Shown: one piece after another, positions 1 through 64,000 of the stretch
How the letters are laid out: every line of letters begins with the position of its first letter
How positions within the stretch are numbered: position 1 is the first letter of the stretch
Assembly: GCA_964016885.1 (NCBI GenBank)
Contig: OZ024744.1
Span: forward strand, 43,462,001 to 43,526,000
Length of the DNA stretch: 64,000 nucleotides
Direction of reading: 5' to 3'
Origin: Eledone cirrhosa
Taxonomy: Eukaryota
The notes under the pieces: model-generated
What the model was told of the DNA's origin: nothing
Databases searched by the model: none
What the model saw: the letters and a program-made list of their open reading frames with translations, nothing else
Position numbers and translations under genes: made by a program

Positions 1-71
1 CTCTGAAAACCAGTCCTTAGGTAATTAGTGCCCCAGTCTGGCCGTAAACATAGCTCAGACTATTTTGAAGT

Positions 72-404
72 ACAGTGTATGTCCGACATTCGCGGTCGCG
101 GTTATTTTCCTGAGAACTTAAATAATAATTGTTTGTGGAAACCACCGTATATTCGCGGAGTCGTAGATATCTGCCATGATGTTTTTATGGCTTTTTTCGT
201 GGCAATATATATATTTTTAACTCTAAATTATCAAGAACATTATACCATATTGGCCGGCCTATTGGACGCTCCCACTTTTTTTTATTATATTGTACGTTAT
301 ATTTTGACGTTTATAGGGATTTTTATAGACCACGTTCCATATTCGCGGTTTTCCACTCTTCGCGGGTGCTCTAGGAACGTAACCCCCGCGAATATCGGGT
401 GACA
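72..404. mobile_element. Degenerate MITE with pogo/Tigger-like termini (second copy ~3510-3842)
   Basis: Left end cagtgtatgtccgacattcgcggtcgcggttattttcctgag resembles the reverse complement of the right end (gtcacccgatattcgcgggggttacgttcctagag); internal repeats of atattcgcgg; no transposase. Confidence 0.5.
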
Positions 405-454
405 AATTCATATAAAAAAAAAATGGTTACAAAGAAACACATACATATACATAA

Positions 455-660
455 ACAGACACATCCAGACACTAGATATATACATATTACATACACATAT
501 ATACACATACATATACATAAACAGACACATACAGACACTAGATAGTTACATATTACATACATACACATATCTACACCTACATATACATAAACAGACACAT
601 ACAGACACTAGATATATACATATTACATACATACACATATCTACACCTACATATACATAA
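455..660. repeat. 70-bp minisatellite (acagacacatacagacactagatatatacatattacatacatacacatatctacacctacatatacataa)
   Basis: Units at 521-590 and 591-660 plus a variant unit upstream. Confidence 0.9.
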
Positions 661-1399
661 ACAGAGAGAGAATTTTCTGTTACAAAAGCGACGACACCTT
701 CCCTGGTCACTTGGCTTTTAACTTCTATGGTGATAGTAATGACGGACACCTGTCACCTTCTATTTCAGCATAAAACATAAAACAAAGTATCTTCAACAAA
801 ACTTCAAAAACGCGGTATTCATTTACGAATGTTTACATACAACTTTGTACTTTTATGATTAGAAATAATCATATTCCTTTTTCCTTTTCTAACTGAAGTG
901 AAGTAAATTTTATATCTAACCAAAATTAACCATTCTGTCATCTTTATTTTCAACAACAACTAACTCCGTTTCACTTCAAATATCTGGGCGTTCTAGTGTA
1001 ATATTGAAATGTGTCTTAGTCTAGTGAATGAGATGGTCCACTTGCTAGAAATAGCAGTCGAATCCACTGCTTTTTCGAGTGAGGGACACACTTTATGTTC
1101 AGTTAGGACACCTTTTAAGCTACTCTCGTTCTTAGTTGACTTGCAGCTAAACATAACCAGCACTAGCGTCAACAATATCAACAACAGTAAAACCACCACT
1201 AATAACAATTACAACACCACCACCAACAACAACAATACCACAACCACCAGCACCACCACCACTACCAGAATCATAAAAAAACCCATCAAAGTAGGACAAA
1301 GGGCTATAAATACTATAAATGAGAGGAAACGGAGGGTAAAACTAAGATTATGAGGTCACAGAAGAGAGGGAGGGGGATAGGCTTTATGTCTGGGGCCAG

Positions 1400-2990
1400 G
1401 TTTTGTTGGGGCTACACACCACGGACAATAATGGGGAAAGACATTTCCGCGGACAATGGCCAGCAAGAGCGCCGCAACAGCCACCCCACCTGGCGGGGTT
1501 CTTGACGTTGACCGGTGCAAAGAGGAAGCGGCCGGACAAGCCCTGGTATTTACTTGTCTTCCTATCCTCTGCAATGTGGGCTGAAATACAGGGGTTTGTG
1601 GCGGCGAACGTATTACAGCATTTAGCGTCTCAGATTAGGGATTTACCTCTTTCGAATGAAAAGAGGGTAATTCCGTCGGGGCGCTTGCCGTCTCCACGGT
1701 CAAGGCTTGCTGGCCCCAGTTGTGATGGGAAAGAAGCTGAGTCCAGGGTCGTTCTCAGTATGTCGTTGAGATCGGCATGTCGGGAGAACCGACCTGCGTT
1801 CTAGCGGCATGACAGTGGATGCAGCCCACCCTCGCCAACGACAGCCCCCACAACAGTATTTATGTGAATCCCACACGTGGCGGCCGAGACGTTGGGTCAC
1901 TCCTATGTGTATGCACTCGTCATCCAGAAGGGTACTGGTTGATGAGGATAGCACATAAACATTAAGCCATGTATCGCTGTTTGGCTGCGAAAGTGATCGG
2001 AGGCAAGCGTGGCAGTGTTGATCGAAGCCAGACCCGTTCTAGCTGAAGGAAGATCTGCACTTGATTCCGACCCAGTTACTTTGGAACTTTGTATACTGGG
2101 AAACAAAGAGCCCTTCGCCTGTTCAGTCGTTCGGGGTATGCTCTGGTTATGTGGTCACGTCAGATTTGGCTGTCTTGCTGAGAACTTCGCTGACGAGGAT
2201 GTGACTAGAGGAGATGGAGGAGAGGTAGGCCAGCAGTGCCAAATCCGAAGCGGATCGGAGGTCGAGGCCACCGAAGCTCGCTGGAAGCTTCACTTGTTCC
2301 CACCTGGTGTTGTCGAAACTGACATTGCAGATGAGTTTTGCACAGCGTCGGATGGTAGCATCGAGTTCCCCGAGGTTATCTGTGTGTGGGTAACAAGGTG
2401 CACCACGCAGCGTCAACTGACATTTTGGAAGGGCGAAGCAGTTTCTCAATAAGGTAAGCGTCGATGAGGCACAGGTTTGCATGCTTGATCTCCAGGCACT
2501 CTCTTATGGATTTCGAGAGAATTGGAGAGCCGAGAATGCAGGCGGCATCTTTGGGTGTTAGGAGAGCACCGGACAAGACGGAATTGATACTGAGTACGAT
2601 GTCATGGAATTCCGCCTCCCAGGTGGCTAATATTAATCACCTCGGACATGGGTGGGATGATCTCGAGTTCGAGGAGCTAGGCTGATTAGCCGAAGATCTT
2701 CAACTATCGTCTCAGCCGAGCCAATCATTGTCGAGTTTTTCATAACCAAAAGTTGAAGGACGCCGGACAGCGTGTGACGTGGTCAACTGCCAGTGCAAAA
2801 AGAGACGGGCTGAGTGTGTCTCCATGCTGGACACCCGTAGCGGAAGTAACCTTGTCAACGAACATGTGTATACTGGGTCTTCCGTACGGGAGATGAGCTA
2901 GAAGGTCAATTATGGGTGCTCGTCAGAGACACGTTTCTATGACGTGATCTCGCCTAAAGCTTGCTTGGTATACTTACAGCTAGCTTCTAC
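1400..2990 (-). pseudogene. Decayed CRE-like non-LTR retrotransposon (RT + restriction-like endonuclease)
   Basis: Minus-strand remnants: GVQHGDTLSPSLFALAV (~2790-2840; RT QGD motif), ILGSPI, LLRNCFALPK, WEQVKLPASFGGLDLRSASDLAL, and [10 protein letters not shown]...GKSLI*DA (~1625-1705; RLE PD motif); many stops and frameshifts. Confidence 0.8.
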
Positions 2991-3025
2991 TAGGATCTTG
3001 AAGTGTTAAAACTACGCTCTTAATA

Positions 3026-3203
3026 ATTGTTTCTACTTTTGGCACAATGTCAGCAATTATCCCAGTGTATTACTGGTACTTTATTTTATCGACCCCGTAA
3101 TGATGAAAGGCAATGTTAACCTCGGCGGGATTTGAACTCAGACCATAAAGGGCCGTAACTCTGCAAAGCATGACGTCCGACCCTCTACCGATACTACCAA
3201 TCC
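3026..3203 (-). mobile_element. tRNA-derived SINE (same family as copies at 48.4, 54.7 and 60.7-61.4 kb)
   Basis: Minus strand: A-box-like TGGTAGTATCGG, B-box GAGTTCAAATCC, central gcctttcatc..ggggtcgataaaataaagtaccag, tail gaaacaattatta. Confidence 0.85.
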
Positions 3204-3438
3204 AATAATGTAATACAAGTTGAATCATAGCGGTAAGTTATCAGTAGATGAGGAGACAAAAGTCTCTGATACACGTACAAATAATCACTTATATTTTCTA
3301 TTAAAAACAACTCTAATTATATCTACACCTAGTTTATCTTAAATCTTGTAAAATAACATTGTTCTGTATATATTATATAATTATTTACATTTCCAAATAA
3401 ATAATTGTCATACAATTTAGCCTGATATTTCATTTATT

Positions 3439-4436
3439 CTCTGAAAACCAGTCCTTAGGTAATTAGTGCCCCAGTCTGGCCGTAAACATAGCTCAGACTA
3501 TTTTGAAGTACAGTGTATGTCCGACATTCGCGGTCGCGGTTATTTTCCTGAGAACTTAAATAATAATTGTTTGTGGAAACCACCGTATATTCGCGGAGTC
3601 GTAGATATCTGCCATGATGTTTTTATGGCTTTTTTCGTGGCAATATATATATTTTTAACTCTAAATTATCAAGAACATTATACCATATTGGCCGGCCTAT
3701 TGGACGCTCCCACTTTTTTTTATTATATTGTACGTTATATTTTGACGTTTATAGGGATTTTTATGGACCACGTTCCATATTCGCGGTTTTCCACTCTTCG
3801 CGGGTGCTCTAGGAACGTAACCCCCGCGAATATCGGGTGACAAATTCATATAAAAAAAACTGGTTACAAAGAAACACACATACATATACATACACATCCA
3901 GACACTAGATATATACATATTACATACATACACATATCTACACCTACATATACATAAACAGACACATCCAGACACTAAATATATACATATTATATACATA
4001 CACATATCTACACCTACATATACATAAACAGACACATCCAGACACTAGATAGTTACATATTACATACATACACATATCTACACCTACATATACATACACA
4101 GACACATCCAGACACTAGATATATACATATTACATACACATATATACACCTACATATACATAAACAGACACATCCAGACACTAAATATATACATATTACA
4201 TACATACACATATCTACACCTACATATACATAAACAGACACATACAGACACTAGATATATACATATTACATACATACACATATCTACACCTACATATACA
4301 TAAACAGACGTACACAGACACTAGATATATACATATTACATACATACATACATCTACACCTACATATACATACATATTACATACATACAGACATATTACG
4401 TACACAGACACTAGATATATACATATTACATACATA
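3439..4436. repeat. Direct repeat copy 2: MITE-like segment plus an expanded 70-bp minisatellite running into the gap
   Basis: Matches 1-660; about 8 minisatellite units from ~3880 to 4436. Confidence 0.9.
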
Positions 4437-4636
4437 NNNNNNNNNNNNNNNNNNNNNNNNNNNNNNNNNNNNNNNNNNNNNNNNNNNNNNNNNNNNNNNN
4501 NNNNNNNNNNNNNNNNNNNNNNNNNNNNNNNNNNNNNNNNNNNNNNNNNNNNNNNNNNNNNNNNNNNNNNNNNNNNNNNNNNNNNNNNNNNNNNNNNNNN
4601 NNNNNNNNNNNNNNNNNNNNNNNNNNNNNNNNNNNN
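4437..4636. other. Assembly gap (200 N)
   Basis: Run of N. Confidence 1.
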
Positions 4637-4924
4637 TATACATAGATACATACACACACATACATACATATATATATACACACATAGACATATACATACA
4701 TACACACACAACATACATACACACATATATACTCATACATAGAATTAGATATATAATCATACATACATACGCACTTACATATACTCATATATACAAATAC
4801 AAACGCATCCAAATATGCGTATATACATAGAAACACCACTCCACCCTCACCCAACTCAGACATCCAAAGAAAAAGACATATACATATACATATATACACG
4901 CATTAATAGAGATATATATACACA

Positions 4925-4965
<41 letters not shown>

Positions 4966-5215
4966 ACTTATATACATATACCCACACACACATACAACCA
5001 TAAATACACATACAAACACCCACATATATATATATATACACATATATATATATATATATATACACACACATAAAAAACAGACATGCACATATATATATAT
5101 TTTTTTACACATATATATACACATATATATACATATACACACCCTCACATATACACACATACACATAAGTTATATTATAATAATAAATAATATATATATA
5201 CACATACACATATAC

Positions 5216-5265
<50 letters not shown>

Positions 5266-5525
5266 GAATATAGACATATATACACACACAGATATACATA
5301 CATATATATATACACATACATATACACACACACACATATACACATTCACATATATATGTGTGTGCACACACACATATATATACATACACACATATACACA
5401 TAAACACATATATGTGTATACATGCACACACACACATATATCCACATAGATATGAAGATAGACATATAAATAGAGAGACATACATATATATACACACACA
5501 CATATACATACATACATACACACAC

Positions 5526-5582
<57 letters not shown>

Positions 5583-8500
5583 CAGACATACACATACACA
5601 CATATATACACATGCATATATACACATATGCACATACATACACACATATATATACACATACAATCTTACATTCTTATTTGCATGCGCATATATGTATTTT
5701 TATATTCAGATATAAATACGCAAATATATATACACCTACCTACATATATACTCATACATACACGCTTACAAACACAGATGATAATAGTATGGGGGAAAGG
5801 GGGGGGGGGTTTGGAGAAGGGGATTATAGTAAATATATGTTTCAAGAAACATAGAATATTATCCGTATCTAGATCCAATGTATGTTTTTACATAGTATCA
5901 GTGTTAGGAAATACAATAAACAAGAAATGAGGCAAAATTTATGCATTTCAAAATAAATAAGTATACCATTAATTAAATGTTAACTAAACTAAAGATAGTT
6001 AACATATTGATTTCTAAGGTGTAAATTAGTTAGTTTTATAATATTTGAAGCAGAGTTTTGAAGTTAAATAGTAGTAGAGTATTAATTATAGTATAACTAA
6101 ATTAAAGTTAATAACGTTATGGTATCAATATTAGGAAATGAATTTAGTAATAGGGAAAAAACAAATAAAGTATTACATCGGTAGTAGAATATAAATTATA
6201 GGTTAATTAAATTAAAAATTATATATTTATTTCTATAGTATATGTTAATTAGGTATATAATAAATAAAACAGATATTGTATTTTATCAATAGCAGAATAT
6301 AATTATATGCAAATAGAAATCAAAATTAATACATATACATATACATATACATACACATATATATATACATATATATACATATATATACACATATATACAC
6401 ATATACATACGCACACACATACACATACACATATACATATACATATTTTTTCAAAAATTGCAAAGAATATATTAACTAGGTATAAATCCAAAACACATCC
6501 CATTCTATGATTACATGACATTCTGCAATTCGTCTGTATAAGGATATTAATTTTAAGCCAATTAAATTAAATTTTTAGGTTGATTAAAATTAAAACCAAA
6601 TTATAAATATATTTCTAAAATGTATATTAATTAGGTCTATAATACTAAAAATTATTTCTCTGTCATTGGATACACGATATTTTGTTATATTTTATCTGTA
6701 AAAGAATTATAATAAAAGGTTTAAATAAATTAAAATTAATCTATAAATTAAATTACTAAGTATATATTAGTAATATTTAAAGGTTTTTCACAATTTATGA
6801 TTACATAATATTTTATATTCTCATCTGTAATAGAATTTTAATTAAATTAAATTTATAGGTTAACTAACATTTAAATTAAATTAATTTCTAAAATAATGTT
6901 ATTAATTAGGTTTATAATATTTAAATGTTTTTTTTAGTTTATGATTACACGATATAATTAATTCCTGTCGTTTATTTAATAGGATATCCTTAGATTTCAT
7001 TATTTCAAATAGTTCTTGGGAACATAATCTATATTCATTTCTATTATTTTGATAAGGGGTGGCTCTTTTGAGCACACTCCAGGTCAAATCATATTCTATA
7101 TTCTTATTTTTATAACTATTGATTTTTTCTGCTAGAGATGTTGTATTAGCCAGTGCGGCATTTTTAAAACTATGCTTGTGGGTATTAAACCTTGTCTTAA
7201 AATTGTTAGAGGTAGCTCCTATATATGAGCAAATAGAATCTTTAGTTTTAACATTACATTTATAGACTATGTTGTTAACAAGACAATTCCCTTTTAATGG
7301 GCAGTTTGCTTTGTTTCTACAGTTACAACCTTTCGTTAATTCTGTATTTGAGGAGATATTATGGTTAATTTGATGTACTGGTGGTATACTTATGGTTTTC
7401 TTACATTTATATGCATTATAGGCACTTATATTTTGTTTTATGTTATTTGTTGTAGAGTATGAGAATTTAACTGTAGACCTATTTAAGATTTGATGGTATT
7501 TGTGGTTTGGCGGGAAGTTTTTCTCTAGGATATAAAAAATTTTTTTAGCAATATTATCCTTAATTTGTAAATTAAATGGAGCATTATACCAAGTAACCCG
7601 TCTATTACGGTTTCCATGTTGTTTATTATTTTTATTATTTTTATAGGTTGTATCGTGATTTTTACTAGGAGGATTAATGTTAATGATCTCACCACAACCA
7701 TTTTTAGTTATATTTGTAGATTTAGGTGTTTTATCCTTTTTATTAGGAGTTTTATTATTAATATTTATTAGAGTTGTATGATAAGTAGTATTTTGAGAGT
7801 TACTATACTTTATATTAGAAGATTTGGTATTTTGGGGTATAGTGTGGGTGGCATTTAGGTGTGTACTTTTCATTTGGTGTTTGTTGGTAATATTAGGTTG
7901 TATGCTTTCAGTATTTTTAGTAGAAGGTATATATTCTAATCTATTTTTGTGGCCACTTCTATCTAGAGCTTCGTTATAGAAGGTCGCATTTTTATCAAAT
8001 ACATCTTGGTTAGAAGAAAGGTTAGAAATTCTAAGTGATATATTATATGCAAGGTTTTTAAGGATAGATTTAGGGTGATTAGATTGTGAGTGTATGTAAT
8101 GTAAGTTTTGGTTTGGTTTATGGTAAGGTTGGTAGATACCCGTAGCTAAATCTAAAGTTATATCTAGGAAATTTACTACTTTACTTGTTTTTTCAAAAGT
8201 AATATTAAGATTATAATAGTCTTTAAGGAAAGTTCTAATATGTTTTTTGTTTTTTTCAATTTCTGAAAGGCTAAGGTTGTTAGAAAGAAGAAGACAGTCA
8301 TCACGATATAAACCACCTTTGAGGTGGGGAAAGGAGGCATTTATGTTGAAAAGGAGAAAGAGGCCCACAAGATCAGTAATTTGGGCGGAATCGCTTGAAC
8401 CCATAGTAATATCAAAAAGATTACTATATGTGTTTCTGGTCCAGTATTCATTCTGAAATTCAATAAGTGTTAGTCTAGCATGTGTAATAATATTAATGTC

Positions 8501-10972
8501 ATCCAAAGTTAAGTTAGATCTATTTTTAGCAAATATCAATGCTTTGTTCAGGAGTATAGGTGATATAGAAGAATAGTAATTATCTATATCAAATTGTAGA
8601 AATGAAGCAGAAGATTTACATCTAATATTTTTAAACCAGTTAATTACCTGGGAGGTGTTTTCCCAGAGTGGTAAAATAACGTGTTTTCTTATTTGTGGGA
8701 TGACTCTATCCAAAATGTTTTTGCTAATTATTCCAATATCTGATTTGGAGGGACATATAAGTCTAATAGAAGGATTTGAGTTAAAGTTTGATTTATGATC
8801 CTTCAGGTTGAAGTGTGGTCTTTTCAATGCCAAAGGTTCAGTTCTATCTTCAATGTTTAGTTTTTTTACTATGTTGTGTGTTTTGTTGTTGATGTTGGTG
8901 AGTGACGCATTATTAGATTTTTTATAATTTTTTCTGAGTTCTTTATATATGAACTCATTATAATGTTCAATATCCATATGATACAAGTTACCAGTTTTGT
9001 CCGAGTGGACATGGATTTTTTAGACTTTTTTAGGTCCAATAGGCGCCAAACCACAAATACCATCAAATCTTAAATAGGTCTACAGTTAAATTCTCATACT
9101 CTACAACAAATAACATAAAACAAAATATAAGTGCCTATAATGCATATAAATGTAAGAAAACCATAAGTATACCACCAGTACATCAAATTAACCATAATAT
9201 CTCCTCAAATACAGAATTAACGAAAGGTTGTAACTGTAGAAACAAAGCAAACTGCCCATTAAAAGGGAATTGTCTTGTTAACAACATAGTCTATAAATGT
9301 AATGTTAAAACTAAAGATTCTATTTGCTCATATATAGGAGCTACCTCTAACAATTTTAAGACAAGGTTTAATACCCACAAGCATAGTTTTAAAAATGCCG
9401 CACTGGCTAATACAACATCTCTAGCAGAAAAAATCAATAGTTATAAAAATAAGAATATAGAATATGATTTGACCTGGAGTGTGCTCAAAAGAGCCACCCC
9501 TTATCAAAATAATAGAAATGAATGTAGATTATGTTCCCAAGAACTATTTGAAATAATGAAATCTAAGGATATCCTATTAAATAAACGACAGGAATTAATT
9601 ATATCGTGTAATCATAAACTAAAAAAAACATTTAAATATTATAAACCTAATTAATAACATTATTTTAGAAATTAATTTAATTTAAATGTTAGTTAACCTA
9701 TAAATTTAATTTAATTAAAATTCTATTACAGATGAGAATATAAAATATTATGTAATCATAAATTGTGAAAAACCTTTAAATATTACTAATATATACTTAG
9801 TAATTTAATTTATAGATTAATTTTAATTTATTTAAACCTTTTATTATAATTCTTTTACAGATAAAATATAACAAAATATCGTGTATCCAATGACAGAGAA
9901 ATAATTTTTAGTATTATAGACCTAATTAATATACATTTTAGAAATATATTTATAATTTGGTTTTAATTTTAATCAACCTAAAAATTTAATTTAATTGGCT
10001 TAAAATTAATATCCTTATACAGACGAATTGCAGAATGTCATGTAATCATAGAATGGGATGTGTTTTGGATTTATACCTAGTTAATATATTCTTTGCAATT
10101 TTTGAAAAAATATGTATATGTATATGTGTATGTGTATGTGTGTGCGTATGTATATGTGTATATATGTGTATATATATGTATATATATGTATATATATATG
10201 TGTATGTATATGTATATGTATATGTATTAATTTTGATTTCTATTTGCATATAATTATATTCTGCTATTGATAAAATACAATATCTGTTTTATTTATTATA
10301 TACCTAATTAACATATACTATAGAAATAAATATATAATTTTTAATTTAATTAACCTATAATTTATATTCTACTACCGATGTAATACTTTATTTGTTTTTT
10401 CCCTATTACTAAATTCATTTCCTAATATTGATACCATAACGTTATTAACTTTAATTTAGTTATACTATAATTAATACTCTACTACTATTTAACTTCAAAA
10501 CTCTGCTTCAAATATTATAAAACTAACTAATTTACACCTTAGAAATCAATATGTTAACTATCTTTAGTTTAGTTAACATATAATTAATGGTATACTTATT
10601 TATTTTGAAATGCATAAATTTTGCCTCATTTCTTGTTTATTGTATTTCCTAACACTGATACTATGTAAAAACATACATTGGATCTAGATACGGATAATAT
10701 TCTATGTTTCTTGAAACATATATTTACTATAATCCCCTTCTCCAACCCCCCCCCTCTTTCCCCCATACTATTATCATCTGTGTTTGTAAGCGTGTATGTA
10801 TGAGTATATATGTAGGTAGGTGTATATATATTTGCGTATTTATATCTGAATATAAAAATACATATATGCGCATGCAAATAAGAATGTAAGATTGTATGTG
10901 TATATATATGTGTGTATGTATGTGCATATGTGTATATATGCATGTGTATATATGTGTGTATGTGTATGTCTG

Positions 10973-11029
<57 letters not shown>

Positions 11030-11289
11030 GTGTGTGTATGTATGTATGTATATGTGTGTGTGTATATATATGTATGTCTCTCTATTTATATGTCTATCTT
11101 CATATCTATGTGGATATATGTGTGTGTGTGCATGTATACACATATATGTGTTTATGTGTATATGTGTGTATGTATATATATGTGTGTGTGCACACACATA
11201 TATATGTGAATGTGTATATGTGTGTGTGTGTATATGTATGTGTATATATATATGTATGTATATCTGTGTGTGTATATATGTCTATATTC

Positions 11290-11333
<44 letters not shown>

Positions 11334-11579
11334 GTATATGTGTATGTGTATATATATATTATTTATTATTATAATATAACTTATGTGTATGTGTGTATAT
11401 GTGAGGGTGTGTATATGTATATATATGTGTATATATATGTGTAAAAAAATATATATATATGTGCATGTCTGTTTTTTATGTGTGTGTATATATATATATA
11501 TATGTGTATATATATATATATGTGGGTGTTTGTATGTGTATTTATGGTTGTATGTGTGTGTGGGTATATGTATATAAGT

Positions 11580-11619
<40 letters not shown>

Positions 11620-11902
11620 ATATATATCTCTATTAATGCGTGTATATATGTATATGTATATGTCTTTTTCTTTGGATGTCTGAGTTGGGTGAGGGTGGAG
11701 TGGTGTTTCTATGTATATACGCATATTTGGATGCGTTTGTATTTGTATATATGAGTATATGTAAGTGCGTATGTATGTATGATTATATATCTAATTCTAT
11801 GTATGAGTATATATGTGTGTATGTATGTTGTGTGTGTATGTATGTATATGTCTATGTGTGTATATATATATGTATGTATGTGTGTGTATGTATCTATGTA
11901 TA
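4637..11902. repeat. Large inverted repeat: left arm 4637-7512, right arm 9044-~11902
   Basis: Position x pairs with ~16556-x (6902/9654, 6303/10253, 7512/9044); arms differ by a few SNPs and microsatellite lengths. Confidence 0.95.
6902..9043 (-). CDS. 5'-truncated Penelope-like element ORF: reverse transcriptase + C-terminal GIY-YIG endonuclease (open 6902-8986)
   Basis: SDKTGNLY at the N-terminus, FDIDNYYSSI, ITMGSSDSAQITDLVG, LYRDD, FLDITL, YIHSQSNHP; CNCRNKANCPL linker, IVYKC...YIGATSNNFKTRFNTH, RLC..E, LLNKRQE. Confidence 0.92.
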
Positions 11903-11950
11903 TGTATGTATGTACATATATGTCTATGTATGTGTGTATGTATGTGTATG

Positions 11951-11993
<43 letters not shown>

Positions 11994-12194
11994 TTATATT
12001 TTTTTTTATATATATGTGTGTGTGTGTATGTGTGTGTGTGTGTATATATATCTTTGTATATGTGTATGTGTATGTTCGTGTAGGTGTATGTGTGTGTATG
12101 ACTATATATGTATGTGTATGTGTGTATGTGTGTATATATATCTATGTGTGTGTACATGTATGTATGTGTATGTATGTGTATGTGTGTGTGTGTG

Positions 12195-12253
<59 letters not shown>

Positions 12254-12537
12254 GTTTCTCTATTTGTATATGTATATGTGTATGGGTATATACCTTTTTC
12301 TTTGTATGTCTGAGTTGTGTGAGAGTGTAGTGGTGTTTGTATGTATATACCGATATATAGATGCGTAAGTATTTGTCTGTATGTATGTATATATGTCTGT
12401 ATGTATTTGTGTGTATATATAGGTATGTATGTGTATATCTGTATGTATATATGTATGTAAGTGTATGTATATGTGTGTGTATGAGTGTATATATATGTGT
12501 GTCTATATAGTATGTGTGATTATATGTGTATGTATGA

Positions 12538-12591
<54 letters not shown>

Positions 12592-12759
12592 ATATATATA
12601 TGTGTATTTATATGTATGTGTGTATATGTATGTATGTGTGTATATGTATATGTTTATATATGTGTGTGTATGTATGTTCTAAGTGTGGATGTGTGTATAT
12701 GTATGTATGTGTTTGTATATGTGTATGTATATGCATGTGTGTGTGTGTGTGTGTGTATG

Positions 12760-12831
<72 letters not shown>

Positions 12832-13813
12832 CTTGATATATTTCTTTTTTCTTTTTTCTTTTTTCTTTTTCTTTTCTTTCCTTTTTTAATGTTTATTTAT
12901 TATTTATTATTATTTTTTATTTTCTTAGTTTATAGATACATCTATATTAAGCAGTCAGCCCAAACCGTTGAATACTGACCTCTCTCCCCCCCTCCCACCT
13001 AATTTCTGTATCTTTATCTAAATGTGTGTGCCAGTGTTTATGTGAGTGAATTAATATCCATGTGCTTAGGATTTTATATCCACATATATATATATGTGAG
13101 TGGGGGTGTGTGTGTGTTTGTATGTTCGTAGTTTATGTGTATGTTTATGCATATACGCGCGTGTATGTGTGATTGTACGGATATGTGTTAGTATGAAAAT
13201 ATGTGTATACACTTATTTCATATTTATGTATCTATACGCATCTTATCTGTGCATTATAAACTTACAGAGACATTAACCTTGAAATTTTGTATTTGCATCC
13301 ATCCTTTTTGTATGGTTATACAGGTTGTGCATACATTTTTGTAAAATATGTGTAAGGGTTGTTACATGTATATACACACACCGATCTGCATTAAACCTTT
13401 TGTATTTTCATTGGTCAATTTTGTTCCCAAACGGACCTGAAAGTTTGAATTGTTGTTATTATCAATAAATATATTTCATTATTTCTGAAGACGGCGTATA
13501 TATGTGTTGGTATGTATATTTAATCTTGATAGTTTGTATAATTTTGTATAATTTTGTACATAGATCTGTTGAATATGCATGCCAACTATAACACATATAT
13601 ATCCTAGAAACGATCGTTAAATAATGAACTTTTTTTGTCTAATATAAGGAATTGTTTATTCATTATTTGTTTAATATTTTATCTTGACTCTGTATACCGT
13701 TTATCTTTCACCGAAAGTGATTTTTCATTACATCTCTTCTTTCCATGATATCCGGAATACATTGAGTTCTTCATACGGATTGGACACTACCGTAAACTCT
13801 TGGTAGATTTATC

Positions 13814-13816
<3 letters not shown>
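9044..13816 (+). mobile_element. Inverted 5'-truncated Penelope-like copy: GIY-YIG end, long TA/TG-rich 3' region and HHR-containing terminus
   Basis: 9044-9654 encodes the same GIY-YIG C-terminus; non-repetitive terminus 13.2-13.8 kb contains an HHR and ends in (TA)n. That the whole stretch is one element is inference. Confidence 0.7.
13475..13628 (+). ncRNA. Type I hammerhead ribozyme variant with long stem II
   Basis: Stem I TTCATTATTT(13475-84)/AAATAATGAA(13619-28); CTGAAGA 13485-91; stem II tatatatgtgtt/aacacatatata and ggtatgtatatt/aatatgcatgcc; GAAA 13607-10; palindromic stem III CGATCG; GUU site. Confidence 0.75.

Positions 13817-13889
<73 letters not shown>
13817..13889. repeat. (TA)n microsatellite
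   Basis: Pure TA run. Confidence 0.95.
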
Positions 13890-13892
<3 letters not shown>

Positions 13893-14199
13893 AATACAAT
13901 ATCGGAGAAAGCTTTTTAGCGATACTCCGTCCAAATTCCAACTCACTCAACAAACATTAGGAAATAAGTGATTATATTCTCAATTATGCGTTCGGGGTGC
14001 TAACTAAAAGTATTGCGTGGAAAATTGGCTGTATTATTTCATATGAGACATATCTAATATATCTCTTCCCAGACGGACGTCTCGTTTCATTATAGGAATC
14101 CTACAATTTGGGTGAAATTATACCAATTTATGTAGGAGCTTGTATACCATCAATAGATATATATTCAAGTGGGCTACTATAATTCATCAGTGGGTGCCC

Positions 14200-14202
<3 letters not shown>
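13890..14202 (-). mobile_element. Solo pseudo-LTR / retrozyme-like unit between (TA)n tracts
   Basis: ~310-bp non-coding unit flanked by TA repeats on both sides and containing a canonical HHR. Confidence 0.65.
14068..14194 (-). ncRNA. Type I hammerhead ribozyme, canonical core
   Basis: Minus strand: CCCA-CTGATGA-ATTATAG...CTATAAT-GAAA-CGAGACGTCC-GTC-TGGG; 4-bp stem I, 7-bp stem II base with two internal hairpins, GUC site. Confidence 0.85.
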
Positions 14203-14236
<34 letters not shown>

Positions 14237-14240
<4 letters not shown>

Positions 14241-14704
14241 TCATGGAAGTTAGGATGCGTCCATAGGCGGTATGCCGGTTGAGCACTCTATGCCCCTACT
14301 GAGCAGAGTATGATAGAATGGAAAACGAAGAATCAGTGATGCATCGGAACTCAATTTATTACGTATTACAATTGTTTCCCCGGCGAACACCTCGAGGTGC
14401 GATGTGTGTGTGGATCCAACCTCCGCCTTTCGAGATTTTTTTCACTGCTACAAGGGATTCAACCCCTTTCTTGACCGGTGTATCACGTGGTAATCTCTCG
14501 CTCCGTTTTTTGAGATTTTCTCACTTGCTGCTAACATGACTGGAAAGTGCTCTCTCCCTGAGAAGTTCCTTGAGAAGCTGGTTTGCCTCCCAACGATATT
14601 GCACTTCTATAATGTAAAAGTGTTGCAAATTGACCAACGAAACTGTACAGTCGGGATTTTGAAGAAAAAATAGGTATATGTCTGTGCCTATTACTTCTTA
14701 CTTT
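14237..14704 (-). mobile_element. Possible LTR fragment
   Basis: On minus it ends ...ccatgagaCA at a TA tract, with AATAAA ~120 bp upstream (14355-60); the other end abuts a Dong fragment; no TSD visible. Confidence 0.25.
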
Positions 14705-15689
14705 AATGGAAAACACAGAAAAAGCAAAGCAGGTAAAAGTAACTGCAAAGAAAGAACTGCTACAGAAACTGGCTAATAAATGGCAAGAAAAGCCTCTGTA
14801 TGGAAAATACCCAGAACGAGCTAACAATCCTGATGTTGACTAAACTTTAACCCATCAGTGGTTGGCCTCCTCTGGACTGTAATCGGAGACTGAAGGACTG
14901 ATTATATCAGCACAAGATCAGTGTCTGCCAACAAAAAATTACGAAGCCAACATAATAAAAAATGGATGCAACCCATTATGCCGTGTATGTAAAAAACAAC
15001 CAGAGACCATTGATCATATAATTTCAATGTGCAGGCCTATAGCTCCAACCGAATACCTAAACAGGCATGACAGAGCTGCACAATATATACATTGGATAAT
15101 GTGTAAGCATTTTGACCTGCCCCATCAAAAGAATTGGTGGGAGCAATAGATAACATCTCAATCTTGTGGAACTTTAGCATCCAAACAGACCGAAAAATAG
15201 ATGCAAATAGAACTGATATAATACTGAAGGACTTTAAAAAGAGGGTATGCCTGCTAATTGATATGTCCGTTCCAATAGACAAGAATGTATCTATAAAAAC
15301 ATTTGAAAAATTGAGCAAGTATAAGGACCTGGAGATAGAAATTGGAAAAATGTGGAAATTGAGAACTAAAACAATACCAGTGGTTGTAGGCGCTCTGTGA
15401 ATGATACCTAAGGGGTCTAATGATTACTTATCGCAAATCCCAGGAAACCCGCGTATAGGAGAAGTACAAAAGATAGTACTAATGGGAACTGCCCATATAC
15501 TAAGGAAGATTCTGTCAATATAAGTACATCACAAGTCTAAACACCTAAAGATGCATGTGTGTGTATGTATGTTCTTTCTTGAACATGGCGGACCTTGTTG
15601 TCTCTTGAGGTCACTGGTTGTGACTTGGTGATAGCTCGTATGAACATAAAGCAAGATAAATGCAAATAATAATAATAATAATAATAATA
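14705..15689 (+). mobile_element. 3' fragment of R4/Dong family A with (AAT)n tail
   Basis: Aligns to ~19809-20790 (CCHC, RHD, RLE region, 3'UTR); in-frame stops and a small deletion. Confidence 0.92.
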
Positions 15690-16471
15690 TTCAAATATTC
15701 AAATATTCAACTTTGTATTGTACATTGTATATTCAAAAAAGAAAATGGCTATAAATGGAAGAAGAACCCCCCCCCCTCCTCTGTCTACGCTATATAGAAC
15801 AGCCAAACAACACCAGAAACTAGATACAACACCTACCCCATCACCTCTCTGTGTACACTAAACACAACAGCCAGATAACGGCAATTTCACCACCACCACT
15901 CACTACTGCCATCATTACCACCACTATCCCATCACCGCCGCCACCACTCCTTCATTGCTACCACCGCTACAACACCATCACTACAGTAATATGATCACGT
16001 CACCACCACCACTGCCTCGGTATCGACATCACCACCACCACTGTCTCAGTATCGATACCGCCGCTACTGTCTCCCATATCTCCCCGCCGCCACCACTCCT
16101 TCAATGCTACCACTACTATTCCCCTGTTAACTTGAGAGAGAAAGGGGAAGGTGGCGGTATCACTAGACAAGGGAGAGGCTAGCAAAAGATATAAATAGAT
16201 TGACTTAGTGACCTGGCCAAGGCCAAACGACGATATCAACAAATATGGGACTGCTGGCTCACCCCTTCCTCACCAACAATATAAAAAGCCCCGGCACCAC
16301 CACCGACATAGCCAACAACAATAACAGCCAACTACAACAAAAAGTATATTATATTATTGTAATGCACTGGGTGATTGCTGGCCTTGTGCCTGGAGTGGAG
16401 ACAATTATTAATAATTTCATTCTTAAGCCACGCAATGCTCACATTAAGGAACCACTCATGATAATAACAAT

Positions 16472-19400
16472 TTAAAAAAAAACAACAAAAAGAAAACCCC
16501 GTGACCAAAAAATACCGGGATGGCGGCCGGCGGGGAATAACCGTGTCTCTAGGGGAGAACGACCCCTCTAGTCTTGGTTGACACTCGTTCTAGAAGTCGT
16601 AACACGAAATGATTACCTCTTGGCGGATAAGGATAAAACGCGAAAAAATAAAGTAAATGTCTAATGATAAAATCTCATACCGGATCGGCCGTCACCCGGG
16701 TAAAAAAGGGCCGCGTCGCTCAGAGAGGAACCAGACTGGGGTCGAAAAATCAGCTAATGGTTCAAACCCTCCCATCACTTCGGAGCTGGAGACCTCCCAT
16801 AACCGGAATACTCCTACTGTTGGCCCTCCATGCTCACCACCAAGAAATCCAAAGAAAAAGAGAGAAAAATGGTCAAGGGAAGATAATAAAGAAGTATTGA
16901 GGCTTTCTACACTGCCATGTACTTACCCATCAAATACATCGAATACAGAACAGACATATATCAACTGGAAAAAGAAACATCCCGAAAACAGAGGCTATAT
17001 TGACAGTAACAAACTAGCCAATATACGAAGAAATATTGTAAGAAAAAGGTTACTAACTGATATAGAAATTGATCAGATCAAGCTATTAGCACAAAGTCAG
17101 CGAAGGGAAAATGAAACATGTGTCAGTGAAAACGAGGTAAACTGTAACACTTCGAATCCCAGGGTTGGGGCGGAATCACTGGCATCAGAACAAATTAAAG
17201 AAAGGATCGAAAAAGTGGAGGGAGTGCATGCTCAGGATGAAACTCCAAATGAAAATAATGAGATCGTAAATGATAAAGAAATGAATGAGAACGAACTTGC
17301 CAACTTGAAGGATGAAATTATGATCGAATGGATGAAAATGAAAGAATCTGACATGGGGCAACGAGACACCCTCCCTAAGATCCAGAACTCCAAACAGAAC
17401 CAAAAGATAATACACAAGACTAACATAATTCTCAAAAACATTATCATCACAAACAAACTAAACATTACTGATTTAAATCATCTCTATTATGCATCGGCTA
17501 AAGTTACCACTCACTTATGTGGAGTGAAGATGAAAAAACAAAGGAATTCCCACAAGAAATCTACTTGGCAAGAGAACATCAATCGCCAAATAAACCTTCT
17601 TCGATCTGACATAGAAATTTTAACAAACTATAAAGTAGGTGAACATGTTAAACAAACTAAACTTAGAAAATTGAAAAAAAAGTACAGTATAAAATCAACA
17701 TGTGACATAGACATGCTGATAGAAATAATCAAGCAAAAAGTGTCGGCCAAAGCTGCTCGTATAAGGCGCTTTGAAAAACGATCTAGATTCTATAAGGACA
17801 ATAATATGTTCAAAAACAACCAAAGAAACTTCTACAGAAAAATTGGTAAGTCACCAATAACTGCTAAATCAATACCACCCAAGGAGGAAGTGCAAGAATT
17901 CTGGGAAAAGATCCGGGCCAAAGAAAAAGTTCATAACATACATGCCCCATGGATAGACAGACAAATGAAAGATACAGCTCACCTTGAGGAACAAACATGG
18001 GAAAATATAACAGTTGAACAGTTGCGCTTGGCTCTAAGAAAAACCAGCAAGTGGAAATCCCCAGGAAAAGACAAAATACAAAACTTTTGGATAAATGCCT
18101 TCACAGAGTCTCATGAGCTGTTAGCCCAACTTTACAATGAAATAGTTAAGGAGCCAGAAAAGATACCTTCATGGCTAGTTAACGGCATTACATTCCTGCT
18201 TCCGAAGAATGATGAGACAAACAATTCCAAACATTACAGACCGATAACTTGCTTGACCACAATGTATAAAATTTTAACATCAGTCCTAACTGAATACACA
18301 TATGACCACCTGATAACAAATGACCTATTTCCCATTGAGCAGAAAGGGTGTAAACGAGGCTCATATGGCTGTAAGGATCAGCTTCTGGTTAACAAAATGA
18401 TACTGGAAGATTGTCATAATAGACACAAAAATCTATCGATTGCTTGGATAGATTATAAAAAAGCATTTGATAGTTTGCCACACAGTTGGATTGAAAAATG
18501 TTTAGAGATTTTCAAAGTATCCCCCGTTGTCAGGAGGTTTTTGTCATTCAGTATGAAGACATGGAAAACGACACTCCTTTTGAATAGTGAAACAAAATCA
18601 CTGGAAGCTGGAGAAGTTAATATTAATTGTGGAATTTTTCAGGGTGACTCTTTATCACCGCTTTTATTCTGCATCGCACTTATACCATTAAGTAAAATGC
18701 TCAATGAAACAAAACATGGATATAAAGTCTATGACAAAACCATTAATCACCTGTTCTACATGGATGACCTGAAACTATTTGCAAAAAATGATGAACAATT
18801 GCAAGGGCTTATAGCGAGAATACTGGGTTGTATGAATGTAACAAGGAATACATTGTTTGTGTGTATAATATTTAATTAACAATGGTAGATAGTATTTTTG
18901 ACATGTCAAAGGAATAGATGTTAGAATGAAGCAAAGTTAGTAGTTACCGTTTTGATTGCCAGGCAAACGCGGCTGGCAGAGGACGCCTGGCTAAGGCCAG
19001 GCGCCTGTTGGCCAAATGAATGGCAGAGCCAAATGTGAGGCTCTTGACCTGGTGCCGAAAAGGCAATGAGAGAAAGAGAGCTTAAAGTTGTTAGTTTTAT
19101 AGGGCTCTGACCGGAAGTTACAGAAAGGGCCCCACTTCCCGTCCAGACGTTAATCCAAACAAGGGAGACAACCGCTACAGGCTATTATCCACTGTGAAGC
19201 AGTTCAGTGATGATATTAAAATGGAGTTTGGACTAGATAAATGCGCCAAAGCAACGTTCACCAGAGGAAAGCTGCTGAAGTGTTAAGACATTAATCTTGA
19301 TCGGGGGAACGTGATAAGAGAACTTGATCAAGAAAAAACTTACAAATATCTAGGTGTTTGCGAAGGAGACGGAATCAAGCACTCGACAATGAGGGAAAGG

Positions 19401-20792
19401 ATAAGGAAGGAATGTTACCGCAGAGTAAGAGCAATCTTAAGAACGGAATTGAATGCAAGGAATAGGATCGATGCCATAAACACGCTTGCCATACCAGTAG
19501 TAACCTACAGTTACAATGTCATCAACTGGTCAAGCACAGAGATCCGTAGGCTCGATACAAAAATTCGAAAGTTCTTAACCATGCACAGAATGCATCACCC
19601 TAAAGCAGATATAGATAGAATATATCTCCCTAGGAAAGAAGGAGGACGTGGGTTAATCCAGTTAGACATTGCGTTGAAAACTGCAACAATTGGATTATCT
19701 ACATATCTAAGGGAAACACGAAAGCATCAAAAGATCATATTCCATTACAAAAGATGCACAAAGATACAGTAATGGACTACAAATTTCAGAAGTCCCATTT
19801 ACTGCTGAAATGGAAAACACAGAAAAAGCAAAGCAGGTAAAAGTAACTGCAAAGAAAGAACTGCTACAGAAACTGGCTAAGAAATGGCAAGAAAAGCCTC
19901 TGTATGGAAAATACCCAGAGCGAGCTAACAATCCTGATGTTGACAAAACTTTAACCCATCAGTGGTTGGCATCCTCTGGACTGAAATCGGAGACTGAAGG
20001 ACTGATTATATCGGCACAAGATCAGTGTCTGCCAACAAAAAATTACCAAGCCAACAAAATAAAAAATGGGTGCAGCCCATTATGCCGTGTATGCAAAAAA
20101 CAACCAGAGACCATTGACCATATAATTTCAATGTGCAGGCCTATAGCTCCAACCGAATACCTAAACAGGCATGACAGAGCTGCACAATACATACATTGGA
20201 TAATGTGTAAGCATTTTGACCTGCCCCATCAAAAGAATTGGTGGGAGCATCAACCACCTCCCATACTTGAAAAAGATCACATCTCAATCTTGTGGAACTT
20301 TAGCATCCAAACAGACCGAAAAATAGATGCAAACAGACCTGATATAATATTGAAATACTTTCAAAAGAGGGTATGCCTGCTAATTGATATGTCTGTTCCA
20401 ATAGACAAGAATGTATCTATAAAAACATTTGAAAAATTGAGCAAGTATAAGGACCTGGAGATAGAAATTGGAAAAATGTGGAAATTGAGAACTAAAACAA
20501 TACCAGTGGTTGTAGGCGCTCTGGGGATGATACCTAAGGGGTCTAATGATTACATATCGCAAATCCCAGGAAACCCGCGTATAGGAGAAATACAAAAGAT
20601 AGTACTAATGGGAACTGCCCATATACTAAGGAAGATTCTGTCAATATAAGTACATCACAAGTCTAAACACTAAAGATGCATGTGTGAATATGTATGTTCT
20701 TTCTTGAACATGGCGGACCTTGTTGTCTCTTGAGGTCACTGGTTGTGACTTGGTGATAACTCGTATGAACATAAAGCAAGATAAATGCAACA

Positions 20793-20794
<2 letters not shown>
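16472..20794 (+). mobile_element. Near full-length R4/Dong-type non-LTR retrotransposon, family A copy 1 (interrupted, defective)
   Basis: ORF pieces 16657-18809, ~19184-19772 and 19810-20649: YRPITCL, WIDYKKAFDS, GIFQGDSLSP, YMDDLKL, CRVCKKQPETIDHIISMC, RHD, RPDII...IDMSVP..K..KY; ends in (AAT)n; 5' boundary approximate. Confidence 0.92.
18810..19179 (-). mobile_element. 370-bp solo LTR inserted in the Dong-A RT domain
   Basis: 4-bp TSD GGCT (18806-09 / 19180-83); empty site caagggctatt at ~35393-35403; termini TGTAGCG...CGCTATA on minus; TATAAAA at 19095-101 and ATTAAA near 18871 on minus. Confidence 0.85.

Positions 20795-20845
<51 letters not shown>
20795..20845. repeat. (AAT)n junction between Dong-A 3' end and Tx1 3' end
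   Basis: Pure AAT run. Confidence 0.95.
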
Positions 20846-20846
<1 letters not shown>

Positions 20847-23800
20847 TTTTCTTTATTAACCACAAGGGTTTACATAAAGTAGACATTAAGGACAGTACAG
20901 GACAATACAGGACGGTACAAATGGGCATTTCTGCGTGTAAAAAAAACAGAGGATGTAATAAAATAACAAAGAAAGATCCCCAATAGGGGGGAACTTCCGA
21001 GGGACATTTGTGGAGAAAGCCCATTAAAAGACCACAGTGGCCCTGACCACCAGGGCAAGTGCCCTCTCCCAGTTTTCCACCTTTAATTTACAGACACATA
21101 CTCAGAGTAGGCCCATTCACTCGGGCCCATACTTGCCTCTCTCACCCATCTTTCAACAAAATGCTGGGAAGAGAGCACTTCCCTCTCTACCCTGATTTTC
21201 CTTTTCAAATGAAATTTGAAAAAGTTAATCAGGGTATCACCGAAGAGGTAAGTGCTCGTCTTCAGCCCTTTCAAACGTGTCCACCATACTATCTCTTTCG
21301 CCATGGCCACCAGACAGATAAAAACTGCCTGCCCTTCCCGGCTGAAAGAAGAGGGTGGGGAAATCCTCACGATGGACTCAGCTAATAGCTGGATCCGTCC
21401 TACACGTGACAGCAGGTGTTCGACATAAACCCACAAGTCAGCAATGCTCGGACACTGGACGAGTGCGTGCAGGACGGTTTCGTCGCCCTGCGCGCATCTC
21501 GGACATGCCCGACTGACGGCACCTCTATGCCTGTAGAGTTTATCCCGAACTGGCAAAGCTCCCCGGTAGCACTGCCAGGTCAGGGATTTCTGGAAGTTGT
21601 CCATAGGCCCCGGCCCGAAAGTTCTTCCGAAGAGATTGGCTAGTTGATTTTCGTCGACGCCTAGAGTTTCTCCAAGTACGTCGTCGCTCTTCCCCTCCAC
21701 TAATCCTCTATAGAACGCCAAGGGGTAGTTTCCACCGATCACATTGCCCGATTGGTCGAGGGCTGTGAGCGCCTGAAAACATTCCAGTCTACAAGCGCTC
21801 CCTCTCGGTCTTCGCTTGACCCAGGACTGCAGCTCCGTCAAGGAGACGAGCTGGGGAAAGACGTCTCTAGCTAACGGCGACCACACCTGATCACCGTCAA
21901 GGAAGAGGTGGTGATGTCGTAGCCTGAGCGCGTGTCTGCGCATCATCAGCCACGGCATGCCCAGCCCTCCATGTAGCGGGTGTTGACAGCAGATGGACCG
22001 CCTGACCATCGGAGCGCGTCCCTTCCACAAAAAGCGAAAGAGCAAACGCTCCAGCGCAGTCAGACGGGGCTTAGGACAAGGTACGACGGTCAGGCGGTAG
22101 TAGATGACGGACGCGATGTACGCGTTAGCCACCTCCGCTCGACCTTTCAGGGATAGCTTCCTCTCCGCCCATTTTTGAGTGAGAGAAGCCACCCTGCTCG
22201 TCATCTCGTCCCAGTTTTTGTCCGTCTGGAGGTCCGGACCGAACCAGACCCCTAGCAATTTAACCGGTCTGTCCATCCAGCGTCCGACGACGCTGTTGGA
22301 CGGCATGGACCTGCCTCTCCAGGTGCCGAGCTGCAGGCCCACTGACTTTTCCTGGTTGATCATTGCTCCTGTCACCGCTTCGTATTCTCTTAGTGTAGTG
22401 CCGATCGCCTCGATGTGTTTGGCGTTCGACACCACTACGGTGACATCGTCCGCATATGCTGACACGGATCTTCCGCATCCTAGTTCGCGCGGGACGTACC
22501 TCAACGTCTCCAGTTTGTGCAGTAATGGCTCGAGAGTCAATACGTACAAGAGGGACGAGAGGGGACATCCTTGGCGGACCGAGCGCATGATGTTGAACGG
22601 TTCCGAAAGGTGACCGTTCACTCTCACCACAGAGCAGATGTCGCTGTGGATGGCAGCGATCCAGCCTCTGAAGACGGGCCCAAAGCTAGCTGCCCTCAGG
22701 ACTGCCGCTAGGTAACGATGGTCGACCCTATCGAAAGCTTTCGACTGATCTAAATTTATCAAGGATCCACCCTTGCCAGGTTCCCAAGCTACCCTCTCTA
22801 CGATGTATCGCATGAGGTGGAGGTTGTCGTGGATGGATCTGTCGGGAATGGCGCATGTATGCGCCTCTCCCACCAGACCACCAACGACAAGCGCTAACCT
22901 CTTTGCTAGCACCTTGGCCAAAATCTTGAACTCTGTGTTTAGCAGAGTTATGGGCCTAAAATTATCTATGTTATCCCCCTTGTTCGGATCCTTTCTCAGC
23001 AGTGCCACCGCACCTCGGCTTATAGAGCTGGGAATTCTCCCGTTCTGTTGCAAGTTGCAGTAGACGTCCGCGAAGAGGCCTCCGAACAAGTCTGGCATCT
23101 GTACGTAAAGTTCATAGGGCAGACCATCCAAACCAGGCGATTTACCCCTTGTGCAGCCAGTCATTGGCTCCCTTACTTCAGCGGCTGTTATCGGCTTTTC
23201 GCAACACTCCGCTTCAGGGGCCGAGAGCCGCGGCAGTCCGTCGAGGTAGACACTAAAGTCCATCCCTCGACCCGGCCCACCGCTTCCCCCGAAAAGCTGA
23301 GCGAAGTGTCGCTGAAAGGCTTCAGACATTTGCCCGAGATCGAGTAACATGCGCCCGTCGTGGTCCACCAAAGACCGGATCGTGGCTTTGTTGCCACGAC
23401 GCGCCTCCGCCACTCGGGCCCATTGAACGGCTTTCTTCCCCTCGTGTATGAGAGCACGCACCCTAGCTCTGACAACGCAGCCTTCGTGCTTTGCATTGAA
23501 GAATTGGTCAAGGGCCAATTTCGCCACAAGCACGTCGGTCACGATGCCTTTGCTAAGAGCCTCGTATAATTTTCTAACTAGTTCTCCCTCTGCTCTATTT
23601 TTCTCTATTGCTAAAGCCTTACTAAACCTAATGGACTCTATTCTAATGGCTCTTTTCAGAGCAAACCACCACTTGTTGACGATGGCCCCCGTCAACGCCC
23701 GCTTAACTAGTTCGCTAATCCGGTCTCTGTAGGCCTTGCGTGCTGGTAAGGACGCGTTTAGCTTCCACTAGCCGGGTCCTCGTCTATGAAGCCTATCTAA

Positions 23801-26773
23801 GTCAAGCACACAGATCACGAATTTGTGGTCCGTGTAGCTGACTATCTTGAATTGTGGACAGCCTATGCTAGACCAATCTATTTCCCTACAAAATACTCTA
23901 TCTAGATATGATCTGGATGACCCTATGCGATTTGTCCAAGTCCACATTGGCACATTCGGGAAATCCAATCGGTACCTGCCAGACAGTTCAAAACGCCTAA
24001 GCATGTTGGTGAGGCTTTTGCACCCTCCCCCCCCTAGCCGCTAATCTTATACAGTCCCAGCGTGCATCTAAGATCCCGTTCCAGTCGCCCACTAACACTA
24101 AAGAGCGGGACGTTCCAAGAAAGGTCTCCAGACGCCGGAAGAAATCAGGCCGCCCTGCTCCTGTCGGGGCATGACGGCCACTAGCCTGAAAGCTTGCCCG
24201 TCTCCGCTGGTCACCTCCAGCACCACCAACTTACCCTCTGGGTCCAGGAAGATGGCCCGTATGGCAAGATCCAAACCTCTCCGAAAAAGCACAGCAACTC
24301 CTCCCCCCGATCCAGGACGGCTGGGAGATGCGTACACATCTTAGCCGCCGAAGATCGGTGTGAAGGCCCGTGCTTCGGAGATTCTGGTCTCGCTTATGGC
24401 CACTACATCTATGTTTAGTGACCTGAGGTCGTTGAGCAGGTGACCATGCTTCCATGACGACCCCAAGCACGCGCATTTATGTTGCCTATTCTGAGGGAGG
24501 TCATATTTAAAATAGAGTGGAAAAGATGGGAAAGACCACTTACCGTACTTTTCGTAGAGAAAGGATGGTTTTTCCATCCCTTTTCACTTGATCGTCTGGT
24601 GAAGGGACCGTTGAATCGTCCCTTCGGCTGGTCCTCGGCTCTTCTATGAGTATGTCCGAATATACTCTCCGGTTGAGAGTCCCTCCTAGGTCTCTGAAAT
24701 CACCAACTGCGTTGGGGAATTTCGTTTTAATGTTTGTGTATTGTTTCTGTGCTATTTTTAGCAGTCTTATGTTAGTTGGCGTTTTGATCGGTGCTGGTAT
24801 TATGTAGTCCTGTTGTGAAATGTCTGTGTGTTCAATTATGTAAGTCATTAGTTTCTTGTTGTGTATTTATTGCCGTGCATTTGTTTTTCTGGGGGTGGGG
24901 TGTAGTTCTGCTATTTTCTTGTCGTTGTTGCTGGGTGTGTGTGTTTTGTTGTTGTGTTTGCGATGTTGGTGCTTGTGGTGGTGGTGTTGAAGGTGTTGTT
25001 GGCGGTGGGGTTGTCGCCGGTGGTGATGGTGGTGCTAGTGTGGGTGGTGATGGTGTTGGTGGTGTTGCTGCTGTGGGTCTCTTTGCAGTAGACTTTACCC
25101 TTTTCTCATTTCTTTCCTCCCTTTTCGAAGGCGATGATGCGCTGCTTCTGCGTTTGTGCCTTCTTACGACCTTTTGCCATCCCTCTCCCACCTCACACTC
25201 CATGTCTGATTCTGTGAGGTCGGGGCGGGGTACCAGCTCCACTCTTTCACTTGTTGTTGTTGGTGATGTTTGCACTGGAGTCTCTGTTGCAGCTGCATTT
25301 GGTATTACTGTTGTTCTTGTTAATACTTCCACTGCTGCTGCTGCTGTTTTTGATTTCCGTGGCGTGGGTATGGGTGCCACGGACCTATCGTTCCTGGTTT
25401 CCGCTTGTCCTCTTGCTGATAGCCGTGGAGCCGGTTTCGGAAGGGGGAGGATTTTCTGCTTTCTCAGGGTCTTCTCTTTGCAGAAGGCCCTGAGGAGGTG
25501 AGTCTTCGATCCACAGCGAAAGCATTTCGGGCGTTTGCCCTCAACACTTATGGGCAGTTGAGTGCCGTTATCGAAGTCTATCACATCCGGGATAGCTTCG
25601 ATGCACTCCTGGTTGGTTTGGATTAACATCTCAATGGAAGTGCCGACTCAATCTTCTCGGAGGGGACGTGGGTCACTTTGACCCTCACAATTTTTTGCCC
25701 GCAGTAGGAGGGTACCAACACCATTTTCTCGTTCCTTAGGGTCACTAAGGATTGAGCCTTTGCCTCCTGGGGTGTGGCAAAAAGCACGTCTACGGTGGCA
25801 TATTTCTTGCCTCGGGTGATGTGCGTTTTCCGCTGCCACAGACCCTAAGGCTTTTTGTATTTGAGCCTCTGTGGCTCTTTCAACCCTACGGGATTTTGTG
25901 CTTACTGTACGGTACGTGACGGTACAGTGCTGTTGGGTTTCTAAAAAATGTTCAGCTGCCTTGCAGATTGCTCGGTGTCCGGTTTTTGTCACCATCTTCT
26001 TCGCTTCCTGTAATTCCTCATTTGTTATGAGGATGGTTTCCAGGTTCTTTGCGATAACTGCAAACGAGATTGGTTTTTCTTTGCTGCTGTTGTTGTTCTT
26101 GTTGTTGTCGTCAGAGCTGCTGTTAGTTTTGTTGTTGCTGCAGGTACTACGACTACTGCCGCTGTGGTTGTTGTTGCTGTTGCTGCTGCTGCTGCTGCTG
26201 CTGCTGTTGTTGTTGCTGCTAATGCTGTTGTTGTTTATGCTGCTGCTGATGCTGTTGCGGCTGCTACTGTTGTTTTCCTTGTCACTGTTGCTGCTGCTTC
26301 TGTTATTACAGCTGCTACTGCTATTATTCCTGACGTCAGACGAATGAAATGGGTTTTCGTATTTCCCGCACACCTTTTGCGTCGTTGTCGTCGTCGTCGT
26401 GGAGAAATCTTGCACGCTTTGCACGTGATTTTTCTTTTCTGGTGTCGCTTGCGAAAGAGAATGGAGGGAGAGAGACACATTTAGAGAAGGGAGGGAGAGA
26501 GACAATCTTCTCTCTGCTGTAGTGACGATTGAGGAAGAAGACAGAATGAGTGGGAGTGACCTATGAAAATTCTTTTTCGTAGCCATGTTTTTTTTTTGTT
26601 TAAAATAAATATTGGGCACAAAACCCCAATAAGCGGTTATTTAACTCCGAAGGGCCAAATAACGGGCAGAAAGACCCCTCTCACGAGGAGGAGGGTGTGT
26701 TTGTCTACAATTTGGTTAAAGTTTTAGACAATTTACAATTGTTATAGCGGTTAAAATTTACAATACCTTACAG

Positions 26774-29700
26774 CAGTGGTCGCCAACCTTTCTAAAACCG
26801 AGGAACCCTCTAAATATTTTGAATTCTTCACGGAACCTATACAATACAAAACCTTTCAAAAAAAATAATAAAGTATTTATTTATTTTAGTGTTTCATGCG
26901 TGTGTATGTAATCGAACACGATGGCTTTTCTGCTGCTGCGCCTCATCAGTGAGTTTAGAAAATCGAGGTTCAACACTAGTTAATGCCAGTCTCATACACT
27001 CGTCAATTGCCTACAGTTTATTCCTCTTCTTTGTGCAGATTTCCACCAACTGCGAAAACCCTTTTTCGCACAAATAGGAATAAAGTCAAATACTTCAATG
27101 TAAGTAGGCTGATTTCATTAAACTCCCCAATCAAGAATAAGTCGATCCATAGTTCTTTCTTTCTGCTTTCGAATATCACTTTCAGGTCTTCGTTTGAATT
27201 CAAATCCATCAACTGATGTAAGCATTGGGAAGGTAGTAAATTTTTACAATTTCCAGCGTCATTTTCTGACACTAACTGCTCGATCTCGGTGAACGGGTAT
27301 TTTATCCGTAAATTTCCGCTAACAATATCTTTTTCCATCAAAATAATCTGAAAAACCTGTGGAAAGCACATTTAAATGAGAAAGAATAATCTTCTTTAGA
27401 TTGCTGGAGTCAAAATTTTCTCTCTTTTTAAGCTCTATTTCAAGGTTTGAAAGTAATTGTCCGATTCAATTCTTTTTATAAAGATGTTTAATTTTGATTG
27501 AAAATATGTAATAAAATTGATTGAAGTAAAAATATCTGCATTGTTACCCTGAAGACACTTATTTAGTTTGTTCAGTTCACCAAAAATGTCTACTAAATAA
27601 GCGAGTTTCACATTCCATTCATTGGTTTCTAAACACTTGCTCTTTCATCATTCTGTTTTTTTAGAAAAACTATTATTTCTTCTCTCAGTTCAAAAACTCT
27701 CTTCATAGCATCCCCAAAAGACAGCCAACGCACATCATTGTTCAATAACAATCTATTATAATTACTTCCAGAAGATTCACAAATAGATTCAAACATTCTA
27801 GAATTTTTTGCTCTTGCATGGATCAAATTGATAATTTTGACAATGTCTTTCAGCTGGTCATTTAATATTTGAGCATCTCTGTCTTTGAATTTTTTTAACA
27901 CAAAACCTCTCGATAAATCATACAATGATTTGAAATACAATTTGGGGTTTGTTCTTTAATTTTTGCAATCAAACCAGAATTTTTACCAGTCATTGCAGCT
28001 GCTCCATCTGTTGTTATTGAAGTCAACTTGCTCCAAGATACACCATTTAAAAAAAAATACTCTTCAATTTTATTGAATATATCTTGACCTTTAGTTGTGA
28101 TGTCTAATGCCAGACAAAACAAATACTCTTCTACTAATTCTTTTTTATCAAGGTCTACAAACCGTACATAGCAAATTAATTGAGCCTTGTTATTAATATC
28201 CGTAGTTTCGTCCACTTGCAGTCCAAAACATGGGCTTTTCTTTAGTGCAGTTAGTATCTGATTTTCTATATCAGAAGAAATATCAATTATCCCTCTTTTT
28301 ACGGTATTTGCTGACAATGGTAACTGGCTTAATTTTTCTTTGTCCTTAATACTGCAGCTTTCAAAAAGATTCTCTGTAGCAATTTTTATACTTGGTAGAA
28401 TTAACTGTTCTCCTAATGTAAATGGTTTCTGGTTTTTACCAATCAAATGTGAAATCTCAAAAGATGTTCTTGTTAAAGCTTTATTTCTATCTGACCTTTT
28501 ACAAAACAAGTCATACATATTAGCTTGTGATTTTTTTATGTTGTTTTTCAGCGAAGTAAAGTATTCCAGTGACTTGTTTTTATCATTAGTGTGATTAGTA
28601 TCAATGTGTCTTTTAAGTTTTGCAGGATTTAAACAGCTATTTGATAGAACTTTTGAACAGAGAAAACACATGGGCTGATCTGGTGTATCTTTTTTAGTGT
28701 CAGCTTTTTGAAATCCATATCTAACATAATCATCACACCACTGTCTAACCTTACTGCTGGTATCTAACTTCAGCTTCTTTGCAGTAGACATCATATCAAT
28801 GTTATTTATCTACAGTTAACATTTTTAATATGACATTAATAAACAAGAGAAATTAACAGTTTTTTTAATTACAAAAAGTTCTTAAATTAACTTTAATTTT
28901 AGATATTTGGAAAAACTTAACTAGTTAAAAAAAATTTTAATTTTTAAAAATTGAAATTTCTCCATTTTAGGATGGCAAACATATTATTTAAAGTCTTATA
29001 ATAATATTAAAATATTAGGGGTTACTGAAAAAGGTGCAAATTTATGAACAACTAGAAGAAATGTTTTTCAGAGTCCAGCACTTCCTGCATATACTACTTT
29101 AGGGTCGTATTAAATATTATTGGTAATGTAAATATATTTCATCAAATGAATACATAATTGTGTGGCAAAGTTTATAGTGTATGCATGGAATACAAAATTA
29201 CCTTTGTTAGTAGTCAAAACTTTACAGGCGTTATATTTTCTGTGCAAAGTACAACAGAATATAACATGTTCTTATTTAGAATTGTCTGTGGAACTGGATG
29301 CATGTTGAAAACGACTAGTAAGCGAGTTCACTCAGTGAGGAAACGTTAGACGACGTTAAAGCTTTTGTGAGGGCAGCAGATTAAAACGTGTTCTCTATTG
29401 AAAACATTCTACTGAACTTACGTTGTGAGAACAGCGAACTGACCCTGCTTCTTGGCTGAGAGACCTCGCTGAACTGAAGTTTTCAGTTTAAAGTTATGCT
29501 GTCATCGACCAACATTTACTTGTTTGTGATTGGTCAATTTCTAAGTTCAATTAGTGTATTATCAGTAGTAGTCAAATTCTCGGAATTCAGAAAACTATGT
29601 CTTTCCAAGAATTGATGTGAAATTGAAAGTATTCAATTTCCACGAATCTCAGAACAGTGTTTTTCTGCTAATTCAAGTGAGAAACTGAAAGTAGTGTTTT

Positions 29701-29898
29701 CCACGAATTGGAGTGGAGAACCTATGTACACTACAATAGTACTTGTTCATTTATACATTGCACCTTTGGCATTTTCTTTGCACCTTTTTCAGAAAACCCA
29801 AATTATTAATGGTAATGTAAATATTTATTTTTTTAAGGAACCCGGAGTTTGTTTTACGGAACCCCAAGGTTCCGCGGAACCCATGTTGGCGACCACTG
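26774..29898 (-). mobile_element. hAT (Buster-type) DNA transposon, 3125 bp
   Basis: Perfect 14-bp TIR CAGTGGTCGCCAAC; 8-bp TSD CCTTACAG (26766-73 / 29899-906) with central TA; single site in the sister Tx1 copies (~48355, ~54644). Confidence 0.97.
26894..28794 (-). pseudogene. hAT transposase (BED zinc finger + DDE), frameshifted
   Basis: CFLCSKVLSN..LKRHIDTNH, LQVDETTDI, SITTDGAAAMTG, HCMIYRE (usual CxxH altered), VRWLS, C-terminal dimerisation remnants; split over ORFs 27895-28794, 27629-27940 and 27018-27371. Confidence 0.92.
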
Positions 29899-29934
29899 CC
29901 TTACAGAGCCGAGCCTCCGTCAACCATAGCATTC

Positions 29935-29991
<57 letters not shown>
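29935..29991. repeat. (AAT)n junction between Tx1 5' end and Dong-B 5' end
   Basis: Pure AAT run. Confidence 0.95.
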
Positions 29992-29993
<2 letters not shown>

Positions 29994-32900
29994 AGCGTGG
30001 TGATAATGCCACACAAGGGCCAAGTGGGATGGCGGATCCACAGATGGCTATGTAAACATACATTCGCCAATCCTCGATAAGAGTGTTTAAATATCGAACA
30101 TAAACAGTTCGAATAACGGTGAAATGGAGACTAGAACGTCATGTGACAGACTCTCACCCAACAGGTGCCCCCTGGCTCAGCAGCAGGAACCTGACTGTCA
30201 ACGAAATACTGCTGATGTTGGAGGAAGAAGAAGAAGGAAAGGGGCCAGAACCAACTGGACGAAAGAATTGAATAGAACTGTTATGCAATGCTACCTGAAA
30301 AGTAACCCCAAGGAGAGGGGCTACAGGAGACGGATGCATAACATCTGGAACGAGATTGGTTTATTTAAATTAGATGAACAAAAATTGGCCGGGCAGGCTC
30401 GGGTAATAAGAACTAATGGGTGGATAAGCGAGCTGGAACTGGAGGAACTGAGCAGAGAGAATGGCTTGGAGATGGCGGGTGTAGTATGCCAGACAAGCGA
30501 GCCGGCGGGAAATGAAGGTGAGGAGGTCCTGAGAGCGGAGGAACCACCCGAAGCAGACAATGATCTGAATACTGAGATAAATAATACCTGGAACAGAGAT
30601 ACGGCCACTGAGGAGATGAATGCTGACGGGCTAGGACAAGATTCGGTTGACATCCTAAATTTAGTGGTAGATGAGTTGAACAATGATAGTGGGAGACCTA
30701 TGAACCTAAGATTTGTAGACAGGAAAAAGTTAAAAGAAACAACAGCTAAGGTAAACAAAGTCATCCCATACCTTGAGGCGAGGAGTCTTCACCAGTGCAA
30801 CAATATCCTCAAAGCAACAGCAAATACGGTGAGGAAACTACTTGGTATAAAAGCGAGAGGAAACAACAGACAAGAAAGAGCAGAGCCGTGGTGGAAGAAG
30901 CGACTGAGTGGGCAAATCGGGGAAATGAGAAATGACATAGGAAAGCTTGAGTCACTACTGAATGGGACACTAAAAAACATAGGCACTAAAAATAGACTGG
31001 AAATAAAATACAAAACTAGGAGTAAAAAGCTAAATATTATCATAGAGGAATTGAAGCAACGCATTGTAGCAAAGAGTGCCAAAATCAGGCGATACGAGAA
31101 CAGAGTCAGTCAGTATAAACAGAACCGCATGTTCGACAACAACCAGAAGATGCTGTTTGGACAGCTTGAGGGGAAAGAAAGAGGCACCGACTTGATCCCT
31201 GGGGCGGAACAAGCTAAAACATTCTGGAGAGGAATATGGGAGCAGGATGTTAGACACAATGCCCAGGCAGGGTGGATTGAGACAGTACAGAGGGAGATCG
31301 GTGAGCAGGCACAGCAACAGACTGATTTGAGTATCACAGTTGAAACTCTTAAGGGGCAAGCCAAAAAACTAACCAACTGGAAATCACCAGGCCCAGATGG
31401 TGTGCAGGGGTATTGGATTAAACATTTAACATCCCTCCACCCGAAGCTGACGGCCATGTTCAATGACTGCTTGGTGTCGGGTGAGGTGCCAGAGTGGTTG
31501 ACAAAAGGTACCACAGTTCTGATAATGAAAGACCGAATCAAGGGTAATGATGTTACCAACTATAGACCTATCACATGTCTGCCCGTAATGTGGAAACTGT
31601 TGACGAGCATTGTGTCTGAGGAAATCTACCATCACCTCCACACAAACAACTTGTTGCCGGACGAACAGAAAGGATGCCGAAAGAAGTCACGTGGTACAAA
31701 GGACCAGTTGCTTATTGATAAGATGGTAATGGGGAATTGCAGGAGGAGACACACTGATCTTGCCATGGGATGGATAGACTACAGAAAGGCATTTGACATG
31801 GTGCCTCATTCCTGGATCACCAAAAGCCTGGAGATCTTCAGGGTGGCAGATAACATCAGACAGTTGCTGGGCAGGAGTATGGGGTCCTGGGAGACAGAGT
31901 TGACATCAACTGGAGTATCCTTGGGAAGCGTGAAGATCAAGAGAGGTATCTTCCAGGGAGATAGCCTGTCCCCTCTGTTGTTTGTCCTTGCCCTGATGCC
32001 CTTGACCATTATGCTGCGAAAAGTGAGAGCAGGATACAAGTTGGGAAGGGGAGAGCTTACCATCAATCACCTCCTCTTCATGGACGATCTTAAGCTCTTC
32101 GGGAAAAGTGAGAAGGAGTTGGATGTGCTTGTTGACACTGTCCGTATTTTCAGCAGTGATATATGTATGCAGTTTGGTATTGGTAAATGTGGAGTCATTG
32201 TGATGAGGAGGGGTAGGTTGAGCAGAAGTAACGGGATCCAGATACCAACAGGTGAGATGATAAAGGAAATTGACTCTGAGGAAGGATACAAGTATTTGGG
32301 CGTTCTGGAGGCTGATGGCATAAAGAACAAAAAAATGAAGGAATTGTTAAGAACTGAATACATTCGGAGAGTAAGGAGCGTATTGAAGTCACATCTGAAC
32401 AGCAGAAATGCCATAAGCGCAGTAAATTCCCGAGCTGTGTCTATTATTAGGTACAGTGCGGGAATTCTGAGATGGAATGTTGCTGAACAAAAAGAAATGG
32501 ATAGGAAGACTAGGAAGCTATTGACTATCTACAACATGTTCCACAAGAGGAGTGATGTCGATAGACTCTACCTAAGGAGATCTGAGGGTGGAAGAGGTCT
32601 TATCAGCATAGAGGACTGTGTTCAGATGGAGAAAAACAACCTATACAAATACGTGACCTATAGTAAGGAGCCAATGCTCAGAGCTGTACTGAAGGAGGGG
32701 ACAGTAGGCCAGGGGATACCCAAGGAGGAAATAACATCAAGGAGGAAGAGCAGCCTTAAGGGAAAATCCCTTCATAGTACCTTCTTTGAGAAAACTGAAT
32801 TTAGAGATCCACAGACATGGAACTGGTTGAGAAGAGGAGACCTCAAAAAGGCTACAGAAGGAATGCTAATGGCTGCGCAGGAGCAGGCCCTCAAAACGAA

Positions 32901-33590
32901 GTGGTTGAAGCACCATATCTACAAGGAGGAGGCTAGCCCACTGTGCAGGATCTGTGGAGAGAGAGAGGAGACTGTGGCTCACATTGTGTCCGAGTGTAAA
33001 CACCTAGCCCAGACCCACTATAAGGGCTGGAGACACGATGTGATGGGCAGGGTGATCCACTGGCACCTGTGCAAAGTAAACAATCTACCACATTCTGAGA
33101 AATGGTATGAGCATAGGCCAGAGGCGGTGATGGAGAACAATCAGGTGAAGGTGCTGTGGGATTTTAGGATACAGACGGACAAAAAACTGGAACACAATAG
33201 ACCTGACCTGGTGGTTGTGGACAAAGAAAAAAGATCGTGCCTGATTGTGGATGTGGCCTGCCCGTTCGACACGAGAGTGCAAGAGAAGGAGAGGGAGAAA
33301 ATTAACCGATACTAGGACCTAAAGTGGGAGGTGAAAAGGATTTGGAACTGCCATGAAGTCAAAGTGATCCCGATTGTCATAGGCGCACTGGGGACTATCT
33401 CCAAAGGTTTCCAGGGATGGTTAAAGAAAATCGGCCCCTTCACGCTTTTTGGAACGCTTCAAAAGGCATGCTTGCTTGGAACGGCAAGAACCCTCCGATA
33501 CGTCCTGAATATCTGAGGCTGCAGGTAGTGGCTTGATATTCAATCCAACGGACTTTCCAGTTAACCAACATCAATGACTGAGATTCAAGG
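29992..33590 (+). mobile_element. Full-length R4/Dong-type element, family B
   Basis: Flanked by (AAT)n on both sides; short 5' and 3' UTRs; single long ORF. Confidence 0.93.
30124..33516 (+). pseudogene. Dong-B polyprotein (N-terminal domain, RT, CCHC, RLE) with one premature TAG at 33313-33315
   Basis: 1063-aa ORF: YRPITCL, WIDYRKAFD, GIFQGDSLSP, FMDDLKL, CRICGEREETVAHIVSEC, RHD, RPDLVVVD..DVACP; continues in frame after the TAG (DLKWE...VIPIVIGALG...LRYVLNI*). Confidence 0.92.
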
Positions 33591-33626
33591 AATAACAATA
33601 ACAATAATAATAATAATAATAATAAC

Positions 33627-36600
33627 ATTGTAAGAAAAAAGTTACTAACTGATATAGAAATTGATCAGATCAAGCTATTAGCACAAAGTCAGCGAAGGGA
33701 AAATGAAACATGTGTCAGTGAAAACGAGGTAAACTGTAACACTTCGAATCCCAGAGTTGGGGCGGAATCACTGGCAACAGAACAAATTAAAGAAAGGATC
33801 GAAAAAGTGGAGGGAGTGCATGCTCAGGATGAAACTCCAAATGAAAATAATGAGATCGTAAATGATAAAGAAATGAATGAGAACGAACTTGCCAACTTGA
33901 AGGATGAAATTATGATCGAATGGATGAAAATGAAAGAATCTGACATGGGGCAACGTGACACCCTCCCTAAGATCCAGAACTCCAAACAGAACCAAAAGAT
34001 AATACACAAGACTAACATAATTCTCAAAAACATTATCATCACAAACAAACTAAACATTACTGATTTAAATCATCTCTATTATGCATCGGCTAAAGTCACC
34101 ACTCACTTATGTGGAGTGAAGATGAAAAAACAAAGGAATTCCCACAAGAAATCTACTTGGCAAGAGAACATCAATCGCCAAATAAACCTTCTCCGATCTG
34201 ACATAGAAATTTTAACAAACTATAAAGTAGGTGAACATGTTAAACAAACTAAACTTAGAAAATTGAAAAAAAAGTACAGTATAAAATCAACATGTGACAT
34301 AGACATGCTGATAGAAATAATCAAGCAAAAAGTGTCGGCCAAAGCTGCTCGTATAAGGCGCTTTGAAAAACGATCTAGATTCTATAAGGACAATAATATG
34401 TTCAAAACCAACCAAGAAACTTCTACAGAAAAATTGGTAAGTCAACAATAACTGCTAAATCAATACCACCCAAGGAGGAAGTGCAAGAATTCTGGGAAAA
34501 GATCTGGGCTGAAAAAAAAGTTCATAACATACATGCCCCATGGATAGACAGACAAATGAAAGATACAGCTCACCTTGAGGAGCAAACATGGGAAAATATA
34601 ACAGTTGAACAGTTGCGCTTGGCTCTAAGAAAAACCAGCAAATGGAAATCCCCAGGAAAAGACAAAATACAAAACTTTTGGATAAATGCCTTCACAGAGT
34701 CTCATGAGCTGTTAGCCCAACTTTACAATGAAATAGTTAAGGAGCCAGAAAAGATACCATCATGGCTAGTTAACGGCATTACATTCCTGCTTCCGAAGAA
34801 TGATGAGACAAACAATCCCCAAAATTACAGACCGATAACTTGCTTGACCACAATGTATAAAATTTTAACATCAGTCCTAACTGAATACACATATGACCAC
34901 CTGATAACAAATGACCTATTTCCCATTGAGCAGAAAGGGTGTAAACGAGGCTCATATGGCTGTAAGGATCAGCTTCTGGTTAACAAAATGATACTGGAAG
35001 ATTGTCATAATAGACACAAAAATCTATCGATTGCTTGGATAGATTATAAAAAAGCATTTGATAGTTTGCCACACAGTTGGATTGAAAAATGTTTAGAGAT
35101 TTTCAAAATATCCCCCGTTGTCAGGAGGTTTTTGTCATTCAGTATGAAGACATGGAAAACGACACTCCTTTTGAATAGTGAAACAAAATCACTGGAAGCT
35201 GGAGAAGTTAATATTAATTGTGGAATTTTTCAGGGTGACTCTTTATCACCGCTTTTATTCTGCATCGCACTTATACCATTAAGTAAAATGCTCAATGAAA
35301 CCAAACATGGATATAAAGTCTATGACAAAACCATTAATCACCTGTTCTACATGGATGACCTGAAACTATTTGCAAAAAATGATGAACAATTGCAAGGGCT
35401 ATTATCCATTGTGAAGCAGTTCAGTGATGACATTAAAATGGAGTTTGGACTAGATAAATGCGCCAAAGCAACGTTCACCAGAGGAAAGCTGCTGAAGAGT
35501 TCAGACATTAATCTTGATCGGGTGAACGTGATAAGAGAACTTGATCAAGAAAAAACTTACAAATATCTAGGTGTTTGTGAAGGAGACGGAATCAAGCACT
35601 CGACAATGAGGGAAAGGATAAGGAAGGAATGTTACCGCAGAGTAAGAGCAATCTTAAGAACGGAATTGAATGCAAGGAATAGGATCGATTCCATAAACAC
35701 GCTTGCCATACCAGTAGTAACCTACAGTTACAATGTCATCAACTGGTCAAGCACAGAGATCCGTAGGCTCGATACAAAAATTCGAAAATTCTTAACCATG
35801 CACAGAATGCATCACCCTAAGGCAGATATAGATAGAATATATCTCCCTAGGAAAGAAGGAGGACGTGGGTTAATCCAGTTAGACATTGCGTTGAAAACTG
35901 CAACAATTGGATTATCTACATATCTAAGGGAATCACATGATTGGATGATCAAACTCGTTTTGAAACACGAAAGCATCAAAAGATCATATTCCATTACAAA
36001 AGATGCACAAAGATACAGTAATGGACTACAAATTTCAGAAGTCCCATTTACTGCTGAAATGGAAAACACAGAAAAACAAAGCAGGTAAAAGTAACTGCAA
36101 AGAAAGAAACTGGCTAAGAAATGGCAAGAAAAGCCTCTGTATGGAAAATACCCAGAGCGAGCTAACAATCCTGATGTTGACAAAACTTTAATCCATCAGT
36201 GGTTGGCATCCTCTGGACTGAAATCGGAGACTGAAGGACTGATTATATCAGCACAAGATCAGTGTCTGCCAACAAAAAATTACCAAGCCAACATAATAAA
36301 AAAATGGATGCAGCCCATTATGCCGTGTATGCAAAAAACAACCAGAGACCATTGACCATATAATTTCAATGTGCAGTCCTATAGCTCCAACCGAATACCT
36401 AAACAGGCATGACAGAGCTGCACAATACATACATTGGATAATGTGTAAGCATTTTGACCTGCCCCATCAAAAGAATTGGTGGGAGCATCAACCACCTCCC
36501 ATACTTGAAAAAGATCACATCTCAATCTTGTGGAACTTTAGCATCCAAACAGACAGAAAAATAGATGCAAATAGACCTGATATAATATTGAAGGACTTTA

Positions 36601-37032
36601 CAAAGAGGGTATGCCTGCTAATTGATATGTCTGTTCCAATAGACAAGAATGTATCTATAAAAACAATTGAAAAATTGAGCAAGTATAATGACCTGGAGAT
36701 AGAAATTGGAAAAATGTGGAAATTGAGAACTAAAACAATACCAGTGGTTGTAGGCGCTCTGGGAATGATACCTAAGGGGTCTAATGATTACTTATCGCAG
36801 ATCCCAGGAAGCCCGCGTATAGGAGAAATACAAAAGATAGTACTAATGGGAACTGCCCATATACTAAGGAAGATTCTGTCAATATAAGTACATCACAAGT
36901 CTAAACAATAAAGATGCATGTGTGAGTATGTATGTTCTTTCTTGAACATGGCGGACCTTGTTGTCTCTTGAGGTCACTGGTTGTGACTTGGTGATAACTC
37001 GTATGAACATAAAGCAAGATAAATGCAACTGT
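33627..37032 (+). mobile_element. 5'-truncated R4/Dong family A copy 2 (frameshifted)
   Basis: Highly similar to 17035-20794 but without the solo LTR; ORF pieces 33807-34451, 34481-36088 and 36369-36887; (AAT)n on both sides. Confidence 0.93.
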
Positions 37033-37050
37033 AATAATAATAATAATAAT

Positions 37051-40000
37051 GATTTCATTTATTGGCCACAAGGGCCGACATATAGGGGACAATACAAAAG
37101 ACAGCGACAGTGGGGTTTTACAGAAAAATCGAGTAAACAATATGAATAAACAAAGTAACAATAACAAAGTAACAATAAAGTAACAAGAATATTACACCAA
37201 GAAAAAATTCCCCAATAGGGGGGATGACCACCTAGGGTTCGCTCAGGTACCCCACCAGTCCTGAACCACCCGATGCTTCGAGAGCACCCTGAAAGGGCAC
37301 CACTCTCCTCTTCAAATTTACCTACCTACAGCCGCATGACCAGAGTAGACCCACTCACACGGGCCATTCTCGCCACATTCACCCACCTTTCAGCAAATGT
37401 ACTGGGGGGCAGCACTTCTCTCTCCACCCTCACCTTCCTTTCCAAGTGAAACTTGTAAAAGTTGATGAGGGATTGGCCGAAGAGAAAAGTGTCTGTCTTC
37501 AATCCTTTCAACCTCGTCCACCATACAACCTCTTTCGCTACTGCCACCAGACAGGAAAATTGCCTGCTCTTCCTGGCCAAAAGAACAGGCGGGTCGATCT
37601 TCACTATGGACTCGGCAGATAACCAGATCCGTTCTACACGCGACAACAGCTGTTCAACATAACTCCACAAGTCAGTAATGCACGAACACTGGACGAGTGC
37701 GTGCAGAACGGTTTCGTTACTCTGCGCGCATCTCGAGCAGGTCTGACTGACAGCACTTCCGTGCCTGTAGAGTTTATCTCGAACCGCCAGTGCCCCCCGG
37801 TAGCACTGCCAACCGAGGGATTTTTGGAAATTATCCATCGTCCCCGGCTCGAAAGTCCTCCGGTGCAGACTGGTTAGTTCGACTTCGTTAACTCCCAGAG
37901 CCTCTCCGAGTGCGTCGTCGCACTTGCCCACCACTAATCCTCTATAGAACTCGAGCGTGGAAGTTCCACTGACCGCATTGCCGGCCTGGTAGAGGGCAGT
38001 GAGTGCCTGGCAACATTCCAGATGCCAGTCACCCAGTCTCGGTCTCTTCTTGACCCAGGACTGCAACTCAGTCAAAGAAACGAGCTGCGGAAAGGCCCGT
38101 CTGACAAACGGCGACCACACCTGTTCACCGTTTAGGCAGAATATCTGGAGATGCCGCATCCTCAGCGCGTGCCTGCGCATCATTAGCCACGGCATGCCCA
38201 GCCATCCACGTAGAGGGTGCTGGCAGCAGATGGACCGCCTCACCAGCGGAACCTGACCCCTCCACACGAATTTGAAGAGGAGCCGCTCCAAGATGACGAG
38301 GCGCGAACGGGGGCATGGTACGACAGTCAGACGGTAGTAGATGACGGACGTGATGTACGCGTTCGCCACCTCCGCCCGACCTTTCAGTGATAGCTTCATC
38401 CCAGCCCATTTCTGGGTGAGACTGACTACCCTGCCCGTCACCTCGTCCCAATTCTTATCCACCTGGAGGTCTGGCCCGAACCAAACCCCTAGAAACTTTA
38501 CCGGTCCGTCCGTCCAGCGCCTAACGACGCTGTTGGACGGTATGGACTTGCCTCTCCAGGTCCCGAGTTGCAAAGCTTCTGACTTTTCCGGGTTAAGTTT
38601 TGCTCCCGTCAACCTTTCATATTCCTCCAATAAGTTGCCGACCACCTCGATTTCTGAGGTGTCCGACACCATCACGGTGATGTCGTCCGCATAAGCCGAC
38701 ACAGCCTTTCCGCGTCCCGGTTCTAGCGGGATGCCCTGCAATAGCTCCAGCTTCCGCAGTAAAGGCTCGAGAGTCAATACGTACAGAAGGGAGGAGAGAG
38801 GGCACCCATGACGGACCCATCGGGAAACCTGAAACGGTTCCGAGAGGTGGCCATTAATTTTGACCATCGAGCAGGTGCCGCTGTGCATTGCAGCGATCCA
38901 GCTTCTGAAGACGGGGCCGAAGCCAGCCGCCTAGATGTCAGCCTCCAGGTACCGATGGTCGACCCTATCGAATGCTTTCGATTGATCTAAATTGATCAGA
39001 GCCCCACCGAAGCCAGGTTTACACCCTTCCCTCTCTATGATGTATCGCATTAGGTGGAGGCTGTCGTGTATTGACCTAGTTGGGATTGCGCAAGTTTGCG
39101 CCTCCCCAACCAAATCCCCGACGACAAGCGCCTCATCTAATTTCCTAACTAATTCTCCCTCTGCTCCATTTTTCTCTATTGCTAAAGTCTTACTAAACCT
39201 AATGGACTCTATTCTAATTGCTCTTTTCAGAGCAAACCACCACTTGTTGTTGACGATGGCACCCGTCAACGCCCGCTTAACTAGTTCGCTAATCCGGTCT
39301 CTGTAGGCCTTGCGCGCTGGTAAGGACGCGTTTAGCTTCCAGTAGCCGGGTCCTCGTCTATGAAGCCTATCTAAGTCAAGCACACAGATCACGAATTTGT
39401 GGTCCGTGTAGCTGACTATCTTGAATTGTGGACAGCCTATGCTAGACCTATCTATTTCCCTACAAAATACTCTATCTAGATATGATCTGGATGACCCTAT
39501 GCGATTTGTCGAAGTCCACATTGGTACATTCGGGAAATCCATTCGGTACCTGTCAGACAGTTCAAAACGTCTGAGCAGGTTGGTGAAACTCTTGAACCCT
39601 CCTTCCCTATCCACTAATCCCACACAATCCCAGCGTGCATCTAAGATCCCGTTCCAGTCGCCCACTAACACTAAAGAGCGGGACGTTCCAAGAAAGGTCT
39701 CCAGACGCCGGAAGAAATCAGGCCGCCCTGCTCCTGTCGGGGCATAGACGGCCACTAACCTGAAAGCTTGCCTGTCTCCGCTGGTCACGTCCAGCACCAC
39801 CAACTTACCTTCTGGGTCCAGGAAGATGGCCCGTATGGCAAGATCCAAACCTCTCCGAAAAAGCACAGCAACTCCTCCCCCCGATCCCGGACGGCTGGGA
39901 GATGCGTACACATCGTAGCCGCCGAAGATCGGTGCGAAAGCCTGTGCTTCGGAGATTCTGGTCTCGCTGATGGCCACTACATCTATGTTTAGTGACCTGA

Positions 40001-42301
40001 GGTCGTTGAGCAGGTGGCCCTGCTTCCATGACGACCCCAAGCCACGCGCATTTATGCTGCCTATTCTGAGTGAGGTCATGTTGAAAAGGAGTGGAAAAGA
40101 TGGGAAAGACCACTTACCTTACTTCTCGTAGGGGAAGGACGGTTTTTCCATCCTTTTCACTGCTTGTGGCCTCCTCAGGAAGGATGTCCTTATAAATCCT
40201 CCTGGAGAGTGCTTGTCGGAAGTCTCCGATGCCTTTGGGGAATTTTGTTTTAGTGTCATGTACGTTTTCTGTGTGATGCGAGTGATTTGTATGTGTGGAG
40301 GTGGTGTGAATTTTGGGGTTGTTGTGTAGTCTTTTTCTGTGATGCTGGTGTTGTGTTGGATGTAGTGTAATAATTGCTTGTTGTTCAAATTTAATGCTGT
40401 GTAGTGTGTATCGGTTTGGTTGTTTTGTTTTGTTTGCGTTTGTTGTGGGTTTGTTTCTGTTTCGCATTTTGGTGACTTTTGTGGTGTAGGTGATGGTGGT
40501 GTTGGGGTTAATGATGGTGATGGTGTTGGTGTTTGGGTTGATGGGGTTGGTGATGCTGGTGTGGACGGTGGCATATCTGTCCTAACTTTTTTGTTTCTTA
40601 ATTTATTTGTTTCCCTCTGTATTTTGTTTTTGGAGGGGGAAGGAAGAGAATTTTTTCTCTTTTGGTTTCTTTTTTTTTTTTTCCGGATATCGTTTCCCAC
40701 TCCTCGTCGTCACAATCTGTCTCCAGTTGTGATAGGCCGGGAGGTGGAAAATCCTCCACAGCCATTAGTTTTGGTTGTGGCGTGGTGGATGGTGTAGGCG
40801 CTGGTGCTAGTTCTGAAGCGTTGGGTGGTGGTGGTGTTGGTTTTGCTACTGTTGCTGGGGTTGTTGCTGTTATAGTTTCTTCTGTTGTTGCTGCTACAGT
40901 TGTTGCTGCCATCTCTGCTACTGGTGGTGTTGATGGTTGTGTCACTGGGGTGGGTAGGAGAGGTGGCCTCAACCTTTTAGCCTGAGGGCAGAAAGCCCTT
41001 AGGTGGGTTCCTTCACCACAAACGACACACCTAGGTCTTCTGCCCTCGACAATTACCGTGAGGTGGCTGCCGTCAGTGAGGTCTATTACCTCTGGGATCT
41101 CCTCAATGCTTTTTTGGTCCGCTTGGATCAGGAGCTCCATCCCAGATCCGGACCAGTTTTCCTGCTTTTCTTTTGCTATTGCTATTATTTTCGTGTTGGC
41201 TTCGATGCCGGCGAGGACGGCCGCTATTAGCCAGGGAATTTCGATGGCCGGTGGAACGTGGATCACCCTGATCTTTACGAGACTCTGGACACAATAGCTT
41301 GGGACGAGTGTGAAGTCGTCACTTTTTAATGGGGCCATGGAGTGTTCTCTAGCCTCCTCTGGTGTTTCAAAGAACACGTCCACGGTTCCATACTTTTGCC
41401 CACGTCTGATGTGGGTTTTTCTTGCCCACACATGTCCCAAAGCTTTTTGGATTTGGGACTCGGATGCCCGTTCCACTCGGCGCGATTTTACATTTATTGT
41501 TCTATACGACACGGTGCATAGGCGCCGATGCTCCATTTTATTAGGTGGGGAGGGGGGGGGGTTGAGGCTGACCCTGTACCCATCTTTCTTTACCATTTGT
41601 TTGGCATTTTCTAAATCTTCCAGAGTTACGGTAAATGCTTCGAATTGTTTTGCTACTCTGGCGAAACGGAGGGGGGGGGGGGGGTTTATAATGTCATTCT
41701 TGTTGTTGTTGCTATCGTTAATATTAATTTTAGTTTCAGTTGTGGTGGTGGTGACATCAGTCGTCTTTGGTGGGGAAGAGTCCATTTTGCTTGATTTCAT
41801 TTCGACATCACGAGTTAATTTATTTTTTTCTTCTTTTGTTTCTGTTGTCGCGGTGGTGGTGGTGGTGGTGGTGGTTGTCGCGGTGGTGGTGGTGGTGGAG
41901 GCTTTAACACCTGCAGTCATTGGTAATGGCGGGAATTGAATGTCCGCCTGAGACAAATTTAAAATATTGCTACTGCTTATATTTTTTTTTTGTGTTGGCA
42001 AACGTAGTAACATTTACAATGGTGGTGTCGGTGTGAGGTGTTATTTTGTGAGGAAGGCTTTCAGCTGCTTCGTGTAGAGGTGAAGTAGCCATTTTTTTTC
42101 AAAGAAATTTTTTGATAATAATAAAAGTTTAAATTTTGGGCAGAAGGCCCCAATCTTTTTGGGTGTCCTTTTCGGAAAACAATGTATGTGCGCTCATATA
42201 TGATTAACAATAAAAATTTTCCATAAATGGCAATTTTTAACAAACGGAAATAACAAATCTTTGCGGAGCTCACGATGATACGATTTACTACGTAGGTCGC
42301 C
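37051..42301 (-). mobile_element. Chimeric Tx1-type LINE: distinct ORF1, subfamily-A-like endonuclease, divergent RT/3' end, 666-bp internal deletion
   Basis: ORF1 from ATG 42092 (CVVCGEGTHLRAFC; frameshifts) to ~40114; ORF2 40079-38931 + 38888-37326 with join DEAL|VVGDL; ends in (AAT)n. Confidence 0.88.

Positions 42302-42367
<66 letters not shown>
42302..42367. repeat. (AAT)n junction
   Basis: Pure AAT run. Confidence 0.95.
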
Positions 42368-42369
<2 letters not shown>

Positions 42370-45300
42370 TTTCTTTATTAACCACAAGGGTTTACATAAA
42401 GTAGACATTAAGGACAGTGCAGGACAATGCAGGACGGTACAAATGGGCATTTCTGCGTGTAAAAAACAAAAACAGAGGATGTAACAAAAAATAACAATGA
42501 AAAATTCCCCAATAGGGGGGAGACTTCGGAGGGACATTTGTGGAGAAACCCCAGTAAAAAGCCACAATGACCCTGACCACCAAGGCAAGTGCCCTCTCCC
42601 AGTTTTCCACCTTTAATTTACAGATATATACTCAGAGTAGGCCCATTCACTCGGGCCATTCTTGCTTCTCTCACCCATCTTTCAACAAAATGCTGGGAAG
42701 AGAGCACTTCCCTCTCTACTCTGATTTTCCTTTTCAAATGAAATTTGAAAAAGTCAATCAGAGCATCACCGAAGAGGTAAGTGCTCGTCTTCAGCCCTTT
42801 CAAACGTGTCCACCATACTATCTCTTTCGCCATGGCCACCAGACAGATAAAAACTGCCTGCCCTTCCCGGCTAAAGGAGGAAGGCGGGGCAATCCTCACG
42901 ATGGACTCAGATGATAGCCGGATCCGTCCTAAACGCGACAGCAGGTGTTCGACATAAACCCACAAGTCAGCAATTTTCGGACACTGGACGAGTGCGTGCA
43001 GGACGGTTTCGTCGCCCTGCGCGCATCTCGGACATGCCCGGCTGACGGCACCTCCATGCCTGTAGAGTTTATCCCGAACTGGCAAGGCTCCTCGGTAGCA
43101 TTGCCAGGCCAGAGATTTCTGGAAGTTGTCCATAGGCCCTGGCCCGAAAGTTCTTCCGAAGAGATTGGCTAGTTGATTTTCGTCGACGCCTAGAGTTTCC
43201 CCAAGTACGTCGTCGCTCTTCCCCTCCACTAATCCTCTATAGAACGCCGAGGTGGAGTTTCCACCGATCACATTGCCCGATTGGTCGAGGGCTGTGAGCG
43301 CCTGAAGACATTCCAGTCTCCAGGCGCTCCCTCTCGGTCTTCGCTTGACCCAGGACTGCAGCTCCGTCAAGGAAACGAGCTGGGGAAATACGCGCCTAGC
43401 AAACGGCGACCACACCTGATCACCGTCGAGGAAGAGGTGGAGATGTCGTAGCCTGAGCGGGTGCCTGCGCATCATCAGCCACGGCATGCCCAGCCCTCCA
43501 CGTAGCGGGTGTTGACAACAGATGGACCGCCTGACCATCGGAGCACGTCCCTTCCACAAAAAGCGAAAGAGCAAACGCTCCAGCGCAGTCAGGCGAGGCT
43601 TAGGACAAGGTACGACGGTCAGGCGGTAGCAGATGACAGACGCGATGTACGCGTTAGCCACCTCCGCTCGACCTTTCAGGGATAGCTTCCTCTCCGCCCA
43701 TTTCTGGGTGAGAGAAGCCACCCTGCTCGTCACCAGCGTCCCAGTTTTTTCCGTCTGGAGGTCCGGACCGAACCAGACCCCTAGCAATTTAACCGGTCCG
43801 TCCGTCCAGCGTCCGACGACGCTGTTGGACGGCATGGACCTGCCTCTCCAGGTGCCGAGCTGCAGGCCCACTGACTTTTCCTGGTTGATCATTGCTCCTG
43901 TCACCGCTTCGTATTCTCTTAGTGTAGTGCCGATCGCCTCGATGTGTTTGGCGTTCGACACCACTACGGTGATATCGTCGGCATATGCTGACACGGATCT
44001 TCCGCATCCTAGTTCGCGCGGGACCCCCCTCAACGTCTCCAGTTTGTTCAGTAATGGCTCGAGAGTCAATACGTACAATAGGGACGAGAGGAGACATCCT
44101 TGGCGGACCGAGCGCATGATGTTGAACGGTTCCGACAGGTGACCGTTCACTCTCACCACAGAGCAGATGTCGCTGTGCATGGCAGCGATCCAGCCTCTGA
44201 AGACGGGCCCAAAGCCAGCCGCCCTCAGGACTGCCGCTAGGTAACGATGGTCGACCCTATCGAAAGCTTTCGACTGATCTAAATTTATCAAGGACCCACC
44301 CGTGCCAGGTTCCTTAGCTACCCTCTCTATGATGTATCGCATGAGGTGGAGGTTGTCGTGGATGGATCTGTCGGGAATGGCGCATGTCTGCGCCTCTCCC
44401 ACCAGACCACCAACGACAAGCGCCAACCTCTTTGCTAGCACCTTGGCCAAAATCTTGAACTCTGTGTTTAGCAGAGTTATGGGCCTAAAATTGTCTATGT
44501 TATCCCCCTTGTTCGTATCCTTTCTCAGCAGTTTCACCGCTCCTCGGCTCACAGAACTGGGAATTCTCCCGTTCTGTTGCCAGTTGCAGTAGACGTCCGC
44601 CAAGAGGCCTCCGAACAAGTCTGGCATCTGTACGTAAAGTTCATAGGGCAGACCATCCAAACCAGGCGATTTACCTCTTGTGCAGCCAGTCATTGCCTCC
44701 CGTACTTCAGCGGCTGTTATCGGCTTTTCGCAACACTTCGCCTCAGTGGCCGAGAGCCGGGGCAGTCCGTCGAGGTAGACACTAAAGTCCATCCCTCTAC
44801 CCGGCCCACCGCTGCCCCCGAACACCTGAGCGAAGTGTCGCTGAAAAGCTTCACACATTTGCCCGGGATCGAGTAGTATGCCCCCGTCGTGGTCCACCAA
44901 AGACCGGATCGTCGCTTTGTTGCCACGACGCGCCTCCGCCACTCGGGCCCATTGAACGGTTTTCGTCCCCTCGTGTCTGAGAGCACGCACCCTTGCTCTG
45001 ACAACGCAGCCTTCGTGCTTTGCATTGAAGAATTGGTCAAGGGCCAATTTCGCCGCAAGCACGTCGGTCGCAATGCCTTTGCTAAGCGCCTCGTCTAATT
45101 TTCTAACTAGTTCTCCCTCTGCTCTATTTTTCTCTATTGCTAAAGCCTTACTAAACCTAATGGATTCTATTCTAATCGCTCTTTTCAGAGCAAACCACCA
45201 CTTGTTGTTGACGATGGCCCCCGTCAACGCCCGCTTAACTAGTTCGCTAATCCGGTCTCTGTAGGCCTTGCGCGCTGGTAAGGACGCGTTTAGCTTCCAG

Positions 45301-48300
45301 TAGCCGAGTCCTCGTCTATTAAGCCTATCTAAGTCAAGCACACAGATCACGAATTTGTGGTCCGTGTAGCTGACTATCTTGAATTGTGGACAGCCTATGC
45401 TAGACCTATCTATTTCCCTACAAAATACTCTATCTAGATATGATCTGGATGACCCTATGCGGTTTGTCCAAGTCCACATTGGCACATTCGGGAAATCCAT
45501 TCGGTACCTGTCAGACAGTTCAAAACGCCTGAGCAGGTTGGTTAGGCTCTTGCACCCTCCACCCCTATCCGCTAATCCCACACAGTCCCAGCGTGCATCT
45601 AAGATCCCGTTCCAGTCGACCACTAACACTAAAGAGCGGGACGTTCCAAGAAAGGTCTCCAGACGCCGGAAAAAATCAGGCCGCCCTGCTCCTGTCGGGG
45701 CATAGACGGCCACTAGCCTGAAAGCTTGCCCGTCTCCGCTGGTCACGTCCAGCACCACCAGCTTACCCTCTGGGTCCAGGAAGATGGCCCGTATGGCGAG
45801 ATCCAAACCTCTCCGAAAAAGCACAGCAACTCCTCCACCCGATCCAGGACGGCTGGGAGATGCGTACACATCGTAGCCGCCGAAGATCGGTGCGAAGGCC
45901 CGTGCTTCGGAGATTCTGGTCTCGCTGATGGCCACTACATCTATGTTTAGTGACCTGAGGTCGTTGAGCAGGTGACCCTGCTTCCATGACGACCCCAAGC
46001 CACGCGCATTTATGCTGCCTATTCTGAGTGAGGTCATGTTTCAAATAGAGTGGAAAAGATGGGAAAGACCACTTACCGTACTTTTGGTGGAGGAGGGATG
46101 GTTTTTACATCCCTTTTCACTTGATCGTCTGGTGAAGGGACCGTTGAATCGTCCCTTCGGCTGGTCGTCGGCTCTTCTAAGAGAATGTCTGAATATACTC
46201 TTCGATTGATGGTTCGTCCTAGGTCCCTGAAATCACCAACTGCGTTGGGGAATTTCGTTTTAATGTTTGTGTATTGTTTCTGTGCTATTTTTAGCAGTCT
46301 TATGTTAGTTGGCGTTTTGATCGGTGCTGGTATTATGTAGTCCTGTTGTGAAATGTCTGTGTGTTCAATTATGTAAGTCATTAGTTTCTTGTTGTGTATT
46401 TATTGCCGTGCATTTGTTTTTCTGGGGGTGGGGTGTGGTTCTGCTATTTTCTTGTCGTTGTTGCTGGGTGTGTGTGTTTTGTTGGTGTGTTTGCGATGTT
46501 GGTGCTTGTGGTGGTGGTGTTGAAGGTGTTGTTGGCGGTGGGGTTGTCGCCGGTGGTGATGGTGGTGCTAGTGTGGGTGGTGATGGTGTTGGTGGTGTTG
46601 CTGCTGTGGGTCTCTTTGCAGTAGACTTTACCCTTTTCTCATTTCTTTCCTCCCTTTTCAAAGGCGACGATGCGCTGCTTCTGCGTTTGTGCCTTCTTAC
46701 GACCTTTTGCCATCCCTCTCCCACCTCACACTCCATGTCTGATTCTGTGAGGTCGGGGAGGGGTACCAGCTCCACTCTTTCACTTGTTGTTGTTGGTGAT
46801 GTTTGCACTGGAGTCTCTGTTGCAGCTGCATTTGGTATTGCTGTTGTTGTTGTTAATATTTCCACTGCTGCTGCTGTTTTTGATTTCCGTGGAGTGGGTA
46901 TGGGTGCCACGGACCTATCGTTCCTGGTTGCCGCTTGTCCTGTTGCTGGTAGCCGTGGAGCCGGATTCGGATGGAGGGGGGTTTTCTCCTTTCTCAGGGT
47001 CTTCTCGTTGCAGAAGGCCCTGAGGTGAGTCTTCGATCCACAGCGAAAGCATTTCGGGCGTTTGCCCTCAACACTTATGGGCAGTTGAGTGCCGTTATCG
47101 AAGTCTATCACATCCGGGATAGCTTCGATGCACTCCTGGTTGGTTTGGATTAGCATCTCAATGGAGGTGCCTACCCAATCTTCTCTTACTTTTTTCTGTA
47201 CTTGCAGTACAGTTGTTTTGTCCTCGATTCCGACGAGGACAGACGCGGCCAGCCAAGAAGGGGCCATTCCGGGGGGGACTTGGGTCAGTTTGACCCTCAC
47301 AATTTTTTTGCCCGCAGTAGGAGGGCACCAACACCATTTCCTCGCTCCTTAGGGTCACTACTGATTGGGCCTTTGCCTCCTGGGGTGTGGCAAAAAGTAC
47401 GTCTACGGTGGCATATTTTTTGCCTCGGGTGATGTGCGTTTTCCGCTGCCACACAGACCCCAAGGCTTTTTTGTATTTGGGCCTCTGTGGCTCTTTCCAT
47501 CCCACGGGATTTTGTACTTACTGTACGGTACGTGACCGTACAGTGCTCTTGGGTTTCGAAAAATTTTTCCGCTGCCTTGCAGATTGCTCGGTGTCCATTC
47601 TTTGTCACCATCTTCTTCGCTTCCTCTAATTCCTCATTTGTTATGAGGATTGTTTCCAAGTTTTTCGCAATACCTGCAAATGAGATTGGTTTTTCTCTGC
47701 TGCTGCTGGTGTTGTTGTCGTCAGAGCTGCTGGTACTTTTGTTGTTGCTGCAGGTACTACGACTACTGCCTCCGCCGCTGTTGCTGTGGTTGTTGTTGGT
47801 GTTGCTGCTGCTAATGCTGTTGTTGTTTATGCTGCTGGTGATGCTGTTGCGGCTGCTACTGTTGTTTTCATTGTCACTGTTGCTGTTGTTATTACGGCTG
47901 CTACTGCTATTATTCCTGACGTCAGACGAATGAACTGGGTTTTCGTATTTCCCGCACACCTGTTTCGTCGCTGTCGTCGTCGTCGTGGAGAAACCTTGCA
48001 CGCTTTGCACGAGACTTTTCTTTTCTTTCGTCACTTGCGAAAGAGAAGGGAGGGAGAGAGACACATTTAAAGAAGGGAGGGAGAGAGACAATCTTCTCTC
48101 TGCTGTAGTGATGATTGAGGAAGAAGAAGACGGAATGAGTGGGAGTGACGTATGAAATTTCTTTTTCGTAGCCATATTGTTTTTTTGTTTAAAATGAATA
48201 TTGGGTACAAAACCCCAATAACTGGTTATTTAACCCCGAAGGGCCAAATAACGGACAGAAAGACCCCTCTCACGAGGAGGAGGGTGTCTTTATCAACAAT

Positions 48301-48390
48301 TTGGTTCAAGTTTTAAACAATTTACAATTGTTTTAACGGTTAAAAATTACTATACCTTACAGAGCCGAGGCTCCGTCAACCATGGCATTC
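42368..48390 (-). mobile_element. Full-length Tx1-type LINE, subfamily A copy 2 (ORF1 frameshifted)
   Basis: ORF1 split into 47297-48175 / 46365-47300 / 46073-46381; ORF2 open; (AAT)n at both ends. Confidence 0.95.
42618..46037 (-). CDS. Tx1 ORF2: APE endonuclease + RT + C-terminal zinc motif (1139 aa)
   Basis: GSINARGL, ISETRI, VDWN (GDWN in sisters), SYLDR, TDH; KSPGLDG, FRPITLLN, DQSKAFDRV, QGCLLS, YADD, CPRCAQGDETVLHALVQC. Confidence 0.93.
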   Translation of the reverse strand: MTSLRIGSINARGLGSSWKQGHLLNDLRSLNIDVVAISETRISEARAFAPIFGGYDVYASPSRPGSGGGVAVLFRRGLDLAIRAIFLDPEGKLVVLDVTSGDGQAFRLVAVYAPTGAGRPDFFRRLETFLGTSRSLVLVVDWNGILDARWDCVGLADRGGGCKSLTNLLRRFELSDRYRMDFPNVPMWTWTNRIGSSRSYLDRVFCREIDRSSIGCPQFKIVSYTDHKFVICVLDLDRLNRRGLGYWKLNASLPARKAYRDRISELVKRALTGAIVNNKWWFALKRAIRIESIRFSKALAIEKNRAEGELVRKLDEALSKGIATDVLAAKLALDQFFNAKHEGCVVRARVRALRHEGTKTVQWARVAEARRGNKATIRSLVDHDGGILLDPGQMCEAFQRHFAQVFGGSGGPGRGMDFSVYLDGLPRLSATEAKCCEKPITAAEVREAMTGCTRGKSPGLDGLPYELYVQMPDLFGGLLADVYCNWQQNGRIPSSVSRGAVKLLRKDTNKGDNIDNFRPITLLNTEFKILAKVLAKRLALVVGGLVGEAQTCAIPDRSIHDNLHLMRYIIERVAKEPGTGGSLINLDQSKAFDRVDHRYLAAVLRAAGFGPVFRGWIAAMHSDICSVVRVNGHLSEPFNIMRSVRQGCLLSSLLYVLTLEPLLNKLETLRGVPRELGCGRSVSAYADDITVVVSNAKHIEAIGTTLREYEAVTGAMINQEKSVGLQLGTWRGRSMPSNSVVGRWTDGPVKLLGVWFGPDLQTEKTGTLVTSRVASLTQKWAERKLSLKGRAEVANAYIASVICYRLTVVPCPKPRLTALERLLFRFLWKGRAPMVRRSICCQHPLRGGLGMPWLMMRRHPLRLRHLHLFLDGDQVWSPFARRVFPQLVSLTELQSWVKRRPRGSAWRLECLQALTALDQSGNVIGGNSTSAFYRGLVEGKSDDVLGETLGVDENQLANLFGRTFGPGPMDNFQKSLAWQCYRGALPVRDKLYRHGGAVSRACPRCAQGDETVLHALVQCPKIADLWVYVEHLLSRLGRIRLSSESIVRIAPPSSFSREGQAVFICLVAMAKEIVWWTRLKGLKTSTYLFGDALIDFFKFHLKRKIRVEREVLSSQHFVERWVREARMARVNGPTLSIYL

Positions 48391-48441
48391 AATAATAATA
48401 ATAATAATGATTTCTTTATTGGCCACAATTAATAATAATAA

Positions 48442-48627
48442 TTGTTTCTACTTTAGGCACAAGGCCAGCAATTACCTAGTGCATTACTGGTACTTTATTT
48501 TATCGACCCCATAAGGATGAAAGGCAAAGTTAACCTCGGCGGGATTTGAACTCAGATCGTAAAGGGACGTAACTATGCTGGAAAGGATGGCGTCCGACCC
48601 TCTACCGATACTGCCAATCCACCGCCC
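48442..48627 (-). mobile_element. tRNA-derived SINE
   Basis: 5' GGGCGGTGGATTGGCAGTATCGG, B-box GAGTTCAAATCC, tail ggccttgtgcctaaagtagaaacaattatt; flanked by (AAT)n. Confidence 0.9.
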
Positions 48628-48912
48628 TAATAATAATAATAATAATAATGATTTCTTTATTAACCACAAGGGTTTACATAAAGTAGACATTAAGGACAGT
48701 GCAGGACAATGCAGGACGGTACAAATGGGCATTTCTGCGTGTAAAAAAAACAAAAACAGAGGATGTAACAAAAATAACAATGAAAATAACAATGAAAAAT
48801 TCCCCAATAGGGGGGAGACTTCGGAGGGACATTTGTGGAGAAAGCCCAGTAAAAAGCCACAATGACCCTGACCACCAAGGCAAGTGCCCTCTCCCAGTTT
48901 TCCACCTTTAGT

Positions 48913-51900
48913 TTACAGATATATACTCAGAGTCGGCCCATTCACTCGGGCCATTCTTGCTTCTCTTACCCATCTTTCAACAAAATGCTGGGAAGAGAGC
49001 ACTTCCCTCTCTACTCTGATTTTCCTTTTCAAATGAAATTTGAAAAAGTCAATCAGAGCATCACCGAAGAGGTAAGTGCTCGTCTTCAGCCCTTTCAAAC
49101 GTGTCCACCATACTATCTCTTTCGCCATGGCCACCAGACAGATAAAAACTGCCTGCCCTTCCCGGCTAAAGGAGGAGGGCGGGGCAATCCTCACGATGGA
49201 CTCAGATGATAGTTGGATCCGTCCTAAACGCGACAGCAGGTGTTCGACATAAACCCACAAGTCAGCAATTTTCGGACACTGGACGAGTGCGTGCAGGACG
49301 GTTTCGTCGCCCTGCGCGCATCTCGGACATGCCCGGCTGACGGCACCTCCATGCCTGTAGAGTTTATCCCGAACTGGCAAGGCTCCTCGGTAGCACTGCC
49401 AGGCCAGAGATTTCTGGAAGTTGTCCATAGGCCCTGGCCCGAAAGTTCTTCCGAAGAGATTGGCTAGTTGATTTTCGTCGACGCCTAGAGTTTCCCCAAG
49501 TACGTCATCGCTCTTCCCCTCCACTAATCCTCTATAGAACGCCGAGGTGGAGTTTCCACCGATCACATTGCCCGATTGGTCGAGGGCTGTGAGCGCCTGA
49601 AGACATTCCAGTCTCCAGGCGCTCCCTCTCGGTCTTCGCTTGACCCAGGACTGCAGCTCCGTCAAGGAAACGAGCTGGGGAAACACGCGTCTAGCAAACG
49701 GCGACCACACCTGATCACCGTCGAGGAAGAGGTGGAGATGTCGTAGCCTGAGCGCGTGCCTGCGCATCATCAGCCACGGCATGCCCAGCCCTCCACGTAG
49801 CGGGTGTTGACAACAGATGGACCGCCTGACCAACGGAGCGCGTCCCTTCCACAAAAAGCGAAAGAGCAAACGCTCCAGCACAGTCAGGCGAGGCTTAGGA
49901 CAAGGTACGACGGTCAGGCGGTAGCAGATGACGGACGCGATGTACGCGTTAGCCACCTCCGCTCGACCTTTCAGGGATAGCTTCCTCTCGGCCCATTTCT
50001 GGGTGAGAGAAGCCACCCTGCTCGTCACCTCGTCCCAGTTTTTGTCCGTCTGGAGGTCCGGACCGAACCAGACCCCTAGCAATTTAACCGGTCCGTCCGT
50101 CCAGCGTCCGACGACGCTGTTGGACGGCATGGACCTGCCTCTCCAGGTGCCGAGCCGCAGGCCCACTGACTTTTCCTGGTTGATCATTGCTCCTGTCACC
50201 GCTTCGTATTCTCTTAGTGTAGTGCCGATCGCCTCGATGTGTTTGGCGTTCGACACCACTACGGTGACATCGTCCGCATATGCTGATACGGATCTTCCGC
50301 ATCCTAGTTCGCGCGGGACCCCCCTCAACGTCTCCAGTTTGTGCAGTAATGGCTCGAGAGTCAATACGTACAAGAGGGACGAGAGGGGACATCCTTGGCG
50401 GACCGAGCGCATGATGTTGAACGGTTCCGACAGGTGACCGTTCACTCTCACCACAGAGCAGATGTCGCTGTGCATGGCAGCGATCCAGCCTCTGAAGACG
50501 GGCCCAAAGCCAGCCGCTCTCAGGACTGCCGCTAGGTAACGATGGTCGACCCTATCGAAAGCTTTCGACTGATCTAAATTGATCAAGGACCCACCCGTGC
50601 CAGGTTCCCTAGCTACCCTCTCTACGATGTATCGCATGAGGTGGAGGTTGTCGTGGATGGATCTGTCGGGAATGGCGCATGTCTGCGCCTCTCCCACCAG
50701 ACCACCAACGACAAGCGCCAACCTCTTTGCTAGCACCTTGGCCAAAATCTTAAACTCTGTGTTTAGCAGAGTTATGGGCCGGAAATTGTCTATGTTATCC
50801 CTCTTGTTCGGATCATTTCTCAGCAGTGCCACCGCTCCTCGGCTCACAGAACTGGGAATTCTCCCGTTCTGTTGCCAGTTGCAGTAGACGTCCGCCAAGA
50901 GGCCTCCGAACAAGTCTGGCATCTGTACGTAAAGTTCATAGGGCAGACCATCCAAACCAGGCGATTTACCCCTTGTGCAGCCAGTCATTGCCTCCCTTAC
51001 TTCAGCGGCTGTTATCGGCTTTTCGCAACACTTCGCCTCAGTGGCCGAGAGCCGCGGCAGTCCGTCGAGGTAGACACTAAAGTCCATCCCTCTACCCGGC
51101 CCCCCGCTGCCCCCGAACAGCTGAGCGAAGTGTCGCTGAAAAGCTTCACACATTTGCCCGGGATCGAGTAGCATGCGCCCGTCGTGGTCCACCAAAGACC
51201 GGATCGTGGCTTTGTTGCCACGACGCGCCTCCGCCACTCGGGCCCATTGAACGGCTTTCGTCCCCTCGTGTCTGAGAGCACGCACCCTAGCTCTGACAAC
51301 GCAGCCTTCGTGCTTTGCATTGAAGAATTGGTCAAGGGCCAATTTCGCCGCAAGCACGTCGGTCGCAATGCCTTTGCTAAGCGCCTCGTCTAATTTTCTA
51401 ACTAGTTCTCCCTCTGCTCTATTTTTCTCTATTGCTAAAGCCTTACTAAACCTAATCGATTCTATTCTAATCGCTCTTTTCAGAGCAAACCACCACTTGT
51501 TGTTGACGATGGCCCCCGTCAACGCCCGCTTAACTAGTTCGCTAATCCGGTCTCTGTAGGCCTTGCGCGCTGGTAAGGACGCGTTTAGCTTCCAGTAGCC
51601 GGGTCCTCGTCTATGAAGCCTATCTAAGTCAAGCACACAGATCACGAATTTGTGGTCCGTGTAGCTGACTATCTTGAATTGTGGACAGCCTATGCTAGAC
51701 CTATCTATTTCCCTACAAAATACTCTATCTAGATATGATCTGGATGACCCTATGCGGTTTGTCCAAGTCCACATTGGCACATTCGCGAAATCCAATCGGT
51801 ACCTGTCAGACAGTTCAAAACGCCTGAGCAGGTTGGTGAGGCTCTTGCACCCTCCACCCCTATCCGCTAATCCCACACAGTCCCAGCGTGCATCTAAGAT

Positions 51901-52332
51901 CCCGTTCCAGTCGCCCACTAACACTAAAGAGCGGGACGTTCCAAGAAAGGTCTCCAGACGCCGGAAGAAATCAGGCCGCCCTGCTCCTGTCGGGGCATAG
52001 ACGGCCACTAGCCTGAAAGCTTGCCCGTCTCCGCTGGTCACGTCCAGCACCACCAGCTTACCCTCTGGGTCCAGGAAGATGGCCCGTATGGCGAGATCCA
52101 AACCTCTCCGAAAAAGCACAGCAACTCCTCCACCCGATCCAGGACGGTTGGGAGATGCGTACACATCGTAGCCGCCGAAGATCGGTACGAAGGCCCGTGC
52201 TTCGGAGATTCTGGTCTCGCTGATGGCCACTACATCTATGTTTAGTGACCTGAGGTCGTTGAGCAGGTGACCCTGCTTCCATGACGACCCCAAGCCACGC
52301 GCATTTATGCTGCCTATTCTGAGTGAGGTCAT
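48913..52332 (-). CDS. Tx1 ORF2: APE endonuclease + reverse transcriptase (1139 aa)
   Basis: All motifs intact: GSINARGL, SET, GDWN, YLDR, TDH, QGCPLS, YADD, CPRC..H...C. Confidence 0.95.
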   Translation of the reverse strand: MTSLRIGSINARGLGSSWKQGHLLNDLRSLNIDVVAISETRISEARAFVPIFGGYDVYASPNRPGSGGGVAVLFRRGLDLAIRAIFLDPEGKLVVLDVTSGDGQAFRLVAVYAPTGAGRPDFFRRLETFLGTSRSLVLVGDWNGILDARWDCVGLADRGGGCKSLTNLLRRFELSDRYRLDFANVPMWTWTNRIGSSRSYLDRVFCREIDRSSIGCPQFKIVSYTDHKFVICVLDLDRLHRRGPGYWKLNASLPARKAYRDRISELVKRALTGAIVNNKWWFALKRAIRIESIRFSKALAIEKNRAEGELVRKLDEALSKGIATDVLAAKLALDQFFNAKHEGCVVRARVRALRHEGTKAVQWARVAEARRGNKATIRSLVDHDGRMLLDPGQMCEAFQRHFAQLFGGSGGPGRGMDFSVYLDGLPRLSATEAKCCEKPITAAEVREAMTGCTRGKSPGLDGLPYELYVQMPDLFGGLLADVYCNWQQNGRIPSSVSRGAVALLRNDPNKRDNIDNFRPITLLNTEFKILAKVLAKRLALVVGGLVGEAQTCAIPDRSIHDNLHLMRYIVERVAREPGTGGSLINLDQSKAFDRVDHRYLAAVLRAAGFGPVFRGWIAAMHSDICSVVRVNGHLSEPFNIMRSVRQGCPLSSLLYVLTLEPLLHKLETLRGVPRELGCGRSVSAYADDVTVVVSNAKHIEAIGTTLREYEAVTGAMINQEKSVGLRLGTWRGRSMPSNSVVGRWTDGPVKLLGVWFGPDLQTDKNWDEVTSRVASLTQKWAERKLSLKGRAEVANAYIASVICYRLTVVPCPKPRLTVLERLLFRFLWKGRAPLVRRSICCQHPLRGGLGMPWLMMRRHALRLRHLHLFLDGDQVWSPFARRVFPQLVSLTELQSWVKRRPRGSAWRLECLQALTALDQSGNVIGGNSTSAFYRGLVEGKSDDVLGETLGVDENQLANLFGRTFGPGPMDNFQKSLAWQCYRGALPVRDKLYRHGGAVSRACPRCAQGDETVLHALVQCPKIADLWVYVEHLLSRLGRIQLSSESIVRIAPPSSFSREGQAVFICLVAMAKEIVWWTRLKGLKTSTYLFGDALIDFFKFHLKRKIRVEREVLSSQHFVERWVREARMARVNGPTLSIYL

Positions 52333-52367
52333 GTTTAAAATAGAGTGGAAAAGATGGGAAAGACCAC

Positions 52368-54464
52368 TTACCGTACTTTTGGTAGAGGAGGGATGGTTTT
52401 TACATCCCTTTTCACTTGATCGTCTGGTGAAGGGACCGTTGAATCGTCCCTTCGGCTGGTCGTCGGCTCTTCTAAGAGAATGTCTGAGTATACACTTCGA
52501 TTGATGGTTCCTCCTAGGTCCCTGAAATCACCAACTGCGTTGGGGAATTTCGTTTTAATGTTTGTGTATTGTTTCTGTGCTATTTTTAGCAGTCTTATGT
52601 TAGTTGGCGTTTTGATTGGTGCTGGTATTATGTAGTCCTGTTGTGAAATGTCTGTGTGTTCAATTATGTAAGTCATTAGTTTCTTGTTGTGTGTATTTAT
52701 TGCCGTGCATTTGTTTTTCTGGGGGTGGGGTGTGGTTCTGCTATTTTCTTGTCGTTGTTGCTGGGTGTGTGTGTTTTGTTGTTGTGTTTGCGATGTTGGT
52801 GCTTGTGGTGGTGGTGTTGAAGGTGTTGTTGGCGGTGGGGTTGTCGCCGGTGGTGATGGTGGTGCTAGTGTGGGTGGTGATGGTGTTGGTGTTGTTGCTG
52901 CTGTGGGTCTCTTTGCAGTAGACTTTACCCTTTTCTCATTTCTTTCCTCCCTTTTCAAAGGCGACGATGCGCTGCTTCTGCGTTTGTGCCTTCTTACGAC
53001 CTTTTGCCATCTCTCTCCCACCTCACACTCCATGTCTGATTCTGTGAGGTCGGGGAGGGGTACCAACTCCACTCTTTCACTTGTTGTTGTTGGTGATGTT
53101 TGCACTGGAGTCTCTGTTGCAGCTGCATTTGGTATTGCTGTTGTTGTTGTTAGTATTTCCACTGCTGCTGCTGTTTTTGATTTCCGTGGAGTGGGTATGG
53201 GTGCCACGGGCCTATCGTTCCTGGTTGCCGCTTGTCCTGTTGCTGGTAGCCGTGGAGCCGGATTCGGAAGGAGGGGGGTTTTCTCCTTTCTCAGGGTCTT
53301 CTCGTTGCAGAAGGCCCTGAGGTGAGTCTTCGATCCACAGCGAAAGCATTTCGGGCGTTTGCCCTCAACACTTATGGGCAGTTGAGTGCCGTTATCGAAG
53401 TCTATCACATCCGGGATAGCTTCGATGCACTCCTGGTTGGTTTGGATTAGCATCTCAATGGAGGAGCCGACCCAATCTTCTCTTACTTTTTTCTGTACTT
53501 GCAGTACAGTTGTTTTGTCCTCGATTCCGACGAGGACAGACGCGGCCAGCCAAGAAGGGGTCATTCCGGGGGGGACGTGGGTCAGTTTGACCCTCACAAT
53601 TTTTTGCCCACAGTAGGAGGGCACCAACACCATTTCCTCGCTCCTTAGGGTCACTACTGATTGGGCCTTTGCCTCCTGGGGTGTGGCAAAAAGTACGTCT
53701 ACAGTGGCATATTTTTTGCCTCGGGTGATGTGCGTTTTCCGCTGCCACACAGACCCCAAGGCTTTTTGTATTTGGGCCTCTGTGGCTCTTTCCACCCTAC
53801 GGGATTTTGTACTTACTGTACGGTACGTGACCGTACAGTGCTCTTGGGTTTCGAAAAAATGTTTCGCTGCCTTGCAGATTGCTCGGTGTCCGTTCTTTGT
53901 CACCATCTTCTTCGCTTCCTCTAATTCCTCATTTGTTATGAGGATTGTTTCCAAGTTTTTCGCAATACCTGCAAATGAGATTGGTTTTTCTCTGCTGTTG
54001 TTGTTGTCGTCAGAGCTGCTGGTACTTTTGTTGTTGCTGCAGGTACTACGACTACTGCCTCCGCCGCTGTTGCTGTGGTTGTTGTTGGTGTTGCTGCTGC
54101 TAATGCTGTTGTTGTTTATGCTGCTGGTGATGCTGTTGCGGCTGCTACTGTTGTTTTCATTGTCACTGTTGCTGTTGTTATTACGGCTGCTACTGCTATT
54201 ATTCCTGACGTCAGACGAATGAACTGGGTTTTCGTATTTCCCGCACACCTGTTTCGTCGCTGTCGTCGTCGTCGTGGAGAAACCTTGCACGCTTTGCACG
54301 AGACTTTTCTTTTCTTTCGTCACTTGCGAAAGAGAAGGGAGGGAGAGAGACACATTTAAAGAAGGGAGGGAGAGAGACAATCTTCTCTCTGCTGTAGTGA
54401 TGATTGAGGAAGAAGAAGACGGAATGAGTGGGAGTGACGTATGAAATTTCTTTTTCGTAGCCAT
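52368..54464 (-). CDS. Tx1 ORF1 (698 aa): Ser/Asn-rich N-terminus, probable RNA-binding core, CCHC knuckle, Pro/Thr linker, conserved C-terminal domain
   Basis: Open frame ending 35 bp upstream of ORF2; CFRCGSKTHLRAFC; homologous pieces in the other four Tx1 copies. Confidence 0.9.
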   Translation of the reverse strand: MATKKKFHTSLPLIPSSSSSIITTAERRLSLSLPSLNVSLSLPSLSQVTKEKKSLVQSVQGFSTTTTTATKQVCGKYENPVHSSDVRNNSSSSRNNNSNSDNENNSSSRNSITSSINNNSISSSNTNNNHSNSGGGSSRSTCSNNKSTSSSDDNNNSREKPISFAGIAKNLETILITNEELEEAKKMVTKNGHRAICKAAKHFFETQEHCTVTYRTVSTKSRRVERATEAQIQKALGSVWQRKTHITRGKKYATVDVLFATPQEAKAQSVVTLRSEEMVLVPSYCGQKIVRVKLTHVPPGMTPSWLAASVLVGIEDKTTVLQVQKKVREDWVGSSIEMLIQTNQECIEAIPDVIDFDNGTQLPISVEGKRPKCFRCGSKTHLRAFCNEKTLRKEKTPLLPNPAPRLPATGQAATRNDRPVAPIPTPRKSKTAAAVEILTTTTAIPNAAATETPVQTSPTTTSERVELVPLPDLTESDMECEVGERWQKVVRRHKRRSSASSPLKREERNEKRVKSTAKRPTAATTPTPSPPTLAPPSPPATTPPPTTPSTPPPQAPTSQTQQQNTHTQQQRQENSRTTPHPQKNKCTAINTHNKKLMTYIIEHTDISQQDYIIPAPIKTPTNIRLLKIAQKQYTNIKTKFPNAVGDFRDLGGTINRSVYSDILLEEPTTSRRDDSTVPSPDDQVKRDVKTIPPLPKVR

Positions 54465-54730
54465 ATTGTTTTTTTGTTTAAAATGAATATTGGGTACAAA
54501 ACCCCAATAACTGGTTATTTAACCCCGAAGGGCCAAATAACGGACAGAAAGACCCCTCTCACGAGGAGGAGGGTGTCTTTATCAACAATTTGGTTCAAGT
54601 TTTAAACAATTTACAATTGTTTTAACGGTTAAAAATTACTATACCTTACAGAGCCGAGCCTCCGTCAACCATGGCATTCAATAATAATAATAATAATGAT
54701 TTCTTTATTGGCCACAATTAATAATAATAA

Positions 54731-54916
54731 TTGTTTCTACTTTAGGCACAAGGCCAGCAATTACCTAGTGCATTACTGGTACTTTATTTTATCGACCCCA
54801 TAAGGATGAAAGGCAAAGTTAACCTCGGCGGGATTTGAACTCAGATCGTAAAGGGACGTAACTATGCTGGAAAGGATGGCGTCCGACCCTCTACCGATAC
54901 TGCCAATCCACCGCCC
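54731..54916 (-). mobile_element. tRNA-derived SINE, identical to 48442-48627
   Basis: Base-for-base match by eye. Confidence 0.9.
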
Positions 54917-54944
<28 letters not shown>

Positions 54945-54948
<4 letters not shown>

Positions 54949-57900
54949 TCTTTATTGACCACAAGCCTATTAAAAAAGCCACGGTGACCCTGACCACCAG
55001 GGCAAGTGCCCTTCAATTTACAGGCACATACTCAGAGTAGGTCCATTCACTTGGGCCATTCTTGCCTCTCTCACCCATCTTTCAACAAAATGATGGGAAG
55101 AGAGCACTTCCCTCTCTACCCTGATTTTTCCTTTTCAAATAAAATTTGTAAAAGTTAATCAGGGCATCAGCGAAGAGGTAAATGCTCGTCTTCAGCCCTT
55201 TCAGACGCGTCCACCATACTATCTCTTTCGATATGGCCACCAGAGAGATAAAAAAATGCCTGTCCTTCCCGGCTAAAGGAAGAGGGCGACGAAATCCTCA
55301 CGATGGATCTGTTCTACACGCGACATAAAACCACAAGTCAGCAATGCTCGGAAACTGGACGAGTGCGTGCAGGACGGTTTCGTCGCCCTGCGCGCATCTC
55401 GGACATGCCCGATTGACGCCACTTCCATGCCTGTAGAGTTTATCCCGAACTGGTAAAGCTCCTCGGTAGCACTGCCAGGCCAGGGATTTCTGAAAATTGT
55501 CCATAGGCCCCGGCCCGAAAGATCTTCCGAAGAGATTGGCTAGTTGATTTTCGTCGACGCCTAGATTTTCCCCAAGTACGTCATCGCTCTTTCCCTCGAC
55601 TAACCCTCTATAGAACGCCAAGGTTGAGTTTCCAGCGATGGTATTGACCGAGTGGTCGAGTGTTGTAAGAGCCTGAAGACATTCTAGTCAGCAAGCACTT
55701 CCTCTCGGTCTTCGCTTAACCCAGGACTGCAGCTCCGCCAAGGAGACTAGCTGGGGCAACATGTGTTTAACAAACGGCGACCACACCTGATCATCGTCGA
55801 GGAAGAGGTGGAGATGCCGTAGCCTGAGCGCGTCCCTTCCACAAAAACCGAAAGAGCAAACGCTCCAGCGTAGTCAGCCGAGGCTTAGGACAAGGCACGA
55901 CGGTCAGGTGGTAGTAGATGACGGACGCGATGTATGCATTCTCCCCGTCCACTCGACCTTTCAGGGATAGCGTCCTCTCCGCCCATTTCTGGGTGAGAGA
56001 AGCCACCCTGCTCGTCACATCGTCCCAGTTTTTGTCCGTCTGGAGGTCCGGACCGAACCAGACCCCTAGCAATTTAACCGGTCCGTCCGTCCAGCGCCCG
56101 ACGAAGCTGATGGACGGCATGGACCTGCCACTCCAGGTGCCGAGCTGCAGGCCCACAGACTTTTCCTGGTTGATCATTGCTCCTTTCACCGCTTCGTATT
56201 CTCTTAGTGTAGTGCCGATCGCCTCGATGTGTTTGGCGTTCGACACCACAACGGTGACATCCTCCGCATATGCTGATACGGATCTTCCGCATCCTAGTTT
56301 GCGCGGGACCCCCTCAACGTCTCCAATTTGTGCAGTAATGGCTCGAGAGTCAATACGTACAAGGAGGACGAGGGGGGATATCCTTGGCGGACCTAACGCA
56401 TGATGTTGAACGGTTCCGAAAGGTGACCGTTCACTCTCACCACAGAGCAGATGTCGCTGTGCATGGCAGCGATCCAGCCTCTGAAGACGGGCCCAAAGCC
56501 AGCCGCCCTTAGGACTACCGCTAGGTAACGATGGTCGACCCTATCGAAAGCTTTCGACTGATCTAAATTGATCAAGGACCCACCCGTGCCAGGTTCCCTA
56601 GCTACTCTCTCCACGATGTATCGCATGAGGTGGAGGTTGTCGTGGATGGATCTGTCTGGAATGGCGCATGTCTGCGCCTCTCCCACCAGACCACCAATGA
56701 CAAGCGCCAACCTCTTTGCTAGCACCTTGGCCAAAATCTTGAACTCTGTGTTTAGAAGAGTTATGGGCTTGAAGTTATCGATAACACCCCCCTTGTTCGG
56801 GTCTTTTTTCAGCAACGCCACCGCTCCCCGGCTCACAAAACTAGGAATGCCCCCGTTCTGCTGCCAGTTGCAGTAGACGTCTGCTAAGAGGTCACCGAAC
56901 AAGTCTGGCATAAATGCATAAAGCTCGTAGGGCAGACCATCTAAACCTGGCGATTTACCCCTTGTGCAGTTAGCCATCGCTTCCCGTATTTCACCGGCTG
57001 TTATTGGTTTTTCGCAACACTGTGCTGCAGTCGTCGAGAGCGGAGGCAGTCCGTCCGTCGAGGTGTGCGCTGAAGTCCATACGTCGATCCGGCCCGCCGC
57101 TGCTTCCGAACAGTTCACAAAGTGCTGCTGAAAAGCCTCACACATCTCCTCGGGATCGAGCAACACGCGCCCGTTTTGGTCAGACAAAGACCGAATTGTG
57201 GCTTTGTTGCCACGTCGCGCCTCTGCCACCCGGGCCCATTGGACGGCTTTTGTCCCCTCATGGTTCAAAGCACGCGCTCTAGCTCTGACAACGCAGCCTT
57301 CGTGTTTTGCGTTGAAGAATTGGTCGAGTGCCAATCTCGTCGCAAACACGTCGGTTGCGATGCCTGTCCTAAACACCTCTTCTAGCTTTCTGACTAGCTC
57401 TCCCTCTACTCTATTTTCCTCTATACCTAGTCCTTTGCTAAACCTAATCGACTCTACTTTCATTGCCCTTTTCAGGGCGAACCACCACCTGTTGTTGACG
57501 ACCGCTCCTGTCAACGCCCGCTTAACTAATACGCTAATCCGGTCTCTGTAGGCTTGCGCGCCGGGAAAGACGCGTTCAGCTTCCAGTAACCGGGTCCTTG
57601 TCTATGAAGTCTGTCTATGTCGATCTCACAGATCACAAATGTGTGGTCTGTGTAGTGGACTATTTTAAATTGTAGACAACTTATACTAGCCTTATTTAGT
57701 TCTCTGCAGAATACCCTATCGAGATACGATCTGGATGACCCGATACGGTTTGTCCATGTCCACATTGGCACATTCGGGTGATCCAGTCGATACCTGTCAG
57801 ACAGTTCAAAACGTCTGAGCAGGTTGGTGAGGCTCTTGCACCCTCCTCCCCTATCCACTAGCCCCAGACAATCCCAGCTTGCATCCAAGATACCGTTCCA

Positions 57901-60692
57901 GTCGCCAACTAACACTAAAGAGTGGGACGTTCCAAGAAAGGTCTCTAGACGTCTGAAGAAATCTGGCCGTACTGCCCCTGTCTGGGCGTAGACGGCTACT
58001 AGCCTGAAAGCATTGCCTTCGCTGCCGGTCACGTCCAACACCAGCGACTTACCTTCTGGGTCCAGGAAGATGGCCCGTATGGCGAGATCCAAGCCTCTCC
58101 GAAAAAGGACGGCAACCCCTCCCCCCGATCCTGGACGGCTGGGAGATGCGTATACATCGTAGCCGCCGAAGATCGGTGCGAAGATCGGTGCGAAGGCTCG
58201 TGCTTCGGAGATTCTGGTCTCGTTGATGGCGACCAGATCTATGTTTAGTGACCCGAGGTCGTTGAGCAGGTGACCCTGCTTCCAAGATGACACCAGGCCA
58301 CGTGCATTTATACTGCCTATTCTAAGTACGGCCATGTTGGATGAAAAACGGGGCAAGTGAGAAAGGGTCACTTACCTTGATCATGTAGTGAAGGGACAGT
58401 AGAACCGTCCCTTTGGCTGGTCATGGGGGTTTCCAAGAGGACGTCAGTGAATATCCTCTTGGTAACCGACCCTCTGAAGTCTCCAACTGCGTTGGGGAAT
58501 TTTTGTTTTAAAAGTTTGTACTGTTCTATTTTGATATCAATGATGCTTATGTTTGTCGGGAGAGTTCTTGGTGTTGGTGGGGTGTAGTAGTTTTTTTCTG
58601 TGATGTCTGTGTGCTGCTTTATATGTCGTATGAGTTCTTTATTTGCCATGTTTGGCTGTGTACTTTTTGGGGGGAGGGGTGATGTTGTTGCTGTTTTCTT
58701 CTTGTTACTGTTTGGTGTGTGTGTTTTGTTGTGTTTGCATTGTTGGTGTTTTTGGTGATACTGGTGGTGGTGTGGTTGTTGTTGGCGGTGGTGCTTGTGG
58801 TGGTGATGGTGATGGTGATGGTGGTGGTGTTGCTGCAAGTCTCCTTGCAGCCTTTACCTTTCTTTGTGTGCCTTCGCTTTTGGAGGGCGATGCTAAGGTT
58901 TTTTTGTTTTTTTTTTGTTTTTGTGGCAGACCGTTTGCCACTTCACTCCCGTCTCAGACTCCAAGTTGGATTCCGTAGCGTCTGGGAGGGGTATGTGCTC
59001 CACGGCTGTTGGTGGAGGAAGTGGAGCCCTTTCCGGCAATATTGTTGCTGGTGCAGCTACTTCAAATGTAGCCATTGTGTTGCCGCCACTGATGCTGCTG
59101 CTTTAGTTATCCGTGGCCTTGGTACCGGTGCCACGGACGTTGCCCTCCTACTCACCGTGGAAGGGGCTTCTGCGTTAGTTGCCTGCCCTGCTCTTGGTAG
59201 CAGCGGACCAGGTATTGGAAGGAGAGGGGCCTTCTTCTTCGCTGTCTTCTGCAGGCAAAAGGCCCTGAGGTGACCCTTTGATCCACGCTTATAGGGAGAT
59301 GGAGTCCTTCCTTGGGGATAGCGTCGATACACTCCACGTCAGTTTGTATAAGCCTTTGCATGCCTATACCTGACCAGTTCTCTCTCCCTATTTTCTCTAC
59401 TTGCAGCATGGTCGTCCTGTCCTCGATTCCAGCAAGGACAGACGCGGCCAGCCAAGGTATGGGCACGTCGGGTGGGACCTGGGTCACTTTGACCCTCACA
59501 ATTTTTTGCCCGCAGTAGGAGGGCACCAAGACTATCTCCTCACTCTTTAGGGTTTGCAAAGAGTGAGACTTCGCTTCTTGGGAGGTAGCGAAAAGTACGT
59601 CTTCTGTGGCGTACTTTCTGCCTCATGTGATGTGGGATTTGCCGCTTAACAAAAGGGTGACATTGCTCATCTAGAAAACACACTTGGTGTTTTTTAAGCT
59701 CTTTGTTTGCAAACAAACCGAATATTATGATATTATTATAATCTTGTTTCTACTTTTTGGCACACAGTTCTGGATTTGGGCTTCCGTTGTTCTCTCCACA
59801 TGAGGCGATTTCGAGGCAATTGTGAGGTATGACACTGTGCGTCGTTCTTGTTCCTCCAGGAAGTCGGTTGGTGGTTTCAAGGACACTGAAAATTCAGTTC
59901 TGGTTAGCATGTGTCTTGCGACCGCCATCTCCTCCTCTGCGACCAGGACTGTTTCTACGTTGCGAGCCACCTTTGCAAAAGAGATGGTCTCTTTTTCAGT
60001 GGCATCACTGTTGCCACCGCTACAGCTGCTACTGCTCTTGTTGTTGGTACTGTTGCTGTTGCTACTGCTACAAATGGTGTTGTTGGTGCTGTTGCTGTTG
60101 CTGCTACTACAAATGGTGTTGTTGGTGTTGTTGCTGTTATCACTGTTGCAGTTGATTGTGTCTTTGGTGTCACCGCTGTTGTTGTTCTCGGTACAGTTTT
60201 TATTGTTGCTGTTGGTGTTGTCGCTATTTATTTTCTTGTTAATGGTGTGAATATCGTTGTTGCATTTGTCATTTTTTCTGTTGTCTGTATCTTGGTTGTC
60301 CCTGTTACTGTTGTGGTTGGTGTGGTTATTTTTTTCAAAATTAGTGTTCTCAGTGTTGTTGTCATTGCTGTCTTTGTTCACGTTATTTGTGGTGGTGCTT
60401 GTATCAATTTCTGTGTTCGCCGTAACCCTCCTCTCAACTTTTACGTCGTTGTTACACAACAGCAGACATGTCACACGACAGCAGACATCACGGGGGGACG
60501 CGGCTCAACCATGTTTACTTTTCGATAATTTTTAAAAGTAACAAGTTCAAATATTTGGGACAAAAGGCCCAAAAATTAAACTTTCCCCTTCACTTATATC
60601 CCTTACACAACAATAACATTTAACAATAAATGATTTATGACAGGTAAATAAAGAGATTTACGAGAGCGAGCAAACAGACGTCCGAGCAGCCC
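54945..60692 (-). mobile_element. Full-length decayed Tx1-type LINE with a third ORF1/5' end type
   Basis: ORF2 pieces 57526-58336, 56393-57514, 55791-56249 and 55298-55621; ORF1 pieces ~60510-58368; several deletions; (AAT)n at both ends. Confidence 0.88.
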
Positions 60693-60700
60693 AATAATAA

Positions 60701-61444
60701 TTGTTTCTACTTTTGGCACAAGACCAGCAATTACCCAGTGCATTACTGGTACTTTATTTTATCGATCCCGTAAGGATGAAAGGCAAAGTTAACCTCGGCG
60801 GGATTTGAACTCAGAATGGCAAGGGCCGTAACTATATACGTCAAAGCATAGCGTCCGACCCTCTACCGATACTGCCAATCCACCGACAATGCCAATAATA
60901 ATGATTTATACTTTAGGCACAAGGCCAGTAATTTGAAGGGGAGGGGGAAAAGTCGATTAAATCGAACCCAGTGCATTACTGGTGCTTTATTTCATCGACC
61001 CCGGAAGGATGGGAGGCAAAGTTAACCTCGGCGGGATTTGAACTCAGACCGTAAAGGGCCGTAACTCTATGCTGAAAAGCATGGTGTCCGACTCTCTACC
61101 GCTACTGCCAATCCACCGCCCTTTAATAATAATAATGGTTTCTTATATAGGCAAAAGGCCAGCAATTTTTTTGGGGGGGAGGGAAAAGTCGATGAAATTG
61201 ACCCCAATGCGTGACTGGTATTTTATTTTATCGACCCCGTAAGTATGAAAAGCAAAGTTAACCTCGGCGGGATTTGGACTCAGAATGGCAAGGGACGTAA
61301 CTATGCTGCAAACCGTCTAACCCTCTACCGATGAGTTCAAATTCTACCGAGGTTATCTTTGCCTTTCATCCTTACGGGGTCGATAAGATAAAGTACCAGT
61401 AATGTACTGGGTAATTACTGGCCTTGTGCCAAAAGTAGAAACAA
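60701..61444. mobile_element. Cluster of four SINE copies: 60701-60885(-), 60902-61121(-), 61137-61332(-), 61332-61444(+)
   Basis: Each has the ttatcgacccc..ggatgaaaggcaaagttaacctcggcgggatttgaactcag core or its complement; AAT spacers between the minus copies. Confidence 0.88.
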
Positions 61445-61569
61445 TTATTATAATATTATCATTATTCACTCACAAATACATTGATGTATGGATTCGCAAT
61501 CATGAGGTTGTGATTTCGATTCCCGGATCGGGACGTCTGGGATCTTGTTGATCGACTGTCATCTGTCGA

Positions 61570-61907
<338 letters not shown>

Positions 61908-61980
61908 GAGCGGAGCAAGCAATTATCAAACAATCTTTTAAATAAATTAAAAAACGATTTAAATATTCACCTGTTCTATT

Positions 61981-62059
61981 GCTGTTACCGACAGTTTCAC
62001 TAATCCAAAGATTGGAAAACAGAGAATTTGCAATGGAAAGAATTAGACCTTTAGACAGC
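61981..62059 (-). ncRNA. Mutated (probably inactive) hammerhead copy
   Basis: Same fold but core reads CTAAAGG instead of CTGAAGA. Confidence 0.6.
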
Positions 62060-62472
62060 TTATTTCCATATGATAAGGGTGCAAATCTCATAGTAAGTCA
62101 ATATTTCGCTTCGTGCCCGACGCATGCGGTCAAGCCGTTAAAGTGACACACACTCAAAATTAGGCCACAAGTAAAAGCTGTTTATTATAAACTTGCTGAT
62201 CATGCCACTAAAAATAGCAGCGCGATACGTTTTGTTCTCTACATAAGGAGAAAGATCATAAAAGGGTATGGATATTCCAACAGGTACTAAGTACCTATAG
62301 AAATATGCAAGGTGTTTATAATAGTTGTGGTTCGATAGTACTAATTTGAGATACCAGAACTACAAAAATGAGCGGAGTGTGTGTGTCACTTTAATGGCTT
62401 GACCGTTTGCGTCGGGCAGGAGGCGAAATATTGATTTACTATGAGATTTGCACTCTTATGGTATGGAAATAA

Positions 62473-62552
62473 GCTGTCTGAAGATATAATTCTTTCCATT
62501 GGAAATTCTCTGGATTTCCAATCTTTGGATTAGTGAAACCGTCGGTAACAGC
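62473..62552 (+). ncRNA. Type I hammerhead ribozyme
   Basis: GCTGT-CTGAAGA(62478-84)-stem II-GAAA(62535-38)-CCGTCG-GTA(62545-47)-ACAGC. Confidence 0.8.
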
Positions 62553-62938
62553 AATAGAACAGGTGAATATTTAAATCGTTTTTTAATTTATTTAAAAGAT
62601 TGTTTGATAATTGCTTGCTCAGCTCATTTTTATAGTTCTGGTATTTCAAATAAGTACTATCGAACCACAACTATTATAAACACCTTGCATATTTCTATAG
62701 GTACCTAGTGCCTGTTGGAATATCCATACCCTTTTATGATATTTCTCCTTATGTAGAGAACAAAACGTTGTATTGCGCTGCTATTTTTAGTGGCATGATC
62801 AACAAGTTTATAATAACCAGGTTTTACTTGTGGCCGAATTTTGCGTGTGTGTCACTTTAACAGCTTGACCGCATGCGTCGGGCAGGAAGCCAAATATTGA
62901 CTTACTATGAGATTTGCACCCTTATGGTATGGAAATAA

Positions 62939-63017
62939 GCTGTCTGAAGATCTAATTTTTCCATTGGAAATTCTCTGGATTTCCAATCTTTGGATTAGTG
63001 AAACCGTCGGTAACAGC
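62939..63017 (+). ncRNA. Type I hammerhead ribozyme
   Basis: GCTGT-CTGAAGA(62944-50)-tCTAAT...ATTAGt-GAAA(63000-03)-CCGTCG-GTA(63010-12)-ACAGC. Confidence 0.82.
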
Positions 63018-63348
63018 AATAGAATAGGTGAACATTTAAATCGTTTTTTAATTTATTTAAAAGACTGTTTGATAACTACTTGCTCCTCACATTTTTGTAG
63101 TTCCGGTATCTCAAATTAGTACCATCGAACCCTAACTTTTATAAACACCTTGCATATTTCTATAGGTACCTAGTGCCTGTTGGAATATCCATACCCTTTT
63201 ATGATTTTTCTCCTTATGTAGAGAACAAAACGCTGTATCGCGCTGCTATTTTTAGTGGCATGATCAACAAGTTTATAATAACCAGTTTCTACTTGTGGGG
63301 TAATTTTGCATGTTTGTCACTTCAACGGCTTGACCGCATGCGTTGGGC

Positions 63349-63660
63349 GCTAATACTACAACACCTTCAGCTTTTCTTGAACGGTGAACAAGTGTTGTCG
63401 GCATTCGCTTAGCACCTTTTTCTCCAGCTTGACTCTTTGACAAAGATACAGTCCTGGATCAAGCGGAAACCTAGGAGGAGCGTTTGGGAGCTAGAATGTC
63501 TTCAGACGCTCACAGTTCTCAGCCAATCAGGCACTACGATTGGTGGAAACTCCCGCTTGGCTTTATATAGAGGGTTATTGATTGGTAAAAGCCACGACGT
63601 CTGTGGAAAACTAACCATTCTCTTCCACATAATTTTCGGTCCAGGGCCTAACCTACAGAA
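63349..63660 (+). pseudogene. Decayed Tx1 ORF2 fragment
   Basis: LQHLQLFLNGEQV, IQSWIKRKPRRSVWELECLQTLTVLSQSG..IGGNS match the ORF2 C-terminal region. Confidence 0.8.
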
Positions 63661-63844
63661 ATCGATAACCACAGACGAGGTAATTGTAGACCCTGTTGGT
63701 AATCACTAATGTGAGGACTCTGTACATCATTGGGAGATATATAATTGGTCTGTAGATTTAGGAATATTCGGTGCATTCATTCTTCAGTAGATGATACGTT
63801 ATGCTAGTTGTCATCCACTTTGGAACCTCTGTTGGGTTTGTCTA

Positions 63845-64000
63845 TGCATCATCAGACACATTCTCAGTTCTACACGTAGATGGTATTGACAGCAAATAGA
63901 CAGCCGAGCCATCGGAGCGCGTGCCTTTCGCAAAAAGCGAAAGGGCAAACGCTCCAGTGCAGTCAGACGAGGCTTTGGACAAGGCACGACGGTCAGGTGG
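63845..64000 (-). pseudogene. Decayed Tx1 ORF2 fragment running off the window
   Basis: Reverse complement encodes HLTVVPCPKPRLTALERLPFRFL, matching ORF2. Confidence 0.8.

Follow-up and report, generated by a model that had tools for sequence, protein, structure and literature searches.

The window, i.e., the whole stretch of 64,000 nucleotides of Eledone cirrhosa DNA analyzed here, is situated 43.5 Mb into a contig of 136 Mb and holds a chain of retrotransposons joined through one simple repeat, AAT. It raises the question of whether this repeat is the insertion target of the elements or only a tail that they carry. The reading favored here, at a probability of roughly 0.8, is that the locus belongs to a numerous set of chains with Dong-type elements in (AAT)n sense and Tx1-type elements plus a SINE in (ATT)n sense, where the two kinds of enzyme likely nick opposite strands of the repeat and every insertion is left with repeat at both ends.

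Organization of the chain

The chain occupies positions 14705–61443. Its four Dong-type (RLE) pieces are in AAT sense; its five Tx1-type (APE) elements are in ATT sense, as are its six SINEs. ORFs with RT and no APE domain lie on its + strand and APE/RT ORFs on its − strand; together with the element mapping, this bears out an earlier note on this DNA, which had placed the five Tx1 elements and the Dong pieces on opposite senses. The first member is a 3′ fragment of Dong-type family A (14705–15664, +; 95% to 19809–20816), which the note had included; its 5′ side has no AAT tract. It is taken as the start because the first long Dong copy begins at 15690, and not at 16472 as first proposed, with (AAT)8 adjoining (15665–15688, +). 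This family A copy (15690–20794, +) is slightly 5′-truncated, has a broken ORF with RT and C-terminal CCHC/RHD/PD..D motifs, and includes approximately 1 kb of 5′ UTR that is common to other copies. Within it lies a 370-bp insert (18810–19179, no strand assigned) with a 4-bp duplication and solo-LTR-like ends.

A tract of (AAT)17 (20795–20845, +) joins this copy tail to tail to an older Tx1-type family A copy (20846–29934, −; approximately 95%–97% to relatives), the 5′ UTR of which holds a nested hAT-like DNA transposon (26774–29898, −) with terminal inverted repeats, an 8-bp duplication, and a DUF4371 match that scores under the curated cut-off. The next junction, (AAT)19 (29935–29991, +), is head to head with a Dong-type family B copy (29992–33590, +; ORF 30091–33315, early end) that has lost most of its 5′ UTR. 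An imperfect AAC/AAT tail and tract with seven pure units (about 33591–33625, +) leads to a Dong-type family A copy truncated at its 5′ side at the tract (33624–37032, +), and (AAT)6 (37033–37050, +) to a Tx1-type chimera (37051–42301, −) made of a family B 5′ half and a 3′ half from a less closely related family; the junction of the chimera lost about 650 bp, and its APE domain is 96% like that of family A. Beyond (AAT)22 (42302–42367, +) stands a full-length Tx1-type family A copy (42368–48390, −) with an ORF2 frame of 1140 codons and a broken ORF1. The youngest family A copy (48650–54679, −; ORF1 of 716 and ORF2 of 1204 codons, both open) is flanked on one side by a block (48391–48649, −) of tract, SINE (48443–48628), tract, 22-bp Tx1 3′ stub (48409–48430), and tract, and on the other side by a second copy of this block with SINE 54732–54917 and (AAT)9 (54680–54944, −). 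The 259 bp of 48391–48649 are identical to 54680–54938 and are read as a giant target-site duplication.

A degraded Tx1-type family C copy (54945–60692, −) is followed by three SINEs with short AAT tracts between them (60693–61330, −; about 60702–60885, 60899–61122, and 61133–61330), and a 5′-truncated SINE in the opposite direction (61332–61443, +) ends the chain. The latter had been named as an exception to the sense rule; ATT follows it in its own sense, and only its polarity within the chain is reversed. The remaining tracts count six units at 48391 and 54680, seven at 48629, nine at 54918, only three at 60693, and four each at 48431, 54720, and 61125. All ten junctions listed in the note thus carry AAT, and its statement that elements abut almost only via AAT stands for these, whereas the hAT-like element and the 370-bp insert break the rule. 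These two insertions, segmental duplication, and the deletion chimera helped shape the chain; Tx1C (54945–60692) at the right end, its SINEs, and the unique flank have a segmental paralogue at G000:C28:44.89 Mb.

Dong-type and Tx1-type elements

The Dong-type elements have a single ORF with RT and restriction-like nuclease, no APE, and insertion in TAA repeats, as in the R4/Dong group, an assignment made from domain layout and TAA target. RVT_1 was found and Exo_endo_phos was absent, while CCHC, RHD, and PD..D at the C-terminus were read by eye. The closest PDB matches are R2 proteins, and none of the 120 homologues listed of 1139 has an informative name. The two families share a 5′ UTR of 1.0–1.3 kb, and one holds a captured SINE fragment; the copy at 15690–20794 has this SINE 3′ fragment at 16359–16424, in common with other copies. 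The family B copy (29992–33590) matches three other loci at 100% identity along 1719 nt and is very young, and its intact relatives have an ORF of 1130 aa. The R4 clade is placed among the RLE clades (PMC4640811); in the available text of one review, Dong is listed among APE elements and targets TAA repeats in Bombyx, Anopheles, and Biomphalaria (PMC3812793). In Octopus vulgaris, Dong-R4 families are described as numerous, with recent activity (PMC13282606, available text). The Eledone families resemble Dong elsewhere in their TAA target and differ in their shared 5′ UTR, the captured SINE fragment, and the interleaving with an APE element.

In the youngest Tx1-type family A copy, ORF1 has a CCHC knuckle (CX2CX4HX4C) and ORF2 the order APE-RT-zf; two ORFs, the second carrying APE at its N-terminus, RT, and a zinc knuckle at its C-terminus, place these elements in the L1 group. 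The best PDB match of ORF2 is human L1 ORF2 (E 8e-51), and the sole named match among nine is “Transposon TX1”, an automatic label at 31% identity. The top Atlas clusters are labelled LINE-1 (0.97) and TX1 (0.96), as labels rather than positions in a tree with named references. A Pfam search gave no significant family for ORF1. The Tx1 clade is marked by an ORF1 with a CCHC knuckle, the absence of a poly(A) tail, and target preference. The knuckle, (ATT)n tails, and a target preference far above the 20% rule given in the available text of PMC4494074 are all present here. Judged from sequence, (ATT)n would be a new target for L1-group elements; a full-text literature search gave no ATT-targeting Tx1, and the supplements of PMC4494074 may list further Tx1 targets.

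Strand-specific repeats at element ends

Tx1 5′ ends were collected with repeat-free queries from the best 30 loci per family (the window’s own copy being one per 30) and scored for at least three ATT units upstream. (ATT)n preceded the 5′ end at 30/30 loci in family A (best 30 of 459 candidates), 30/30 in family B (of 1632), and 26/30 in family C (of 1322); the background for this rule is 198 of 56,760 positions (0.35%) in 20 evenly placed 10-kb stretches. In a junction table that leaves out loci L001–L030, sampled with a query holding 10 nt of repeat and hence biased, full Tx1 5′ ends had ATT in 83 of 87 cases and AAT in 0, and Tx1 3′ ends ATT in 90 of 102 and AAT in one. AAT stood at 26 of 27 full Dong 5′ ends and at 97 of 106 Dong 3′ ends; 17–19 units are typical at Dong 5′ ends. 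Truncated Dong copies with a 3′ end had AAT at the 5′ break in 45 of 60 and ATT in none; the 15 without a tract include several library gaps. The opposite-strand repeat was found at no Tx1 or Dong 5′ end of the table. ATT precedes only 10 of the 41 5′-broken Tx1 copies that retain a 3′ end. The copies without ATT showed no duplication of the SINE kind, and many of them resemble, by eye, products of later deletion or inversion, or library gaps. Across the tract from 97 Tx1 5′ ends, 79 adjoin a further member oriented according to the rule (39 Dong, 30 Tx1, 10 SINE); the others face other simple repeats (5), unique sequence (11), or the window’s stub and SINE (2, mislabelled by the script). These samples are best-scoring copies, mostly from the four largest contigs, with some segmental duplicates, so that the counts are not fully independent.

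The 5′ and 3′ flank counts agree with the proposal that both classes occupy the repeat with opposite polarity; non-AAT 5′ flanks or random orientation in most full-length copies, which the earlier note had named as contrary evidence, did not appear on tabulation. The similar chains that it suggested seeking were found at C1:436.50 Mb, C2:264.90, C2:175.65, and C2:328.9, and chains also occur in one of the 20 evenly placed 10-kb stretches.

SINE insertions

The SINE has A/B-box-like motifs at its head and is presumably of tRNA type; an Rfam search gave no family at the gathering score. Duplications of at least 10 bp were found in 51 of 71 copies. Of those that are not pure repeat, 42 of 49 start with ATTAT and only six contain (ATT)3; their starting phase is fixed, with mostly A at position −3 and mostly C/T at −1. 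The SINEs had been listed among the elements that abut through the same microsatellite; the SINE keeps the ATT sense, but these footprints indicate the short bare motif ATTAT, with duplications of 10–20 bp mostly outside microsatellites, and evenly placed stretches totaling 200 kb gave 26 copies for which both flanks were scored. A 3′ hairpin with a CUUGU loop is common to Tx1A, Tx1B, and the SINE, with pairs changed between them, although its stem has only 3–4 bp, part of it was fixed by the search pattern, and the SINE end folds differently at minimum energy. The SINE and its putative partner LINE are alike in ATT polarity and short hairpin, whereas the former uses bare ATTAT and the latter tracts.

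Proposed mechanism and alternatives

In one and the same repeat, the Dong RLE would nick the ATT strand and the Tx1 APE the AAT strand, each nick priming reverse transcription. The convergence of both enzymes on opposite strands, as earlier claimed, holds for polarity, while the strand nicked is inferred from the model of target-primed reverse transcription. The SINE may borrow the Tx1 machinery, as the hairpin and the common ATT polarity suggest, and full-length Tx1 would need a longer tract than the SINE. The 5′ end would be joined inside the tract; with the second cut or join in the next tract, very long duplications such as that of 259 bp would therefore arise. Repeat would remain to either side of each insertion, where the next element could insert, and deletion, inter-family recombination, nested DNA elements, and segmental duplication would then edit the chains.

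It is possible, though distinctly less probable, that both endonucleases are loose A/T-rich cutters and that pairing of the (AUU)n or (AAU)n RNA tail with the nicked strand sets site and orientation. In both classes the tail agrees with the target, the SINE motif extends to no more than about ATTAT, one chain seems to begin where paralogues have no tract, and RNA–target annealing was proposed for SART1 (PMC7265360, available text). Pairing alone leaves unexplained the fixed phase and upstream base bias of the SINE duplications; moreover, the APE domain is 96% identical between Tx1 families A and B, although their 5′ halves do not align, and endonuclease swaps alter SART/TRAS specificity (PMC7265360, available text). 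It is improbable that insertion is looser and that the chains are survivors of purifying selection or the sole places tolerating long elements, a safe harbor in the selective sense. The SINE is indeed dispersed at bare ATTAT and long elements lie in tracts, but tracts house 30/30 of the youngest Tx1A copies, although ATTAT is far commoner (0.32% of positions vs. 0.025% for five units), and it seems implausible that a repeat-rich genome of 3 Gb would purge >90% of its new insertions.

Pre-existing repeats and growth of chains

A poly-Asn (AAT)n within a Penelope-like ORF (RT and GIY-YIG; no significant Pfam family) is empty in 16 of 20 paralogous copies and filled by Dong in AAT sense in three (one being the query) and by Tx1 in ATT sense in one. 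Two close empty copies have 9 and 12 units, and 18+8, 33+25, 18+6, and 14+11 units stand around the insertions. Because paralogous empty sites carry the tract, the repeat predates insertion, and these sites, the 5′ flanks, and the truncated Dong copies make it a target and not a tail alone. At a second Penelope-like site, where the filled copy starts a chain (its far end beyond reach), the tract is absent in 5/5 paralogues; either a long prior tract is not always required, or the junction is a deletion.

Among 33 full-length Tx1A copies, tandem neighbors in a five-copy run are 0.42%–0.71% apart, and nearest relatives are mostly elsewhere in the genome. Since neighbors are mostly no closer than dispersed copies, chains grow mainly by separate insertions. 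The window’s pair is 1.45% apart and falls in different clades of the tree, on which tandem duplication of the 6.3-kb unit was rejected. 5′ transduction of SINEs by Tx1C at L341 was also rejected; similarity continues through the unique flank, as in segmental duplication. That the repeats are only tails or leaders and the chains products of tandem duplication, unequal crossing-over, or mis-assembly is largely refuted. In its favor, 42346–48670 and 48628–54965 are 98.2% alike, the right end has a segmental paralogue, and the chain is read from the assembly, but the window’s Tx1A copies are not mutual nearest relatives, (AAT)n precedes truncated Dong copies whose breakpoints vary widely, empty sites hold the tract, and segmental paralogues part exactly at the SINE-tail tract with different additions on each. 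The self-extending array of the earlier note stands in its repeat on both sides and separate insertions, while segmental duplication and deletion moved or reshaped part of it; a genomic safe harbor, as the note also has it, would require insertions that avoid genes and do no harm.

When the surroundings of 48 full-length Tx1 copies were searched for duplications other than repeat, two clear ones emerged (259 and 41 bp), and two more reflect neighboring copies of the same elements; others are hidden in the repeat. A wider reading, for which the odds are about even, is that the RLE and APE lineages, converged on opposite strands of the one repeat, form a mutual niche-building community in which every insertion multiplies the AAT target, a Penelope-like element spreads seed tracts through the genome in its poly-Asn codons, the SINE opens new sites at bare ATTAT, 5′ junctions are resolved in tracts, and polarized arrays tens of kilobases long grow at many loci. 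Tract-resolved 5′ junctions in such a community would account for duplications of 40 to 260 bp.

Comparison with known systems

Each part has a precedent. Microsatellite-targeting Tx1 elements include Kibi on (TC)n, Koshi on (TTC)n, and crocodilian elements on (TTCC)n/(TTTC)n (PMC4494074, available text), which are likewise L1-group APE elements; here, the target is (ATT)n, the host is an invertebrate, and the target is shared with an RLE element. In the same text, SINEU is likely mobilized by the target-specific Tx1-Mar, with weaker target preference in some families (PMC4494074); the Eledone SINE may also be moved by a target-specific Tx1 but differs in its A/B-box-like head and the short 3′ hairpin common with Tx1. 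SART and TRAS insert in opposite directions in the (TTAGG)n telomeres of Bombyx, recognize 2–3 units, and form arrays (PMC7265360, PMC10088271, available text). The Eledone system works alike, with two families on one repeat in opposite directions, but is not a member: SART and TRAS are both R1-clade APE elements and telomeric, whereas here the enzyme folds are unrelated and the numerous arrays interstitial. R1/R2 tandem dimers arise by double insertion: elements insert repeatedly at a favored site, and the junction preserves that site (PMC5932611, available text); here, the target is a self-renewing simple repeat, and chains mix three element classes. Dong on TAA, Tx1 on TC and TTC, and SART/TRAS in opposite directions on telomeres are thus known singly, and a full-text literature search, which extended to sources other than Kojima and Fujiwara 2004, Xiong and Eickbush 1993, and Repbase, gave no mixed Dong/Tx1 chain.

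R1 (APE) and R2 (RLE) share the repeated 28S rDNA as target, at distinct unique positions. Two unrelated nuclease folds on one target with opposite polarity would be a natural case beyond telomeres and rDNA. The footprints of LINE and SINE differ, and both LINE types have intact young copies, so that the shares of endonuclease, 3′ RNA–DNA pairing, and 5′-end joining in non-LTR target choice are testable, and the chains may offer a concrete mechanism for transposable element hotspots and for the abundance of AAT microsatellites in such genomes.

Composition of the chain

The assembly is 3.0 Gb in size, and the window lies inside contig C28 (43462001–43526000). The retrotransposon chain extends over 14705–61443 and, when compared with itself and with a library of individual real copies, consists in order of a Dong A fragment, Dong A, Tx1A (with a nested hAT), Dong B, a truncated Dong A, a Tx1 chimera, Tx1A, a SINE with a stub, Tx1A, another SINE with a stub, Tx1C, and four SINEs. 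The + strand ORFs encode RT and no APE, and the − strand ORFs encode APE, RT, and a zinc knuckle. The Dong-type elements have the RLE architecture and the Tx1-type elements that of the L1 group; the clade names were assigned from architecture, target, and automatic labels rather than from a tree. Since the 5' UTR is 1.0–1.3 kb long in each of the two Dong families, the start of Dong A was placed at 15690.

The AAT tracts listed in the earlier note are present, and its claim that elements join through them holds for the chain generally, with two exceptions: a hAT-like transposon (26774–29898; terminal inverted repeats, 8-bp duplication, broken transposase frame) and a 370-bp insert (18810–19179; 4-bp duplication, solo-LTR-like ends). 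Identity between window elements and their closest relatives among the loci collected runs from about 94% to 100%, a spread consistent with a chain built up over time.

At L093, L121, and other Dong loci, the two Dong families agree in their 5' terminus and over several hundred UTR bases, with strongly different ORFs. A SINE 3' fragment (16359–16424), evidently captured by the Dong A family, is fixed in the 5' UTR of most sampled copies.

Flanking tracts as targets

In the 30 best loci per Tx1 family, collected with repeat-free 5' queries and each including the window's own copy, at least three ATT units lie upstream of the 5' end in 30/30 Tx1A, 30/30 Tx1B, and 26/30 Tx1C loci; the background rate of tracts of at least three units is 198/56,760 positions. 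A junction table was compiled from all collected loci except L001–L030, where the queries contained repeat, and de-duplicated by context. In this table, ATT was found at 83 of 87 full Tx1 5' ends and 90 of 102 Tx1 3' ends (AAT at 1), and AAT at 26 of 27 full Dong 5' ends, 97 of 106 Dong 3' ends, 45 of 60 truncated Dong copies with a 3' end, and 29 of 62 Dong pieces without one. Among 5' ends carrying any tract, it was ATT in 99/99 Tx1 and AAT in 100/100 Dong, which bears out the proposed opposite polarity of two element classes on one repeat.

Counting against the tract as target, 5'-broken Tx1 copies follow ATT in only 10 of 41 cases with a 3' end and 6 of 43 without; most of those not following ATT lack a duplication, and many copies without a tract look like products of later damage. 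A leader that travels with the element would not account for the 79/97 Tx1 and 20/31 Dong 5' tracts that stop precisely where a further member, oriented as the rule predicts, begins or ends.

Empty and filled sites in a Penelope-like ORF

One Dong B copy sits within an ORF having a run of Asn codons. This ORF is regarded as Penelope-like since it has RT and GIY-YIG-like motifs and by eye resembles a window ORF that Atlas groups with RT/GIY-YIG clusters. A paralogue search with it returned 20 loci (41 matches), the query counted among them: the Asn tract runs unbroken into the ORF in 16, Dong is present in AAT sense in three (one being the query), and Tx1 in ATT sense in one. All four filled loci are among the six copies at least 96.8% identical to the query, and none of the 14 copies at 88–90% is filled. 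At the three Dong-filled sites, the ORF picks up again beyond the second tract, with 18+8, 33+25, and 18+6 tract units flanking the insertions; two close empty copies have 9 and 12. At the Tx1-filled site the tracts count 14 and 11 units, and a further Tx1 comes next, marking the beginning of a chain. At a second Penelope-like site, compared at the near end of the filled copy's chain, the tract is missing in 5/5 paralogues where that chain begins, which means that the chain either nucleated at a degenerate site or starts at a junction left by a deletion.

The poly-Asn (AAT)n in this Penelope-like family (L361–L380) is variable. Two further repeats ending in AAT or A-rich tails, one flanking L328 upstream and L218 downstream and the other flanking L327 and L336 upstream, have tails into which Dong or Tx1 inserts.

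The window ORF is open over 705 codons (6902–9019, − strand), with RT and GIY-YIG-like, Penelope-like features. It lies within a near-perfect inverted repeat (5196–11359 region), whose arms (5792–7512 and 9044–10764) match over 1721 nt at 100% complementarity and reach into flanking simple repeats; this may be an inverted-repeat structure of the Penelope kind or an artefact of assembly. Also left of the chain is a 200-base assembly gap in a simple-repeat region (4437–4636).

SINE footprint and probable Tx1 partnership

A total of 71 SINE copies were scored (26 from evenly placed stretches and 45 from SINE-query loci), and 51 have duplications of at least 10 bp. Among the 49 duplications that are not pure repeat, most are 11–20 bp long, 42 start with ATTAT, and only six have three ATT units; the ATT end of the SINE is therefore mostly target sequence, with a short motif. 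Tx1 and SINE 3' ends have in common a 3–4 bp stem around CUUGU, 10–15 nt ahead of the tail; its pairs differ among Tx1A, Tx1B, and SINE, and part of the stem was fixed by the search pattern itself. Folding backs it in Tx1A, Tx1B, and one SINE and not in the other SINE. A partnership between Tx1 and SINE is likely, judged from these sequences. The SINE looks octopus-like. At L261, L221, and L254, SINEs form short tandem runs with the same target duplication between units.

Growth and reshaping of chains

Chains following the same rule were found on contig C1 (436.50 Mb) and contig C2 (264.90, with five Tx1A in a row; 175.65; and 328.9), these examples being picked for clustered query matches; one of 20 evenly placed stretches held such a chain. 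The 33 full-length Tx1A copies have a median distance of 1.17%, and tandem neighbours among them are mostly not mutual nearest relatives, apart from a pair on C1 separated by 0.45% and a single copy on C2. The window's two Tx1A copies are 1.45% apart and belong to different clades, and an identical 259-bp tract-bounded block precedes both, most simply read as a target duplication spanning one tract to the next. Similar-looking duplications include one 41-bp case and a Dong case of approximately 100 bp (L337).

A paralogue of the chain's right end (54719 to at least 62781) lies 1.4 Mb away, and the two part at the SINE-tail tract, so segmental duplication too relocates chain parts. The Tx1 families are mosaics, and the copy at 37051–42301 is a deletion chimera. 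The families appear to swap modules: APE-coding regions (39126–40161 and 45084–46121) are 95–96% identical between families with no alignment in the 5' UTR/ORF1. Further right, 61899–63348 holds a 465-bp unit in tandem and inverted repeats, adjoined by inverted Tx1-like fragments (63348–63612 and 63846–64000).

Relation to known systems and proposed mechanism

Target-specific retrotransposition is known, and chaining on AAT with a strand rule is a variant of it. Dong is described on TAA repeats, a snail family included (PMC3812793); PMC13282606 names Dong-R4 and L1-Tx1 among the families active recently in Octopus vulgaris; Tx1 is described on TC, TTC, TTCC, and TTTC, and a SINE moved by Tx1 is also on record (PMC4494074); SART and TRAS insert oppositely into the telomeric repeat (PMC7265360, PMC10088271); and tandems arise by double insertion (PMC5932611). 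Passages of PMC9115989, PMC11203168, PMC4758252, and PMC4640811 give nothing further on the targets of these families. Searches of full-text papers, which took in neither Repbase nor two important older papers nor a supplement, turned up no Tx1 that targets ATT and no chain mixing Dong, Tx1, and SINE.

Insertion by target-primed reverse transcription is well established. We infer that for Tx1, reading ATT, a nick in the AAT strand would supply the primer, and the reverse for Dong. Tail plus duplication put tracts at both sides of the insertion, as is seen at the Penelope-like sites. At 35 Dong 5' truncation points selected for having a tract, microhomology with the tract averages 1.5 nt vs 0.46 expected, and Dong 5' tracts cluster near 17–19 units. 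The enzyme-level convergence on opposite strands of the repeat proposed in the earlier note is likely, and target-driven chaining with a strand rule is well supported as real and general.

Follow-up and report, generated by a model that had tools for sequence, protein, structure and literature searches.

A young, high-copy lineage of two-ORF APE-RT LINEs in Eledone cirrhosa inserts into (ATT)n microsatellites in one orientation, with a fixed junction phase and no poly(A). TTATT directly precedes 2268 of the 2307 exact C-type heads in the genome, and ATT continues past 59 of 60 sampled C-type 3' ends. We consider it probable that this pattern arises because the endonuclease makes its nick at ATAAT^R on the (AAT)n strand and the RNA, flanked on either side by target repeats, pairs with the site through them. 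The family was found in a window of 64,000 nucleotides (contig OZ024744.1, positions 43,462,001 to 43,526,000), where the minus strand is the element strand of all five EN-RT LINE copies. The window contains the following features.

20794..20845, minus: (ATT)17 target array 3' of copy A, which doubles as the (TAA)n terminus of an R4-like element on the plus strand
20846..29934, minus: copy A, full-length and degenerate, broken 36 nt from its own head
26774..29898, no strand assigned: hAT-like DNA transposon (3125 bp) inside copy A, with 14-bp terminal inverted repeats, an 8-bp duplication and a weak DUF4371 match
29935..29991, minus: (ATT)19 array on the 5' side of A, next to a plus-strand R4-like element's head
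29992..33590, plus: R4/Dong-like RLE element with (AAT)n on either side, an RT, a CCHC, a PD-D type C-terminus and one stop near the end
33624..37031, plus: second R4-like family, 5'-truncated, (TAA)n at the end; more 3' ends at 15664 and 20793
37032..37050, minus: (ATT)6 array 3' of E, at the R4-like element's 3' end
37051..42301, minus: copy E, with a second 5' module (GGCGAC head), C-like EN and diverged RT and 3' end
42302..42367, minus: (ATT)22 array separating B and E
42368..48390, minus: copy B, tandem partner of C (98%), with a frameshift in ORF1
48391..48649, minus: spacer of (ATT)7, SINE (48442-48627), (ATT)4, a 21-nt LINE 3' stub and (ATT)6
48409-48429 and 54698-54718, minus: two 21-nt LINE 3'-end stubs, absent from the earlier note
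48650..54679, minus: copy C, full-length and coding-intact, with C-type head and C-type 3' end
54680..54944, minus: duplicate of the spacer, separating D from C
54945..60692, minus: copy D, an older subfamily 79-85% identical to C, with a third 5' module (GGGCTG head)
60693..61330, minus: stack of SINEs with short ATT runs in between, 5' of D

With a slash marking the junction, the heads read ATTATT/GAATGC (A, B and C), ATTATT/GGCGAC (E) and ATTATT/GGGCTG (D), while the 3' ends read AATAAA(T)GAAA-NN/ATTATT, NN being AC, TC, TC, TC and GT. The pattern that the earlier note described, of five copies with three 5' ends, ATT repeats on both sides and no poly(A), is thus borne out in the window. 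The 5' junctions of B and C represent one event, because the two copies, together with the 260-bp SINE spacer, make up a tandem repeat at 98% identity (zero substitutions in the first 270 columns) with one duplicated 5' context. Copy E is a mosaic of its own 5' module, a C-like EN (95%) and a 78% 3' part. Inspection by eye led us to drop the idea of an HDV-like ribozyme at the heads. The interval 14705-15689 was rejected as an empty site, being another R4-like 3' end copy, and the element at 29992..33590 probably belongs, by its motifs, to the R4 clade.

Heads and ends were counted genome-wide with exact sequence patterns, which biases the counts toward the youngest copies; the 60 sampled copies all lie within the first 55 Mb of a single contig. 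In 310 kb of local sequence, 0.34% of positions follow TTATT and (ATT)4 starts at 0.045%, so the ATT junction of the C-type heads lies far above chance. The same pentamer precedes 98 of the first 100 listed of 1358 E-type heads, and ATT/G recurs at D-like heads of two further loci. The D-type patterns, which are too copy-specific, gave two head matches, the second not independent since its flank is common with the window copy, and one end match. At the sampled C-type 3' ends poly(A) is absent and at least four perfect ATT units follow in 44 of 60; ATT continues in 26 of 30 E-type ends. Microsatellite-specific Tx1 families are defined, in the passage cited, by a single sequence type shared by over 20% of flanks (PMC4494074); the corresponding figures here are 98% of heads and 59/60 ends. 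The oriented, (ATT)n-specific insertion proposed from the window therefore holds across the genome, and heterogeneous 5' flanks were not found among full-length copies. Nine loci (L032, L038, L063, L066, L069, L071, L077, L129 and L159) were judged by hand reading and not by automated chaining, with L038 and L066 left without assignment.

Copy C encodes two proteins.

52368..54464, minus: ORF1, 698 aa, with one CCHC knuckle
48913..52332, minus: ORF2, 1139 aa, with an APE endonuclease (about 1-243), RT (YADD at 685) and C-terminal CCHC

This ORF2 architecture places the family in the L1/Tx1 group of APE LINEs. ORF2 matches PF03372, PF00078 and PF13966, and its APE domain retains the catalytic residues E39, D141, N143, D202, D226 and H227. 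Its best solved relative is human L1 ORF2p (E 1e-50), with R2 ranking behind; the predicted EN model (pLDDT 93) has a TM score of 0.83 to L1 EN, while a single-sequence EN fold was set aside (pLDDT 34). ORF1 proteins of the Tx1 clade carry an RRM region and a CCHC knuckle. Pfam profiles gave no match to ORF1 of copy C; its language-model look-alikes fall into CCHC and ZCCHC3-RBD clusters (0.91-0.93), which suggests an RRM/ZCCHC3-like region.

Judged by sequence, the family is likely Tx1-type. In a quick RT tree, with unsettled deep forks and no characterised Tx1 member included, the window copies group with Argonauta (99) and with 43% relatives (99), and fall beside, not inside, a group with TX1-named coral proteins; identity to one TX1-named protein is 31%. 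Membership in Dong/R4 is excluded by the two ORFs and the APE domain, in place of a single ORF with a C-terminal restriction-like endonuclease. The target is also not the (TC)n or (TTC)n of Kibi and Koshi, and CTT occurs within four units of the 3' end at only 45 loci versus at least 6284 ends. An EN protein search had only near-identical copies among its matches and no relative with a different target, and EN identity reaches 99-100% among at least 150 copies.

Of 25 truncated copies, 15 adjoin either an array of ATT or a duplication that begins with ATT. Several of these have 7-30 units, which an RNA leader could not provide, so the repeat is a target and not only a tail. Clear duplications are present in L056 (16-17 bp), L136 (18 bp), L154 (14-16 bp) and L165 (10-13 bp). 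Variable duplications of 9-19 bp that start at ATT occur in truncated copies and in a SINE sharing the family's tail, and none such was seen in full-length copies. All 19 full-length copies with an ATT(CTT)n 3' flank carry nothing but ATT directly ahead of the head and show no CTT duplication; the truncated L162 and L164 at such sites also lack it, so duplication loss is not unique to full-length copies. Among 15 truncated junctions listed, nine are resolvable for phase, and phases 0, 1 and 2 are allowed in 7, 9 and 6 of them, which does not discriminate. Two of the nine, L144 and L159, exclude the ATT/ phase, and the exact 5' phase-lock is limited to full-length copies.

The shared tail includes a hairpin (48662..48674, minus strand) with a 4-bp stem and CTTGT loop immediately upstream of AATAAA, in which stem changes compensate across subfamilies and the SINE. 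For the 3' 61 nt, folding gives weak z-scores (-0.1 to -1.8), so the case for the hairpin rests on covariation and not on energy. The SINE shows clear duplications at 13 of 30 loci, all starting ATTA and preceded by C or T (64% in the local background); their ends mostly lie beyond ATT, and four or more ATT units are present at only 2 of 30 sites. These duplications point to a short endonuclease preference, Y^ATTAT. The hairpin suggests that the family's ORF2 protein mobilises the SINE; as the hairpin is what links them, the nick motif of the SINE may be that of an older relative.

In the mechanism we favor, transcription would start at least one ATT unit upstream of the head G and run beyond the last base. 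With AATAAA just 6-7 nt short of the end, RNA cleavage would fall within the downstream AUU run. The ORF2 protein would bind the putative CUUGU hairpin and, after the nick, the freed ...AAT-3' strand would pair with the AUU tail, with reverse transcription beginning at the first unit; priming of this kind would fix the 3' phase, skip poly(A) and favor long arrays. The second nick would be variable, 9-19 bp downstream. Truncated cDNAs would be joined via 0-4 nt of microhomology and keep the duplication, whereas full-length cDNAs, ending in AAT, would anneal in register to upstream ATT and shed the non-ATT overhang, almost always giving ATT/G. Against annealing count the 10 of 25 truncated copies without ATT at the 5' junction (four at antisense R4-like interiors, two at (CTT)n, one at (AAT)n, three other).

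Portions of the literature on R1A of the Drosophila melanogaster group describe full-length copies with precise 5' junctions lacking duplications, truncated copies with duplications, and rare copies with a duplication plus upstream target sequence, and attribute these junctions to upstream target sequence on the RNA (PMC2718515). The Eledone family has the same three-part pattern, although R1A belongs to a different clade and uses a single 28S rDNA site, in contrast to a microsatellite dispersed over thousands of sites. The rare class is represented by L129, where a SINE target is split with a 20-bp overlap and (ATT)12 lies between duplication and head, an array that the intact SINE lacks. This layout equals the R1A 'insertion site rearrangements', so it was counted for annealing. 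L129 is a single case with two mismatches in the 20-bp duplication, and the same layout could come from two distinct SINE copies.

The earlier note had instead read the phase-exact junction as a new APE specificity: the endonuclease alone would read long (ATT)n and nick both strands in fixed phase (AAT^AAT, ATT^ATT), with RNA flanks irrelevant. We regard this as unlikely. The loop before D202 (WTWTNRIGSSRSYLD) is nearly invariant across the five copies even though the D EN is 85% identical, two of the four clear LINE duplications (L136 and L165) end TT/ATT, seven of nine resolvable truncated junctions fit ATT/, and EN-determined targeting is the rule stated for Tx1 elements in the passage cited (PMC4494074). 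However, the variable SINE duplications ending mostly outside ATT, the scarcity of long arrays at SINE sites, the phase excluded at L144 and L159, and (ATT)12 at L129 where the target had none all argue against it. Specific (ATT)n insertion thus stands, while the exact 5' phase is better explained by annealing between RNA and target.

It is highly improbable that the element brings (ATT)n along as its own leader and tail into weakly preferred AT-rich sites, making the arrays products and not targets. The RNA-borne array of L129, SINE insertion at short ATTAT sites, and the microsatellite tails described as common in RTE elements in the source excerpt (PMC9115989) would fit this reading. It conflicts with the long arrays upstream of truncated copies, the lack of extra tail in the duplication-bearing truncated copies L136, L154 and L165, and the 21 of 60 sampled 3' flanks that are ends of antisense R4-like elements with their own (TAA)n. 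Among 59 head-bearing loci, moreover, sequence beyond the downstream array equals that before the upstream array only once, the match itself being ATT repeat (the test missed L129). Broad insertion followed by retention or unequal crossing-over only inside ATT-rich heaps is scarcely credible and already largely refuted by the junction counts: the B/C tandem repeat and the spacing of many listed copies about 6 kb apart are in its favor, but selection could not impose one orientation and a single-base phase on 98% of copies that number in the thousands, and neither the EN identity noted above nor the diverse flanks beyond the arrays fit it.

Kibi targets (TC)n, Koshi (TTC)n, and crocodilian Tx1 families (TTCC)n/(TTTC)n, according to portions of two papers (PMC4494074; PMC3812793). 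Like the Eledone family, these are L1/Tx1-group APE-RT LINEs inserting in microsatellites; unlike it, they occur in vertebrates and use polypyrimidine repeats, a distinction drawn from described targets and not from sequences. In the papers searched, we found no ATT or AAT target described for a Tx1-type element. The family appears to add an AT-rich microsatellite to the known APE LINE targets, and its thousands of young insertions are a ready dataset.

Dong elements are of the RLE type. Passages of one review place Dong, of the R4 clade, among APE elements and report it in TAA repeats of Bombyx, Anopheles and Biomphalaria (PMC3812793). The microsatellite is the same, and R4-like elements occupy the same arrays in Eledone; they differ from the LINE in their opposite direction and C-terminal PD-D type domain, as against an N-terminal APE and two ORFs. 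Targeting of (ATT)n would explain the nested heaps of LINEs, R4-like elements and SINEs, and also why AAT microsatellite markers of octopods may have repetitive flanks. Recent activity has been reported for L1-Tx1 and Dong-R4 families of Octopus vulgaris (13 families, 421 recent insertions); the L1-Tx1 families resemble the Eledone family in recent activity, and the cited passages name no target site for them (PMC13282606; PMC8967140).

More tentatively, and with less than even confidence, we suggest that the enzyme reads only a five-base motif, while AUU repeats from the donor site at both RNA ends select long arrays and set both junctions. The element would then perpetuate its own choice of target, programmed in part by its RNA; it would have converged on Dong's microsatellite although its nuclease is unrelated, and it would drive, through the shared CUUGU hairpin, an octopod SINE that is very abundant. 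If targeting is RNA-programmed, swapping the flanking repeats would retarget the element. The route of APE elements to microsatellites is described as poorly understood in the passage cited (PMC3812793); full-length copies, truncated copies and the likely partner SINE separate the role of the nuclease from that of the RNA ends, and copies with intact ORF2 make this question testable. Metagenome loci matching the family are 25-33% identical, except one at 42%, and comparison of contigs with copy C, which yielded no transcript ends, places the family in three DNA-type sequencing runs from three studies.

Five LINE copies (A to E) lie on the minus strand of the window, in ATT arrays that are also occupied by two plus-strand elements:

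20846-29934, minus strand, copy A, two-ORF LINE
29992-33590, plus strand, R4-like element with RT and a C-terminal CCHC and PD-D type region, ending in (TAA)n
33624-37031, plus strand, R4-like element with RT and a C-terminal CCHC and PD-D type region, ending in (TAA)n
37051-42301, minus strand, copy E, two-ORF LINE
42368-48390, minus strand, copy B, two-ORF LINE
48650-54679, minus strand, copy C, two-ORF LINE
54945-60692, minus strand, copy D, two-ORF LINE

As the earlier note had claimed, all five LINE copies begin ATTATT|G (array, then first element base); their 3' ends read AATAAA(T)GAAA-NN|ATTATT, with poly(A) absent. They are not independent, because B and C form a tandem repeat together with the SINE spacer (84 substitutions per ~6300 aligned columns, 0 in the first 270). 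Copy A contains a 3125-bp hAT-like DNA transposon (26774-29898; 14-bp inverted repeats, 8-bp duplication), and at 63348-64000 lies an older piece of this LINE lineage, with part of it inverted (ORF2 residues ~806-977). The plus-strand elements, whose best match among solved structures is R2, are presumably R4/Dong elements, judged by their motifs.

Exact-pattern matching across the 3.0-Gb genome found 6284 C-type and 1036 E-type 3' ends (resembling copies C and E), as well as 2307 C-type heads (5' starts) and 1358 E-type heads, the last count omitting heads with G as the fifth upstream base. The oriented, phase-constant 5' flanks hold beyond the window: TTATT directly precedes 2268 of the 2307 C-type heads and 98 E-type heads among the first 100 matches listed, against a local background of 0.34%. 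Sixty C-type ends were sampled among the first 100 listed, each with 7 kb upstream and with some tandem neighbours skipped; ATT comes next in 59, ATTATT in 53, and at least four perfect units in 44. At 30 E-type ends, the next bases are ATT in 26 and ATAAT in 4. By hand reading, 33 sampled C-type copies are full-length, 25 are truncated, and 2 were assigned to neither class; 30 of the 33 show exact ATTATT|G and 3 show small variants. Upstream arrays have a median length of 15 units and downstream arrays one of 12 (31 heads found by regular expression, 1 from a neighbouring copy). At least 150 copies are 99–100% identical in EN, most with a full-length frame, so the family is young. That a young APE LINE lineage targets (ATT)n genome-wide is, in our judgement, nearly certain.

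Copy C is coding-intact, with an ORF1 of 698 aa and an ORF2 of 1139 aa containing APE, RT, and CCHC domains. Its predicted EN model (pLDDT 93; 55-row alignment) matches L1 EN with a TM of 0.83, catalytic residues kept. Among named relatives of ORF2, the one from Argonauta hians is closest (74% identity), which makes an octopod host probable. A quick tree, with deep forks unsupported and no characterised Tx1 among its sequences, places the window copies beside Argonauta and relatives without a name at 43% identity; the lineage is likely Tx1-type. The family is modular, C-type bodies being joined to E-type heads in 15 of the 60 sampled copies. Exchange of the 5' module (UTR and ORF1) takes place at a constant position shortly upstream of ORF2 (C position ~2264); the lineage has at least three head types, and copy E is one example of a swap.

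Microsatellite targets given for Tx1 in the accessible part of PMC4494074 are (TC)n, (TTC)n, (TTCC)n, and (TTTC)n; that of PMC3812793 gives a TAA target only for Dong, and in those of two papers on octopus repeats, L1-Tx1 and Dong-R4 families are counted with targets unnamed (PMC13282606; PMC8967140). The term "Tx1" is absent from PMC9115989. No ATT- or AAT-targeting Tx1 element was found in the literature searched, subscription papers, Repbase, and Dfam apart, and it is somewhat probable that (ATT)n is a target so far undescribed for Tx1-type elements.

An ATT array or ATT-starting duplication adjoins 15 of the 25 truncated copies, several arrays having 7–30 units; since truncated cDNA carries no leader, these arrays pre-existed insertion. 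The remaining 10 adjoin antisense R4-like interior (4), (CTT)n (2), (AAT)n (1), or other DNA (3). Direct fusion of truncated copies to antisense R4-like interior at loci L036, L082, L086, and L090 suggests deletions at one element's 5' junction. The 60 3' flanks include opposite-direction R4-like ends (21), another copy of the LINE (10), and same-direction SINEs (8).

Clear ATT-starting duplications accompany truncated copies at L056 (16–17 bp), L136 (18 bp), L154 (14–16 bp), and L165 (10–13 bp), the last three within a selection of single-ATT ends (137 genome-wide, 59 fetched) and L056 outside it. An abundant tRNA-like SINE lies at 48442-48627 and 54731-54916 and was sampled at loci L294-L323; its end has 38,042 exact 33-mer matches genome-wide. 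LINE and SINE have a common 3' layout, a CTTGT loop with stems AACC/GGTT (C-type), GGCC/GGCC (E-type), or GGC/GCC (SINE), and the SINE is likely carried by the LINE lineage. ATT comes next after 30 of 30 sampled SINE ends, four units in only 2. Clear SINE duplications (13 of 30 loci, 9–19 bp) start with ATTA in 13 and ATTAT in 12, and the preceding base is C or T in all 13 versus a 64% background. The SINE thus lands at Y^ATTAT. Because the duplications start ATTA after C/T and vary between 9 and 19 bp, the first nick would lie at ATAAT^R, with a second nick at a variable position.

As to phase, we think it rather probable that a short nuclease preference picks the site and that RNA-target annealing would set the junction. 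Where ATT(CTT)n follows a full-length copy, the sequence preceding the head is pure ATT and CTT is not duplicated, in 19 of 19 cases. At L129, a SINE is interrupted by one colinear LINE copy, leaving SINE positions 7-84 on one side and 65-186 on the other, with a 20-bp duplication (2 mismatches) and (ATT)12 between duplication and head. This layout is like that of Drosophila R1A junctions, attributed in the accessible part of PMC2718515 to upstream target sequence on the RNA. Against annealing, L129 is a single case, and the duplication is likewise missing from two truncated copies at CTT sites. The alternative, that the ATT| phase comes from the nuclease cut itself with no RNA part, is compatible with 7 of 9 truncated junctions but sits poorly with L129, where the SINE has no array at the position of the (ATT)12, and we consider it unlikely. 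The new APE specificity that the earlier note thought possible is partly supported: (ATT)n targeting stands, whereas the exact 5' phase, confined to full-length copies, is better explained by annealing.

Among the 45 loci where CTT occurs no more than four units from the end, 37 have exactly one ATT ahead of it; such a pattern would follow from priming within the CTT run, with the A templated by RNA, or from a nick that prefers the boundary. In the 3' flanks of L035, L121, L122, L126, L137, L138, L162, and L164, a same-direction repeat family, possibly another (CTT)n-associated element, starts at variable points after (CTT)n. Elsewhere in the window, a 705-aa minus-strand frame with no Pfam match (6902-9019) is enclosed by a 2.9-kb inverted repeat of 99% identity (4637-7512 and 9044-11902), and an assembly gap of 200 bases of N occupies 4437-4636.
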